A stretch of DNA of 64,000 bases from Podospora anserina (lineage: Eukaryota), in the NCBI GenBank assembly GCA_017654855.1, contig CM030333.1, positions 4,526,001 through 4,590,000 of the forward strand. Reading direction: 5' to 3'. Positions 1-64,000 of this stretch are shown here, one piece after another. Position numbers and translations under genes: made by a program. Under the pieces are notes generated by a model. That model did not search any database, had not been told where the DNA came from, and saw only the letters and a list, made by a program, of their open reading frames with translations. Positions within the stretch are counted from its first letter, which is position 1; each line of letters begins with the position of its first letter.

Positions 1-40
1 TCACCCAACTGTTGACACCTCCAAATCTGGATCAGCTACT

Positions 41-1177
41 ATGGATCAAAATCCAGGCTATCAAGGGTTCAGCCAAGGTTGGTCCAATGGCCTGAACCCA
101 TCTGCACCTTCCTTCGACCTCAACTCTGCCGAAGGTCAGGCTTATCAACAGCCACCAGCCCAGTTTGATTCCGTTCCCAGATATCGCCACCCCAACGCTC
201 AGCCCAGTCCTGATTCTAGCCCCATAAATAGCCAGCGCTCTCACAACAAAAAGAAGAACAAGCGTAACCGCAAAGGCCAAAGCGAAGGCGGCGGCACCGG
301 AGGCGAGTACCTCACCCCCCGTCAAAGACGAAAAGCTGCCCGAGGAGCAGACCCAAACCAGCCCCCAGTCGGCGGTGGTGGTGGTCCCAACCAACTCCCA
401 AACAGCAACCTTCCCCCCAAACCCCCTCCCGGCCTCTCCCGAGACATGGACAGAGCTCGCCTACCGGCGCAATCAACCCTTCCCGACCTCCTACCTTTTG
501 CCCCATCCGCAGAGTCAGGCGGCGTTCCCGTTCCTACGGAAGCCTACCTCGCCCGCGCCAACATACCCCCTGCCCCTTCCCCCTCTCCGCACTCATTACT
601 CCTCGTCATCGACCTCAACGGCACCCTCCTTCATCGACCCCACTCTAGGAGATCTGACCACTACATTCGCCGTCCTCATGCGGAGAAATTCGTGACGTAC
701 TGTATCGACACATTTTCCGTCGTCATCTGGTCTTCTGCCCGACCAGAAAACGTGGAAAAGATGTGCAGGGATTTACTGACGGACGACCAAAAGCAGAGGG
801 TTCTGGCCATGTGGGGAAGGGATAAATTCGGGTTGACGGCTAAGGACTACAACAGAAAGGTACAGGTGTATAAACGGCTGGAGACGGTGTGGGGGGATCA
901 GCATATCAACCCCTCTGGAATGTGGCACCAGGGGAACACGGTGCTGATTGATGATTCGAAGGAAAAGGCGAGGAGCGAGCCGCACAATGCGGTGACGTTG
1001 CCGGAGTTCACGGGGAATAAGGAGGGGAGATGGGAGGGGCAGGTGTTGCCGGCTGTGCATAATTACTTGAACGAGCTGGCCAAGACGGAGGATGTGAGCA
1101 GGCTTATGAGGGTTCATCCGTTTAGAATGCCTATGAATAGGGAGGAGAAGCCTATGAATGGGGAGGACGAATTTTAG
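41..1177 (+). CDS. FCP1/NIF-homology HAD-superfamily phosphatase-like protein (single exon)
   Basis: 378-aa ORF. Low-complexity N-terminus followed by a NIF/FCP1 domain: LLVIDLNGTLL, RRPH..F, VVIWSSA, VYKRLETVW, NTVLIDDS..KA..EPHNA. Confidence 0.85.
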   Translation: MDQNPGYQGFSQGWSNGLNPSAPSFDLNSAEGQAYQQPPAQFDSVPRYRHPNAQPSPDSSPINSQRSHNKKKNKRNRKGQSEGGGTGGEYLTPRQRRKAARGADPNQPPVGGGGGPNQLPNSNLPPKPPPGLSRDMDRARLPAQSTLPDLLPFAPSAESGGVPVPTEAYLARANIPPAPSPSPHSLLLVIDLNGTLLHRPHSRRSDHYIRRPHAEKFVTYCIDTFSVVIWSSARPENVEKMCRDLLTDDQKQRVLAMWGRDKFGLTAKDYNRKVQVYKRLETVWGDQHINPSGMWHQGNTVLIDDSKEKARSEPHNAVTLPEFTGNKEGRWEGQVLPAVHNYLNELAKTEDVSRLMRVHPFRMPMNREEKPMNGEDEF

Positions 1178-2280
1178 GAGATGGGGGCTTGGGTGGATGT
1201 GGGGGAAGGGGTTTGGAGGGGGGTGTATAGGTGGAACGGGAGACCTGGGAAGAGGACGACGGGGCAGAAAGAGCAGAGCTACATGAAGGTGGCGAAGTGG
1301 AGCAAGAGGCTGGACAAGGCCATGCCGTAGGGGAGGTACGTGACGGGCTGCATACCGGAGGTGAGGAACCATCATCAGCTGCCTTGCAAGGTCCTCAATG
1401 GGGATGGTACACCTCGGAAGGTTGAGGAGGGGGAAGTTGGCGAGTTGGATGAGCTTGTGCAGAGCCTGTACCTCATCTTGCCGCGGCGGAGAAGACAGAA
1501 GCCGTTTAATCACTGTATGAATAACAAGAACGTGACGGTGCTGTAGACAGCGGGTAGGGGAAGAGAGGGCAATAGAGATAAAAATAGCGGTTGTAGTGTA
1601 AATCAACAAGCGTATATTCATACGGCATGCCCTGGAGAAAGATAACTGGTGCTGCGAGTCTGTAAAACTTGTAGTTGTGGTTAATTTGCAGAAGAACGTA
1701 GTCTCGAAAAATAGTTGATAGGCCTCAAAGATAGCTGGGATGCATGACTTGCTTTTGCAGTGCCAGTTATATTGTCTGCAGCGTGATATAGGTAGAGGAA
1801 TAGAGAAAGATCATGATAAAAGCGGTAGTGTGATAAGCAAGTGTTTAAAAGGAGAGGGGGAATGGTTGGAGGGAGTGTATTACCTAAATTGTACATTCAT
1901 TAGTCACATACCATACCAAGAATGCTTCCAACATCTCTATCAAATCCCTGTCATGCTAAAAAGCATCGCAGGCACTGCCGAGTCACCACGGTATCTCAAT
2001 ATTTCTGAATGTTTTTGTTTTTGTTTTTCTTGACTAATTTTGATACTTTACACGACAAAACAAACTGGAATCAAAGAACTTTATTCTGGACGCAGTAGCA
2101 AGTGTCTAGCTTAGTCGACGCTCATCAGCGACCTGACTATTGGCGATATCAAATCACACATGAACCAAATGGGCTCAGAACCCGTCCCGTAATTCCCCGT
2201 CCAACCCATTCATCAGTCATGTCCCATAGTCTAGCACACCACCTCTGCCGGCCCGAAATGCGCTTGAAATTTTTGGTTGT

Positions 2281-3895
2281 TTATTTGAAAACCTTGCCAG
2301 AGGCGTGGGGGTACTCCTTGCCGTTCTCGACAATGGGCTTCTCCCAGGTCCACTGAGCATCCACGTACTCGCGGTCCTCGGGCTTGGAGGGGTCGAGCTT
2401 GGTGAACTCGTAGCTCTCATAATCGGGAGCGACGTCAAAGACGGGGACGTAGTCGTCACCGCGGATGACGAAAGCACCCTCGATGATGGAGTCGTTGTTG
2501 GTGCCGTAGACGGAGGCGCAGCCGAAGAGGTACTTGCGGGAAGCCTCGAGGCGGGTGTTAAGGCCACCGATGAGGTTGTTGGACATGAAAGTCAGGGTAA
2601 GCTCATCGTTGTACTTGTAACGGCACTTCCAGATGGAGTACTCGTTGAAGGGAACGTTCTCCCAGAACCACTTTAGGGCCTCGGGGGTGTCAACGTTGGA
2701 GTACTGACGCTTCCACTCATCAAGAGGGAAGGTGGCCTTGGGAAGGGCCTCAAGGGGGTGCTTGGGCTTGGGGGCCTCAGCGGGCTCCTCGGCAGCAGGA
2801 GCAGCGGGCTTGGGGGCAGCCTTGGGGGCAGCGGGCTTGGGAGCCTCGGCCTTCTTGGGAGCGACGTTGGTCAACTTGGGGGCATCAAGAAGAGCGAACT
2901 CGGGGGCAACAGCCGAGTAGATAGGCTGGTTGTAGACAGTAGAGTACCAACGGGTGACGTTGGGGTACTTTTGCTGGAACTCCTTGCCGAAGAAGTACTC
3001 GAAGCCGCGGGCGATCAAGCCAGTGGCGAAGAGATCGGCGAGGGTGATGCGCTCACCGACAAGGTAAGTGTTGTTGGCGAGGTGAGCATCGACAACGGCG
3101 ATGACGGCGAGGGTCTCCTTCTCAGCCTCGTCAACAGCCTTCTTGTTGTAGGTGGTCTTGCCGAGGAGAGGGCGGAACCAGTTGCCGAGCTTGGGGAGGA
3201 CCTCGCTGTTGAAGAAGGACATCCACTTGAGGATGGAAGCATAGCTGCAAACATGAGATGTTAGCAATCTGGTTTGCGGTGTATTCCGAGTCTGGGTTTT
3301 GACTTACTCCTGCTTGGTCTTGCCGAGGAGAGTGGTCTTTTCGTTCTGGGAGGCGACTGTATCATCTGTTAGCTACAGGTATCCAGACCCATATTGCGAA
3401 AGCAGACAAAGAAGTGAAAAAAGAAAGCAATCAGAAGTTAGAAACCAGTTCAACACGGTTATTCAGATAGGGATAACTGTTAAAGAATGTCTAGGTCATC
3501 AGGTTGTAGAGGGCAGGAGAGGCTACACCGGACAGGATGTCGCCAAAGGGAGCTGGAAATGGAAAGCGGGGCAATATCGCCATCGAAGCCTGAATACCAC
3601 ATACCATAGATGGCGATGGCAATGCACTCGGTGAGAGTGAAGCCGTCAGCGCCGACGAAGGCGGGGACCTTCTTGAGGGGGTTGGCCTTGGTGAACTCCT
3701 CGGTAGGCTGGGCGAGGTCAGTCTCAACCTCCTGGAGGTCGAGGCCGTTGGCCTTCGCGACGGCGCGGATGGCCGTGGAGCGGGGGTTGCCCTGAGTCAC
3801 CCCATCATGTTAGTTATTGAGCAGCCTTCACAGAAAAGGACATCTCTAGCGGGAGATGGGCTTACCGGGTATGTGAAGAGCTTTCCGAATGCCAT
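2281..3895 (-). CDS. TEF4: Translation elongation factor 1B gamma (GST-like N-domain plus EF1G C-domain); exons 3895-3866, 3791-3605, 3356-3308, 3244-2281
   Basis: Spliced product MAFGKLFTYPGNPRSTAIRAVAKANGLDL...KPKHPLEALPKATFPLDEWKRQYSN...FMSNNLIGG...GKVFK. Three GT-AG introns keep the frame; strong codon bias. Confidence 0.96.
3427..3507 (-). ncRNA. snR38: Box C/D snoRNA, snR38 homolog (LSU rRNA 2'-O-methylation guide), inside eEF1B-gamma intron 2
   Basis: Minus strand: box C TGATGA (3501-3496), guide ACAGTTATCCCTAT then D' CTGA (3466-3463), C'-like GTGTTGA, box D CTGA (3434-3431). The guide is complementary to the conserved LSU AGGGAUAACUG. Yeast snR38 is also hosted in the TEF4 intron. 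Confidence 0.9.
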
Positions 3896-4286
3896 CTTTG
3901 CTGCGGTGCTAGCTGTCTGGCTGGATGTGAAGGTTCGGAGAGGGGAATTGGGTTGGAGGGGAGTCAAGGCGACAATGTGCGAAGGGTAATAAAATTTATC
4001 TGGCGGGGTAGATTGTTCTGGTGGGGTGTGTCCCTGCTGCTTTGCTAAGCCATTTCTGGCAGGCAGTGAATACATGCGGGCGTGTGTGCGGGACACTGGG
4101 TGCTCAGGCCACGCTGCCCAACCCGCGAGGCTGAGAGGTCGATGCCCGCCGCTTTGTGAACGGGCATGTAAAGAGGTGGCCCGAGCTCCCGGCTCAATCA
4201 CCAACGACTGGAAAAATTCCTGCGGTTGTTCCGTGGCGAGCTCCCGGCGGCCGACACCCTCCGATGGGAGATAGCACCACGCGATA

Positions 4287-5280
4287 ATGGCCTCAATACC
4301 AACAACAAGACGAGGGCTCGCCGTCGCCATGCGGGGAACCGTGAGACCTCGGTCTCTCGAGCAACAATTTCAGGCACTGCGACTAAACGCTAAGGGTTCT
4401 AGGTGCCTGTCCACCCAGTCCTTCCAGACCGCTCCCGAGATCGATTCCGTGAAGCTCGAGGGCACGATTCGAGCCAGACACGCCCGCGCGGTACCAGTAT
4501 CGCCATCCTACTTCTCGCGCACATCGCGGTTCAACGACAGCTATCTCGCCCTCGACAAGCTCCTCAGGATCTACGGAAATCTCCCCACCATTCCCGCCAA
4601 CGCCGTCGAGCGCGTGTCTTGGAAGACCCTGGACGATTTCAGACATGCCGTCGGTGAACAGGTCAAGGCAACCGACTATGTAAAGTGCCTCGCCATCGTG
4701 AAGCGGTTACATCAGATTCACCCGAAAATCAAGCCTGCCCCGGTTATTCAGGCGTTGAACGACTTCAAGCGGAGTGTCCAGGCCTTCAGCAACGAAACTG
4801 TCAAGAAATCGCTTGATAAGTACGGGCGGTCTTTGGGCAGCGGCAGGAGGAAATCGTCTTCGGCCCGGGCTTGGCTTGTGGAGGGCAATGGGGAGGTTCT
4901 GGTCAATGGCAAGACCCTCGCGGATTATTTCGGACGGGTTCATGATCGCGAGAGTGCCGTCTGGGCGCTCCATGCCACTGGTCGCATGGACAAATACAAT
5001 GTTTGGGCACGCGTGGAAGGAGGCGGTACCACAGGGCAGGCGGAGGCCCTTACTTTGGCCATTTCAAGAGCTCTCATGGTTCATGAGCCTGCTCTGAAAC
5101 CTGCATTGAGAAGAGGCAAGTGCTGGCATGCGTGGCTTCACACTGGTTCCGGTTTTATGGGATATATGCTGACTGGTGTTTACTGTAGCTGGTTGTGTCA
5201 CACGCGATCCAAGAAGGGTGGAGAGAAAGAAGCATGGCCGCGTGAAGGCGAGAAAGAGACCTGCGTGGGTCAAGAGATAG
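4287..5280 (+). CDS. MRPS9: Mitochondrial ribosomal protein uS9m; exons 4287-5115, 5189-5280 (GC-AG intron)
   Basis: GSGRRKSSSARAWLVEGNGEVLVNG and VEGGGTTGQAEALTLAISRAL motifs. Removing 5116-5188 restores the canonical C-terminus AGCVTRDPRRVERKKHGRVKARKRPAWVKR*. Arg-rich presequence. Confidence 0.93.
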
Positions 5281-8200
5281 AGCGGTTTAGTGGAAGCATT
5301 GAGCTGTCTTGGGTTTCGCATAACGGATCGAGCCTGGGCAGGGTGCTGCCCCAGTTTTTCTCTATATGTAAGCCTGACTTCTGTAACAACCAAACTACCA
5401 ACCATAGATGCGACTCAAGGGCTTGTTCGCACGGGCACTCCCATAACTGTACAATACAAAGCCATCGGGGCCCTCCGGTTTATAGAACACAACGTGCCCA
5501 GTCAGTCAAGGAGGGAAGGAGAAGGCATCTATAACGAGCCATACTATGCCTGAGAGGTCTCGGCAGGTCAGCCAACACGGCACGCCGCCGAACATGAGGC
5601 GACGAGGAGAGCCAGTGAGAATTCGGTTTGCCAACCGGAGGTGCTGCTCGGGCGGAAGGAAATGGGACAGAAACGTGGCAAGTCCTCGGTCCGCATGGCT
5701 TCTGCCCCTGCCCATAACCCAGTCTCCGGCTTGACGATTGGCTCTCGGTCAAACCATGTCGGCGACTTGTTGATTTTGGGAGACGGGATATATGAGCCGC
5801 ACGAACGTGTTTCCAATTGTCCACGGCCTTGGCTAGGTATAGGACCACGATCCCCCTGACTGTCAAAACTAGACCATGCAGCGACCCACCAAAGTGCGAC
5901 GATACGAACGGCCAGCCCGCGGGTAGAGAGAAAACGACATATGAACGGCTTGGTGTTGATGTGTTCTATATTACGTTACTCGGCGGTCACCAGAGTTGGT
6001 GACTGTTTGCCCTCCGGCAACGGCTTGCTTTCCACTGATCCGCGGTTTCATTCCGCCGTTGAGGAAGAACAGGTGGGCTGCCGCCTCGCACAGACATTGT
6101 GGCTTGACTAGTTGTCACACAAGGCTTCGAGAAGGGGTTCCCGAAGTGTATATGGGATGTTTTCGTAGTGTTGGGATGTTCCATGTGAGCTGATGCAAAT
6201 CACATGGCTTACGACTCACCTCAGATTCCAACCTCGATATACTGTTGTCATCTTTAAAACACACTCAAACACAAAAGCCCAATGAGGAAGTCGCATGCTC
6301 AATAAGGTAAACCGTTACACCATGTCGAGGGTCCGGAGTTAGTCCAGTGCGATGACAGCTGAAAGGACAGAATTGCCTAGTTGATCCAGAGCTAGGTAGA
6401 GGCTAGTGTAGATGACGCCGAGTGCCGGATATGTTTAGAACGGATCATCTACAGGATCTAGTGCCAGTACGACGTTTGTGATTCAGACTCACCAACAGCA
6501 TCAATTTAGGTGATCTACAAAAGCATTCAGCTTCCTAAGGTTGGAGATTGGCGACCACTTGAATCCAAACCTGGTGATGTCGCAGTCCCGCAATGTTTCT
6601 AAAGTCGTGAAGCATCATGAGCTGAATCGAAGACGCCTCCATCGCATGTCAACTCCGAAATCCGCCTGCCTTCAAACCGAGTCAACAACGGACGAGTGGA
6701 TGCCCCTCGTCGGCTCACGCTCTCGAAGCGGATGATGGAAGTGAGGCATATCCGCGCCAGAAAAAAAACGAAGGTTCGCAGCTGGTTCATCATGCAATGC
6801 ATCTCTGTCGAACGTCGTTGAGTACCAGCGGCCGTGTTGTCATGCGCATCAGGTAGTGGAAGTACATCGCGGCCTCAGCAAAGGGGGTTCCAGAAGCTGC
6901 CGCAATACAGCCTCTGATTGGGCGGCAACGGCTTCTTTGGCTGGCTTTGGGCCAACCCCCCGGTCAGATACGACGCGGTGCATGCGAGCACAGACAGGGA
7001 TCTACCTCGCATCTCTGGACTCTGTTTGACGACATTCCACCCCTTCCCCTGGCATCTTTAAGTCAACGACATGGATCCGGGATCCATGAGCCCTCCTTCA
7101 TTATAACAGATATACTAACCTAATGCACGACAGCACCGCTGTACCAGTACCTGTGGCCCAACCAACCAAGTGCCGACCTCCATCTCCGTCCAAGGGAAGA
7201 AAAAAAAGTCAGTTCTGCTCTGTCGGAGGTGGTTGCACTTATGGCACCAATGCCCTGCACGAGGCGTGGGAGACATGGAAGCAGCAGTAGGGCAATAATG
7301 GGAAGGGTAATTGTAATTGATCTCTTCTCTTGCTATTTAGCTATCTAGGATCCAACGCTCAGACAGTGGATTCCAACAGCCTTTTCCATTCCTTCAAACA
7401 AATGGATATCGGGCCGGCCCAATGCGTTCTGGCGGGAGTTTCGAGATGGGAAGGGTTGGGACCGAAAAACCACTCATCTTCTTCCATCCTGTTCTGCGCT
7501 GCTGAGGTAGCCCAGGTGCTGCAGCCGCTACACGCGATAGTGGAGAGAACATCCTGCGGGCACTCCGGCTCCTTTCACCACCACCGCGAGGTGTAAATAT
7601 TCTCTCAGCCAAGAACTTGGACACTGACTGATTCATTCAGTGATTCGTGGGGCCCCTTTTTTTTACGCCGGCAGTTGCTTTTTTCCTCCCACAAGAGTAC
7701 CTACCGCAAGTCCGCAGCAGCCCGACAGCTTAGCGGCTGGCACTTGTGAGACATTTGAAGCATCTGCCCTTTCCCTTGGGACCAGGGAAGGAAGTACTTG
7801 CCAAACCGGGCGACGTGACGGTCTCAAACAGAGCGATGATTTGACGCACCCTTAGTGAGTGAGTTCCAGGGCCAGAGCCCTGGTTCCATCTGGTCGTTGG
7901 CCCAGGCATGACGAATGTAGAGGGAAGGTGTGGTCCACTTTAAAACCCTGCCATTTTGGGACGGCACGTTTTTCACGTCCAGCGAGAGAGGGTCTTGCTG
8001 TGAGGCCGGGAGGGCAGGGCAGGGCAGCCAGTGGAATTGTTTTCTCTGGAGATCATCACGCTGGACACACCAACCGTTTTCCCGCCCATCGCCTCGTACC
8101 GGACAACTGACCAAGGATGCCATAATACGGATTCAACGAACAGGCAGAGGTTTCCGCGCCAAGTATTCAGAGGTCGGCGCTCTTGTCGCTCGTTGTTTGA

Positions 8201-10664
8201 TGTTGGCTCCAACGCTATCCAGGGTTCTCGGCATCTTGTTCGTGCTGTCCAGGTCCCCATGCGAGCCAAGCTGTTTAGTACCATCGCCCCATTAGGCCCT
8301 CTTACCTGTCATCATCAAGATCGGAGCCTCATCCGTTTTATTTCTCAGATTTCTCTTTCCATTACCTCAGAAGACCGGGTCTGCCAAAACCAAAACGCCA
8401 TGCCGAGGCACGGGCCGACCATGCGGACCTGCAAGCTACCGAGTAACCAGGCAGAAGAGACAGATGGTTGAATCACCAATGAAAAGGAAAAAAACAAGAG
8501 GATGTTGCTGCACAGGAGAAACAAAAACGCAGAGCGGTTTCGTTGCCAGACAAACGGTTCTTGGGGCATCGCTCAAGGGGTCTGGTCTACGGCCAATGTT
8601 TCGAACATTGAGACTGTTAGCCCGACATCTCGCCAGTCCCGGCCTCACCTTAGCTTCCGAGGCTATGATTGATCGGTTGACAATGACCTCGACATTAGCA
8701 CGGCCATTGCCCAAGTCTGTGACCGAGGGCAGGGGATTCTGTGACTTCTTTCTTTTCTCCCTACCGGTTTGTCTGACAATGGGTTATGGAATGAGCTTCT
8801 GTCCGGAGAGAACTGCTCGAAAACTCAGCATCAACTCTTTATTCGTCGATGCTACGGAGGGGGCATATCCCACACGCTCCGCCTGGTCAACACCACCGCA
8901 AAACAAGTAAGCCATCGCCAATTCAGACGTCACACATCATCATCAGCGCGGCTCGGGTTCTACGTACGCCACAGATTCACATTCAGCCCGGCAAGCCTTC
9001 CGGATCCCAAGATCCACCGAGCCCCCTGTCTGCCCGCGATCCGATCCTGGCGCTGGAAAGGCGTCTCGCTTCGTGGGGGGGGGTCGCCGTAGATCTCTCG
9101 GCCCTGCTTAAACCCCCAGTCCATCTGAACATTGTTTCTCAATACACACCTCACATAGCACCCCATGTGTGTCTTAAGCCAAGAGGTCCATTCTGTCTAG
9201 GTACGTCGCCCGTGGATCTAAAATGGCTGTGGGTGGGTGTGGAGAAGCGTCAAAGTCCTCCAGATCGACGAGGGACTAAAGAGGTACCTTGCCTTGCTAG
9301 TACCTCTATGTATACTCCATTGCCCAGCACCAAGCCGCACTTTTCTACCTTTGCCCTGTTGTTGAACTTTCTTTTTGTTCTCTTGCGGCAACCTAGCTCG
9401 GCATTCACACTACATCTCCCTGCGCCTCCAACGGCCAGTCTTGGGAAGTATACACGCTAGTCTCTCCAAACAACCGACGATATCGCCGACACTGCTGTGC
9501 AGTTTGGAGTAGTCGCCGTTGTGGTTGTCTGCGCAGCCGCGCTTCTGCTGACCGTGCAGCCCGGTCTGAGTCCTGATACCCAAATCCACCTGCGAGCGAG
9601 CAAGCAAATTCTCGGGAGTCGTCTATATAAGACCCGAGCCGATTCGTGTCTAGTCCCGCAGTCTCCACGCACAACCAAACTCGGCGGTCCCTTGCCTTTG
9701 CTCTCTCTTCTTCCCGACCATTTGCTGCGATAACATCATCCAGCCATACAAGTTCTGGACCCCCCTCCGCTGATTCAGCAAGACTCGACCTCCTACACTG
9801 CGTTTCTGAGCTGTAGGTGAACGCGAGTCAGGCTTTCCGCAGCATTCTCGAAGCCCTTCAGCAAGGCCAAAGCCTGGAGAGACTTGAACCTCGAAAGCCT
9901 TCGGCTTTGTAACTTTTGAAGCCTGTCAGTCTTTGACCTGGGATCTTCCCAGCTGGTTCCCCTCCACCGTTGATCTATCGCCGTCTCTCTCCGCTCGGAG
10001 CCAAGTTTCTCTCCCACACCGAACACCAGGTCCCTCCTTGCCCCTTCTGATACCGCAATCGGCGACTATCCAAGGCAAGATCCGTCCTGCCTTCGACTGG
10101 TCAAGTCCGTTCCATCTCCACTCTCGCGCGCAGAGCCCTCCTTAGCTCTTGCGGGACTTGTGGCCTCACCTCACCCGCTGTGGCAGAAAGAAAATCTATC
10201 CGCGGGCTCTGAGCCTATCGTCGTCATCGAGAAAACACATCACGGCTGCGCCAGATATCACCCGGCGACCTACGGCTTCCCGCTTCACGGCTCTCGGCTG
10301 GATACTTCGAATTCACACGTCGGTAACACCACGGGTTCCAAGGGTCTGGAAACGCGGCGTCTTCTAATCGTTTTCACTGACGGCGTTGACACGTCCGTTT
10401 CCCCCTAGCGGTTGTTAGTTGATTTCCGTTGCGTTAGTGTTGCTTGCGCGCGCGTGCGGTCATCACTCCTTACCGCACCACCAAAGTTTTTTTCTCATTT
10501 TTCGACATCGAGATCTACCGGAGACACCTGTGGTCCGTGGCCGATCGACTCGCCAACGAAGCCGGGTCTTTTTTACCTCGCGCGTCTACTCCACTCTCTA
10601 GCGGGACACGGAGTGGACTCGGCAACACTTGGACTTCGCAGGCAGTTATTTCGACGTCAAGGGC

Positions 10665-11940
10665 ATGGACGACTCTCGAGGCCAGAGGAGGCAGAATGAT
10701 CCGCCCACCTACAGCCGGCAACATCACCCCGCGCTGCAGGCGCAGGCAGGACAGGATCGGAGGTCATTTACGGGTACACAGAGAGATAGCAGGTTCCAGA
10801 CGACATCACTGAGTTCTTCGCCCGCCGGATCTTCCCGCGGAATGGGTGGTTCAGCCGGATACGGCGCTTACTACCAGGACTCAACAACGACCTCGTTCCC
10901 CACGACGGCCATGACACAGGGCGCGCTGGGCTATCATCACTCTGCCGCTGACTACGGACAGCCAGACTCACGGCAAACACAGAGCTTTGCCGGCACGTAC
11001 AATCCATCCATGATGTACAACGTCCAGCAGGCAACAGGGGGGCAGAGTGCCGGCGTGTACGATGCGAGTCAACAGTTTTCCTCGCGGCAAGCCGCAGGTC
11101 TTCCAATGATGACGGATGTCACGGCCCCCTACTTCTCAAGCGAGCCAACCAATACCACATCCGCCCTCCAAGCCCAGGCGCAGACGTCAAGCACGCCACA
11201 GGTATATCAGCAGCCGGGCTTGCATGGCTATTCCACCAGCAGCATGGCAGCCATTGGAGGAATCACTACGCAGACCACTCCTGCTGCGGAAGTCAGGATG
11301 GAGGAAGAATATCCCGCCACAGGAGGGCTGGACGATGCATATGCGCAATACCAATCAGCGCTCAAGGGAATTTTCAAGGACATCCGAAATGGTGCTCTAG
11401 CCACTGCCGGAGAATCCCTTCTTCAGGTCTCGACTTGGCTTTTGGGACACGTTGTTGAACTAGGTAAGTCGGGTGAAACTTTTTCCACCCTGGGTCTCTC
11501 GAAACCTGCTTCTGACAGTGATCCCTTGCTCCAGGCCTCACGTCTGACGATCAGAATCTCCATGGCGAACGTATCAAGCTGTGGAACGACTTCAACTATG
11601 CCTGGCTCGGCATGTTCCAGCGCCAGAAAGAAATGATAGAATCCGGACAGCAATTACAGCGCTCCCAAAGCCTAGTGCCGCAAGAAGAGCTGGAAAAGAT
11701 GGCCAAGGAGCTGATCAAGTATTGCGACAACATCGAGCGACATGGTCTGGTAGACTATCAGTACGGAGTATGGGAAGAGCAAATTATCGAAAGTACGTAT
11801 CACAACGGCCCCTTTTTGATCTAGCTACTTGATCACTAACCACCGCACCAGTCCTTGGAGAGTGCGTCGATCTTTACGAGTCGGCCAACGCCTCTGGCAG
11901 CAGCGGAGGCGAGGGATCCTCCAGCTCACGTCGGCGATGA
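10665..11940 (+). CDS. Fungal hypothetical protein (Q/S/Y-rich disordered N-terminus, helical C-terminal domain); exons 10665-11463, 11535-11792, 11852-11940
   Basis: Two canonical introns (GTAAGT..CTGAC..CAG; GTACGT..CTAAC..CAG) join three ORF fragments into one frame ending ...LWNDFNYAWL...GLVDYQYGVWEEQIIEILGECVDLYES...RRR*. Confidence 0.85.
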
Positions 11941-14900
11941 AGAGGCTGAAGAACGAGGACGCAGTCAATTGATGTCTGGCTTTTCCCAATCCGGAGATTA
12001 GTTTTGACCTTTTGGAGTCTTTCGATGTCAGAACCCAGACATTCATGTACCACCACATTGCCTCGCGCTCCACATGCATCATTTGTGTGTCTTTCTTTTC
12101 CTTGGCTGTTTGCCCTGTTTATCGGTTGTCGTGTGCTCCAGCAAGGAGTTGGGCGGGTCACCTTAATACCTCTTATGTTTTGTGGGGATGTATTGGGAGT
12201 GGGAGGACAGAGAGCTGGACGATGTGGGATGTGATGAAGGCATCTCTTCTCTAGCTCTCGCTCGGCGCTCCTGGGAATGGAGCGTTTTCCTAATCTGGGG
12301 TTGGATCTTACGGCAAAGGGGGAGAACACATGCAAGGGCCCGCAACGTCCGTGACGACCTGCGGAATAGGAAAGGCTTCTTCTAGCGGAGGTTGCCGCCT
12401 CGGATCTCTTTGATGGAAAGGCGGTTGGTGATTCTGGCCAATTGGGCTATGGAGCTTTTCAGAGCATTGCTTTCTTGTGTATCTTCTATTAGGAACGGGT
12501 TCGTCAGGAATCCGACAGGGCAAGGATGTTGTGAAGCTCTCTGCCATGGCAGAACCTCCCACAAGGAGGAGATGGAAACCGGCTTGTACCGCTTTGATCA
12601 ATTGAGGAAAAGTTATCAAGATGTTTGTGATGATGACCGTATATGCCTCTTGGCCAGGGCTGCGCAGAGATACGAGTATAACTGGCCGGGGGCAACGCCG
12701 TAAGTGACGAACATGGGCAATGATGGATTACAGGTCTGGATCAGGTGAATAAAACAGAAAAACATCGAGTAAATAAAAAAGTTGGCCAGTGGTATGTTGT
12801 TCGTACCTGTCACCAGTGTACATGAATACAATCCACCTCGAAGCACCCTTATCTATCTCATCATGCTCTTGCAAGTCACCAAATGAAGCTGATGAAGGCT
12901 GATTACTGATAAACAAGGCTTGAGAAGCAAAATCAGAACAGGGCTGAGGGTTATATCGCCCTCAACAACGGGGGCCAACGCCTCAATGGGTCACCTCAGC
13001 TGATGTATCACGGCGTTGAGTGATCAGTCCATCTGTCAGGAAAGCCCAGGGGGGGGGATGAGTTGAAATTGGGATGGGGGCTCCAGTGGTTAGACTGTTA
13101 CACAGGGCAAGAAAGACCGAGTTACATGCGATGTCTCCGAGCAGCGCTGAAAGCAGAAACTAGCGGCGCTGCAATTGAAAGCGCCAAGGCCCCGTGAGAC
13201 AGAGAAACTGGCCCAATCAGTTTGCAACGTTTGCCAGACGGGGCCAACCAAACTGCTGGGTCAGGGCCGGCTAGCTCTTTTGGGCCAATAGCACTTTCTC
13301 ACTTTATTATCCCGAATCCCTTATTTCTACCTGGCTTTCTTTTCCCAGATCATCACACCCACATCCTCAACGAGACCGCGGTCGGTCGGCACTACCAGCA
13401 GCAGAAGGATTGATTGTCTTCTCAACTCATCGCCCCATCTTGTCTGCGGTTCTCCTCCACGTCGGCCCCTACCCGTTGACACCCCCTGGTCGTGTTGTCG
13501 GCACACACACATTATCTCTCCACCATGAGAGGCAGGTGAAGTTACAACGCCAAGAAGCCTTGTTGTGCAGAGACAAAGTTACACCAGATTGACAAATGTG
13601 TCTCGCAACACCAAAGTACCCATCAGGTACCCGGTTGCGCTGCAGAATCGAGTGGGCCTCGCGCTACTGCAAGTCACCCGCCAGTTGTCACTCACATTTC
13701 ACCTGCACACATCTCCAGCCGATCGCCTTTCCCAGGGAGCCATCTCCCGTCCGTCCCCTGATATTATATCGAGTGCCACAGCAGCAGAAACCGTGCAGCT
13801 CACTGGTTTCCCTGCAGGAACACTTGTCAGCGTCAGACTCACCTTTGATCCTCATCTTCAACATCCCCTCTCTGATTGGGCACAGCACACGGCCGACCTC
13901 GCCGACCGAGATAACAAGCACAGAGACGCCAAGACACAGGCGATGGCGCTCATCAACTTTTGCGGGTGATTGCAGCGAGATGTCTCTGACCCGTGGTAGA
14001 AACGGCGACTTATACATCAGCTCCGAAATGGCCTGTACTCTCCGACCTACCTATCTACGATCAAACTACACACCACCACTACCTTACTTGCTAGACATAC
14101 GAAGGGCGTCTGTGCTTGCCCAACAGCGGAAAGATTACAAAGTTCGTCTTACATACAGTCTCCGCCTACCCCGTGGCTTTTTGTTTTCCAAGGTGGACCA
14201 CTAGGAGGCACATCATTAGGGTATCAACAAGCATTCGATGCTTAGGATCACCCCCTCCATGATCTCCAGATCTCCGCAGCCGAGTCCCAGAACCATGGAT
14301 CGAGATTCGGACGGCGCACATCAACCAACACCCCCACAGGACAGGGGTCTGGGTAGCTGTCAAGCATTTCTGGGGTCCAGTGAGCTGAGGAACTAGGTAC
14401 CCTGTCACGTTTTCATCAGCTTGCCTCAGTTGTATCACATTTTCACATCCCGCATTTCAAAACCTCAAAAGCAACAAAACAGAAGAGCCAAGCCGACGCG
14501 ATGGTGACCGAGCCGCTTTTCCGCAGGGCATGAAGCTCACCTTACTTAACTGGGTGAAAGCTAACACACTTCGATCTAACTTGTAGTGTTTTATGTGAGG
14601 CTTACCGGAGTGTTTACTCCTTGCTGAAGATGATGAGGATTGGCATCGACATTGCCGTAATGAGGGATGAACAGAAAACGATGATACCGCGACACCCAGC
14701 CGAGCTGGCTTGGAATATGTCTGTGGATACCCGAGACAAGATACCAAAAGACTGAGGGTTGGAACTCAGATACACGGGGAACTGACAACCGCCATCCAGC
14801 CTCGTTTGTGACAGATCACCGCCCTCTATCCCTCCCCACGGCAACGCTTCCTGTGTTTCTCGGGTCTTGATCGCCAGTCTCAGGCCGCCCAGCCCAGCCC

Positions 14901-16085
14901 TCAACTTTGACAGACGCCTGCCAAACAGGGACAGGACAAGTAACGTCCACCATTAGGGAGCTAGTCGTCGGTCCGCCGCCGGGCGCCCCAGATTTAGGGC
15001 CATCACCATGATTAGCCTGTAGGATGCCGCTGTGGCTTTAGTCAAGAACCCCGTCCTCCATCTCCCCTGCCTTGAAGGAAAAGGCCTAGCCTAGGAGTCA
15101 CATGAGGTTTGCTTTGACATACCCTACAGCGACTTCCACGGATGGATGATCAAGGGAACCTTGAGGGAGCGGAAGAGGGACAGGAGGCCTAAGGTTTTCG
15201 GGTTTTTTGTTCTGCTCGAGGACATGGCCGGGCACACACACAACGCTCGAGCAGAGTCGTTGCGTATATGGGCCATGGAGTGTGACATTTGCAAGAAGAA
15301 GTCAGACAAGGTACACTGACTGGACGGACTTTATTCAACGCCCCATGCACGTAGCCGACAAGGGGATCACTTACATACATGCATGGTGAGCCATACGAGG
15401 GAGGAATGCAGGTCGCTCCTCCTACACCCTCTCCCTCCACAGCCAGGGACATCATCCTTCGTGTTTCTTCTTCTACTCACCGAGACCTTCATGGGTAGGT
15501 GAGTAGATTCCGCGTGTGACTGGACTGCAACCGCCCGTGAGGGTTAGGGAGTAGAAGAACAAAGTTTGCGAGGGAGAGGTGGCGGCGCCTGCACCGGTCC
15601 GTTCGGCTAGGGTGCATTAGTTTTTGAAGGGAAAAGGTAGGCCGGGCTGGAGGGGATGGACATGTGATTTGTTGATCTGGGCCGAGAGGGAGTGGGAGGG
15701 CTGGGGAGGGCGGGTTACTAGGTTGGGTACTCCGTACATATGGCGGTGGTGTGGGTGGTGAGTGAGGCTGTGGGTTGGGTCACTTTGCGGTGTGGTGAGG
15801 GTGAGGTTGAGTACATAGGGAGGTGTATGTACATAGGGTGGGTGGAAGGGTGGGGGGTGCGGGGGGTATGCATAGCTTACCACGAACGGAGAGCAAAAGT
15901 CACACCATTAGGTGTACTCTGTTTGGAAAGGTAAGGCTGTAGAGGTATGTTTGATGTCAAAGTGTCCAGATGGATTGATGATGATAGGTTGAGACTGTTT
16001 TCATGGAGATGTACCGTAATGTAATGAGATGACAAGCATGGCAATGGAAACTATTGATCGATTATTTGTCTAGTGATCATGGCCG

Positions 16086-16114
16086 TCTCTCTCTCTCTCT
16101 CACTCACTCACTCA

Positions 16115-16165
<51 letters not shown>
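16086..16165. repeat. Compound microsatellite (TC)n-(ACTC)n-(AC)n
   Basis: Directly visible: a TC run, ACTC units, then more than 20 AC units. Confidence 0.97.
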
Positions 16166-16168
<3 letters not shown>

Positions 16169-17635
16169 TGGTGCCTGCGTTGGACACTCACACCGAGGCA
16201 CACCTCGCCTAAGCGGTGGGTGATTTCTTTTGACAGGAAAGCAGCAAGCATAACGTAGAAGACAGATGTGAGGCGCACACCGGTTTCATAGTTTTTTTCT
16301 TCTTTTGTTTCAAGTAACAACCTAGGCTGGGCATATCCACACGCACGCGGTGTTGTCATGAGTTTGCCTACCGCGATCCCTAATCTCTCACTAGGTAGGT
16401 AGGATCACTCATGGAGGTAGGCGTCAGTACACAGGCAAAAGAGTTGGGGAGGAGATGCGGTGATGGCTTTTTGCTTAGATCTGTGAATGGGTGGGGTTCA
16501 GCCTTGATTCATGTCAGTTACTGATTCCTTCTAACAGGGTGAGAGGATGTGGGCGGGTAGGTTGGCGATTGAGATTTCCAAGTTGATCTACTGCCAGGTT
16601 GACGCAACGGCGGCCAAGTGGAAAGCTTTCCAGGATGGGAGAGAGTTGGAGAAACAATAACAGGGCGTTTGCTTGGAGTTAGTTGCTTGTTTTGGTATAC
16701 TATGGGGGGACGGGGTAAAAGCATTTCTTTACTGCTTGGCTCTTTCGACAAAATGACATATCAGCCCTCCTACTATGCTTTAGAGTGGAGGTAGATAGTT
16801 TGTGAGTTACAGGTAGGTACCTGTAGTATAGTAAAGAGCACGCAGGATATGGAGTCTGTCCACTGCCTACATGCCTCCGTGTACAAAGGGGGGCAGGCTA
16901 ACCCCCTTCTTGCCCTCTTGAAGTGCTGATTTTGAAAACGGAAAGACGTTCCGAAAAAGATGCTGGCCGTTGCTACAGTATATATGTATCACACTTATCT
17001 TGCTTTGACTAGGAATGGAGGGGCTAACTATCTTCTTAAACTTTGTGTGAACAAAAGTCCATTCCATTTCAAGCCATCACTAGTTGGTTTGTTGTTTATA
17101 TCGCTTATTCGCTGTGATTTATGGCGAAGAGGATTCAAAACACCTCGGCTTAGGCCCTTTGCCAACATACTCACCGACTCAAAAACAAAAAGTTGAGACT
17201 GCCGGTGGGAAATCAAGGCTTTTGGGAAATAGTTCAATGGGGACTTTGGGAATGGTTGACAGAGAGCACTGTTGACATGAATCAATATACGGCCAGAAAT
17301 AGTTCAATAGGCCTGCCTTTAAACACAGTTTACTACTTCTTGCTATCTTCACTGGGCCTGGCATCTTTTGATGGTTAAGGAACAAGGCAATGGTCTTGAC
17401 GCCAACACTTACAGCAACTCGAGGCTGAGAAATCAGCATAGAAGTAGGGTAAGAAAAAAAGAACAAATCAAGCGAAAATCAGTAAGAAAGAATTGTCATA
17501 TCATTAGTCCATTTCATGCTTCATTTCATGCCACCTTGCTGTGTGCTGTGCTGTGCTGTGCTATGCTAGAAAACTCTCTTGTTTGGTTGTCTAATGTTCG
17601 CAAAGCATGCCTGCCCATCATTCCTCTCCCCAGGT

Positions 17636-18486
17636 CTAGAATTGATCTGTTCATCTTGTTTTAGCAAACACAAGCCCTTCGTCACTTCGAAATCGAGGGA
17701 GAACATACCTAGCGTCATACTCATGCTGACATCCGTATTCTCCACCATCTTGGTAAACTCCTCAAAACTGATCTTCCCGTCCTTGTCCAGGTCGGCCTCC
17801 ATGATGGTCTTGTCCACAATCTGCTGCAGCTGCTGGTCCTTGAGGTTGTTGCCCACCATCATCTTCAGGACGATGAACAGCTCGCCGTTGGAGATGTAGC
17901 CGTCACGGTCAATGTCGTAGACCTTGAAGGCGAACCGGAGCTTCTGCTCCTTGTTGCCCTTGGAGGAGAAGGCGGAAAGGCCAGAGACGAACTCTTGGAA
18001 GTCGACGTCGCCGCCGCCGTCTTCGTCGAAGATGGCAATCATTCTTTGGGATGGGTGTTAGTATTTGGGGGTTGGGTGAGAGGAAGGGGAGGTACCTACC
18101 TGGTGGCGAGTGGGTTGGAGGATATTTGAGGGAGCGAAAGGAACTCCTCGCGCTCGATAGTGCCGGAGTTATCCTGTTTGTGTTGAACATGTCGTATTAG
18201 CCCCATATTCGTCATATCTCTCCCATTCTCTCGGGACATTCCCATCCTCTTTCCTGTTCCTATTCCCCGTTGATCCTTGTTCTAACAAATATGAAATGAA
18301 CATGCCTTATCCAACTTCATAAACCTCTTCCGCAGCCGGTCAACTTCATCCCTGTCGACTATTCATGGTGAAAAAAACCACATGTCAATGACTTGTCCCC
18401 ATCATTTCTCCTGAATGTCATGGTGAAAACCAACAGTTGGACCCCTGAACAATGTTGTCCAGCACGCTGCTGGTCTGGTTGCCCAT
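17636..18486 (-). CDS. CNB1: Calcineurin regulatory subunit B (174 aa); exons 18486-18435, 18358-18306, 18173-18100, 18043-17709, 17646-17636
   Basis: MGNQTS myristoylation-type N-terminus and four EF-hands ([40 protein letters not shown]). Spliced length 525 nt, ending MTLDQF*. Confidence 0.97.
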
Positions 18487-20001
18487 TTTGACTGATAATT
18501 ATCGTCCGCCGAGTATTATATTTCTGCCTGTATGCTCTCGTCTAGAGAATGTCTTCTTAAAGAAGAAGGGAAAAAAGTCGGTTGGAGCGGTTTGGTGCTG
18601 TCGCGAGTCGTCAGTGGCGGTAAAGGTGCGGCGGAGGGTGTCGATCAGGTTAATGAAAGAATGCTGAGTGTTGAAAGGGTCAAGTTTGCGCAAGAAATCA
18701 AAACCAAACAGGACCAGATATCAAAGAAGGTTGCTGAATAAAGCTGCCCGCTACTCTCTACTCGTGAGATATCGATATCGGCGCAGGCGGTCGGCGGTCG
18801 AGGCTGCAGGAGCAAGTAGTGTAATTCGGTACCCAAGCTCCAGGTTCGTCGTTCGTGATATTGCAGCGGAACAAGTTGATCCGTCCGTCAGGTGAGGCTG
18901 AGGTTCGTCTAGTTCAGGAGCTTTTCCCCAACTCCTATTTTCGATGAGGGTTTGCTTTGCGATCAACAACACACGGCTTCTGGACTCTCTCCCAAACCCA
19001 ACTGGCGGCGGCGACTTACGAAAAGCGGGGTGCGGCACAAGAAAGAGGTTCCAAATCAGGCCCCCCAGCCCAGGGTTTGACGGGGAGTGGGGGTGATCTC
19101 AAGCCACAAGCTGCCGCCACACACGGTCGTCATGAATGGCGCACGAGCCACATTTATTCCAGGTTGCCTTGGCAAACGAAGCGAGGCAACAAACGGGCAG
19201 GGCCTCACCTTGATTTGTTCTCACCTCACCTTGCGCGTCACCCCCCCGGCCGCGAACCAGCGTCGCGTTCAGGCGCCCATCCATGGCAAGCTGAGGAAGG
19301 CGAAAGAACGGAATGCACGTGCCAGACACAGCGCAAAGAGAGAAGTTGTATGAGAGATTGAACTGCAGTCCAATCACACTATAAAATATCAGTGGTTGAT
19401 GATCATGATACTTTATGAGATTTCAAATAAAGTGGCTTTAAAATGTCGAATTTGAAGCTAAAAAAAGTCCATTCCCTTATTTGCAGTGAACTAACAATGA
19501 AATAAAAAAAAAACTGACGTCAAGACATTGCGCGGCTGTGAATTGTTCCAAGCATCTCCTCTCCAAGATAAGGGATGCGCTCTTTCGCAGTAGCAGAGCC
19601 TGATTTTTAGGTGCAAAGAGGGGCAGATTGCTTGGTGTTTGTTGCTGCTGCTGCGCCCTTTGAACAATTTACTGGGTGCAGCACGGGAAATGCACGCTCT
19701 CCCAATCGGCTAGGCAGGTAGGGAAGAGTGGGCACGTTCCCCCCCTTTCAAAGAGCCCGGCCAAAGTCAGCCAATCGCCAGAAGCGTCCTGGAACACGCC
19801 GCCAAAACAGCAAATTCTGCGCCAGAACTTCAACGACACTCCATCGCGATACGAGAATTTGGCCATCAAAATACCACCAACAACGCCATTTTTGCATCGA
19901 AAAAATCGATACACTCCTTTCGCATGGTCCGCTGAATGATTTAAAAAAATTTATTAGGGGTTTCCCCAGGCTTTTTGCCCCTCTCACCGCCCTTAGCAGC
20001 C

Positions 20002-21938
20002 ATGGCGACCCGGAAGGTTAGGATCAAGAAGTTGGCTCCAAAAACGCCTCTATCCGTCCTCAGAGAAGACCAAATCGACCCTTCAGAATACGAACAACTC
20101 ACCTCCGAAGCCCAAATCGCAACCGGTGTCGAACAGGCCGAGGAAAATGTATGTCAAAAACTCACCTTGATTGACGGCCACGTGTCACGTGCACCAGCAC
20201 GTGCACGGACCATATCAAGTTGCCCTTACACCACAAGACTTACCCAACAGCACTTGATAGCATCTGATACTGACCTTGAAATGACAGGAGTACCATCTTC
20301 AGGCAGTCCTGCAGCATGCAGGTGTCGCTGCCGACAAGGAAATTCCCGTCCCACCACCACAGGAGAGCACACTCAACTATGACGAGCTCTACTCACAGCG
20401 GTGCTCCCAGCCATCAACATATATCCGCTTTTCTCAAACAGTAGAAGAATGCATAGGATGCATGTATGACATGACGGAGGAGGACGATGTTTTTCTCAAG
20501 GCATACAACTCAAAACGAGCCGCCTCTGCCCAGCTCTCAGAAGATGACTTTGAGAAGATCATGGAGGTGTATGAGGACACCGCCTTCATCAAAACCCCGT
20601 TTGCCTCAATAGACCAGACAATAGCCCCATATGAGGAGATGCTCCAAGGCCTTCAAAGCTTGGAGAGAGGAAAGGTCATGCCTCACGCCAAAGAGATCTA
20701 TGAGTATTGGAAATCACGGCGGCAAGCTCTGAGCAACCGACCGTTACATCCCACTCTCAAGTTTGAGATCTCCCCTGACAGTGATGACATGGACCCCTAT
20801 GTCTGTTTCCGTCGGCGAGAAGTACGTGCCACTCGCAAGACAAGAGCACGAGATGTGCTGTGCGCAGATAAGCTCAAGCGACTGCGGAGGGAGCTTGAGG
20901 ATGCGCGCCAGTTGGCCATGGCTGCCCACCAAAGGGAGCTTTTCAAGGCCGAGATGCTCAAGACTGACCGCGCCATCTTTGAGACGCGCGGGACACTCAA
21001 GGAGCTCAAGGTCAGGTTGGGGATCAAGACCGACGACGAAGATCTCGTCAACCAAAAGGTCAGTCTATCATGCCCTCTCCTACTGCCACCACCCCCAACG
21101 GATTCTGACCCGTCTCCAGCCCCAGAAACGAAAAGCGCCAGAGGCCCCTGCCGTCCAGCGACCCCCACCACCTGCCCAACTTCGTATGCCCGTACGACCA
21201 GATGGCCGTCCTGCCGAGGCAGATCTCTCGCAGCTGGCTGATCGCCTTGCTGAGAAGGAGAACGAGCTCCGGATTGATATCGAGAAGAAGGTGCTGACCC
21301 ATAGCGAATGGAATCGCAACTATGTGGACTTGACTAGGGGTCCGTTGTCTCCGGTGCATGGGCCCCTTCAAGATCCCAACTTTAGGCCAGCCAAGACCCA
21401 ATATCTGATGACACCACCAGCTTCGGCGTCGTCGGTATCCATGGAGGAACCCACCCCTATGGAGCTTGACAAGCCAGAAAAGCCACGAGACTTTGGCCCG
21501 CTCTTGAAATTTAGGGGAGTAGCTCCGGATGAGGAGTCGAGAGCAAACCCGCCATCGTACCGTCGGCGTATTGGTCGTCTCAATCGGCTGTGGATTGATC
21601 GTCGTGGCTTGGCTAGTCCTCCCCGTGAAGTCAGCGCAGAACAGTACGACCGCTGGAAATATGACCAGTCGTCGGATGATGAGGACGAGCCCGAGGTGTA
21701 CGAGGTTGATCCCTTTGATACCCGGGCACTGAAATTCCGCGCCTCTGTCCCGCCTCCAGTGTGGATGACACACCGAGTAGTTCCTAACTCAAGAACTATG
21801 ATGCCAGCCGCGCAGGCTGCGATGATGCAGCAACAACAGCATCAGCAGCAACATCCAATACCACCAAACCAACCGGCGTCACTACCAGCACAACTGCAGG
21901 CGACGAAATCGCCTGCACAAGTGAAGGGAGCAACATGA
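20002..21938 (+). CDS. EPL1: Enhancer of polycomb-like 1 (NuA4 subunit); exons 20002-20148, 20288-21058, 21120-21938
   Basis: ATGVEQAEEN|EYHLQ, YDMTEED, DPYVCFRRREVR and YRRRIGRLNRLWIDRR motifs; canonical introns. Confidence 0.93.
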
Positions 21939-24149
21939 AGTTGTCCTTTGTGCTTTTGTGTATTTCGCCCTTATTTTTCCCCGTCGCCCGTTCAGGATGC
22001 GACGGGAGCAGCAAGCCACAAAGGTGGTCTTGCTCTGTATATCCCCTCTCTCAACACTCCGATGGTGCATTTAGCGATGGGCTTGAAACAAGAGGAGCCC
22101 GTCGTGGCTGGCGAGGAGTTCGGTGCAGTTGGTTTTTGTGTAGCATATAATTGCGGAAGCGAGCGGGCGAGTGACGGATGATGTATAGACGACGGTGAAG
22201 ACTATGCCATAGACATAGACGTCAGGGACAAGGGCCAAGGCGTGCCGGGCGGCTGAATAATAAAAAAAGAAAGCAGTGATATCTGCAAAAACTAATTTGT
22301 CGTTCCAAACTTGCCGAAGTCGTGGTATTGGTGTGAGAATTTGCGCGAAGAATCGGAGGCGTTGTTTGGGTCCCAGTTATAGGTCCTGAGCGCCGGTGGT
22401 AGCTCGACAAAGTTTATCCCACAACCAATTGTGGAACTCACTCCGCAGCCGTTGAACATCGACATGGCCGAGGGCGGATGCGACGCATCAAGGCAGGTTG
22501 TGCCCAACGAAGCCGAGAGCATAACTCGAAGGGCTTTTCGCAGAATGCTGTGCAGAAGGTTGGAAATCATCTTCCTGGCGAAAAGAAAGATGTCATCCCG
22601 GGAGGCAAATGGTAGCCGATGCGCCGGTGATTTTGCATCCCTGGGTGGAGTGATTGTTGGCGAGGGCTTTGTTCCACAGGAGAAGCACAAACCAGCAGCG
22701 GGCTCAGAAGCAATTCCCAGCTGACCACAGAAATGTGGGTCCACCTCTCATCCCAGCATGACGACCCTATCCGGGGGCGAACGGCAGGATGAAAAGGAGG
22801 AGCAATGTGTGCAATACCGACGCCGGAATCGTCGCGAGCTCTCGACATCGGCGTGAACGGTTCCGCTGAAAACTCTTGCGTGCTCTGTTGCTGGCACCGG
22901 CCGAGACCAAGGCAGAGGCAGAGAGCCACATGCGCGGGAATTCCGGGTCTTGATATCTGTGCAAGACGGCCACCCGTAGAGTAGAGGAGAGCGCAAGCTT
23001 GTCAGATGAAGGGAAAACCAAGCTGTGACAGATCTCGAACACCGTAGCGATCCTGAGCAGGAGCGAGGCCACGTAGGAGTGTGGTTCGCCGGGGACAGAT
23101 CAATGGCGAGCAGGCAGCTCCCGTGAGGGAAACAAGGCGCCATTGGCAGCTCCCGCGGGCTGATGCCGGGTATTTTTGAAGCAGATAGATGTGGAAGACT
23201 GTGACAAGTTTCCTCGAGGACGACGGTGTTTTGTGCGCTGATCGTGCATCTCTGGGTAAAAGCAAAGTCAGTCTCGGAATCATAAGCGCCGGAAGAAAGC
23301 CTTCCGCCAGGATGGAGGACGCCGTGGCAGGCAAGCTTGAGGTTTCCGGAGAAGGAAAGCAGAAAATAGAACATACCTGAAGAATCGAGAGATCACGGAG
23401 GAGGAGATATACTCTTCGCCACCGGAGGTGCGGTCTTCAGGCCGGGAGGAGGGTGAAAGATCAGCATTGCTGGAGATAAGCACCAGAGCTCAGCTGGGAC
23501 CCATGCGCTGGTCTTCAGGGGAGGAAATCGGGGTCAGAAAATGGAGGAGGGCAAAAGGTTTTGCAAGATGATGGTACAGACGAAGGAGGGGAAGGCTCCC
23601 GGTGTGCCGGACATCATGGCAGGCAATGTGTTGTGTGTGTGGCAGGATTGCTGATGTCGACAGCGATGGCTGCTAAAGAGAATTGGTACTTTCTCAGTGC
23701 AGTGGGGCCCACACTACCGAAGCCCCCAAAAGGCGTCGACTCCAGTCTTGCGGAGCCCTGCATCCTGATCCAATCGGGAAGTGCGCACGAGCCAAGAAAG
23801 CTTCGGTACGTACCCAGGCAGATCAAACGTCCTGACCCCTCAGGGAAAGAAACCTATGCCCCGCTGACGAAATATCCGTCCCGTCAAAAAGCTACCCCTC
23901 CTGCAGGCTATCGGCGGCCATCAGAGTTAATAACGACGTCTAAGAGACGAAGGCATTTTGTAGACTAACAGAGGCCTGATATTCACCTCGACTCTCTACG
24001 ACCTATCAATTGAGTTTCTACACGTCAACCCGACTCCTCGTCCCAGCAAGCAACAACGCGCAACAACCCAGCGAAGTTCAGCCACCTCTCAACCCTCCAC
24101 CCCACCCCCACCATCCTCATCCCAACTCTGAATACTATCTAATCCGATC

Positions 24150-25268
24150 ATGTCTCAACCTCACTCACCACCACCACCACCAGCACAACCACAACCCCCC
24201 AACATGACAGACCTCCTCAAAAAACCCCGCCGAATAGCCCTCGGCTGTGAGGGCTCAGCCAACAAACTGGGCATTGGCATCATCCTCCACGAAAACGACG
24301 CCTCCACCGTCCTCTCCAACATCCGCCACACCTTCGTTTCCCCCCCCGGCACCGGCTTTCTCCCCAAAGACACCGCCGCCCACCACCGCTCCTTCTTCGT
24401 CCGCATCGCCCTCCAAGCCCTCCGTGTCGCCAACATCACCATCCCAGATATAGACTGCATCTGCTACACCCGCGGCCCCGGCATGGGCGCCCCCCTCACC
24501 TCGGTCGCCATCGCCGCCCGAACCCTTTCTCTCTTGTGGAACAAACCCCTCGTCGGCGTCAACCACTGCGTAGGCCACATCGAAATGGGCCGCGCCATCA
24601 CCGGCGCCTCCCACCCCGTAGTATTGTACGTTTCCGGAGGCAACACCCAAGTCATAGCCTACGCCGAGCAACGCTACCGCATCTTTGGCGAAGCCCTCGA
24701 CATAGCGGTAGGAAACTGCCTAGACAGATTCGCCCGAACACTAGAAATAAGCAACGACCCTGCCCCAGGGTATAATATCGAACAGCTCGCCAAACAAGGC
24801 GGGCGCATCCTCCTCGACCTCCCCTATGCAGTAAAAGGGATGGACTGCTCCTTCAGCGGGATCCTAACCCGGGCGGACGAGCTGGCGGCGCATATGAAGA
24901 GCGGGGGGAAAGGCCCAGACGGGGAAGCGTTTACACCCGCGGATCTGTGCTTTTCGCTTCAGGAAACGATTTTTGCCATGCTGGTCGAGATCACGGAACG
25001 GGCGATGGCGCACGTGGGGAGTTCCCAGGTTCTGATCGTGGGGGGTGTGGGCTGCAACGAAAGACTACAGGAGATGATGGGTGCCATGGCGGCGGAGAGG
25101 GGGGGGAGCGTCTATGCCACAGACGAGAGGTTCTGCATCGACAATGGGATCATGATTGCGCACGCTGGGCTGCTGGCATACGAGACTGGGTTCCAGACCC
25201 CCATCGAGGAAAGTACGTGTACCCAGCGGTTTAGGACGGATGAGGTGTTGGTGAAATGGAGAAAGTGA
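24150..25268 (+). CDS. KAE1: tRNA t6A threonylcarbamoyltransferase, KEOPS subunit (alternative start at 24204)
   Basis: [58 protein letters not shown]. Confidence 0.97.
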
Positions 25269-25721
25269 TGCATGATACCAAAGAGAAGAAGAAACAAGGT
25301 TTCACACCGAACTAAACAAACAGTTTTGGACCCCTTGTGAAAAGGTAGTTGTATTTGCATCTGGTCGGGCTGGTGGCCGTTTGGATCAAACAGTCCATGA
25401 CCCCACCCACTCGTCATTTCCCCCGTTTCAACAAAAGCTCCGACCTACATGATATCGAGACACGCAATTCTCACATAAGCCCAAGTGATATCTCTTTCTC
25501 TTTCAGACCATCAAAAACGTAGCCCGCCCGGCATACACACACACCATCATCTTCTGATGGTGTTACCAAAGTCTGGCCACCAATTCATATTACTCCAAGA
25601 AACCCCGGCCTCTAAAAACACTGCCATGCAAAAAAACAAAGCCCTGCCTCCCGCCACCACCAATCCATGATAGTAATAATTCTTGGAATTAGCGTTAAAT
25701 CATGTAAGAAAAAGGAAATAT

Positions 25722-27306
25722 CTAGATCCCTTCTGTCGTCGTGGGCTTGTACATGATCGTGGTCACATACTGGTTGATACATGTCAGCTTACCATCAACA
25801 AAACTCTTATTACTACAAAATAAACATACCTTGCTCTTATACCTCGTCGTCGCTGAAACTGCCAAAATGTTATTCTTGATGCTGCTCGTCGCCAAGTGAT
25901 TCAACACCGTATGGTTCGGCATGTTCAAGACGCTATTGTCGTCCTTGATCAGCGTCGCCGCGTTCAAAATCGGCTTGCCCAAGAAGCCGGGAAGTGCTGG
26001 TGGCATGGGGAGCTTCTCAATCGCCGAGCAGGCAGTATTGTACTGTGGCGCATCCTCCTGCAGATCAAAGTCGAGGAGATATCTTGGGATCTTGTGGGCA
26101 AACAGCTCGGCTGGCGGACAGTCCCTGAAGCTGGCTTTTGGCTGCTGCTGGTTCGACTCCTCTTCCGAGACGGGGTTCTGCGACCTCTCAGTCGTCTGCT
26201 GTCCGTCCTTGGCCGGAGCTCCAGCTGCCGCGGCACCACTACCACTTTCCGCGGCGGAGGGGAGGTCGTCTGGGTTGACTTCGATGTAGTTGACAAGGTT
26301 ATTTCCAAAGTCGACAGTTGTTGGGAGGTCGGGGGATGTCTGCATTTGGCCATCTACCAAGAATCGAATGTGGTGGGTGCCGGGGAGAATGTCGATCGTG
26401 GTCGCAAATACACCTGGCCGTCCCTCGCTGTGTCGAGGAAAATCTTTGTTAGCCTCTTCTTCAGAACCTAAATTCTGCGCTGAACGGGGCCTTCAACAGC
26501 ACTTACACCGGATGTAACCTCGTCTTGCGATTCCACTGAAAGATGGTCCCCGTAACGTAGACCTTGTCACCTCCGCGCTTCCATTCTAACCTCGTGGGCA
26601 CCGTCGGCCTATTCTTGTCCACCAAAAGTCCCTCTGGGTCATCGTCATCCAACACCGAAGCATTGCTGACATTTGACGGGGGGCGCACCAGCCCTTGCGA
26701 ATCCAACTCCTCGACATCCTCCAATGGCTGTCCAATATCGGCAGGCGAGATAATCGGCGAACCGGGCGTGTGAACCTCCTCCTCGATGGGGAGGGGCAGC
26801 CGCGGCGGGCGCGTCATATACGACATATCTTGCAAGCTACTATGCGGCATGACGACGGATTCGTATATGTCTTCGGACCTTGGTGAGCGGGGCGACCTCG
26901 GGGACGAAGGCGAGTTGTGAGAATAAGGGACAGCCACGGGCTTGGCGGGCTCATGCGAGGGGCCGGGTATGCCCTGCTTGACGTCGACGGGCTTCGCAAC
27001 CGTCGTGGAGCGGTCAGCCGTCACCGAGGACGACGGGGTGGAATAACCCGGGGGGGATGCGGCGCGGGGTCGGTGCTGCAGTGATTTTGGCCGGTTGCTG
27101 CTGCTGGACGGTGGCTGGACGGCGGTGCCCTGGGCTTGGGTGAGGGAGGGTTCGGGCGGGGCGGCGAGCCGGTGAGTCTGTACCGGAATCGGATGTTTGT
27201 TATCTCGCCTCACGGGCCGTGGAGACTCATTTTGGCTTCCTGGGGCGTTGGATTGGGAGGATGACGGCTGGCTCGTGGGTTTTGATGTGGAGGGGCTGTT
27301 TCCCAT
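25722..27306 (-). CDS. GAL83: SNF1/AMPK kinase complex beta subunit (GAL83/SIP2 family); exons 27306-26507, 26427-25830, 25769-25722
   Basis: MGNSPS N-terminus, glycogen-binding domain (WKRGGDKVYVTGT..W; THHIRFLVDG) and ASC domain (PNHTVLNHLATSSIK..TRYKSKYVTTIMYKP). Confidence 0.93.
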
Positions 27307-27993
27307 TTTTAATCAACCTTTCTTCTCCGGGCGTGCCTGCTGTCCGATAGCAGCACACGCGAACCGGAAACAAAATCGAAGGGTGGGAGAGCAGTGAAGC
27401 TTGGGCTGGCGGGTACGGGGTGGTGCTGGGTGCTAGGAGGTGCTGGGTCCTAGCGGAGTATTCGCTATGTAACAGAAAAACACAACAGATGGGAGTGCCG
27501 GAGAGCGATAACAAAGGGGAGACTGGCTCAACCTTGACTCCGATACGGTTAAGAAAAGAAGCGGACGACAGAGAATTCGGCCAGTTTCAACCGCGGGTAA
27601 AGCCAATTCAGAAGGTAAATGGTTCAGCAGATGGAGGTGCTGAGGTCCACTGTCTGGGGGTTCAGTCGTTTTTGATGGATCGATAAAGATCCCCCCCCAA
27701 CCAGGTTTCCCCTCGCTCCACCACCGCAAGTCATATGTGGTCCGTGTCACCCATGTCACCCAGAGCCGGGGTCCCAGTCCCTGCCCAGCCAATTGCGCCC
27801 CCACTGGTGGATGTCTTCGTGCATCTTCACCAACTGGTTGCAACTCTCACTTACATACATCCTCTCACTCATCAAAGGCCTTACTTATTCAAAGCTCAGC
27901 ATTCCCAACCAAAGCCCCCGCTCACTTCTACCACCCCCCACTTCACTTCACTTCACTCTCTCTCATCCCATCTCTCATCCCCTCTCATCCAAA

Positions 27994-28416
27994 ATGTCCG
28001 AAAACTACGTCGCCCCCGGCCAACAGCGCTACCTTCGCGCCTGCATGGTCTGCAGCATAGTCATGACCCATCAGCGTTTCCGAGACGAAGGCTGCCCCAA
28101 CTGCGAAGAGTTCCTCCACCTCCAAGGCTCCAGCGAGCAAATCGAGTCCTGCACCTCGTCCGTCTTCGAGGGCCTCATCGCCATCGCCGACCCGACCAAG
28201 TCCTGGATAGCCAAATACAACCGCCTCGACGGCTACGTCCGCGGCACCTACGCCAACAAGGTCCTCGGCCAGCTGCCAGACGAGATCCGCACCATGCTGG
28301 AGGAGGAGTATAGGATTCAGTATATCCCGTAAGTTTGGCGCGCTCTCTCGACTCATCACTGCTATGTGCTAACTGTGCATGACAGGCGCGATGGTAGCGC
28401 TACGGAGGCGGACTGA
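27994..28416 (+). CDS. SPT4: Transcription elongation factor Spt4; exons 27994-28328, 28386-28416
   Basis: [15 protein letters not shown] zinc finger, [10 protein letters not shown], ending [12 protein letters not shown]. Confidence 0.96.
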
Positions 28417-28870
28417 GCAGAGTTATGGTGGTGTGAGTGGTGATGAGATGAAAAAATGTATCATAATAAATGTAGCTGTGTGCGATTGAAGCTTTTTTTC
28501 TTGCATCAATAGCGGGTTGGGAATGGCGCAAAATTTATTAAAACTGGAAGACTTTTGAGATTTCAAGGACGTCTGTTTTGGGTACTCATATGTTTTGGAA
28601 GCTGTTTCGAGGAGCCGCCAATTTCTTGCACCTAAGGCAAGGTCACACTATCATCACGGTATAATCTGGATTCTTGGAGTCATCACCACTATCAACTCAC
28701 ACCAGTAATATATCTAGGTTACCACGCTTTCCCCCCTCCATGATGTTTTATTGTGCTGTTAACCGTCCGACGCCCCGCAGCCATCACAGCCATCCATACG
28801 TGACAGAAAACGCCCACCCGAATCTCTCTTCTCCGCACTATAGAAACCAACCATCGCTAGCATGACACCA

Positions 28871-31672
28871 TTAAGCAGGCTCCTGCCAAGCAACCACATC
28901 CATTACCTGTCCCGCCGCGGGGTGAGTATACCCAATCTTCAAGCGCAACCGCAGAGGCTGTTCACAGGATTGTTAGCAAAGTACTTTTGTACCATGGAAC
29001 GTACAATCACTTACCCCCTTGCAACCCGCTACCCTCATCATTTGTGTGGCCTCAGCACCATGCGCCACATCTGTCGATGAAATGCTGAGTAACTGCAACT
29101 TCTGTGATTTTGGCACAGCAGCCTGCAGCCCAACATTGGAGAGAGGGGCCCCAGACGTGTTCTTGAATCTGGCGATGGCCTGAACTGTGCCTTCCGCGTT
29201 TCTTTGTGTCTGGATAGTCACGTTCAGGCCGTTGTTGTCGTAGCAAGGGTGTCCAACTGGGACAGCAGGAGCAGCGGCCGCCTGTGGTGCTGGGACAGCA
29301 TCCATGGAGAAGAGGGCGGCGCTGGGTGGAGGGGCGGCAGCAGCCGGGCCGGGAGGTGGCGTGGACGTTGGTCCTTGCGAAAAGAGATCCATGATCGAGG
29401 CCACATTGGACTGTACCGGAGCTGGCGAAGAGCTGGTAGGAGCCGGGGCGCTGGCTCCTCCAAGAATATCCGCAAGCAAATCCGCGTTCTGAGTGCCATT
29501 GACTGGCGACGGGGCCGATGGTCCGCTATCGCCCATGAGGTCGAAAAGAAGATCCTCCTCTTTCGGCTTGAGAGACTTGGACTTCCTGTTGTCCGCCTTC
29601 TTCGTCTTCTTCGCCGCTTCGCCAAGTACTCGTGATGATTCCTTGATCTGAGGAGGCGGCATCTTCTCGAGCACACCACGGCGAATGTCGTCGTATGAAA
29701 ACAGGTTGCTGAACTCAACCGCACGTTGTTGCACCTCGACGTCCAAACTTGTCTGGTGGTTTTGCAACAGGCGCCGTATCCGTTCGATCTGTGCTGGCTC
29801 GGAGAACCTGGTCGTGAGTTTGACCAAGGCTGTGATCACATACTCGGTGGTAACCTGAGTACCATAACTGCTGCTAAGAATGGTGGAAAAGAGATCAACG
29901 ATTTCGTGCTCCTTGACCTCCTTGACCAATTCCTCCTCCTCGTACTGACCACCACGGAGCAGAGCATCGCCATACTCACCAATACACCAAGCACCGGCTT
30001 GTGTCAAGCTCTCCTGTGTGATGTCCTTTTTGAGATTCGCGTAAAGCTTTTGTACGGCATACGTCTGAAGCTCAGGGGTTGTGGCGATAAGACGAACGAA
30101 GGACGACAAGATCGGCTCCTTCACGTAATTGCCCGCCAAGCTCAGCACGCGCAACATGGTATCGAATTGCCACCTCTTGTTTGGTGCATAACGGTCCGCA
30201 GCGACGCCAATTTGGGTGGTCATGGTTGGCTTAAACTCGTTATCGGCCACCTCCAAGAATGCCAACAGTTCCCTAATCAGAACCCGAACATTGCTCTCGT
30301 TGATGAGGGTAAAGCTGAGGTCCAAGGCTCTTCTCCTGATGCTGATATCGGGATCCCTCAGACACTCCAAAATAGTATTCCGATGTCTTTGTACGGCGTT
30401 AGTATCGATGGCCACCACCTTGACCAAGGTGTTCAGCGCGACGTAGCGAATGTTGTTATCCTTGTTCGTCAAGAACTTGCCCAGAATATTCACACCCAGA
30501 ACACGCAAGCCAGAGTCCGCCTCGATATCCAGAATCGTCCGTACCGCCTCGTAGAGAATCGAGTTTCCAACATTCTTGGAAGAGTCGGTGTTGGTCGCGA
30601 CCTGCGCGAGAATATCGTTGATCTGTTCTGTTACCTGGGCATCATTGCGGGCCAAAACACGAAGCAACCGCAGAAGCTTGACCTGCAAGAAGGGGTCTGT
30701 AATTCCAGTGACGTCGTGCTCAGGGGCATATCCCGAGGATGCCAGCCCCTTCAGAATCCTCACGAGAGCAGGGACGAACTGCTTGAACTTGTCGACAATT
30801 CCCTCCTCACCGCCCTCGGCTTCGTCGGCCTCGCAAAGACTGTTGACCAAGGTCAGGCCGCAGAGCAGCACGCCGTGATTCCTATCGGACAGAAGCTGGC
30901 TCGCCTTTTCGATAAAGTGTTCTTGTAGGTCTGGTACTTTTCGACAAATCCGCATGGTGCAGAGGGCTGCTTTTCGTCGAATATAGGGGTTCGCGGTGGA
31001 TATCAGGTTCTCGATCTGACTGAACAAATCTCTCGACATTTCGACCGAGGCGATGTTTCCGAGAGTACACAAGGCAAGACCGACCACGTATTGATTAGAA
31101 TGTTGCAGGTCACTAGTACCATCGAGTCAGTTGGTTGTAGGGTTCTCTGCCAGAGCAAATGGACGCACTTTTGGAGAGAGTTGGTGACCAAGGTGAGAAC
31201 CTCCTGGTTCTCGTCCAGCAGCAAACTTGTTGCCAAATGCCCTAACCGCTTGTCGGCGAAACGAGGTGATGCGAGAAGCTTCAAGCACTCAATCTGGCCG
31301 AAATGAGTGCGCTCGCCAAGCGTGAAGAGGTAGAGTAGCTTGGCCACATTGTTCCGCCTGTACCGTTCCTACTATCAGCACACACACTGCCCAACCCAGA
31401 CTGTCTGTCTCCAGGGGTCGATGATATATGTACCTGACACCGTGGTCTGCGCTCTCTTCCCTGAAGCTGGCACGGATGGATGCGCTTTCTTTCTGAATGA
31501 CGGCTCTTTCGTCGGCGATGGTCTTCGCGGCGCGTACGTTGCGGATGAACTGCTTGACTGTGGGGTTGCAGGCACGTCAGTAACTCCCGATACGGCTGGC
31601 TGGCTGGCGATACATTGGCGCAGATGTAGGTAGGCAAAGGGAATGGCGGGCATTAAACTCACGGGAGCTCAT
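28871..31672 (-). CDS. APL4: AP-1 adaptor complex gamma subunit; exons 31672-31663, 31557-31434, 31357-31169, 31112-29015, 28957-28871
   Basis: [39 protein letters not shown], adaptin-N trunk and a C-terminal ear domain ([23 protein letters not shown]). Confidence 0.96.
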
Positions 31673-32802
31673 GGTGACTTTATTAGGGCCCTCGTAGGGG
31701 CCTAGGGGAGAATTCGGTCCAGAATTGAGAGCGGGAGGTTTGGAGGAGGTTGTTCGTGTGTTCGCTAGTTGCAGACCGTTGCCGCATTACCAGATGGTCT
31801 CTCACAGCGATGTGGCTCTGCGTGCTGTCCGCTGGAGGTTCAGGGTGGCAGCTGTCGGACCCTTGTCCCATTCGGTGCCTCAGGCAGCGTCCATTGCGAT
31901 TGGCGTCTGTTCCAGACCCTGAGGGTTCAAAGTGGGTCGCTTCCCCCTTTCAATAATCTCGACACTTGCCATTGAAAGAGGCCTGCAAAGCATAGGTGCA
32001 ATGGAGGGTTTCAAGATGGAGAGATGAAATTCTGTAGAGAACCAAAAGTCCCCGTCAGAATTGCTGTCGTTGTGTGTGCTCGCTGAGGCTATCTCACCAT
32101 GGCTTCAGGTCTCTCACTCTTCCAAGGAACCTGAAAAAGGGGTAAAATAGGGGCTGCAGGCAAGCACACCCTGACTGACCCTTTGTCAACTAATGGACTT
32201 TTTCGACTCTTGCAAGAGTCTAATTCATATCATACAGCTGATTGCGGTTGAAATCAGACTTTGAACGACGTCTATGTAAGGTCAAGATAATCTTTTGGTC
32301 ATTGTTTAGGCGCTCAGTTTTACCCTTTGAGTCATGACCGAAAGAAGGGCTGAACCAGACAAACACTGAGTGTTGCTTTCAATTTCTCACGATACGTGGG
32401 TTGATATCTCAAACTCATTTCATACGAAGAGCAACCGCTGCAACGTGCGGCTATCCAGAGCAATAAACCATTACAACTGTTGCTCTCAATCGATTAATCC
32501 CTTTGCGGAACAATATCCAAGCGATTATGGAGTGCATACCAAATGCAAGGCCGTTGAATGTAGATTAACTCGACCCGACTGACCGTTTAACCTCTGACAC
32601 AAGCCACGAACCAGCCAATATCAAACCCAAAATTCTCTTCACTTCATTACATCTCTCGCCTCCCACAAATAAGAAAGCTCCTAGATATTCTCATCCCTCC
32701 GACCTCAATCTCACACCAACTCACCACATACATATTTCTCAACCATCCACCTCAACCTCCACCAAACCCACCCTAAAGCATCCTCTAGAGCCAACAACCA
32801 AA

Positions 32803-33125
32803 ATGGAACCACCACAACATCCCAAACCAATCCGATTGTAAACCCCTTTCCCCCCTCCCCGTCCCCATGCTCCCCATCCATCTAACAACCTCTCAGTCCC
32901 CGCTCCAAAAGAATTCTCCTCCTCGCCTTCGCCGCAACAGCAGCCTTCCTCCCCCGACCCTCCTCCTTCGGCTCCGGCGGCGGCGGCGGCCCAACATGCG
33001 GCATGGACGCAGTCATGATCCCCACCGCCATCCGCCTCCGCGAGAGCATCAAAGAACGAGCTGGCGGGACTCGCAGCATCCCACGACCGCCCCTGTATCT
33101 CACCCGATCGACAACAAAAGCTTAA
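32803..33125 (+). CDS. Putative small spliced protein (87 aa, one hydrophobic segment); exons 32803-32837, 32897-33125
   Basis: CAAAATGG start context after a C/A-rich leader. Intron GTAAAC..CTAAC..CAG. Product MEPPQHPKPIRFPRSKRILLLAFAATAAFLPRPSSFGSGGGGG...TKA*. No recognised homology. Confidence 0.45.
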
Positions 33126-34251
33126 GAAACTGATCATCAACTTTCGACCAAAAGAGACTTTGCAACACTTGTTCAAAAGTCTCACAACAAAAATGCCAGA
33201 GAGACACTGAACAAAAACAACGTGTTGCTTCCCTCTCGGAAAGGTCATCGAGTAAAATTCTGAAAAAGGAGGAATGAAGTTATTGCCTGGGCTTACACAA
33301 CCAGCTGGTAACGGAGGAGGATGGGAAGAACTACACGTAAAGAAAGAAATCACTGGAAAAATCACACCTACTACAACACTCGACATAGAATAATTACACC
33401 CAACCCACCTCACCTCACCTCTCGCATCACATCGGGCATCATCTACACATCCTCCCCTTTGTTCCTCTACCTTAGCCAGCCCTATAGGGCTGAGCCTCGT
33501 TTTCGGCTTCCCTAGTACATAGTATCGTCCAGCACTGCCACAATCATCATGCACGAGCGGGAGGAGGCGGATGCTTCCTTGGGGGACCAAGATTATTATA
33601 TACTAGCGGCTGGCTCGGCAAAAATGACGTTAATGGTCAGCTTATTATTCCCCCCTCTCTTCATTGCTTGTGTCACTTGTCTTGTTCCTGTGTAACTTTG
33701 GGCAATTGGGTACACACACAAGTCTATTCCCTTCTAAAACAGGCTTCTCATTATCAACCCTACACTAAGAATATCCCGCTGGACAAAAAGAACATCGCGC
33801 TGAAGTCGAAAAGGCAAAGAGTCGTCAAGACACAAACAACGAGGCGGTGGTCAGCTCCCGACCTTGAATAGCCAACAAAAACAGACTAACCCCCTCGACC
33901 CAGAAGGCAGGCCCAGAAGTCTTTTGTGTTTGCTGAATGATTCCCACCCCTTCAATCATCAATCACCACCTTCACTGTTTGATGCTTGGTGTTGGCGTAC
34001 CCCACTGACCCCTGAAACCCCCCGGAAAAGGGGAGCATCCATAGGGTGGAGATGGCGTCAAGCATGATGCCCAATAGAGAACAGGGGAATCCCTTGCGAT
34101 TGATGTTTGATATCAAACCTCTGGCGATAAAACCCTACCCGACGCTGACCGGGGCAGACCCATCCAGAATGAAGTAGAAAGAAAAATCCGAAACATTAGA
34201 CGCAGGTTTTCGTAAGACGGGACGTTAAATGCAAATTGGCTGCTTCGGAGT

Positions 34252-35231
<980 letters not shown>

Positions 35232-35865
35232 CTTGATGTGTTTGTAGTGAACGAAAATTGGTTATGGATGCGTGGAAGCGATTCTGAAGGGATCTGATCT
35301 GGCAGCAGCGGTGTTTGCAGAAGGCCAAAGAACGAAGTGTAGCGTCTCGGCGAGCTGATGGAGTCGTCGTGAGGGTCAGATTAAATGAGACGCAAGCTTT
35401 CGAGAAGGGATGCGGGGCCCCCCCTTCTGGAGAGGCGCCCGGGCCTCCAGCGGGCCTGCATTGCTGCCTTCTCCTGGGTGCGCGCAACTGCCAAGGCACC
35501 ACGCCGCCTTCTGTTGGCGTTGGCAGCTCCACCGTCACTGTCAGCCATGTTCCATAAGGCCCACAGGTGCTGGCAGCTGACGGCCGCCCTTCCCCCAAGG
35601 CTGTTCCAGCTCTCCAGCGCGCCAGCCAAGGGGTCCCAGCCGGACCTCTCACTGCGCCTCCTGCAATTGGCAATTGTGTCTGCTTCCAGTTGGCGTCATC
35701 TTCCAGAGAGCGAGCGAGTAGCCGGAGCGCATTACGACGGTGATTTACGATGTGATGTCGCAACATCCACATTTGCGGCAACATACACCACAAGACGGCC
35801 CCTCACTCCTTTACAACTTCCCATAGCGAATTGAAGGGACCACTTCTACCCTTCCTGCGTCCGCC

Positions 35866-37057
35866 ATGTGGCGAGACCGCACAAATCTGTAGGTGGCAGC
35901 TTGCCAGTTCGTTCTGTTTGGAAAGACGTGAGCTAACGTGTCTGATCCAGCTACATTTCGTACCGGCAGTCCTACGCCCACCACCCGGCACAACGAAATC
36001 GATATGGGCCATCCACCGTGGGCGAGCGCTTCGGCGGAAGCAGCGGCGCAAGCACCGGAGTGCTCTTCTCGGCAGACGAGGACCGCAGGGGGCTGTTATC
36101 TGCCGGAGCGTACGATGTGGACGATGGCGATGCCGTGATCGAAATGGACTTGCTTCCCCCACGATGGGCCGACGTGTCAGACGAAGTCAGCGAGATCTTG
36201 GCCGATATTGCGCAAAAGAGCCAGAAGCTGGAACGGCTGCATCAGAAACATGTGCTGCCGGGGTTCAACGACGAGGACACCAAAAAGGCCGAGGAAAGAG
36301 AGATTGAGAAGTTGACGCAGGCCATCACGAAGGGATTTCACGACTGCCACGGATGCATACAACGGATAGAGCAGATGGTTCGTGAGGGCAAACAGACGGG
36401 CCAGATGAGCAAGGCCGACGAGACTATGGCCAAGAATATCCAGGTGAACTTGGCCACCAGGGTGCAGGAAGCGAGTTCGTTGTTTAGGAAGAAACAGAGC
36501 AATTATCTGAAGAGTAAGAATGCACCCAAATTGTCAAGTATGGAGCGCGGATGCTGACTTTCTTTGCAGAACTCAAGGGCATGTCTGGACTGATAAGCCC
36601 GATGGACCAAACGTCGACATCATTAAGTGGGGGTGAACCATCTCTTATGGAATCTGATGCGGATAGAACTTATTCGCAAGCTACACTGCAGGCAGCTACA
36701 CACCAGAAACTTCTCCACTCAAACGACGCTGCCATTGCGCAACGCGAGCGAGAGATTGAGGAGATCGCACAGGGCATCATCGACTTGGCGAATTTGTTCC
36801 GCGATTTACAAACGATGGTCATTGACCAGGGCACCATGCTGGATAGGATAGACTACAATGTCGAGTCCATGTCGAGCGACGTGAAAGAAGCTGCCAAGGA
36901 GCTCCAAGTTGCAGAAGGATATCAGAAGAAGACGATCAAGCGGAAGATCATCTTACTTCTGTTGCTTCTAATCGCCGCGGTAATCATATTGCTGGTCATC
37001 AAGCCCAAGAACCACGGGGGCTCACCACCCAGCCCCCCACCAAGCGAGGACCATTAG
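35866..37057 (+). CDS. TLG2: Syntaxin-like t-SNARE Tlg2; exons 35866-35888, 35951-36513, 36570-37057
   Basis: MWRDRTNLYISYRQS N-peptide, LPPRW, SNARE motif (VIDQGTMLDRIDYNVE) and C-terminal TM helix. Confidence 0.96.
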
Positions 37058-37815
37058 AGGGATCACAATACACACTTGGCACGGCGCATATTTGGAGGGT
37101 TTGTTTGACTAGTGTAGAAGGGAGGCTTCCAAGGACTAGAAGAATGCTCCCAGACTGGAGCAAAGAGCGCAAATGCTTTTGTACCACCTAATTGAGATAT
37201 GTATGATATTTAATACCTATATGCCACTGCCTTTCTCCTTCTTTAAAAGTGGACCCGACAGGGTTGAAGCTTCACAAGCAAAAGGAGGAGCCTGGCTGGA
37301 GAAAACGACGTAGTCTCCTGTTGAAAACGGCCGTAGCCGCATTTGGCACCAACGTTGAAAATCATACAAAAACACCAAGTGGCAGGCCGCCTGCACAACC
37401 ACACACATTTGCAAGGCCTCTTTAGCTCCAATCTGCACCTGGTTTGGCACGTTTTGGTGGACTTTTGACCTGGAATTCAATGCCATAGATGTTTTGATAT
37501 GCATCGTGGCCATCGAAGGTGTTGAATAATGGCTCGCGTTGGTGCGGTTGCAACTTAGACGGCACCCAGTTACAACCACCACTCACCAGCCAATTGAATA
37601 GCCGACCAATTTAACCAACTAAGGCCACACCGGTCGTACAATTCAATTGCGGGCCGAAGCCAGTGAGGTGCTCGCTGTTGTGGTGGGAGGCCGTTGAAAT
37701 ATTTGTCGGATGGGTCTGCACGAAAACACCCCGTTTTTTGGTGCGTTTTCACCATTTTTTGATGTTGAGTCAATATTGGTTCTATATGGCTAGCGTCGTT
37801 TTCAACAGGAGACTA

Positions 37816-39108
37816 CTGTGGTTACGTACAAAAGTTTTGCCCCCTTGTCAAGTACCGCCCAGGGCCTTGTTTTTTTGGCTAGGCCAACTTCGGCCAAAAT
37901 TCTACCGCAATTTCCTCCAGACCAGTATTTTCCACCTTTCAACACCACTTAGCCAGCCAGCCAGCACCACAATGGCTCCCAATCGCCACCTTACTACTGA
38001 AGAGCGTCAACGAATTCGTACCCTTTATTTCGACGGCCACCTTAGCCAACCCCGAATTCAAGAAACCACTGGTTATACGAAATACCAAATCCGCCATGCG
38101 ATACGAGCCCCGGCGGCCGAGGTCGCCCCACGATCTGGCCGACCACGCGTTATTACGGCCGATCAAGAGCTCGAGCTTATTCGGTATGTGTGTGAATCAA
38201 AGGCACACCGTCGGATGAGCTTCCTGGAGCTTTCTATTGCCCTTTTCAACTCCCTTCTTAACTGGATTACGATTCGCAACGCCCTTTACCGCCACGGATT
38301 TCGCCGTCGAGTTGCTCGGAAGAAGCCTCCTATTTCAGAAGCCAACCAGCAAAAGCGACTGGCCTGGGCTATAGAACATAAAGACTGGACTCTCGAACAA
38401 TGGCGTACAATCCTTTGGAGTGACGAAACCTGGGTAGTTGGTGGTCCTCACCGTAAGCAGTATGTTACACGCCGAATCGACGAGGAATGGGACCCTACTT
38501 GTATCGTTGAAAAGCACCAGAGAAAAGGAGGGTGGATGTTCTGGGGCTGCTTTTACGGCTCAACTAAAGGCCCTGGTATCTTCTGGGAAAAGGAATGGGG
38601 ATCGATCAATGAGTATTCTTACCGAAAGAATATCCTTCCTAACGTCCACGAATTTATTGACGATACCTTCGAGCAACACCATTTACAGCTTTCTTTTATG
38701 CAGGACGGCGCACCTGGCCATCGAGCGGCCGGTACGAAGAAGGATCTTGAGAATAGGAAGATTAGAGTAGTTGATTGGCCTCCTTTTTCCCCAGATTTAA
38801 ACCCTATTGAATCCTGTTGGAATTGGATGAAGGATTATATTGAGGATAAATACGGCCTTGAGGAGAAGCCGTCGTACGCGAAGTTGAAGAGGTACGTGGA
38901 GGAGGCCTGGCAAGAGCTTCCGAATCTTACCTTCAAACGCTGTTGGATTCGATGCCCAGTCGGTGTGAGGCAGTAATTGCAGCGAATGGTATGCATACAA
39001 AATACTAGCTATAGATATGGTGATTATTTTGTAGAATACAATCGTCAGGGTGGACCTTGACTAGCGCGAGTACTTGACAAGAAGGCAAAACTTACCCCTG
39101 CACCACAG
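37816..39108 (+). mobile_element. Tc1-family (DD34E) DNA transposon, 1293 bp, TA target-site duplication (TSD)
   Basis: Imperfect ~40-bp TIRs CTGTGGT..AAGTTTTGCC..CTTGTCAAGTAC at 37816-37855 and 39070-39108. TA at 37814-37815 and 39109-39110. Internal transposase. Confidence 0.93.
37972..39008 (+). pseudogene. Tc1 transposase with a 1-nt frameshift near the C-terminus (~38920)
   Basis: HTH region, SGRPR, WSDE...QDGAPGH-x-SPDLNPIE (D34E). The typical C-terminus ESYLQTLLDSMPSRCEAVIAANGMHTKY* lies in the -1 frame after CTTCCGAA. Confidence 0.85.
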
Positions 39109-39362
39109 TACGTCGTTTTCTCCAGCCCGGGCTCCAAAAGAAGGGGCTCGCAGCCGAACAATCTGCTTAGTAAACCCGGAAGCACAGACCACACCTTCCC
39201 CGGTTGCAGCCCGCTTTGCTCCGTCATTCCGCTGCCCCAAGCTTTCGAACCTCTTGCTGACCACCCGAATCAATTGAACATCAGCTTTGTTTGTTGTCGC
39301 CGACGCGAACCGCAAAAAAACACCAACCGCACTTTTTCAAATCTCCGCTCACTTTTCTCACA

Positions 39363-40053
39363 ATGGGGTAAGCAATTCCTCGGCTTAAGGGATAGGAGTT
39401 TGGAGGGGAGGGGAGGGGAGTGGAGGAAGCTTGCAATTCTCGCGCATGGGGGAAAATACCGACGACATTGGAGGGTCATACGATTGCGGTTGGAGAGGGG
39501 TTGAAAGCGACACCACAACAATCACGACGTGAACAACGACGGGGAATAGAGTAGTGGGGTTGAGGGGGAAGAACAGAGGGAGGGGATATGGAGAGAAGGA
39601 ACAGAAAAGGCTAATGGGTTGTTTGTAGTCTCGTCGACGCTCCCAACAAGGTCCCTCACCAGCAGCGGGTTTACCAGGCTGCCTACCGGGCTCACACTCG
39701 TATCTGGAGAATCGTGAGTGTTCCCCTTCCCCAGTCGCAAGGAAAACAGAGGTGGAGGGGGGTCTGTCCGCTGGAAAGACCTGGCGGTCATTCAAAAGCA
39801 GAATATGGACATGGCAACACGAGGAGGTATCAAACATGACGTACTAACCTACGATTCCCTCAAACAGAGCCCCCGCTCCGGCCTCATGCTCACCCCTTAC
39901 TACGCCCTCATGTGGGGTACCTTCGGTGGTATGTATCACTCCTTGAGAGTACCAGCAAAGACAGTTAGTTTGGCTGACAGAATCAAAACAGCCTCCATGT
40001 ACGCCATGGGCCGTCAGGTTTGCGGTTACAAGACCTGGTTCGGCAAGAACTAA
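39363..40053 (+). CDS. COX7: Cytochrome c oxidase subunit VII (70 aa); exons 39363-39367, 39629-39713, 39868-39928, 39992-40053
   Basis: Spliced product MGLVDAPNKVPHQQRVYQAAYRAHTRIWRISPRSGLMLTPYYALMWGTFGASMYAMGRQVCGYKTWFGKN*. The N-K-V-x-x-x-Q-x-x-Y-Q motif plus a single TM helix is typical of Cox7. Confidence 0.88.
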
Positions 40054-40571
40054 GCCTACCGCATATCAGATGATGCAGTTTAGCCGTGGGAAGTGAGGGG
40101 AGATAGAACAAGGCGGGGATCGAACCTTGGACCACCGCTGGAAACTTGTACATGTGTGTAGCAAGAGGTTGCTGAGAAACAGCAATAGAACGGAGGTTGC
40201 CATTATTCACCAATGTGTTTCTTCCATGTGGTGTGTCCTATGATGGCGCGGGATAACTGAGCTTATTCGGTATGTCCGCCGATTGCCGAGGCTGATATGT
40301 TTGATGAATTCTGGTTGGTCTTCTTTCACTCTAGCAGTTGTATTCAAGTCACTTTTTGTATGCTATATGTTCCTTTGGCAAAAAAAAAAAGCTGTGCTCC
40401 CATTGATGTTTTGACGCCTTCACCCTTAAAACCCGAGAAGTCCTGTGCAGCAAATAAATAAAGCCCCATCTAAAAGTACATTAATGCGAATAGGCCATGG
40501 CTCCTCGTTGTAATTTATGATGGGTATCGTCACCACCCCTTTCAGCTTCCAACCTCCAACTCTCAACAGGT

Positions 40572-41441
40572 TTAATAACCCTCAGCACCGGGGGCCTTCT
40601 CGTCCTTGCGCAAGCTGACCAGCAACTCCCTGAATCGTTCCTTGCCAGAGCCCAAAGCACCACCCTTCGCGCCCTTGCCGCTCACATCGACGATCTTGGC
40701 GATGCGCTCCCAGCTGGTGCCGCCCGATGTGGTGTCCTCACGGCTGGCCAGGAACTGCTCAGCCTCCTTCCTTGACTGGGCAATGGTCTTCTCCTTCTTG
40801 TTGTTGTAGTTCTCGTAGAAGTCATCGATGTTCTGCTGGGCCTCCTTGACCGTCTCGGCGCGCTGCTGGGCGAACTGCTCTGCCCGCTTGGCGTTGCCGG
40901 CGTCCCGCTTCTCCCTCCACTCCTTAATCACTTGGGGCTCCTCCTCCTCTTGGGCGTAAGCGTTGTAGCCGGAGTTGTAGCTGACGGAGGGACCGGTGAT
41001 GGTGGTGGTTCCGGCGGGGGGTGTGAGGCCCTGATAACTCGTCAACGTTGAAACTCTTTATACGCAGACACAGCGGCATGTAATGTTGGGCGTTCTTCCA
41101 TACCTCATTTGGGCTGGTGATGTCAGGGAATTGGCTATCAAACGCAGCACTGTTATTGCCGGTGGCAGAGATGCCGCCTCCTAGCAGGTCGTCGTCATCC
41201 TCGTCGAAGCCGGCGTCCTCGACTGTCGCGAACTGGTTGGCATCGTCACCGAGAATGGCCTTCTCGCGCTCTAGGAAGTTGCTGGTTGTGGGAACCTCGG
41301 AGGCATCCTGGACGCCGGTCTGGGCTGCATGCGAAAGTGTTAGAAGCGACCTGTTTCCATCAAGGTACAGGGTATATAGGGGGCTGCAGTCGACTTACCG
41401 CCGGAGTCGAAGTCCTCCAACGATGGGAATCTGTCAGCCAT
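40572..41441 (-). CDS. CLC1: Clathrin light chain; exons 41441-41399, 41324-41104, 41030-40572
   Basis: MADRFPSLEDFD, NFLEREKAILGDDA.QF, EEPQVIKEWRE, GTSWERIAKIVD, FRELL..LRKDEKAPGA. Confidence 0.95.
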
Positions 41442-42163
41442 GGTGATTGTGTCTGGTGGTGCCGAAGTTCAAGCGGGGTTATGCGAGGAATATGACAGAA
41501 TGGCAGGTTTGGAGGATCGGTGGTGGTGTTTGTTCGAATAAATCCAGAAAGAGGTGCCTTTGATCGCGCCAGGTTGCTGCGCTTGCGCTGGGCTCCGGGG
41601 GCTCTGGCTGACTGGCACCTGGAGCTTGCAGGAGTGATTGGCTGACAAGGGGGGGGGGGCTCCAGCATATGCTTCAATCGGGCACACTGCCACGACTATG
41701 CAATAATCAGGTACCGAAACAGTCTTTGATGCATTTGGAGCTGGGCAACAACTTCCCAGATCCATTTAAAGCTTCCACATCCCCATCTACTTTTCCCATT
41801 TCATCTCTGCAGCAAACAAACAAAAAACAAACTGCGCATTCACTCTGTCCCATCCTTCTTCTCTGCCTGGCCACTACGCCTGGACGTTTGGTAGGAAGTG
41901 TAGCTCCTGATAGTGCGATTGCTCGTGGCAGAGCTCTTGCAGGCCAAAGCAAGCCGCGACGTCCGCTTTCTCAAAGTTCGGCCATCTGAACCGTGATTTG
42001 AGAGCAAGCTTCTGATTGGGGACCCATTCACAACCACCCCCATTATCATCAGATTTATTGCCCGTCTGCTTCAGTTTCGGCCATCTTGTGTTTAACCAAC
42101 CCCCGCAGGCCATAGCAACACATCCACACATTTTATCTGTTTTCTCAGTCTGTATATTCAACA

Positions 42164-43556
42164 ATGGCATATACCGATGATGCCGTGTTGTCGAAGCTCT
42201 CGGCTCTAAACGAGACGCACGAGAGCATCGCAACGACAGCTCAGTGGATCATGTTCCACAGGTACGTTTCGACCTCAATTTAAGCCAGAGTCTCGATGAG
42301 ACTTTTTCTCTGCTTTTTGTAGATGCTAACTGCGTCTGTAGACGCCATGCAGCCCAGACAGTCAACCTGTGGCTTGGTAAACTGAAGGACCTTCCACCGC
42401 CCAAGAGACTCAACATGATTTACCTCGCCAATGGTGAGTGCCGTCCTCGACTAAGTCGCTGGCTTTGTTTTCACCTTGCTGACTGTTAATACAGAGGTGA
42501 CTCAGCAGAGTAAGGCTCGCCACAAGGAGGATTTCATCATTGCCTTTGCCCCTATTATCGCCGAGGCCACGGCGTCGGCATATAAGGGTGCCAATTCCGA
42601 GGTTCAGAATAAGCTTCGCAGAGTTGTGGATGTCTGGAGGGATCGCAGCGTCTTTGACAGAGAGACTATCCAGGGCTTGTATGAGCGCATGGGAGGTTAG
42701 TAACGTGATACGGCAAATTTGCGATTCCGTGGCTCCTTACTAACGCATTGTTGTTCTAGAACTTGACAAATCACGCCCTACTAACAATGGCGGTACCTTT
42801 GGCGGCTCTGGTTTCCACTCGTCAGGCCCACCTGCTCCCTCTGAGCTCATGCCGTTGGTTGCTCAACACCAGGCCGTCACTAGAAGTGCCACTCCCATGA
42901 AAGTCGCTCTCAGCAACGCCCAGACAGAGTACGAGAAGCTTTCCGACCCAGCCACCGCACAGGCGACGGCGCTGCCGCTTCAGGCGGCTCGTCTGAATGG
43001 GTTGCTCAAGAACCTGGCCAACGCCGAGGGTGCTGTCGCGGAGAGCCTGCGCACCCGAAAGGAGATGATCAGAAGCCTAGAGAAGCTTTTGGCCGAGAAC
43101 CAGAACGCTCTCCAGCAGGAGGAGGCTCAGATGAAGCTGCTCAGCGGCCGCAGGACTGAGATTGAGCACAAGAAGAACCAGGTCGAGGCAACCATCCTTG
43201 GCGGCCAGGTCACCAAACAGGAGGATAGAACCTCTACCGAGCCCGAGCCTCCTCAGTTTGAGGCACTGACGCCACCTCCCCAGAGCGATGCCGACGACGA
43301 GCACGTTCAGAGCGACCCTATCAAAACCGAGCAGAATGGCAACAATGGTGTGCCTCAGCAGACCCCCACATTCCCAGTAGTTGCCCCGGGGATTGAGATG
43401 CTGTCTAGCGTTGCTGCAAACTACCAAGCTGTGCCTATCAACGGGTCTAATAAGAAGCGCAAGGTAGCGCCGTCGGATGACTTCCCGGATCTTGGAAACG
43501 ATGGCATTGACGAGGATGTTAAGGAGATGTTGCGGAATGATGGTCAGAGTGCCTGA
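42164..43556 (+). CDS. RTT103: RNA Pol II CTD-interacting (CID/RPR) protein, Rtt103-like; exons 42164-42261, 42342-42433, 42495-42695, 42760-43556
   Basis: MAYTDDAVLSKLSALNETHESIATTAQWIMFHRRHA..KRLNMIYLANEVTQQSK..KLRRVVDVWRDRSVF. Confidence 0.9.
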
Positions 43557-43906
43557 GATTGCTGGGTTCCGACACTGGGTTAATCTAGGAAACACGTTTT
43601 CTGAAATCTGCATACTGGAGGTTTCATTGCATTTTGATTGTGTTTGTATATACTCCCCAGACCAGCCACCAACCTAAGAGTGTAGGTATAACGCTCTAAA
43701 TCCTGTCTGTTCTGTTGTACAATAATATACTTTCGACTGAGCCAACCTCCCAGCCCATCCATAATGCAAAACCCCAACCAACCCAATTGGTATCCCAAAA
43801 CGCCGTTATACCCAAACAAAGCAAATATTCATGTGTGTCGTGGTGGATGTGTGTGTGTTTCATCGAAGAGAGTGCCTCTTGATAGGGAGTTGTAGGTAGG
43901 TATGTT

Positions 43907-44260
43907 TTAAACACGACCATCTAGACCCGAAGCAGCAAGGTATGGCCACCCGAGGATCATGCCAATGGCAGGGAAGTAACTGTATCATCGCCGTCAAATG
44001 TTAGCCATCTCTTCTGTTGATTTGAATGGGGGGAGAGAAGAAAAAACATACACAGCACCCTGCTTTCCAACCCTCTTGATCTGTCTCCCCCAGTCGGCGG
44101 CGGCAGAGTTGGTCGAGACGGGCAGACGCTCAAAGGGGGCGTGCTCGAAGGAGCGGGCGAACTGCCGGAGGGACTTGTAGACGGAGAAGGTTCTCTGTTG
44201 CTGCTGAACACCGCGGAAGGCGACGTTGCGGGCGGCGAGGCGGGCAAGAATGGGAGACAT
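43907..44260 (-). CDS. Small (93 aa) predicted mitochondrial single-pass membrane protein of unknown function; exons 44260-44052, 43979-43907
   Basis: CAAAAATG start. Arg-rich, acid-free presequence MSPILARLAARNVAFRGVQQQQRTFS. Intron GTATGT..GCTAAC..CAG. C-terminal hydrophobic segment GAVYFPAIGMILGWPYLAA. C-ending codon bias. Confidence 0.8.
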
Positions 44261-47200
44261 TTTTGATGTTTTGTTTTTTGAAGTGGTGATGAGTAGAGGT
44301 TAAGTTGAGATGTTGGTACTAAAAGTAGACAGAGAGAGAGGAGATTGCTTGTTTTGTTGGTGGTGGTGATCTGAAAGATCGAGGAGCTGTGTTGATGAAG
44401 CTGTTGATGATGATGGTGATACAAGAAGGGAAAGATACAAACAGGATGATGGTCAAGAGTTATATATTACTATTTCCAGCAACAAAAGTCATTCCATCAA
44501 AGCCCAGAATAAACCACCTTGACCAACATCATCTCCCGAATCGATCCATCCGGCTGGTTGGTATCCAAGCTCGTGTACCAAAAGCCTGGAATGAAGCTCC
44601 AGCTCCCAAGCTTCCGGCTCCTCTTCGTCGTTTACGCCGTCGCCAACACAAATCAGGCGCTCCCACACACAAAATCGCATCACCCTCACCCAGAAGCACC
44701 AGATCAGCCCTACGGCCGTCAGCAAAGTTGGGTAACAGCTCGGGCCACCGCGGTCTCGTTTTGCCTCACCATCTGGCCAGCTGGGTGTGGAAATCGTGCC
44801 ATGGACCCCTCGCCGTTGACGACGTTGGAGAGCTTGGCGCCGCCCGTGGTGTGATTGTCGGAGGTGGCCGGGGGTGGGCATTGGCAAGCTGGGCTGAATG
44901 GGGATGAATGGGAAGTTTGTGATTGGGCGGAGCTGGGCTTGGGGAGGTAAAGTGGAGGTGCCATCCCAAGTTTGGGCTCGGTTGGCATCTGACATCTGAT
45001 TTTGGGGATTCTAGATTTTCCCCAGAAATCCCCAATGCGACCACTTTCGCTGTTGATGACTGCACAAACGTTAATCCGAGGTGAACTGAACAACGTGACG
45101 GTTTGATCTGGGCCAATCTCTCAGATCAGATCGGGTCATCAAGGGATGGGAAAATTGAACCTGGAATTCACAACGCGGTTTGCTCCGACATGTGAGTTTG
45201 GTTATGGCAAAGTTGGAGCGGGCAAAGCAAGTCGGCGGTTTGCGATCCTGATCTATCCGGTGCCTGGATCGAAATCTCATGATACTGCCTTATTCTGGAT
45301 AAGATCTGGAGCTGAGAGGTTTGGGTCTGGCACAATGGTTGATATTTGTCTTCCCAATGGGCCTGAACGACACTCTGAGAGCAAAAGCTCACAGTGATGG
45401 GAATCAGGCCGTCTCCGTCCATCATCCCCACGGTGATCATGATATCACATTTGTTGCTCCTGTATTGCCTGTATGAGTATTCGTGTATGGCTGGGGCTTA
45501 CCTCGTCCGTTCGTATTGGTCTTTGCATCCGGTTTCTGCAATTGCTTTTTGTTTCGTGATGGCCCTCATCCAGCATACAGCTGATTGGAGCGAAGCTCCG
45601 TAAGGTTATGGGTGAAACGCATGGCTGGAGTTTGCTTTACTTATTGTAACTGAAAGCTGATAAACGGAGGATTCTTGGCGACCAAGAGATTTCTGGATCC
45701 TTATTGACCCATTCTCATATCTGGAGCATTTCCTCCTTCGAGGAGACGACCGGGGAGGTTCGAGGCCCAATGTCGGCTTGCTCTGTATACTTAGCCGCTT
45801 ATCATGCGAAGTAGTCCCTGGCCATAATGAATGAGTGTTGAAAATGACACAACACCAGGCTGTCATGCCTACTGCCTGAGTGACAAGAGCGTGCTCAACC
45901 AAGTTTTGGTGACCACACGCTGGGTTTTCAATATACAGCAAATCGTCAACATATCCCACAAAAGTCACGGGTTAGTACAACCATTTTTATTTTAGGTCGA
46001 ACAAACCTCAGCTTCTTCCTGATCACCGTCCCACAAGTCCCACCAGCTTTGTCAGAATCCCGACGCCTTAAGAAACCACATGCCATCACTCATCGCCAAT
46101 CCATCGGCTTGGGTAATCGTAGCGTCGTAGGGCAACCAAACTTTTGTGTACCCTCACAAACCTGGAATCCCTTGCTTTGTCATATTCTCGGACTCGGTAT
46201 CCATCGACACCCCGCCAGTCCCTCTTCCGCTCTCTTCCTCGTCCCCCCACCAACAGAAAGAACAGCTCTCTCTCAACACCACATCCAGCATCATCAGCTC
46301 TCCTCCTGCACATCCTATATCAAGCCACCCTGCCTTACCTATTTCCGCCGCTGATGCCCAACCCAGCCACCATTTCCCACGGTGTCCTATTTCGAGGAGC
46401 GTGTAACACACTCAATCATCACCACATACGGGATAAAACCTCCCGTTCTGGCATCCCGGATGGCTCATCCCGACTCATTCCCATACGCACATTAACAGAA
46501 TGCGCGGGTCCCAGAGACCACAAAAACGCCACGCCCTGCAGTCCCATCCCACCGGTCCCCCTTGGCCCCGTTTCCTACACCCTCATGTTTCACATGCACT
46601 GAGAAACTCGGTGAGCAAGTACCACTCGAAAGTGAGGCGAGCCGGGAAGTTATCAAGAGATACCTCCCACAGTGCAAGTGAACTCCCCCCCTCTCCCCCC
46701 TGTCCTTGAACCCTGGTGCTACCCTGTTGCATGTGCAGTGCAGCAAAGCAACCCGCCTTTCGAATAACGTCCCCCATTGACCACCGATGCTTTGCATGAT
46801 GCCTCTTGTAGCGGCGTGTTGCTCAGATCCCATTCCTACCTATAGGAGCCCTCGCTTTCTCCTGTCGTTCTGACTGGCAGGCGAGATTCCCAAGTAGGTC
46901 ATTGACCGACCGAAAAAGCAAGTTCTCTCCCCTCCCATTGCTTCCCCCTACCCAAGTAAAAAGGCACAGAGCCCAGCCAGCAAGCATTTTCCCTGTCCGG
47001 TTCCTCAAGAACGCAGGATGTTGATTCTTGTTGCCTGTCTCAATGAGTGTCGTCCTGTGGTCCTCGAATCCTCAGTGCCCTGATCCTGGTCCTGATCTCT
47101 CCCTGTTGATATTGTTCGGATCCCTTGTCTCACCCTGCTATCTCCCACTCCTTCGCAAGCTTCACCCAAGCTGAATACCTCCATCTCGTCGTATGCCGCT

Positions 47201-50200
47201 GGGTTGTTGCGTGTTTGGGTTATGTACCATGGAAGGGGCGGCTTCAATTGACCTACCAGACCAAGTATTCCCCCGCACCGAGACATGCAGGCTGTGTCCC
47301 CAGTTCTTGACTGGTCAGAATGTTGGTTGCGGTTCTAGACTTGTTGGCCACGCACTGAAACCTGCACCTCTGAGCACACTGGTAGAAAGGTAAGCATGCG
47401 TGTGCCTTGCTGTGAAAGTAGGTCATGATGCCAGTTTTGAACCCAGCGTCATGGTGAGGAGCGGGGTTTACTAGAATGCGTGTCAGTGAAGATTACGATA
47501 GACCTGTATGTGTGTGTGCAACGCGCATAAGGGGCATGTATGCAGTCACACTCAGATGGGCATAATGATAGCTCATATCTCACCGCCTAATGCGCGAGTA
47601 GAGACAGGCAAGAGAGACAACAACGTCTGCCGGATGAGCATGCCATAGGACATACATGACATGACATACCTGCTCCCGGCATGCCGTTCTGAGTTCTGGG
47701 GATCCTTCTCTTGTCCATCCCCATGATAGTGGCTTTCCAGAAATGGGACGATCTCGCTGCGGACACCTGCAAAGCCGAGATGGTCAGAAATGATAGATAT
47801 TATCATATTTGAACGGTCGTGACTCCACCTTTGCTGCCGGCTTCCGACCCCTCCCCCTACCCTAGGGTCAAGACTGCGAATCGGTGATTGTTGTCGAGAT
47901 CTGGGGTCATTCTTTGTCTGCGACCGAGATTCAGTCGCCGATTTCTGAGCCGCTCGTTGTTGCTTTTTGGTGTTGGAGGAGCAAGCCACATTCGCTTGCC
48001 ATCCAGTCCCCGTACGTTCCCGCCCTCCTGCCTCTCTCATCGAGACCCCTCAATCTGACCGGTGGGCAATAATCTCAGGTAGGCAGCCGACGAGTCTCTT
48101 GTCTTCTGTTTCGTTGCTCGGTAGATCAACAGGTATCCTCGATTTATCATGCTGCTGGAGATAACGGTCGAGGAATTTGAATTGTCGACATCCGTCACTC
48201 TGTCCAATACTGTTGCAGATGAGGGATGAATTGACCGAGCAACACCGAGAAGGTGTATCATGACCGCATCATAGACGCAATGCCGAAAAGCAATGGAAAC
48301 GTAAGTCCCTGTGAAGATCCGGAGCAGCCTCTTCGCTTCACATGAAACGCCACGGTGCGCATCAATTGTTCCCTCCAGGGGCGGTAGTTTCGTCGATTCG
48401 ACTGCAACACAGCCATTCAAAGGGAACCCGGTGGCCCAAATCCGCACATGAGCCCACATGACACCGTTCTAATGTTGAGCACCCAGGCTCGAACTGGATA
48501 TATGATCGGGTCCTCCGTTCCGTAAAATGTCCGAGGATAGCTAAACAGTCAGCAAGGTCGGTTTGGAGCCCTAGCTCTGTTACACAACTGCCCCAAGCAG
48601 CATGTCACCATGTGCAGAGCTAGGTAGGTCGTCAAGGATGTCTGCGGATAGGGCGTCGACGAAGATTTCCAATGCACAACATGGAAATAGAGGCTCCCCC
48701 CACCCCGGAAGCTGCCCTGGGAGGCCAAGGCGGAACGGAAGTGATCTCGGACGCAACAATGAGCCCGAGTCACTGACTGGCCATATCGGAACTTTTAAGC
48801 CGCTTCTTTGGTACCACCAGCTCCGGTACTCTTCGTAGAAATGAGCTGGAGGAATCTGGGACAGGCAGAAGAAAAAAAGGGTACCTGAACAGAACCCCGC
48901 CTCAACGACATGTCTCATTCGCTCGGAGTTCGTCACTGCAGGAATTATGTCTCTGTCTTTGAGGTGTCAAAATGCGCTTGCCGAGACATGCTCTCCAATG
49001 CAATGGTACGCTCCCGGGCCTTTGCATTAGAAACGAAAGCTCATATCCATAGGGAAAAGTAGCTCAACAGTCCGAACTCTGAAGTCACTTACTGTGTGAC
49101 GACAATTGCTGACACTCGAGTATCAATGAAGCCCGATGCCACTAGTCGAGAAGTCACTTTGTAGGTCCTTCTAGCTTTGTAGCGCAGGACCGTATGCAGA
49201 TAGCCGCACAAAGGGGTGTCTACCGGCCCATCGAAGGGTGTAGAGAACTTGACTCCGAAGAAGAAACGACGAATCATGGGCCTGGGGTCGCGGGTACTGG
49301 CAGGAGTTTCTTTGCATGATCTCGACTCTCGGTGAGGTGCCCGTTATCTTGATGCCTTGTCTACCACGACCAGCCCGATACAAGGCAACTCCAGGCTCCG
49401 GGAGATGTTTTTACGGAATTTCAAAAGGTGGTTCTCGTCGACATGGTTGATCCTTGGATACCCATTGACTACCCACGTCGGCGAGGCCAGGAACATGTCT
49501 CACTTGCTTGTCCCCGCGAAAGCCGCCGACCCTATTGATGTGTAAACATGGTGCTATTTCCGCATTGTCACTCGAGCTCAGCGCTATTCTCGGCCGAGCT
49601 TTGTAATCAGCAGACCATCTTGAGAAGGTCATCCGGAGTTCAGCCTGCCATTGGTCTGTTGCAACATGATGATGCGATGTTGATGGCATCCGAAGCATTC
49701 CTAGCGGTGAGATGGTGTCCTCCAAGCAACATCATCACCTCGGGTGAACCAAAGTGGCGGATCGTCGTTAGCATAAAAGCCGCAAACGTCCCCGTGTTCT
49801 GTATGCTTTGTTGTTTCCTGAGATATCCAGAGTCTTATCCTTCAAGCTGCTATCCCCCAAACCCCCACAAAGACACCACAAGAACCCAACAACACCTTCT
49901 TAACAAGTCAACTAAATAACACCATGAACTCATACAACAATCCCGAGTCCTGCGGATGCTGCGTTTGGTCTGATGGTCGTCTGTACCAACCGGCAACTTG
50001 CCACGTTTGCGGAGGCAATCTTCGATGGTAAGAGAAAAATTTGGGCTCGATGTCCGTTCTGTACACAGGCTAATTCAGTACAGGGGTTGTGGATCTTGCA
50101 AGAACACGGGACTCGAATGGGAACCATGCCCTCATTACCACCAGTCCAACGCGACGAGGCGTTCGGCTCAGCCAGCATATACTACCACTCAGCAGTAGCC

Positions 50201-52405
50201 TCTTAGCCATGTTGAGTGTTCTGAGCCATCATAACAGATCGCCTTGGTTATGTCAGTGTGCGAGGAGTTCCCGAGTTGGCGGTCGGTTTTCCATTCGTTT
50301 ACTTTGGCTTCCGCAGTTATGCCTTACTTGGTGTTACGGTATGGTCCCCAGGTAACAAGGGTCTTGGTGTTCTGGTATACTTTCTTCCGTATGGTTCGGG
50401 TCGCGCAGGAGTACGGCCTTTTTGTAACGCTGGCTAGGATTCGAGGCGGTCGTTTGACTTTGATCAGGCTACAATGGGTTAGCATAGAGGAAACTTGAGC
50501 AAATAAGAATAGCACTTTCAGCTTACCCTGCCTCGCGTCATGGAGCCATGTCGTCGGTTGTCGACGACCCCTGAATGCGAAATCGTGCATGAACATCATC
50601 CCAACGCCACCAGAACGGCAACGTGCATCGGCGATAGCCACTTCAGAGCCGCTTGGGAACGACTATTCCACATTTGTAGCGCAAAGCAAGCTGTGTTTTC
50701 GTAATAGTGGAGTAGCCAGGCTTGGTTCTATCCAGGCAACGCGGAAGAACTTGGGGCCTGATTGGCGACGCCAGCCGTTATCCCGTTGTGGCCCCGGGAC
50801 CGCTGGTGCTTCTCGGGTGTGGCTTTCTTTGTGATTCACAGGCTCAGACAATCATTCATCTTGCAGCGATGGACTCGATCGATCCAGGTAGGCTCGGCTT
50901 CAATGTTTACTGCAGTGGCTTATTGTAGTCCGGTGAGTCGGATCCGGAAGGTTGGCCGCTGTTGACTGTCTTGGATGCAGGAAATGCAGCAAGCATGGCC
51001 GTCCCGCACAGGCATCGGGTAGCTGAATGGAAGTAAGAGTCAAACGTCAACGTCTGTCCAACGTCGGAATGAACACTGTGTAGGCTAGCCACAAGCCCAG
51101 GGGCCCTAGCAACTGGTTTGTCATGAGGACCTGCTGCCGAAAAGCTTGCCTTTCTTGAGACCCCAAAGATCCAAATTCATCATTCATGATACCATAGGTT
51201 GAGCGTGATTACTGACAAGGTCGAAGGGTAAATAATCTCGGTGGGTAAGGTATATAGTCGGCGAGCCCGACGGATGTTGATATCTACGCTGCGCGGAAGG
51301 AGTGGGTTTTCGAGCTGCAGTTGAGCTGAGTTAGCAGGAATATTCTCATCTCTTGGACATGTGATGCAGGTTGTGTGGTGCTACTTCTTCCTGTCGCCCC
51401 AACACGCTGCGTCTTCATGGGAAATGGCACGGCTATCCCGATAAAAACCAACCCCAAGTCCGCCTGACCGCCTCTTTCCAAAGTTGAATGGAGCAGCAAC
51501 CGACCTGGAGTTTGTGACACCACATCGTCTTGATCCGGACGCCCGTCACCAGCCACTTGGAGACGTTCAGGGGTAGAAAACCTGTCCATCCGGGCTGTGG
51601 AAGAGAATGCGGTTCCAAAGGAGCGTACAGACAGGGTAACACCGCTGGTCTATGTATCCAATCGTTGCTCAGACATCGAAAAGAGCCAAATGATCCCCTA
51701 GATCGTGGTGTGCCAATGTATGGGATACAGGTAGGTAGGGAGGGAGTGGTGAATCGGTAGTACGGGAAAAGCAGGTGGTGTATAATAAGGAGGCCAACTG
51801 AAGAAAACCATTTCAGCATACCGTGCCCAATACAAATGTGGCTGGCCCTGAGAAAAGCCGCGTAAACTTTGTGCGGAGCGTCAAAATAAAATTCTCGCTG
51901 TTGAAAACACAAGGAATGATTTTACTGCAATGAGAATGTTGATAAGATAGCATTCTGTGGATGTATTTCGAGTTCTTTCGATTGGAAAAATATTGTCGTG
52001 CTCTTTTCTCAGCAAAATTCCACGTGATAAATGGTCTGGCTATTTCGTCTATACTGGAAGGCACGATTGCCCTGCCTTCCAAACACAGTGAAGTTATCCC
52101 CAACGTTGCTACTCAGTGGCAGAGGTTACATAAGTGGAGACGACCGCAAACATGACCCCCACGATGGCGCAGCTGCCGATGGAATAGCCCCACTTTGCTG
52201 CCCTTCCAGCCCGATCAACTGTGGGGCTATCGTCTCTACCCCCACAGTGACTTTAATTGGATACGCTCTTCCCTGCACGACGGCTTCTTTTTAAGCAGCT
52301 CAACGTCGTCAAGCCGAAGCTGTGCAGCCCACAGTTGCCGCAAAATCCTCAGCCTCTCCCGACTGTCGCATTCTATCATGGATTCATAGCAACAACGCGA
52401 ACAAG

Positions 52406-53603
52406 ATGTCCGTTATTCTATGCACCGGTGAGTTTTCCTCTCATGCTATACGATGTTGCGACCCTTCTGAGAGATCCTATTTCGGTGCTGCTCGCTATTG
52501 ACACGCCTGGCTGACATTGGGGTTCGATAATAGCGGGTTACGACCACACAATACGGTACGACAAGCCGGAATATCGAAATGCAGATTCTCTCGTATCAAG
52601 GGGCTAACACTCTTGCTCAGATTCTGGGAAGCTCTATCAGGCATCTGCTCCCGAACGATCCAACATCCTGATTCGCAGGTCAACCGACTCTGCATCTCAC
52701 CAGACAAGCGCTACCTCGCTGCTGCCGGCCACCACACCGTAAAGCTTTTCGATATCCGATCGACAAACCCTGCGCCACTTCTCGTCTTCGAGGGCCACAC
52801 GGGCAACATCACAGGTGTTGCATTCCACTGCGAGGGAAAATGGATGGTCACGAGCTCTGAGGATGGAACCGTCAAGATCTGGGAGACGAGGACTGGCACA
52901 ATACAGCGCAGCTACAACCATGGATCCCCTGCGAATGACGTCGTAATTCATCCCAACCAGGGTGAAATCATCAGCTGTGACCGCGCTGGCAGCATCCGAC
53001 TGTGGGATCTGGCCGAGAATACCTGCTCGCACCAACTAATCCCAGAGGAAGATGTGTCTGTGACAAGTGTCACCGTGGCAACCGATGGGACCCTTCTCTG
53101 CGCCGCAAACACTGTTGTATGTGGATCTTTCATGTTCTCGTTTGAAGCTCGTGATAATGAGATGTGCTGACCTGCCGTTGAAGGGAAATGTCTTCGTCTG
53201 GCGACTCGAACAGCAGTATGAGCGCACCACTCTTGTACCCCTAACCCAATTCTCAGCACACAGCAGTCACTACATCACCCGCATTCTCCTCTCGCCCGAC
53301 GTCAAGAAATTGGCAACATGCAGCGCGGATCATACCGCAAAGATCTGGGAGGTCAAAGAGATGGAACCCCAGGGTCCAGATAGTGAACCACGACCGTTCC
53401 CTCTCGAAGCCACACTCACTGGCCACCAAAGATGGGTTTGGGACTGTGCCTTCAGCGCCGATAGTGCGTACCTCGTCACTGCATGCAGCGATCATTACGC
53501 TCGCCTTTGGGAGCTTCACAGTCAACAAATCATCAGACAGTACAACGGCCACCATCGTGGCGCCGTCTGCGTGGCCCTCAATGACTACTCGGAGGCCAGA
53601 TAG
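52406..53603 (+). CDS. LST8: TOR complex subunit LST8 (WD40); exons 52406-52427, 52534-52555, 52621-53116, 53184-53603
   Basis: [38 protein letters not shown]...GHQRWVWDCAFSADSAYLVT...GHHRGAVCVALND; 319 aa. Confidence 0.97.
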
Positions 53604-53870
53604 GACGGGCCCTCGGAAGACTATTGCAAGGACGAATCACGCGGAGAACGCCGCAAAAGCAATTCGGGGTCAAGACAGCAAGACCAAGCTCAGAGGCGAC
53701 TCCAGCACCCCAGACAGAAACAACGGACAAAGTCTGGGACGAATTACAAGGCTGCGAGGAAAGCCAAGGATAAGTCGGGACCTTCATCAGCACCACCAAC
53801 AGTACCAACACCCGCGCCCGCTGGGCCACTGGTGACAGTAGAGGAAGCTACAGCTCGGGTTGGTGAGCTT

Positions 53871-53910
53871 GTTGTCACTCCCCAGGAATCGTTGTCACTC
53901 CCCAGGAATC
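53871..53910. repeat. Perfect 20-bp tandem duplication (GTTGTCACTCCCCAGGAATC)x2
   Basis: Directly visible. Confidence 0.97.
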
Positions 53911-54576
53911 CGCTTCTCCCGACGATGCGAGCGACGTGACCCCCATCACCCCCATGGAGAGCAAGAGATCATCATTCGTTGAGGTTATCGAGGGGCAGGT
54001 GAAGCGATCAGTTGCAGGGAGTTTTGGTGAACTGATAATTTGGGGATACAACGACTATGGCTAAGAAGTATCAGCATATGCAGTGATTTTTCTTTCTTCG
54101 CAATCCATCAGAACACGCTCTGTAGGAATATGTACCAACAATAGGGTTGATCAGTTGCGACTGCGTTTTGCAGAGAGGGAAAGGCTGGGGGCTGCATTTG
54201 ATGATAGCGATTGCGAAGAGTTTGGTGCCTACGGGGCAACCGGCAAAATAATTATCTGATTTCTGCAACTAGCAAGTAGCGACCAGTCGAATACATTGTA
54301 ATCCTGGGAACATTTTGCCAAAGATTTTGCGGCTTGCACCTCGCTTTCCCATTATTTGGTTTGTAAACTATCTACAGCACATTCAACAAGCCGCCCATCA
54401 ATCGCAACTCCATTTCTCCTCGCATGCAAACCCAAAACACAACACGAAAAAAACCCCTCCAAGTTTGCTTCCCATGCTTTTTCGATCGCCTCCACCAAAC
54501 ACCTGACCAAAACCGGTCTATATTATAAGTACCCAGTTTTCATATCGTCATACATAGGTCTCTCAAGCAGCGAAAA

Positions 54577-57332
54577 TCACCACCCACCCCAGCCATCGTC
54601 CCCATCATCATCCTTGGGCTTGGTATCGATCTTCTTCTTCACCACAACTGGCTTACTCTTCACCGGCACTGTCGTCTTCTTTGCTGTCGTCGCAGTGGTA
54701 GTTTTACCCAACCCCTTCGGCAAAGCTTTACTCCCCCCCAACACTCCTTCCTTCTTCTTCTCCGCCTGCTGCGCCAACCACCCCGCGAAATCTGGCTCCG
54801 AGCCATCATCAAACGGTTTACTTGACGCCGTTGTCGTTACTGCAGGTTTCTTCTTTGACGATGATGGCTCCGCAAACGGATTGTCGTTTGACTGATTGCT
54901 CGATATCGAGGCAGTCATCTTGTTCGGAGTGGATGTATCATCGTCGTCCATGTCGCCCATATCACCCCACGCGTCAAAGTCGGCACCATCATCGTTGTTG
55001 TCGTCCTCTGGGAAAAACAACTCGCCTGTTGTCGATGGGTTTCGGGTGAGGGGTGCTGATGGAGGAGGGAATTTGACTGCTTGCCGGTGGAGTGGCGAGG
55101 CAGAGGAGTTGGACGTGATGGGAGCTGCTGTTGGTGGGCGCGAGGGAGGAGCAGACGAGGAAGCTGGGACAGAGGATGCCCCGTTGGAAGAAGTAATATC
55201 CCCTGCTGCAGCGGAGAGCTTGTTTGTAAAAGACGAAATGGCCCAGCCTGCCCAGCCGGCTGCTGCCTCTGCTTGGGGTGTGCCCATCCTGGGGTTCCCA
55301 GAGATCGCGCTTTCTGGTGGTAGAGCTGTCTCGGGCATGCTTTCGACTGCCTTCTTGATCCTTTGGACGTACACGTCCAGTGTCTTGACTGCTTGGTCTC
55401 GAATAAGCTTCTCCTTGTCGATGAGCGACGGGCAGATGGCTGGAAGCACGCGAGTCGCGCAGTCTTCGTCGGAGAAGTGCTCCGATGTGACAGACAGAGC
55501 CATCAGGGCAGCGTTTCGAGCATGAATGAATGGATCGCGAAGTGAGCGACTAAAGGCCGCTATGAGAACCTTGGAACGGGAAGAAGTCCCCAGATGCTTG
55601 GCAATTTTCCCAAGACAAATCGTAGTATTTGTGCGAATACCGGGCTGCTCGTCATTGGCTGTTTTGGCCAAGTACTTTAGCAATTCGCCGTTGATAGTTC
55701 TGTCGGAAAGTTTGGTGATGATTGTGAGGACAGACTTGAGTGTCTGTTCTCTGACAACTGGTGCTACATCTGTGAACCCCGTAACCTAGACTACGTCAAC
55801 ACCTGTTACCGCACCACTAGTTATGACTCTTAACTTACTATTTGTGGAAAGATCTTGTCATTGACTGTTTTTTGCGAGAGCCTGTCAATCATGAGGGGCA
55901 AATTGTCAAGTAAGCACACCCTGATAGCTCTGTCAGGGTTCCCAAATAGTCGAAGAAGCACGGGAAGGACCTTGGCGTCAAAATCCTCATTCGATAACTT
56001 CGTGGCGATTTTCATGACGAGTCCGAAGGCTTTGGGACCGCCGCCTCCGAATTCCACTGATTTCAATAGCTCTGGCAAGACTTTCATTTTGAAAAAGTCC
56101 TCCGGAAAATCATCGGTGAGCTGATCGAGATCACTGCATCGAGTCAGCAAACGCTCGTTTTATGACTTGAAAAAATCAAACACTTACTCAAGAAACACTT
56201 CTCTTTCCTCCTCCGTCTTCACCCCGAGATTTTCAACTCCCTCGGTTAGTTTGATTAGAGGCGTGTCGAAGAACGACCCATTTCGACGGCCTTGTTCAAG
56301 GAAGTGAGCCACTGTGAGTCTGGCCTTGGGATTTGGGTTGGCGAGACGCTTATAGCTTGGGTGAAGACTGGGCGGTATATTCTTCGTCTGCCCAGCCTGG
56401 TCACTGCTGAAACTGCCATTGAAAATCTCGAAGATCAGCGCACCGAAGTCGTACGCATCTACAGCAGAGTGAGGACTGCGCTTGATCGCATCCCATCCCG
56501 ATTTTGCTAGCTCAGGCGGTGTATACCGTCCTGAGTCTGGGACAAGACTGCCATATGTCTACATTCATGTCAGTTAGTCGGTCGCACATTGGAGAGGAAG
56601 CTCCAACCTACATAGATCACAGCCTCGTCATCTTTAACATTACTCAAAACCTCAAAACCACCAAGCTTCCACTCGCCACTTTCTGTTGTGTAAACAGAAG
56701 CGACCTTCAAGTTGCCATGGACTGACGAGGCCTCATCATTGATGAATTTGACGGTTCGCTGGGTCATTATCAGCATTACAAAACCCTGGATAGAGACATC
56801 ACACAGTCGAATGAAACTAACCGCGATGCTGTAAAGACCCCATTTCGCCGTCTCAGGACTTAGACTCTTTCGTTTAACGTGCCACCGCAGAGGTACTAGG
56901 CGTTCCGTTGCGATGTATATATACGTCTCTGACTTTTTCAAACATTTCAGTATGAAGCAGTATCCGGGTTGTCGCGTAAGCTCGTACCTCGACCGCATCC
57001 AGCACCTTTATTACACCCGGGTGTCGTAGTGTTCGGAGCTTCTTCAGCGCATTTCTGGCGAGAGGGAGGGCGGATCGATTCGCGGCGATTTCGAATGAGA
57101 AGATACTGCAATCGGAACCATCTTCCTACTCCATAAATATAGTCAGCTAAGGTGTGTTCTGCGGGTTTGTGCATACGGTAGAGAAAAGTTGGGTTGCGAA
57201 GCTTACCCGCCGAGTGCCATTGTACAGAGTCCATATAGAGGGGTCAAGGTCGACTTTATCGCCAAAATTATAGGGGAATGGCGGTCCCTTCGCTGCCATC
57301 GCCGAAGCGACGGCGGATTTGAGAAAGTCCAT
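54577..57332 (-). CDS. CEX1: SCYL1/Cex1-like pseudokinase with HEAT repeats; exons 57332-57207, 57125-56988, 56932-56822, 56758-56612, 56558-56188, 56133-55839, 55785-54577
   Basis: LRTLRHPGVIKVLD, IYIATERLVPL, SVHGNLKVASVY..ESGEWKLGGFE, DEQPGIRTNTTICLGKI, and a C-terminal GWGGW. Confidence 0.9.
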
Positions 57333-58472
57333 GCAGTTCTTCTGTATTCGGTGCAACGATTATTGCGATCGATTTCTTGGAGTATTGGAGGCTTGACAGA
57401 GATATCGCAGCTCGGGCATGGTGTAGTTGCTGAACAGCTGTCGGAAAAGGGGACTCCCTTCTGCGTAATCGCAAACCGCAATCTGTTATCGCGGGCGCTC
57501 TGCTGCCTTGCCAATGTGCGCTAACCCTAATACAGCAGGCGGAGTCGAAGCTTGTTACAGTTCTGCCGGGACCCGTTGCGCACGGGCCCTCATAACTCCG
57601 TCTACTAGGCTGCTGACTGCTGTTTCTTCGACAATTCCAATTCAACCTTCCCCACGTTTTCATTCCTCAATCCAAACTGGCCTCGCATCTGAGCTCATTT
57701 CAGCTCTGTCCTGCCCCGACTTTATTGGTTCAGCTTGCCATCCCTATTTTCCATGGCACATGGTGTCGTGACTTGGATTGCTGAGGGCTGTGGTCGCCGG
57801 TCGGACGTAGAGGAACCACGAAGTCGCACTCAGACCTAAGCGGAGTGGGAGCAAGATACAGGTAGCCAAAAAGAAAGCGACAGGACGGGAGTGTCAGTCA
57901 ACAAGCCTACCTATTTCCGCACTTGTCTTTCAGGTAAGCTTCACTTTCATTTCCACCTCTCTCTTCACCTCTTTTACGTGTCAATGATGAGCAATTGGTA
58001 AAAGGTTTGATAGCCGCGTGTGCTCTTCTGGTATTATGGTTCTGGGTGACGGGGCCTTGCGCCTTGGCGCGTCTGTTGCCATGCTACTTCCTCCGCGCTA
58101 CCTAGAGATTGTTGGCAATGTGCGGTTCGCATGGTGGCAGGAACATCGATGCTGGAGACCATGATTTTCAGCACCACCGCTACACGGAGTCTCGACTTCA
58201 CTCATCTCTACGAACAAGGGGCCAAAGGCTGTGGTGGACATCTGGCGGATGAAGTTCTCCGAACCTTGTCTGCCCTACCTCGTCGCCCAACATGGACCAT
58301 AAAACCGCTGAGCTGGCTGTATGATGACCAAACATAAACTGAAAAGACCTGAGGCACATGTCTTGTTTGATTTCTGGACCTCCCTGAAATCGTAGATAGT
58401 CTTTTTCTTGTATTGGCGCTAATCATCTCACATAGGTCATACTTAGGTCGACATCACGAACAAGCAGGACCC

Positions 58473-60926
58473 ATGCCGCGGTGCAGGCGTTGCAAATTAG
58501 AAGCAACGCCCGACAAGGCTTTGTTTCGTTGTAGACTTTGCACTAGATGTTATCATTCTGCCTGTCATAGGCCACTACCGAAAGACCCAAGGTATGTTTT
58601 GCATCTTTATCTCCAAGCTTCCATCATTCCCCGGCATCTTGACAGCCTGCCACCTATTCGATACAACGCATAGCTAGCCGTCCTAGATGGTAACCAAACC
58701 CTCGCTCCTGGTTGGCTGTCCTCTCCAACCCGCCCCCCCCATGTTATATGGAGTAGTGCCCCACTGATAGCCTATTTTCCCGCGCCGCACAACTCACTCT
58801 ATTGTTGTTTTACGTTCTCAATCTTTGCCATAGCCCATCCTATCTCTCAGCATGCTCACCTCACTCCTAACCTCCAACCCCATTGACTAACCACGCTCTC
58901 GGATAGTAATTGGGTCTGCAAAAACTGCAGTGGCCCGCCAGAGACCAAGAAACGCCAGTACTATGAGAAGTCGGCATTGGCACCCTCATCGTCTGCGCGG
59001 ACCGTTTTGCGAGTCTCGGCCTCGACAGCCTCCCATGAAGAGGGCTCACGAGAGGCCACCGCCGCCATGTCTGATTCACAGTCGTCTGCGCCCCGCCGTC
59101 CTCTTGTAAGTGAACGCGATGGGCCGAGTGACGTGGACAGTTGCCCATGGCCAGAATGCAATGCTCAAATCAATGTGAAGGAAGAGCCCATGTGCCCTGA
59201 GCACCTTCGACTTTTGAAAGGAAATAGCCGCCCTCGAGCGCCTGCCGCGCCCACGTCACTTCCCAGCGTGACCGCCAATTTGGCTCCGTCGTCAAAGCCA
59301 AACCCGAAAAAGACGCTGGAACGACCAGCTACGCTTATGCGTAAAACAGCCTCCTCCGGCTTTCCCCACTCCGACTCCAAGCACGGCACACCACCATTCC
59401 CCCCGCCAAAGACCAAAGGGAGCTCGTCCTCTCTACCTCCAGAGCAGAGGCCAGTGATCAACGCGATGGCTTCGACGACAGTGGCCTCTGCTCGGTCCCA
59501 ACTTCCACCGGCGCCAGCCCGCGCCTATACCGCGCCCATAAGCCCTACTTTGTTGAAAGATATGGAGCCTCCAAAAAAGCGACAAAAGATTTCCCCAATC
59601 CTGTCGCAGTCAAATGAGTCTAGGCTCAACGGGGCAGGTGCGTCTGCAGACTCGCTCTCTGCTCCGGATTCCCCAGAAAAGCGGCCAGAAAAGGAGCGGA
59701 GGACGGGTCTGAAGCACAGTAAGCCGAGTGCGAAAGAACCTGTCCGAAAAATGGCGCCTATGAGGGCCCTTAAGTTCGCCGACGAGCCAGATAATGACCT
59801 TGCACGCCCATCTGTCAGTGGGACTACGGCAACGTCACCAATCAATGGCTCAGCGGAGGTTCTTTCCCAGCGGAATCCTCCCTCTAGATCGGTCTCCTTG
59901 AATTTGGATCAAGGGGGTCACATTGACCGAAGGGAGATTGACTCTATTCTCCCCCCTCATCCTAGCAAACCCACTTTGACATCTCGTCACGAGTCGCTGG
60001 AGATATTTGCCACTACGTCCAGTGTCGGGCCCAGTTCTCATCAACCGAGGACGGACTACTTTTCCCTGGAGAAGAGGCCCTCAACAAGTAAGCGTGACGA
60101 TTCTTCAGAGTCCCCTCCAATACCTCCTACAGAGACAAACCACTCTACAGGAAACAGCGTAAGCACTCCACCGAGGGTGAAAAAAACCAAGAAACTCGTC
60201 ATCACTACCAAGGCGCGACCGCCAGCCAAGGCGACTCGTCCGGTCACCCCAACAGATCTAGACTACTTCATATACTCTCAGCCAGGGGCATCCACCCCAC
60301 CTCCAGGCTTGGAGATTCCAGGCCTCAACAAACCCCCTCCGACCTCGCCGTCTGCTGTCTCATCGACAGTCTCGCAGCAGCCACCAAAGGCAAAACCAGT
60401 AGAAGATGAGCCTCTCGCTCTGGACATCGATCCCAGAATACACTACCCGCGAGCTCATTCTCTAGCATGGCACGCGATGAAGGCCCAGGAGATCGAAGCT
60501 CGGGGGACGAGAAAGCAGCGGTTTGGCAAGGCGGCACAAAGTCTGAAAAAGCAGATGGAAGCGCAGGCTGAGTTGAATATACCTTGGGAGGAGACCTTAC
60601 CTGATATTATTCAGGAAAACCCGGCTTGGGTGGGGGCGTTGAAGAGCCTGAGGGGCATAATGCCTACACCGGCAGTGGAAGCTGAGGGTGGAGGAGACCC
60701 GATGGATCTCTGCACGAATGAGGCGATTGCAAAATTTGCGAATGGGAGTGGGACGAGTGGTCCTGTGGTCAATGGAGTGGAGAGAAAGATACGAAAGATG
60801 AAGAGGACGGGGAGCGGGCTGAGCGTTGTGAGTCGAGATGGGGTTTTGAGTTTTGGGGACCGGAACGGGCAAGGGAGCGGAAGTGTAAATGGGAGCTTTG
60901 AGCTGAGCGAGTATGGTATGAACTGA
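58473..60926 (+). CDS. PHD-finger protein with long low-complexity region; exons 58473-58591, 58907-60926
   Basis: Splicing completes the PHD pattern CRRC...LFRCRLCTRCYHSACHRP...NWVCKNC, in frame with the 649-aa ORF. Confidence 0.8.
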
Positions 60927-62345
60927 CTGAGAGAAAACACGATTCGTGTATAAGGTTATTGGGCTGAGTTATCGGCGGGCTGCTGTACAAAGCTTGGTGT
61001 CGGGGAGGGAGGGACTCGGAGGGGACCAGAAAAGGAGTTGTAAGCATGTTTGGCATCACATTCACAGGCGAGAGGAGTGGCTGACGCGGTGTTTTCTCTA
61101 CACAGTATACATTTTTTTGTCGTCGAGGGAAGTCTAGCAAGACATGGGCTATTCTTATAGGAGTACGGGGGGGTGGTTTTCTATTTCTACGGTTTCGTCA
61201 AAGCATAGCTGCATTGGAGGGGCGTCTAGTTAATTGAGTTTATCTTGTTTTTATGTAGTTCTGTGGGTGATTTGGGAAGATAGCGTACATGGCTGAGAGG
61301 AGCATAGCGACTGCATTGCAGTGGAGCAGGTATAGGTGATAAGACACGAGATAGTCAAATCGATATGGGTGAGGGGAGAGGCTGAGCTGAGAGCTAGGTG
61401 CCTGCAATAGTCTTATCGCGACTACATGCGACTCTCTCCCAGCTCCATAGAACAAGACTATGATTTCCCAGGCGTAAAAATAGCAATAGAATGGTCTCGC
61501 ACCGACCAACTAGCGCTCACCGAATTGAAATTTATCTAGCATAGCTCTCGAAGTTGCACAGTGTGGACGCACAGAATGGAGCGAGCCATCGGTCTTGTAG
61601 GACACACGCACACTGTGCCGTAAGAAACAACTAGTCCCAATGACCTACATAGGTAAATTATGCTTGACAACGACCACCGACAGTACAATACAAAATATCA
61701 TTTCTCCTGCTTGTAGGTTAGGATATCCCCCGCCCCTCTCCCCAACGTCTATAACAAGGCTGCAACAACGCACCTCATTTCCCGCCGGAAGTTTGTACCG
61801 CGACACCAACGACTAGAACTGACACCCGACTAAAAAAGCCCTCTACTTTCAGTGAGCTTTCCAAATGAGAGAGCATTGGAGCAACAGCCCGACAGTTAGT
61901 CAAACTTGTAAAACCCTAGATACATAGCTCTCGACAGCCGACCAACCGTCACCAATCTAACCGGCTGTATATCGGTCACACAGAGAACAACTACCAAAAA
62001 AAAAGATGCGACCCAACACACAAGCAAACGCAAGCAAACCTTTCGATATGTTCTTTCATTTCCATCTACAATGAGAACTTGGTATTATGTACAAAACAAA
62101 AAAAAAACATCGAAAAAACCACAAACTTTATCAATCTCAAATTCCAGACCGTATATATCCATCCGCACACGCCTCCAATTTTCTGATGCCAACCAGCCAG
62201 AGAGCCCCCTCACCAAACCGAATTTTTAGTTGACCCCCAGGTAGCCACCATGCAAAACAAACAAAAGGAAATGAATATCTCGTAAACTCGCTCGCTTGCT
62301 TTCGTATAATGCACACCCACCCCCCTCTTAGACACCACCTCCCGT

Positions 62346-64000
62346 CTAAACAGAAGCACTCTTACTCAATAGATTCAACGCGCTCCCCGCCAAAATAAAC
62401 CCAGCCTGGTCCTTGCTAACCTGGTGCTTGACAGGGACCAAAAACTCCTCACCAGTACCCTTCTTGGTAACCTTGAGCTGGACCTCGCCTTGTCCACCAT
62501 TCTGGAGCATGTCATACAAGCCCACAGTAGCAACCTCGTCACCGGCAGCAATCTTATCATAATCCTGCTCGTTGGCTAGCGTCAGGGGGACAACACCCTG
62601 CTTCTTGAGGTTGGTTTCGTGAATGCGGGCGAATGACTTGCACGCGATGATCCTGGCGCCGAGGTAGCGGGGCTGCAGAGCGGCGTGCTCGCGGGCGGAA
62701 CCCTCGCCGTAGTTGTGCTCGGCGACCACGAGCCAGGGCTGGTTGCGCTCCTTCCAGAGGTTGGCCAGCTCGGGGATGGTGTGCTTGGATCCATCGAGAT
62801 CGTAGGCGACGTTGACCTCGCCCGTCTCAGCGTTGACGGCCGTGTTGAGGGTGTTGGCCGAGATGTTGGGGAGGTGGCCTTTGTACTTGAGCCAGGGGCC
62901 GGCGGCGGAGATGGTGTCGGTTGTGCACTTGCCCGATACCTTGACCAAGACCTTGAGGCCGGAAAGGTCAGAGTTGGGGAAGGGCTCAAAGGGCTCGAGA
63001 AGGGCAAGACGCTCCGAGGTGGGAGAGATGGCGACCTTTTCGTTGGGGTTGGGGGGCTGGGAGGCGACCTTAAAGACGTCCTTGCCAATGTCGAAGGGAG
63101 TCTTGGGTCCCTCGAGACCGTGGGGAGCAGGGAACTTGAACTCCTTGCCATCGGGGGTGGTAAGGGAGTCGGTTACGGGGTTGAAGGTGGTGGAACCGGC
63201 GTAGGCCATGGCGGTAACGATCTCGGGCGAGGCGAGGAAGTTCATGGTGTCTAGGTTACCGTCGTTACGGCCGCGGAAGTTGCGGTTGTAAGAGGTGAGA
63301 ATGGCGTTGACTGTGCCCTTCTCGACACCATCCTGGCGCTTCCACTGACCAATGCAGGGACCGCAGGCGTTGGACAGCACAATGCCGCCGGCCTTTTCGA
63401 AGGTCTGAAGGGTGCCGTCTCTCTCGAGGGTGGCACGAATCTGCTCACTGCCAGGAGTGACGTAGAAATCAGCCTTGGGCTTCAGTCCAGCCTCCTCAGC
63501 AGCCCTCACAATGCTTTCGACACGGGTCATGTCCTCATACGAGCTGTTGGTGCAGCTACCAATGAGACCGGCCGAAAGCTTCTCGGGCCACTTCTGCTCC
63601 TGAACTGTGCTCTTGAATTGGGACAGGGGAGTGGAAAGATCGGGAGTATGGGGACCGTTAATATGGGGCTCGAGCTTGGACAGGTCGATTTCGATGAGTT
63701 CGTCGTATTGCGCACCCTCGTCGGCCTTGAACCTGAAGTACGCATCCTCAGAGGCGCCCGCGCCAGGGAAGTTCTGGAAAGCGGCAGCATTCCTGACAGC
63801 CTGCTCTCTGCGAGTAGCCTCGAGGTATCTGGCTGAGGCCTCGGTGTAGGGGAAGATGGAGGTGGTGGCACCAATCTCAGCGCCCATGTTGCAAATGGTA
63901 GCCATACCAGTGCAGCTCAGTGTCTCAACACCAGGACCCGAGTACTCGACAATGTAACCAGTACCGCCACGGACTGTCAAGAGGCCAGCCAGGTGCAGGA
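62346..64000 (-). CDS. ACO2: Mitochondrial aconitase, Aco2/AcoB type (5' part lies outside the window)
   Basis: LIGSCTNSSYED, NACGPCIGQW, TSYNRNF.GRNDGN, CTTDTISAAGPWLKYKGHL, NYGEGSAREHAAL. The TMNFLASPEIVTAM segment resembles Aco2 rather than Aco1. Confidence 0.9.
   Translation of the reverse strand, partial: LHLAGLLTVRGGTGYIVEYSGPGVETLSCTGMATICNMGAEIGATTSIFPYTEASARYLEATRREQAVRNAAAFQNFPGAGASEDAYFRFKADEGAQYDELIEIDLSKLEPHINGPHTPDLSTPLSQFKSTVQEQKWPEKLSAGLIGSCTNSSYEDMTRVESIVRAAEEAGLKPKADFYVTPGSEQIRATLERDGTLQTFEKAGGIVLSNACGPCIGQWKRQDGVEKGTVNAILTSYNRNFRGRNDGNLDTMNFLASPEIVTAMAYAGSTTFNPVTDSLTTPDGKEFKFPAPHGLEGPKTPFDIGKDVFKVASQPPNPNEKVAISPTSERLALLEPFEPFPNSDLSGLKVLVKVSGKCTTDTISAAGPWLKYKGHLPNISANTLNTAVNAETGEVNVAYDLDGSKHTIPELANLWKERNQPWLVVAEHNYGEGSAREHAALQPRYLGARIIACKSFARIHETNLKKQGVVPLTLANEQDYDKIAAGDEVATVGLYDMLQNGGQGEVQLKVTKKGTGEEFLVPVKHQVSKDQAGFILAGSALNLLSKSASV

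Follow-up and report, generated by a model that had tools for sequence, protein, structure and literature searches.

A long in-frame tail behind the TAG stop of LST8 in Podospora and its relatives as a candidate for stop-loss mRNA editing

Sexual-stage A-to-I editing of mRNA, which turns UAG stop codons into UGG and which had been invoked in a preliminary description of the DNA analyzed here, is indeed established in the Sordariomycetes (PMC11156358, PMC4817773, PMC13123824). Within the Sordariales it is documented for Neurospora, Sordaria and Chaetomium (PMC13123824, PMC5381528). Edited sites prefer U at position -1, A or G at positions +1 and +3, and hairpin loops (PMC11156358, PMC4817773, PMC13123824). 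For F. graminearum, 323-403 stop-loss genes are reported (PMC4817773, PMC11156358, PMC13123824), and according to published figures about 9% of UAG/UAA triplets are edited, stop-loss genes number a few hundred in each genome and the median editing level is 13-15% (PMC4817773).

The closest described case is DBF2, which combines a TAG bias, a hairpin and a longer disordered tail (Du et al., PNAS 2026, PMC13123824). LST8, the main candidate of the present analysis, resembles it in that both are conserved housekeeping regulators with longer tails within the clade and a TAG in a hairpin (a predicted one in LST8), both tails are coil-rich and alignable among close species only, and TAG is far commoner inside the clade than outside (94% vs. 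<37% for DBF2, PMC13123824; 21/24 vs. 10/37 for LST8). For DBF2, editing was measured in eight species and the 24-aa tail is a degron (PMC13123824), whereas the LST8 case is known from sequence only; in addition, the tails of LST8 reach a far greater length, 85-258 codons, and those of Chaetomiaceae-like relatives carry a conserved terminal motif and a dN/dS of about 0.3. In Sordaria, stop-loss tails have been proven by peptides. Among them is the 131-aa tail behind an edited UAG of White collar 1 from Sordaria macrospora, also a member of the Sordariales (Blank-Landeshammer et al., mBio 2019, PMC6794485). The LST8 tails are of similar length, although they are deduced by comparative genomics. 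PUK1, in which two UAGs are edited, recalls the two in-frame TAGs of the NIF phosphatase described below, where a coding-like stretch would likewise need both edits. The tandem stops of PUK1 are located inside a conserved kinase domain and its orthologues define the full length (Liu et al., Genome Res 2016, PMC4817773), whereas the NIF orthologues end at or just before the first TAG.

TAG stops with long open frames in the window

The window, i.e., the whole stretch of DNA analyzed, comprises 64,000 nucleotides. Its NIF protein is 98% identical to a P. pseudoanserina protein, which places the host in Podospora, order Sordariales, and thus among the filamentous ascomycetes of the mRNA-editing lineage (Sordariomycetes). 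The three TAG stops on which the preliminary description was built (1175-1177 in the NIF/FCP1-like phosphatase gene, 5278-5280 in the gene of the mitochondrial ribosomal protein uS9m and 53601-53603 in LST8) are real and can be read from the sequence, together with their contexts ttTAGgag, gaTAGagc and gaTAGgac, each of which fits W-U-A-G-N-R. U at -1 and A or G at +1 and +3 were found at 3/3 sites. The long in-frame stretches past these stops were confirmed as well, with 50 codons for NIF (plus 71 after a second TAG), 90 for uS9m and 111 for LST8, and so were the short runs behind other TAG stops (16 codons for a TLG2-like gene, 8 for GAL83 and 5 for ACO2). For CNB1, one tentative last-exon frame has a TAG at 17568, followed by 14 codons. 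A possible eighth TAG ORF end is located at 14202, with 4 codons open beyond it.

The preliminary description regarded these extensions as a recurrent programme. When extension lengths behind TAG and other stops were compared inside the window, TAG genes did not have longer ones (Mann-Whitney, 8 vs. 18 rows, p=0.47; limited to confident stops, 6 vs. 10, p=0.21), and a recurrent programme is without statistical support at this level. In composition-matched shuffles, the probability of a frame at least as open as observed was 0.05 for NIF, 0.008 for its second stretch, 0.022 for uS9m and 0.005 for LST8, with about 25 ORF ends inspected in the window; stop-to-stop intervals of at least 90 codons make up 5.7% of all such intervals.

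The RNA data consisted of assembled contigs with unspecified tissue, taken from 4 runs that belong to 4 studies. In these contigs, which drop minor variants, an A was found at 1176 in each of the runs covering the site (three of four) and at 5279 in 4/4, and the only difference between RNA contigs and DNA across 20 kb was G>A at 9861. The absence of A>G is weak evidence, because minor variants are dropped, the tissue is unspecified and the published median editing level is 13-15%.

Taken together, the claim of three editable stops is partly supported, and the candidates are of unequal standing: good for LST8, open for the NIF phosphatase and poor for uS9m.

The NIF phosphatase and uS9m loci

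The following features were assigned at the two loci:

2..1177, plus strand: NIF/FCP1-like phosphatase gene (Pfam NIF, 1.2e-18), TAG at 1175-1177, 5' end outside the window
1178..1546, plus strand: NIF post-stop ORF with 50 codons, TAG 1328-1330, 71 codons, TAG 1544-1546
4329..5280, plus strand: mitochondrial uS9 gene (Pfam Ribosomal_S9), exons 4329-5115 and 5189-5277, TAG 5278-5280
5116-5188, plus strand: GC-AG intron of uS9m, joint present in 4/4 RNA runs
5281..5553, plus strand: uS9m post-stop open frame with 90 codons and TGA at 5551, judged to be chance

Behind the NIF stop, the codon-usage score is frame-specific, equals that of the gene's own exon and is reached by 3% of open noncoding windows; GC3 is 0.84 in the first stretch and 0.72 in the second. 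Among 1.84 billion representatives, the tail has a sole homologue, an ORF of 49 aa with 96% identity and the same second stop, and the tail is absent from the orthologues, of which 13/13 aligned end at or just before the first TAG. A correction of a premature stop as in PUK1 was considered and rejected for this gene, since these orthologues do not continue past the first TAG. The predicted hairpin at the stop reaches only -1.5 kcal/mol, and the contigs of 4/4 RNA runs end at 1168-1200, with separate cover beyond. The 122-codon ORF with one internal TAG may be a young tail that depends on a double edit, or it may be chance; codon usage is the only feature that would point to an extended isoform.

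The protein of uS9m ends in ...KARKRPAWVKR, the canonical KR tail. In ribosome structures the KR tail of uS9 touches the P-site tRNA, and since it reaches this site, an addition of 91 residues is unlikely to be functional. The post-stop stretch has a GC3 of 0.48 and scores -0.23 per codon, and 50% of the open noncoding windows attain this value. The target A lies outside any predicted hairpin loop. The RNA contig of the CDS continues 535-1090 nt past the stop in 4/4 runs. With codon usage like noncoding DNA, the uS9m extension looks like a chance open frame in a 3' UTR.

The LST8 tail in Podospora and its relatives

At the LST8 locus, the following features could be delimited:

52406..53603, plus strand: LST8 gene, TOR complex subunit (WD40 Pfam matches; relatives named LST8/pop3/wat1; 5' exon borders predicted)
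53187-53600, plus strand: in-frame part of the last exon, followed by TAG 53601-53603
53604..53939, plus strand: in-frame extension of 111 codons and TGA (53937), P(open)=0.005
53871..53910, plus strand: two identical 20-nt copies in tandem (53871 and 53891), within the extension
53912..54064, plus strand: coding-like continuation in frame +2, open up to TAA 54062-54064
53589..53617, plus strand: predicted hairpin (-10.2 kcal/mol) with A 53602 of the stop in the 6-nt loop AUAGGA

The codon-usage score of the extension is -0.01 per codon, which is reached by 0/9280 noncoding windows and 0/87 open ones. It begins with DGPSED, similar to the acidic residues with which the relatives' tails start, and no Pfam family was found in it. 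The frame of the tail is shifted by the duplication, whose length of 20 nt is not divisible by 3. Beyond it, frame +2 scores +0.10 per codon compared with -0.75 and -0.49 in the other frames, a score reached by 0.28% of open noncoding windows. Position 54064, which the preliminary description gave as the end of the finding, is therefore outside the TAG frame, being the TAA of frame +2; with one repeat copy removed, the tail would have 146 codons. Since the duplication breaks the distal coding-like frame, it speaks against the tail being strongly constrained in this genome. The stretch behind the stop is fairly open in every frame (111/76/55 codons), and its T content is only 14%. The last exon has 80-91% identity to 23 metagenome loci, and the window's tail can be aligned to its relatives only for about 5-15 nt past the TAG, so that the evidence for selection comes from the relatives.

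For the comparison, 80 metagenome loci were fetched, which gave 60 distinct LST8 loci; the rows are related and not independent. The clade that includes the window (support 99/99) has 24 rows, with 37 rows outside. A TAG stop is present in 21/24 rows of the clade vs. 10/37 outside (Fisher p=4e-6; rows related), and an extension of at least 83 open codons in 14/24 vs. 2/37 (p=7e-6; rows related). The open length exceeds that of the local composition at p<0.05 in 13/24 clade rows, where 1.2 are expected, vs. 4/33 outside. Openness behind the stop is frame-specific in the relatives, for example with 158/10/4 codons in frames 0/+1/+2 of L005, 181/19/4 of L009 and 103/5/32 of L015. Tails of at most 18 codons were found in 5 of the 21 TAG rows. 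The relatives' tails are GC-rich (0.56-0.73), and for Chaetomiaceae rows P is only 0.02-0.05. Among the 120 best database relatives of LST8, none has a hard-wired tail.

Selection was analyzed in a trio of alignable close Chaetomiaceae-like relatives (L008, L009 and L010). In the tail, dN/dS is 0.27-0.34 in frame and 0.95-1.50 in the shifted frames, with 0.43-1.14 in the UTR behind it. All indel runs in the tail (8/8 pairwise) have lengths divisible by 3, in contrast to the majority of runs within the 600 nt that follow, and the variable sites are distributed 26/23/45 over the codon positions (p=0.011). Furthermore, the tails of Chaetomiaceae-like relatives share a conserved C-terminal motif whose end coincides with the tail's stop. 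Because the selection is frame-specific and the indels are in phase, this comparative evidence indicates that the LST8 tail is translated in the relatives. In the structure prediction for L009, the mean pLDDT of the tail is 55.6, with only two short, moderately confident helices near the start (pLDDT 68-80).

Frame conservation in relatives, which the preliminary description had named as a test, was thus found for LST8, with the TAG kept, a long in-frame ORF in most of the clade and frame-specific selection. At LST8, the locus for which DNA of relatives was compared, the evolutionary pattern of a maintained site is thus present, with a bias to TAG, longer tails in the clade and a conserved frame. 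As for the fruiting-body-specific extended isoforms proposed for all three loci, the idea gains from frame conservation in the case of LST8, draws on codon usage only in that of NIF and has nothing but the open frame in its favour for uS9m.

Routes to translation and alternative explanations

Selection on the tail shows translation only and does not identify its route. The most likely route, as we infer, is A-to-I editing. A sexual-stage deaminase of the Tad2/Tad3 type would edit the A of the LST8 UAG to inosine, this A being exposed in a predicted hairpin loop, preceded by U at -1 and followed by purines at +1 and +3. The ribosome would then read the edited stop as Trp and continue, so that fruiting-body cells would make a share of LST8 with the tail. 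The stability of the hairpin in the window is no better than that of shuffles, as 86/200 fold equally well, and no consensus structure around the stop was found in the alignment of the relatives (Alifold). The A of the stop is located in a hairpin loop in 12/13 long-extension LST8 lineages vs. 97/223 other TAGs in the same loci, but the high baseline of 44-53% means that the feature discriminates poorly. As a whole, an edited tail in LST8, a young tail or chance in NIF and chance in uS9m is the best explanation, to which we give a probability of about 0.6.

That the extensions at all three loci, even at LST8, arose by chance as open frames of stop-poor (T-poor, purine-/GC-rich) 3' UTRs and are never translated would agree with the non-significant test in the window, the 5.7% of long intervals, the openness of all frames behind the window's LST8 stop, the GC-rich composition of the relatives' tails, which makes long ORFs less rare (P 0.02-0.05 in Chaetomiaceae rows), and the lack of A>G in RNA contigs from which minor variants are dropped. 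This reading is improbable: it would have to account for a dN/dS that is 0.27-0.34 in frame and about 1 in the shifted frames, 8/8 indels in phase, the conserved motif at the tail's stop, the TAG in 21/24 clade rows against 10/37 outside, and 13/24 rows that beat composition where 1.2 are expected. For LST8 in the relatives it is already contradicted by these sequence comparisons. Hardly any room is left for a separate small gene or an overlapping antisense gene as the owner of the constraint. Minus-strand ORFs of 150-460 nt do overlap the LST8 tails, and antisense frames can mimic third-position patterns, but in L008, L009 and L010 every minus-strand frame is broken, and none holds one ORF across the whole tail. 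The coding end of the syntenic convergent neighbour lies about 530-565 nt past the tail in L007, L009 and L010 and, at this distance, does not explain the constraint. Moreover, the conserved ORF follows directly on the TAG, opens with an acidic stretch that is conserved, and lacks a shared start codon of its own, and no database protein matches the tail.

Hidden C-terminal extensions behind the annotated stop of a housekeeping gene are also known from programmed readthrough in fungi, which serves cryptic peroxisomal targeting; there, the UGA stops are in a leaky context and the tails are short, with a PTS1 tripeptide at the end. The loci described here differ by their TAG stops and long tails. 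Readthrough with a cryptic PTS1 was rejected for all three, as the tails end in ...AMP/...TVL (NIF), ...YYA (uS9m) and ...RAT (LST8); the window's LST8 tail ends in ...MRAT, or in ...NDYG in frame +2, neither of which is PTS1-like. Ribosomal readthrough of the LST8 UAG by near-cognate decoding, without RNA editing, is an unlikely route. The selection pattern would fit it equally, since it shows translation and not its route; programmed readthrough does occur in fungi, and the RNA contigs covering the NIF and uS9m stops are without editing (minor variants dropped). On the other hand, known leaky contexts favour UGA, while the LST8 stop is specifically TAG in the clade (21/24), and 12/13 long-tail lineages have the A in a hairpin loop. 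To our knowledge, the GAC/GAT after the stop matches no known readthrough motif. It does fit the purine preference of editing at +1 and +3 (PMC11156358), and TAG bias and long tails coincide with a clade of known mRNA editing, as in DBF2 (PMC13123824).

The full earlier claim, by which NIF, uS9m and LST8 all encode fruiting-body-specific extended isoforms in a recurrent programme, is rather more doubtful than either chance throughout or readthrough. The preferred context at 3/3 loci, the unusually long open frames and the uS9m extension in the same RNA contig as its CDS speak for it; the noncoding-like uS9m tail (GC3 0.48) with its A outside a hairpin loop, the canonical KR tail of uS9 and the non-significant excess in the window speak against it. 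At the published rates, about one of the 7-8 TAG stops would be expected to be edited, not three (PMC4817773).

Instead of forming a separate editing programme, the loci are thus regarded as candidates for the stop-loss editing already known to act genome-wide. By analogy to DBF2, the tail of LST8 may reduce the level of the protein or modulate it. In the genome analyzed here, the distal third of this tail has lost its coding-like frame through the 20-nt tandem duplication. The TAG stop and the long, mostly disordered tail of LST8 are probably an inherited feature of the clade, which certainly includes Sordariales relatives and probably extends to the Sordariomycetes.

Open frames behind TAG stops in the window

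The window is gene-dense (G + C content 52.7%), and Pfam families could be assigned to an NIF/FCP1-like phosphatase, EF1-gamma, mitochondrial uS9, EF-hand proteins, EPL1, KAE1, an AMPK beta subunit (GAL83-like), SPT4, an adaptin, a SNARE (TLG2-like), a Tc1/mariner transposase, COX7a, clathrin light chain, a CID protein, LST8, a HEAT-repeat protein and aconitase. The Tc1/mariner-type transposase (37615-38973) is an unbroken ORF of 453 aa with the domains HTH_Tnp_Tc3_2 and DDE_3, located directly downstream of the TLG2-like gene.

According to the preliminary description, three genes ending in TAG carry long in-frame open stretches (tails), which become fruiting-body isoforms through sexual-stage A-to-I editing of UAG to UGG (Trp). 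The three stops were found at the positions named there, all in the context W-U-A-G-N-R, and each is followed by a long in-frame stretch:

1175, plus strand: TAG of the NIF/FCP1-like phosphatase (NIF), followed by 50 open codons, a second TAG (1328), 71 further codons and a third TAG (1544)
5278, plus strand: TAG of mitochondrial uS9 (uS9m), followed by 90 open codons
53601, plus strand: TAG of LST8, followed by 111 codons and closed by TGA 53937
53871-53910: exact 20-nt tandem duplication inside the LST8 tail, between the TAG frame and frame +2

A stop is indeed present at 54064, where the range given in the preliminary description ends, but it belongs to frame +2 and not to the TAG frame; the 20-nt duplication intervenes. 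The short extensions described for other TAG genes were also recovered (TLG2-like 16 codons, GAL83 8, ACO2 5). In composition-matched shuffles, the open lengths had P values of 0.05 (NIF), 0.008 (NIF second stretch), 0.022 (uS9m) and 0.005 (LST8), with about 25 ORF ends looked at; stop-to-stop intervals of at least 90 codons make up 5.7% of all intervals in the window. Extensions of TAG-ended ORFs were not significantly longer than those of other ORFs (Mann-Whitney p = 0.47, 8 vs. 18 rows), nor were they when only confident stops were compared (p = 0.21, 6 vs. 10). The recurrent programme that had been proposed is not established by the window alone. No Pfam families were found in the three tails.

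Codon usage was scored with a model trained on the confirmed exons of the window versus intergenic DNA, using held-out noncoding windows as null.

Codon-usage score per codon and frequency of equal or higher scores among noncoding windows
NIF first stretch: +0.03; 2.9% of open windows
NIF second stretch: -0.003; 3.5% of open windows
NIF's own exon: +0.06; reference
LST8 tail: -0.01; 0 of 9280 windows, 0 of 87 open ones
Frame +2 stretch behind the LST8 duplication: +0.105; 0.28% of open windows
uS9m tail: -0.23; 50% of open windows

Ordinary 3′UTRs (n = 10) score between -0.42 and -0.76, and the remaining two frames of the stretch behind the LST8 duplication score -0.75 and -0.49. The GC3 is 0.84 and 0.72 in the NIF stretches and 0.48 in the uS9m tail. 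Extended isoforms at all three loci, as originally suggested, gain support for LST8 from frame-specific selection in relatives and lose it for uS9m, which has a noncoding-like score and no hairpin loop at the stop.

The uS9m and NIF tails

The C-terminal tail of uS9 reaches the P-site tRNA in ribosome structures. Since the uS9m protein already ends in the canonical ...KR, its tail scores as noncoding and its stop A (5279) lies outside any predicted hairpin loop, the 90-codon frame is judged to have arisen by chance.

For positions 1-20000 of the window, assembled contigs from four runs of four studies were available; the runs are not recorded as RNA, and the expected spliced joints are present in all four, including that of the GC-AG intron of uS9m (5116-5188, GCAAGT...TAG; joint in contigs of four of the four runs). 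The contigs, from unspecified tissues, read A without A>G at 1176, the NIF stop A, in three of the four runs and at 5279 in all four. Minor variants are hidden in contigs, and median editing levels of 13-15% have been published (PMC4817773); the reading of A therefore counts neither for nor against editing. The uS9m contig continues 535-1090 nt beyond the stop. The sole difference in the 20 kb is at 9861, with G in the window and A in all four runs; either the strains differ here or the window carries an assembly error, and it is not editing, for which the direction is wrong.

The NIF contigs end at 1168-1200 in all four runs, beside a G-rich tract (1181-1228), and cover resumes further on. 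These ends carry adapter loose ends in two runs and no poly(A), and are uninformative on the 3′ end; the break (1168-1235), within 25 nt of the NIF stop, may reflect sequencing bias or a true 3′ end. An in-frame intron skipping the NIF stop (1094-1177, GTGAGC...TTTTAG) was rejected as the major form, with the joint absent and the contigs of three runs reading straight across.

The closest relative of the NIF protein is that of Podospora pseudoanserina (98% identity), which places the window in a Podospora of the anserina complex, order Sordariales. A tail was found in none of 13 aligned NIF orthologues, and none of 51 candidate proteins of 282-900 aa scored against it. In a search of 1.84 billion representatives, the 122-residue tail had two matches, one of low complexity and one a near-identical 49-aa ORF (96% identical) closing at the same second stop. 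Because the orthologues lack the tail and the sole match that is not of low complexity is a 49-aa ORF, the NIF tail is either young and dependent on two edits or a product of chance; the former is held tentatively, at clearly less than even odds.

On the minus strand, a stop-free frame of 345 aa (776-1810) covers the 3′ end of NIF and its tail. It is in register with the plus frame, codon for codon, so that the plus-strand TAGs read CTA. As a gene it was dismissed: it has no Pfam family and scores lower (-0.14) than the plus frame, and it is probably a by-product.

The LST8 tail in relatives and the decoding of its TAG

When metagenomes were searched with the last exon of LST8, 80 loci were retrieved, 60 of them distinct. 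In the maximum-likelihood tree of this exon, the window falls into a clade of 24 rows with support 99/99.

LST8 stops and extensions within and outside the clade (the Fisher p-values overstate independence, as the rows are related)
Stop is TAG: clade 21/24; outside 10/37; p = 4e-6
In-frame extension of at least 83 codons: clade 14/24; outside 2/37; p = 7e-6
Open length above local composition (p < 0.05): clade 13/24; outside 4/33

As a counterweight to the kinship of the rows, most tails have no alignable sequence in common. Their openness is specific to one frame, for example with 158/10/4, 181/19/4, 103/5/32 and 85/2/30 codons in frames 0/+1/+2. Five TAG rows of the clade have short tails (1-18 codons), and the tail has therefore been lost repeatedly. 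In a check for cDNA among the near LST8 relatives, an intron of 64-90 nt was present in 21 of 23 loci, with a 9-nt gap in L020 and L021 too short to tell. In one clade locus (L034; exon 68% identical), the frame behind the LST8 TAG (2448 onward) stays open for 425 codons, far above any other.

Three close relatives (L008, L009 and L010) could be aligned along the tail; in the last exon they match Mycothermus, Canariomyces and Chaetomium proteins at 93-96% identity, and they are therefore Chaetomiaceae-like. Here the TAG is kept, and the frame conservation called for in the preliminary description was found. The tail has an in-frame dN/dS of 0.27-0.34, against 0.95-1.50 when read in either of the shifted frames and 0.43-1.14 for the UTR that follows it. 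All eight pairwise indel runs in the tails are multiples of three, which most of those in the next 600 nt are not, and variable sites are distributed 26/23/45 over the codon positions (p = 0.011). These tails and those of L005, L012 and L021 have an acidic start in common and close with the motif ...SAP.NFPP.RT.WEHWPVI, whose end coincides exactly with the stop. The syntenic convergent neighbour of LST8 ends 530-565 nt beyond the tail, nor does any one antisense ORF in the relatives extend over the whole tail. In these relatives the tail is thus translated and moderately constrained by purifying selection, for which its TAG has to be decoded.

The tails of L005, L008-L010 and L012 (e.g., L009:3415-3957) have a helix-forming start ...EQREHYILSCMTPEQR... 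and a variable middle region of Pro/Arg/Ala repeats changing by in-frame 18-nt units. AlphaFold, run on a five-row tail alignment, returned a mean pLDDT of 55.6 with helices at residues 9-18 and 22-36 near the start and a third at 54-65, the rest being coil.

Decoding would be achieved by the sexual-stage Tad2/Tad3 A-to-I editing system (PMC11156358), which would convert the A of the LST8 UAG (53602 in the window) to give UIG, read as Trp. For the published stop-loss case DBF2, Du et al. describe three features: a bias to TAG that is specific to the clade, a TAG placed in a hairpin, and disordered tails of greater length (PMC13123824). LST8 resembles DBF2 in this triad. Its stop A falls into a predicted hairpin loop in the window and, counting the window, in 12 of 13 lineages with long tails (baseline 44-53%); RNAalifold returned no consensus pairs in the 13 stop contexts. 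Unlike LST8, where editing is deduced from sequence, DBF2 editing was measured in eight Sordariomycetes (PMC13123824). The main rival, ribosomal readthrough of the TAG without editing, accounts less well than editing for the strict preference for TAG and for the distribution among taxa. A hard-wired extended LST8 was not found with the L009 last exon + W + tail as query, the 120 best matches covering at most 43% and only the exon. By analogy with the DBF2 degron, the edited tail might, as a guess, lower or modulate LST8.

In the window itself, DNA similarity of the LST8 tail to seven relatives ends 5-15 nt past the TAG (blastn) and resumes at the coding end of the neighbour gene. Without one copy of the 20-nt duplication the tail would have 146 codons, to 54064; the duplication leaves the coding-like distal part, which ends at TAA 54062-54064, out of register with the TAG. 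A recent mutation, strain variation or an assembly fault may account for it, and it speaks against the distal tail being strongly constrained in this genome. The end of the window tail, ...LPRNPLLPTMRAT before the stop, resembles ...APRNFPPPRTTW... of the relatives, possibly by coincidence, since PRN is produced by shifted-frame reading of the second repeat copy. When the proteins are loosely aligned, TGA 53937-53939 falls opposite the leading Trp of ...RTTWEHW in the relatives, which may be coincidence given the frame shift.

Stop-loss editing and its possible link to TOR signalling

Stop-loss A-to-I editing affects hundreds of fungal genes, with, to our knowledge, a function demonstrated for DBF2 only. 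Reported counts are 323-403 genes in F. graminearum and 47 sites in protoperithecia of S. macrospora, with peptide proof for 15 transcripts (PMC4817773, PMC13123824, PMC5381528, PMC6794485), and the adaptive value of such tails in general is disputed in print (PMC13684035, PMC13684032). No literature linking LST8 to fungal editing was found apart from an unrelated review containing both terms; the supplementary stop-loss lists published for N. crassa, S. macrospora, C. globosum and F. graminearum may already include LST8. No editing catalogue for P. anserina was found, and a time course of its sexual development is available (bioRxiv 10.1101/2024.12.09.627484). LST8 is a candidate case of known stop-loss editing, new or at any rate argued for the first time here, and not a new programme. 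The full reading, a Sordariales-wide, edited and selectively maintained fruiting-body LST8 tail that retunes TOR, together with a young NIF tail needing two TAG edits, is given a probability of about 0.3.

LST8 is a shared core subunit of TORC1 and TORC2, and the TOR pathway links nutrients to development. For annotation, metagenome contigs alone can separate maintained stop-loss tails from chance ORFs. With its dN/dS of about 0.3, in-phase indels and conserved end motif, the LST8 tail would be the second strong case of selection on a tail sequence, concerning the sequence itself beyond its mere presence. If the reading is true, LST8 would be a clean test case on whether stop-loss editing is adaptive, and TOR signalling would be retuned by RNA editing during sexual development.

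Follow-up and report, generated by a model that had tools for sequence, protein, structure and literature searches.

Stop-codon readthrough in fungi can give proteins a C-terminal extension that carries a peroxisomal targeting signal, with a leaky UGA context (the known fungal readthrough context being UGA followed by CUA) and a PTS1 tripeptide at the end of the extension. The gene analysed here resembles these systems in that one gene would yield two proteins differing by a C-terminal extension behind the stop. It departs from them, however, in that a G comes directly after its UAG stop, and neither of the two frames considered below ends in a PTS1-type signal.

Extensions can also arise through stop-loss A-to-I RNA editing, a process that hundreds of fungal genes are known to undergo; the importance of the resulting tails is disputed, with Li & Zhang on one side of a 2026 exchange and Du et al. 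on the other. A-to-I editing as such is documented for Sordaria, Neurospora and Chaetomium. In S. macrospora White collar 1, a conserved regulator, a UAG>UGG change adds 131 residues, a tail length similar to that considered here, and peptides from this tail were recovered, meaning that stop-loss tails are translated (Blank-Landeshammer et al. 2019, mBio, PMC6794485). By contrast, three supplement files of that study gave no peptide evidence for the S. macrospora LST8 orthologue.

The closest parallel in pattern is FgDBF2 (Du et al. 2026, PNAS, PMC13123824), described as having a TAG strongly preferred in the editing lineage (a TAG bias in Sordariomycetes) and mixed stops elsewhere, a hairpin-embedded TAG, and a long disordered tail conserved little except among close relatives. 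This tail is thought by its authors to reduce the amount of the protein during sexual development. LST8 shares the stop preference and the long, probably disordered tail, and a hairpin around its TAG is predicted. Unlike LST8, FgDBF2 is a septation-network kinase, and the LST8 tail differs in displaying, in one clade, clear purifying selection and common motifs that go beyond generic degron needs.

The closest parallel in gene is S. macrospora SMAC_05602, the pop3/LST8 orthologue, which shares the gene, the TAG stop and the order Sordariales with the locus described here, although the species differs. At its position 1381 an A>G change (TAG>TGG, stop to Trp) was recorded in 29/217 reads (13.4%; replicates 12/54 and 17/163; Teichert et al. 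2017, Table S2). The flag is confined to wild-type protoperithecia; vegetative mycelium, sexual mycelium and the protoperithecia of pro1 and nox1 lack it. This record is a row of the supplementary table, LST8 not being mentioned in the main text of that paper.

The LST8 gene and its neighbourhood

The window, that is, the whole stretch of 64,000 nucleotides of Podospora anserina DNA that was analysed, contains a four-exon gene followed by a convergent neighbour:

52406..52427, + strand: LST8 exon 1 of the splice model, start codon at 52406; RNA contigs join 52426/52533
52534..52555, + strand: LST8 exon 2 of the splice model; the downstream intron (65 nt, GT..AG) is absent from RNA contigs
52621..53116, + strand: LST8 exon 3, WD40 repeats (Pfam WD40, E 3e-27)
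53184..53600, + strand: LST8 exon 4, the last coding exon, C-terminus ...ALNDYSEAR (Pfam WD40, E 3.6e-20)
53601..53603, + strand: canonical TAG stop of LST8 in the context AGA-TAG-GAC; candidate A-to-I site A 53602 (UAG>UGG, stop to Trp)
54577..55785, - strand: last exon of a convergent HEAT-repeat protein gene (Pfam HEAT, E 4.5e-11)

Sequencing evidence was drawn from three RNA runs and one DNA run among the 24 runs of one organism that contain the stretch, the RNA runs being recognised by their spliced contigs and interpretation being confined to the parts covered. All three predicted GT..AG introns are precisely removed in the contigs of the three RNA runs (X1, X7 and X14), including intron 1 of 106 nt and intron 3 of 67 nt (53117-53183). 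The spliced product has 319 residues. Its exon 4 aligns to the yeast LST8 chain 6emk_B (303 residues) from residue 181 to residue 302, with E 1.3e-58 for the whole match and a domain score of 169.6 bits, and the same final residue (...ALNDYSE-x-R) is found in all 45 of the best-matching orthologue proteins listed. By homology, the gene is thus identified as LST8 (Pop3, Wat1), the WD40 subunit of TORC1 and TORC2, a beta-propeller protein of about 300-320 residues with which it is collinear up to the C-terminus. Exons 3 and 4 share 98% identity with named Sordariales orthologues, and by this measure the source organism is Sordariales-like. The end of the yeast alignment, the ends of the orthologues and the RNA-confirmed introns together establish the TAG at 53601-53603 as the true LST8 stop.

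The stop of the HEAT-repeat gene faces LST8, so that positions 53604-54576 contain the 3' UTRs of both genes. RNA contigs run unbroken from LST8 through into this neighbour, and the convergent 3' UTRs overlap.

The stop codon and its context

The A at 53602 is the middle base of the UAG, with U at -1 and G at +1, in keeping with stop-loss sites of this class, which have U at -1 and A or G at +1. The preliminary description had called the context optimal for editing. When scored against the preferences of F. graminearum as given in Liu et al. 2016, the site agrees at five positions (G at -3, U at -1, G at both +1 and +2, A at +3) and disagrees at -2 (A) and +4 (C), making the context favourable, with "optimal" too strong a word for it. 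The stop also lies in a predicted hairpin:

53589..53616, + strand: predicted local stem-loop whose 6-nt loop (53600-53605) encloses the TAG, MFE -14.2 kcal/mol

In the predicted fold A 53602 is unpaired with a probability of 0.99. The stability of the hairpin does not exceed that of shuffled sequences (z +0.81), 161 of 200 shuffles folding equally well or better.

The open frame behind the stop

Translation continued past the TAG would enter a long open frame, whose distal part contains a frame-shifting duplication:

53604..53936, + strand: in-frame extension ORF of 111 codons, open after the TAG
53937..53939, + strand: TGA that terminates the extension
53871..53910, + strand: tandem duplication of two perfect 20-nt copies (53871-53890 and 53891-53910) that shifts the frame by 2
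53911..54064, + strand: portion of the ORF 53867-54064 (TAA at 54062-54064) that continues the frame as it would run if only one repeat copy were present

The preliminary description was correct as to the coordinates, the 111 codons ending at TGA 53937-53939 and the peptide that it quoted. Its characterisation of the extension as basic and rich in S/T-P also holds (pI 10.2, 18% K+R, 30% S+T+P), and the peptide is hydrophilic (GRAVY -1.23). The end of its span at 54064, on the other hand, belongs not to the extension but to the second ORF (53867-54064), which lies in another frame and is entered because of the tandem duplication. Read with a single repeat copy, the frame would total 146 codons. 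The duplication is present in all four runs examined (three RNA, one DNA) with no letters left out, and the frame shift that it imposes on the distal part argues against sequence-specific constraint there.

GC contents at the three codon positions are 0.63/0.56/0.53 in the extension versus about 0.58/0.46/0.62 in the LST8 coding sequence; in 53911..54064 they are 0.54/0.45/0.59, a CDS-like pattern. The probability of at least 111 open codons was 0.0175 in a first-order Markov simulation with 3' intergenic composition and 0.0735 when the composition of the tail itself was used. Within the window, 3 of the 30 stop-to-stop ORFs of at least 200 codons are followed by at least 111 open codons after their stop, and behind the LST8 stop frame +1 stays open for 76 codons and frame +2 for 55, so that these too are rather open. 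The open frame by itself is therefore only mildly unusual, and its weight derives from the comparison with relatives. The first ATG in it comes only 4 codons from the end.

Searches with the window's tail returned no homologue among longer proteins or among 1.84 billion representatives, no Pfam match above noise, no blastn or tblastx match at the 80 metagenome loci introduced below, no blastp match to the tails of relatives (best E 0.006) and no match when profiles were compared with the alignment of Chaetomiaceae-like tails (probabilities of 0.3% and 0.05%). A match made by eye between a "TPME..." stretch of the second ORF and an "SPMA..." motif of the relatives was rejected by blastp and by profile comparison.

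Conservation among fungal LST8 loci

The comparative set was built from 80 metagenome loci with LST8 exon 4, which gave 59 distinct loci in addition to the window. These were divided into a close group (n=18), defined by an exon-4 identity of at least 79%, and a distant group (n=42). The stop is TAG in 17 of the 18 close loci and TGA in the remaining one, whereas the distant loci use TAG (13), TAA (11) and TGA (18) (Fisher p 8e-6); tails of at least 80 codons are found in 13/18 close versus 4/42 distant loci (Fisher p 2.6e-6), and both values are to be read with a cut-off picked after seeing the data and with related loci that are not phylogenetically independent. The same reading applies to the open lengths, with medians in the close group of 107 codons in frame versus 19 and 20.5 out of frame (Wilcoxon p 0.016) and in the distant group of 21.5 versus 16 and 16 (p 0.88), and to the placement of the stop's middle base in a hairpin loop of 3-7 nt (13/18 close versus 6/42 distant loci, p 2e-5).

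The pattern is sharpest among the 14 Sordariales-like loci, assigned by their nearest named protein and including the window. All 14 have TAG, and 13 carry in-frame tails of 83-258 codons, the exception (L011) having 18 codons, a second in-frame TAG and then 137 further codons. The Asp codon after the TAG and the acidic start of the tail are kept in 14/14, and the UTRs of these loci share no DNA similarity. Tails measure 9, 9, 8 and 46 codons in the four close loci whose nearest named proteins come from relatives of Coniochaeta, Diaporthe, Microdochium or Scedosporium. Conservation of the frame in Sordariales, which the preliminary description had proposed as a check, is thus borne out for the TAG and the long in-frame ORF; the sequence of the window's tail, for its part, matches no relative. 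Since the nearest loci share only 91% identity with the window in exon 4, selection on the window's own tail is not measurable.

Selection could be measured in a Chaetomiaceae-like clade (loci L006, L007 and L010), in which dN/dS of the tail in frame is 0.31, 0.28 and 0.34 (p 4e-6, 2e-7 and 5e-4) and 0.95-1.55 out of frame, with a dS similar to that of exon 4. Within the tails of the three pairs formed by these loci and of the pair L008/L012, 12 of 12 indels have a length divisible by 3, unlike the indels immediately behind the four pairs' tails. The Chaetomiaceae-like tails have common motifs from directly behind the TAG to their end. These data show that the tail frame is under purifying selection in this clade. 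AlphaFold2, run with a 6-row alignment, gave the Chaetomiaceae-like tail a mean pLDDT of 56.3, predicting two short helices (residues 9-19 and 22-36, pLDDT about 83-85) in an otherwise low-scoring chain. Proteins of 318-2000 residues, searched with the tail alignment, included no assembled edited transcript, that is, LST8 and tail as one protein, a result that counts for little.

RNA contigs and editing records

The RNA contigs X1, X7 and X14 and the DNA contig X19 all read A at 53602, in contigs that drop minor variants and with the stage of the RNA unstated. The published records outside S. macrospora are sparse for this gene. LST8 is absent by name from the 403 F. graminearum stop-loss genes of Dataset S1 in Du et al. 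2026, which also lists no site at CDS position 956-962. For N. crassa NCU04281, the sites listed in the accessible part of PMC13431901 include only a missense site and none near the expected stop. A P. anserina preprint reports ADAT gene expression only, and in the literature searched "LST8" occurs together with "A-to-I" only in a ribosome-biogenesis review. The same literature includes NCU04281 in a paper on TOR localisation.

Origin of the extension

One account of these observations is a plain 3' UTR, in which the TAG undergoes no meaningful editing in this species, the 111 codons are a chance run in a stop-poor, GC-rich UTR, and the pattern conserved in relatives does not extend to this lineage. 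The simulated probabilities of 0.0175-0.0735, the similar read-ons behind 3/30 long ORFs of the window, the fair openness of all three frames and a GC3 pattern that is not coding-like all agree with it, as do the frameshifting duplication and a tail with no homologue in the searches above; the A read at 53602 by the RNA contigs adds little, given that contigs drop minor variants and that the stage is unstated. What this account leaves unexplained is the retention of TAG, Asp codon and acidic start in 14/14 Sordariales-like loci despite UTRs that share no DNA similarity, the long frame in 13/14 of them, and the edited stop of the S. macrospora orthologue. We regard it as unlikely, if still deserving serious weight. 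Recoding without editing, by UAG readthrough or a frameshift in the tail, would instead supply a low, constant level of extended LST8. The selected frame in relatives shows translation and not its mechanism, and a programmed frameshift is described for another gene of P. anserina, PaYIP3 (PMC3777964). Nevertheless, a leaky context would not need the stop to be TAG, and the TAG-specific stop (17/18 close versus 13/42 distant loci) is explained by editing and not by leakiness; moreover, the UGA CUA context is absent at the LST8 stop, and the A>G reads at the orthologous S. macrospora stop are stage-specific. This retention of TAG makes readthrough the less likely of the two, and we consider recoding improbable. 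Slighter still is the chance that the open frame belongs to a distinct reading unit downstream or is reached by alternative splicing around the stop. The region does lie within overlapping convergent 3' UTRs that are fully covered by RNA contigs, but none of the three RNA contig sets has a joint beyond the three LST8 introns, the extension frame lacks an ATG over nearly all of its length, the conservation in relatives begins directly at the TAG, and the extension matches no Pfam family.

The reading that we favour, and consider rather likely, is that the LST8 TAG is a conserved Sordariales site of stop-loss A-to-I editing, edited during sexual development and adding in P. anserina a tail of 111 codons. 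TAG is singled out because it alone among the stops becomes a sense codon through one edit at an A that follows a U. The preliminary description had made its interpretation depend on editing or readthrough and on a conserved frame in orthologous 3' UTRs; the TAG and the frame are indeed kept and the S. macrospora stop is edited. Its interpretation is thus partly supported, by these points and by the selection in one clade, while the P. anserina RNA contigs, which drop minor variants, read A and the window's tail matches no relative. The NLS-like character that it gave to the extension and a rewiring of TOR signalling during sexual development are conjectural. The gene model, the TAG with its open frame, the conserved TAG and long ORF, and the selection in one clade are direct observations.

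In the proposed model, vegetative cells would read the mRNA to the TAG and make the ordinary 319-residue LST8. During fruiting-body development, a stage-specific deaminase (Tad2-Tad3 with Ame1, known from F. graminearum) would deaminate A 53602, a target that follows a U and would lie inside a small loop, so that a fraction of LST8 mRNAs would then carry UGG (Trp) at the stop. Ribosomes would continue for 111 codons, placing a basic, S/T/P-rich and probably disordered tail on a core subunit of TORC1 and TORC2, and a longer LST8 is thus probably made during sexual development. As shown for the DBF2 extension by Du et al. 2026, the most likely effect of the tail would be on protein stability or amount in the sexual stage and not on the fold. 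We infer editing in P. anserina, translation of its particular tail and any effect on TOR. A bolder and more doubtful version, which we put forward tentatively, sees the tail as an ancient, selected C-terminal module of Sordariales LST8, present only in the sexual stage and tuning the amount, partners or location of TORC1 and TORC2 while fruiting bodies develop; in some families it might form a modelled helical hairpin and finish in a conserved aromatic motif.

Significance

LST8, a core subunit common to TORC1 and TORC2, is essential and extremely conserved, and the tail of the window is one instance of a Sordariales-like pattern that combines a fixed TAG with a long in-frame tail. The kept TAG and tail, the frame-specific selection in one clade and the editing recorded in S. 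macrospora make this gene a tractable test case for the adaptiveness of stop-loss tails. If the bolder version is true, LST8 would provide a clean positive case in the dispute over adaptive stop-loss editing, and these fungi would possess a switch, operating at the RNA level, that acts on the core of both TOR kinase complexes.

The LST8 gene and the open frame behind its stop codon

In the window, LST8, the WD40 subunit common to TORC1 and TORC2, comprises four exons and ends in a TAG codon:

52406-52427, + strand: LST8 exon 1 (splice model)
52534-52555, + strand: LST8 exon 2 (splice model)
52621-53116, + strand: LST8 exon 3 (WD40 repeats)
53184-53603, + strand: LST8 exon 4, TAG included (WD40 repeats; alignment with yeast LST8)
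53601-53603, + strand: LST8 stop TAG, context AGA-TAG-GAC
53871-53890 and 53891-53910: perfect 20-nt tandem duplication, LST8 3' region

The three GT..AG introns (106, 65 and 67 nt) are skipped exactly as predicted in contigs from three publicly available RNA runs of this organism and retained in a DNA run, the contig of which reads straight across. Exon 4 aligns with residues 181-302/303 of the yeast LST8 chain, and the protein of exons 3 and 4 has 98.4% identity to the orthologue named Triangularia setosa and 98.0% to the one named Cercophora samala, which places the organism among the Sordariales, close to Podosporaceae. The C-terminal residue (...ALNDYSE-x-R) is shared by 45/45 of the best-matching orthologue proteins listed.

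Behind the TAG, 111 codons remain open up to a TGA at 53937-53939, the coordinates and frame of this extension being those of the preliminary description, which was also right in calling the tail basic and S/T-P rich (pI 10.2, K+R 18%, S+T+P 30%, GRAVY -1.23). The end that it placed at 54064 is that of another ORF, 53867-54064, read in a different frame. The 20-nt duplication, seen in 4/4 runs (three RNA contig sets and one DNA contig set), moves the tail frame by two; with one copy alone the tail would have 146 codons, ending in TAA at 54062-54064. This single-copy frame, open to 54064, shows CDS-like GC by codon position.

Taken alone, the open frame barely exceeds chance. The probability of at least 111 open codons is 0.0175 under the 3' intergenic composition and 0.0735 under the tail's own composition, read-ons of equal length follow 3 of the 30 long ORFs in the window, and frames +1 and +2 behind the LST8 stop are also fairly open (76 and 55 codons). 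GC by codon position is 0.63/0.56/0.53 in the tail versus 0.56-0.60/0.45-0.48/0.62-0.63 in the LST8 coding exons, and this non-coding-like GC3, together with the frameshifting duplication, argues against the distal part of the tail being under sequence-specific constraint in this lineage. Protein, DNA and profile comparisons, including those with the metagenome loci described below, detected no relative of the window's tail.

Three other long ORFs on the + strand end in TAG followed by open in-frame codons, at 63252 (205 codons, then 193), 30926 (409, then 125) and 9458 (221, then 90); they could be further stop-loss candidates or reflect in-frame stops within introns. Downstream of LST8, RNA contigs of sets X1 and X14 run unbroken (53184-54800) into a convergent HEAT-repeat gene, across the 974 nt separating the two stop codons, so that the 3' UTRs of both genes probably overlap, although a contig spanning the two is no proof of one transcript. 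Within this neighbour, position 54749 is T in the window and C in the X1 and X14 contigs as well as in the DNA set X19, and thus looks like a strain difference rather than editing.

Conservation and selection among relatives

A scan of metagenome contigs for exon 4 yielded 80 loci with downstream DNA, representing 59 distinct downstream sequences, to which the window was added. In the 18 with at least 79% exon-4 identity, the stop is TAG in 17 and TGA in one, and the median number of open codons in frame/+1/+2 is 107/19/20.5 (Wilcoxon p 0.016); the 42 more distant loci have TAG in 13, TAA in 11 and TGA in 18, with medians of 21.5/16/16 (p 0.88). The 79% cut was picked post hoc, with the data already seen, and the loci were therefore sorted by nearest named protein as well. 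Frame conservation in Sordariales, proposed earlier as a check, was borne out by this sorting: TAG is present in 14/14 Sordariales-like loci, the window among them, and tails of 83-258 codons in 13/14 (one cut at 83 by the contig end), these counts being of kindred loci and hence of non-independent events. In the Sordariales-like locus L011 (2915-3385), 18 codons separate the LST8 TAG from another in-frame TAG, behind which 137 more codons are open; L013 is of the same sequence type, and reading through would need two edits. Loci nearest to Coniochaeta, Diaporthe, Microdochium and Scedosporium relatives have tails of 9, 9, 8 and 46 codons. An Asp codon (GAC or GAT) directly follows the stop in 12/17 TAG loci, tail starts being mostly acidic; apart from that, the window's UTR showed no DNA similarity to those of the loci.

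The Chaetomiaceae-like tails are mutually homologous (blastp E down to 1e-110, with L024 joining at 1e-5 to 1e-7). In the three close pairs formed by L006, L007 and L010, the tail read in frame with LST8 has dN/dS values of 0.31, 0.28 and 0.34 (Fisher p 4e-6, 2e-7 and 5e-4), and shifting these alignments to either of the other frames gives 0.95-1.55, not significant; dS is similar in tail (0.20-0.37) and exon 4 (0.34-0.45). In these pairs plus L008/L012, 12/12 indels within the tails are multiples of three, while those in the 300 nt beyond are not. The conserved stretch begins right after the TAG and closes with a motif common to the tail ends. AlphaFold2 predicts only a short helical hairpin for a Chaetomiaceae-like tail, the remainder being of low confidence (mean pLDDT 56.3). 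The L001 and L019 tails are also homologous (E 5e-13), at a divergence too high for a clean selection test. Judged from these substitution and indel patterns, the LST8 tail is translated in at least one clade, the Chaetomiaceae-like one. The nearest loci found have just 91% exon-4 identity to the window, and the selection figures thus come from another clade.

Probable editing of the stop codon

Direct evidence for editing comes from the Sordaria macrospora pop3/LST8 orthologue SMAC_05602, in which position 1381 is changed from A to G (TAG>TGG, *>W), with G in 29/217 reads (replicates 12/54 and 17/163; Teichert et al. 2017, GBE, Table S2). Its flag, 0 0 1 0 0, means that the edit was called in both wild-type protoperithecia replicates but in none of the other four sample types (vegetative mycelium, sexual mycelium, pro1 protoperithecia and nox1 protoperithecia); LST8 is absent from the main text of that study. 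Editing also explains the retention of TAG as the stop: in Fusarium graminearum, edited sites show a strong preference for U at -1 (85.7%), and the stop-loss change is UAG>UGG (Liu et al. 2016). Compared with the F. graminearum preferences, the context first described as optimal fits at -3, -1, +1, +2 and +3 and misfits at -2 and +4. The MFE fold of 53572-53632 places the candidate A at 53602 within a 6-nt loop (P unpaired 0.99), although the stability of this fold does not exceed that of shuffled sequences (z +0.81). Across loci, the middle base of the stop falls in a 3-7 nt hairpin loop in 13/18 close versus 6/42 distant ones (p 2e-5).

At 53602 all three RNA contig sets have A, with no joint in the 3' region; since contigs drop minor variants and these come from runs of unstated stage, no more than majority editing is excluded for the samples concerned. 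The 403 F. graminearum stop-loss genes listed in the whole of Dataset S1 (Du et al. 2026, PMC13123824) do not include LST8, no SMAC_05602 peptide occurs in three supplement files of the 2019 study by Blank-Landeshammer et al. (PMC6794485), and in the literature searched LST8 and A-to-I were named together only in an unrelated review. For N. crassa LST8 (NCU04281), the site-list rows listed hold only a missense site (PMC13431901), at CDS position 379 (AAT>GAT, N>D, 5.96%, T before the A). The corresponding window codon 127 (52954-52956) is also Asn, AAC, preceded by C, making the context less favourable. The F. graminearum Raptor/Kog1 gene FG2G11310 ('regulatory associated protein-mtor') shows 8% stop-loss editing (Du et al. 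2026, Dataset S1); in a Sordariomycete other than P. anserina, stop-loss editing thus reaches another TORC1 subunit as well.

Possible function of the tail

The LST8 pattern matches that described for DBF2 by Du et al. 2026: DBF2 has a TAG stop in 94% of Sordariomycetes versus <37% elsewhere, and longer, disordered, poorly conserved tails; its TAG is embedded in a hairpin, as that of LST8 may be. According to that study, the DBF2 tail is a destabilising element that lowers dosage while ascospores form, and GFP levels likewise fell with six other tails. By analogy, the LST8 tail would most likely affect protein amount or stability at the sexual stage; in the Chaetomiaceae-like clade, frame-specific selection and common motifs suggest a more specific effect. 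The initial proposal, a tail added by editing that would rewire TOR signalling during sexual development, is supported in part: its editing step agrees with the edited stop of S. macrospora, the conserved frame and selection in one clade, but the RNA contigs of the window's organism read A at 53602. We infer that the stop is probably edited in P. anserina and that the tail may play a role in TOR signalling. The LST8 case belongs to fungal stop-loss A-to-I editing, an already known phenomenon; it is of moderate interest, being directly testable and bearing on a core component of the TOR complexes.
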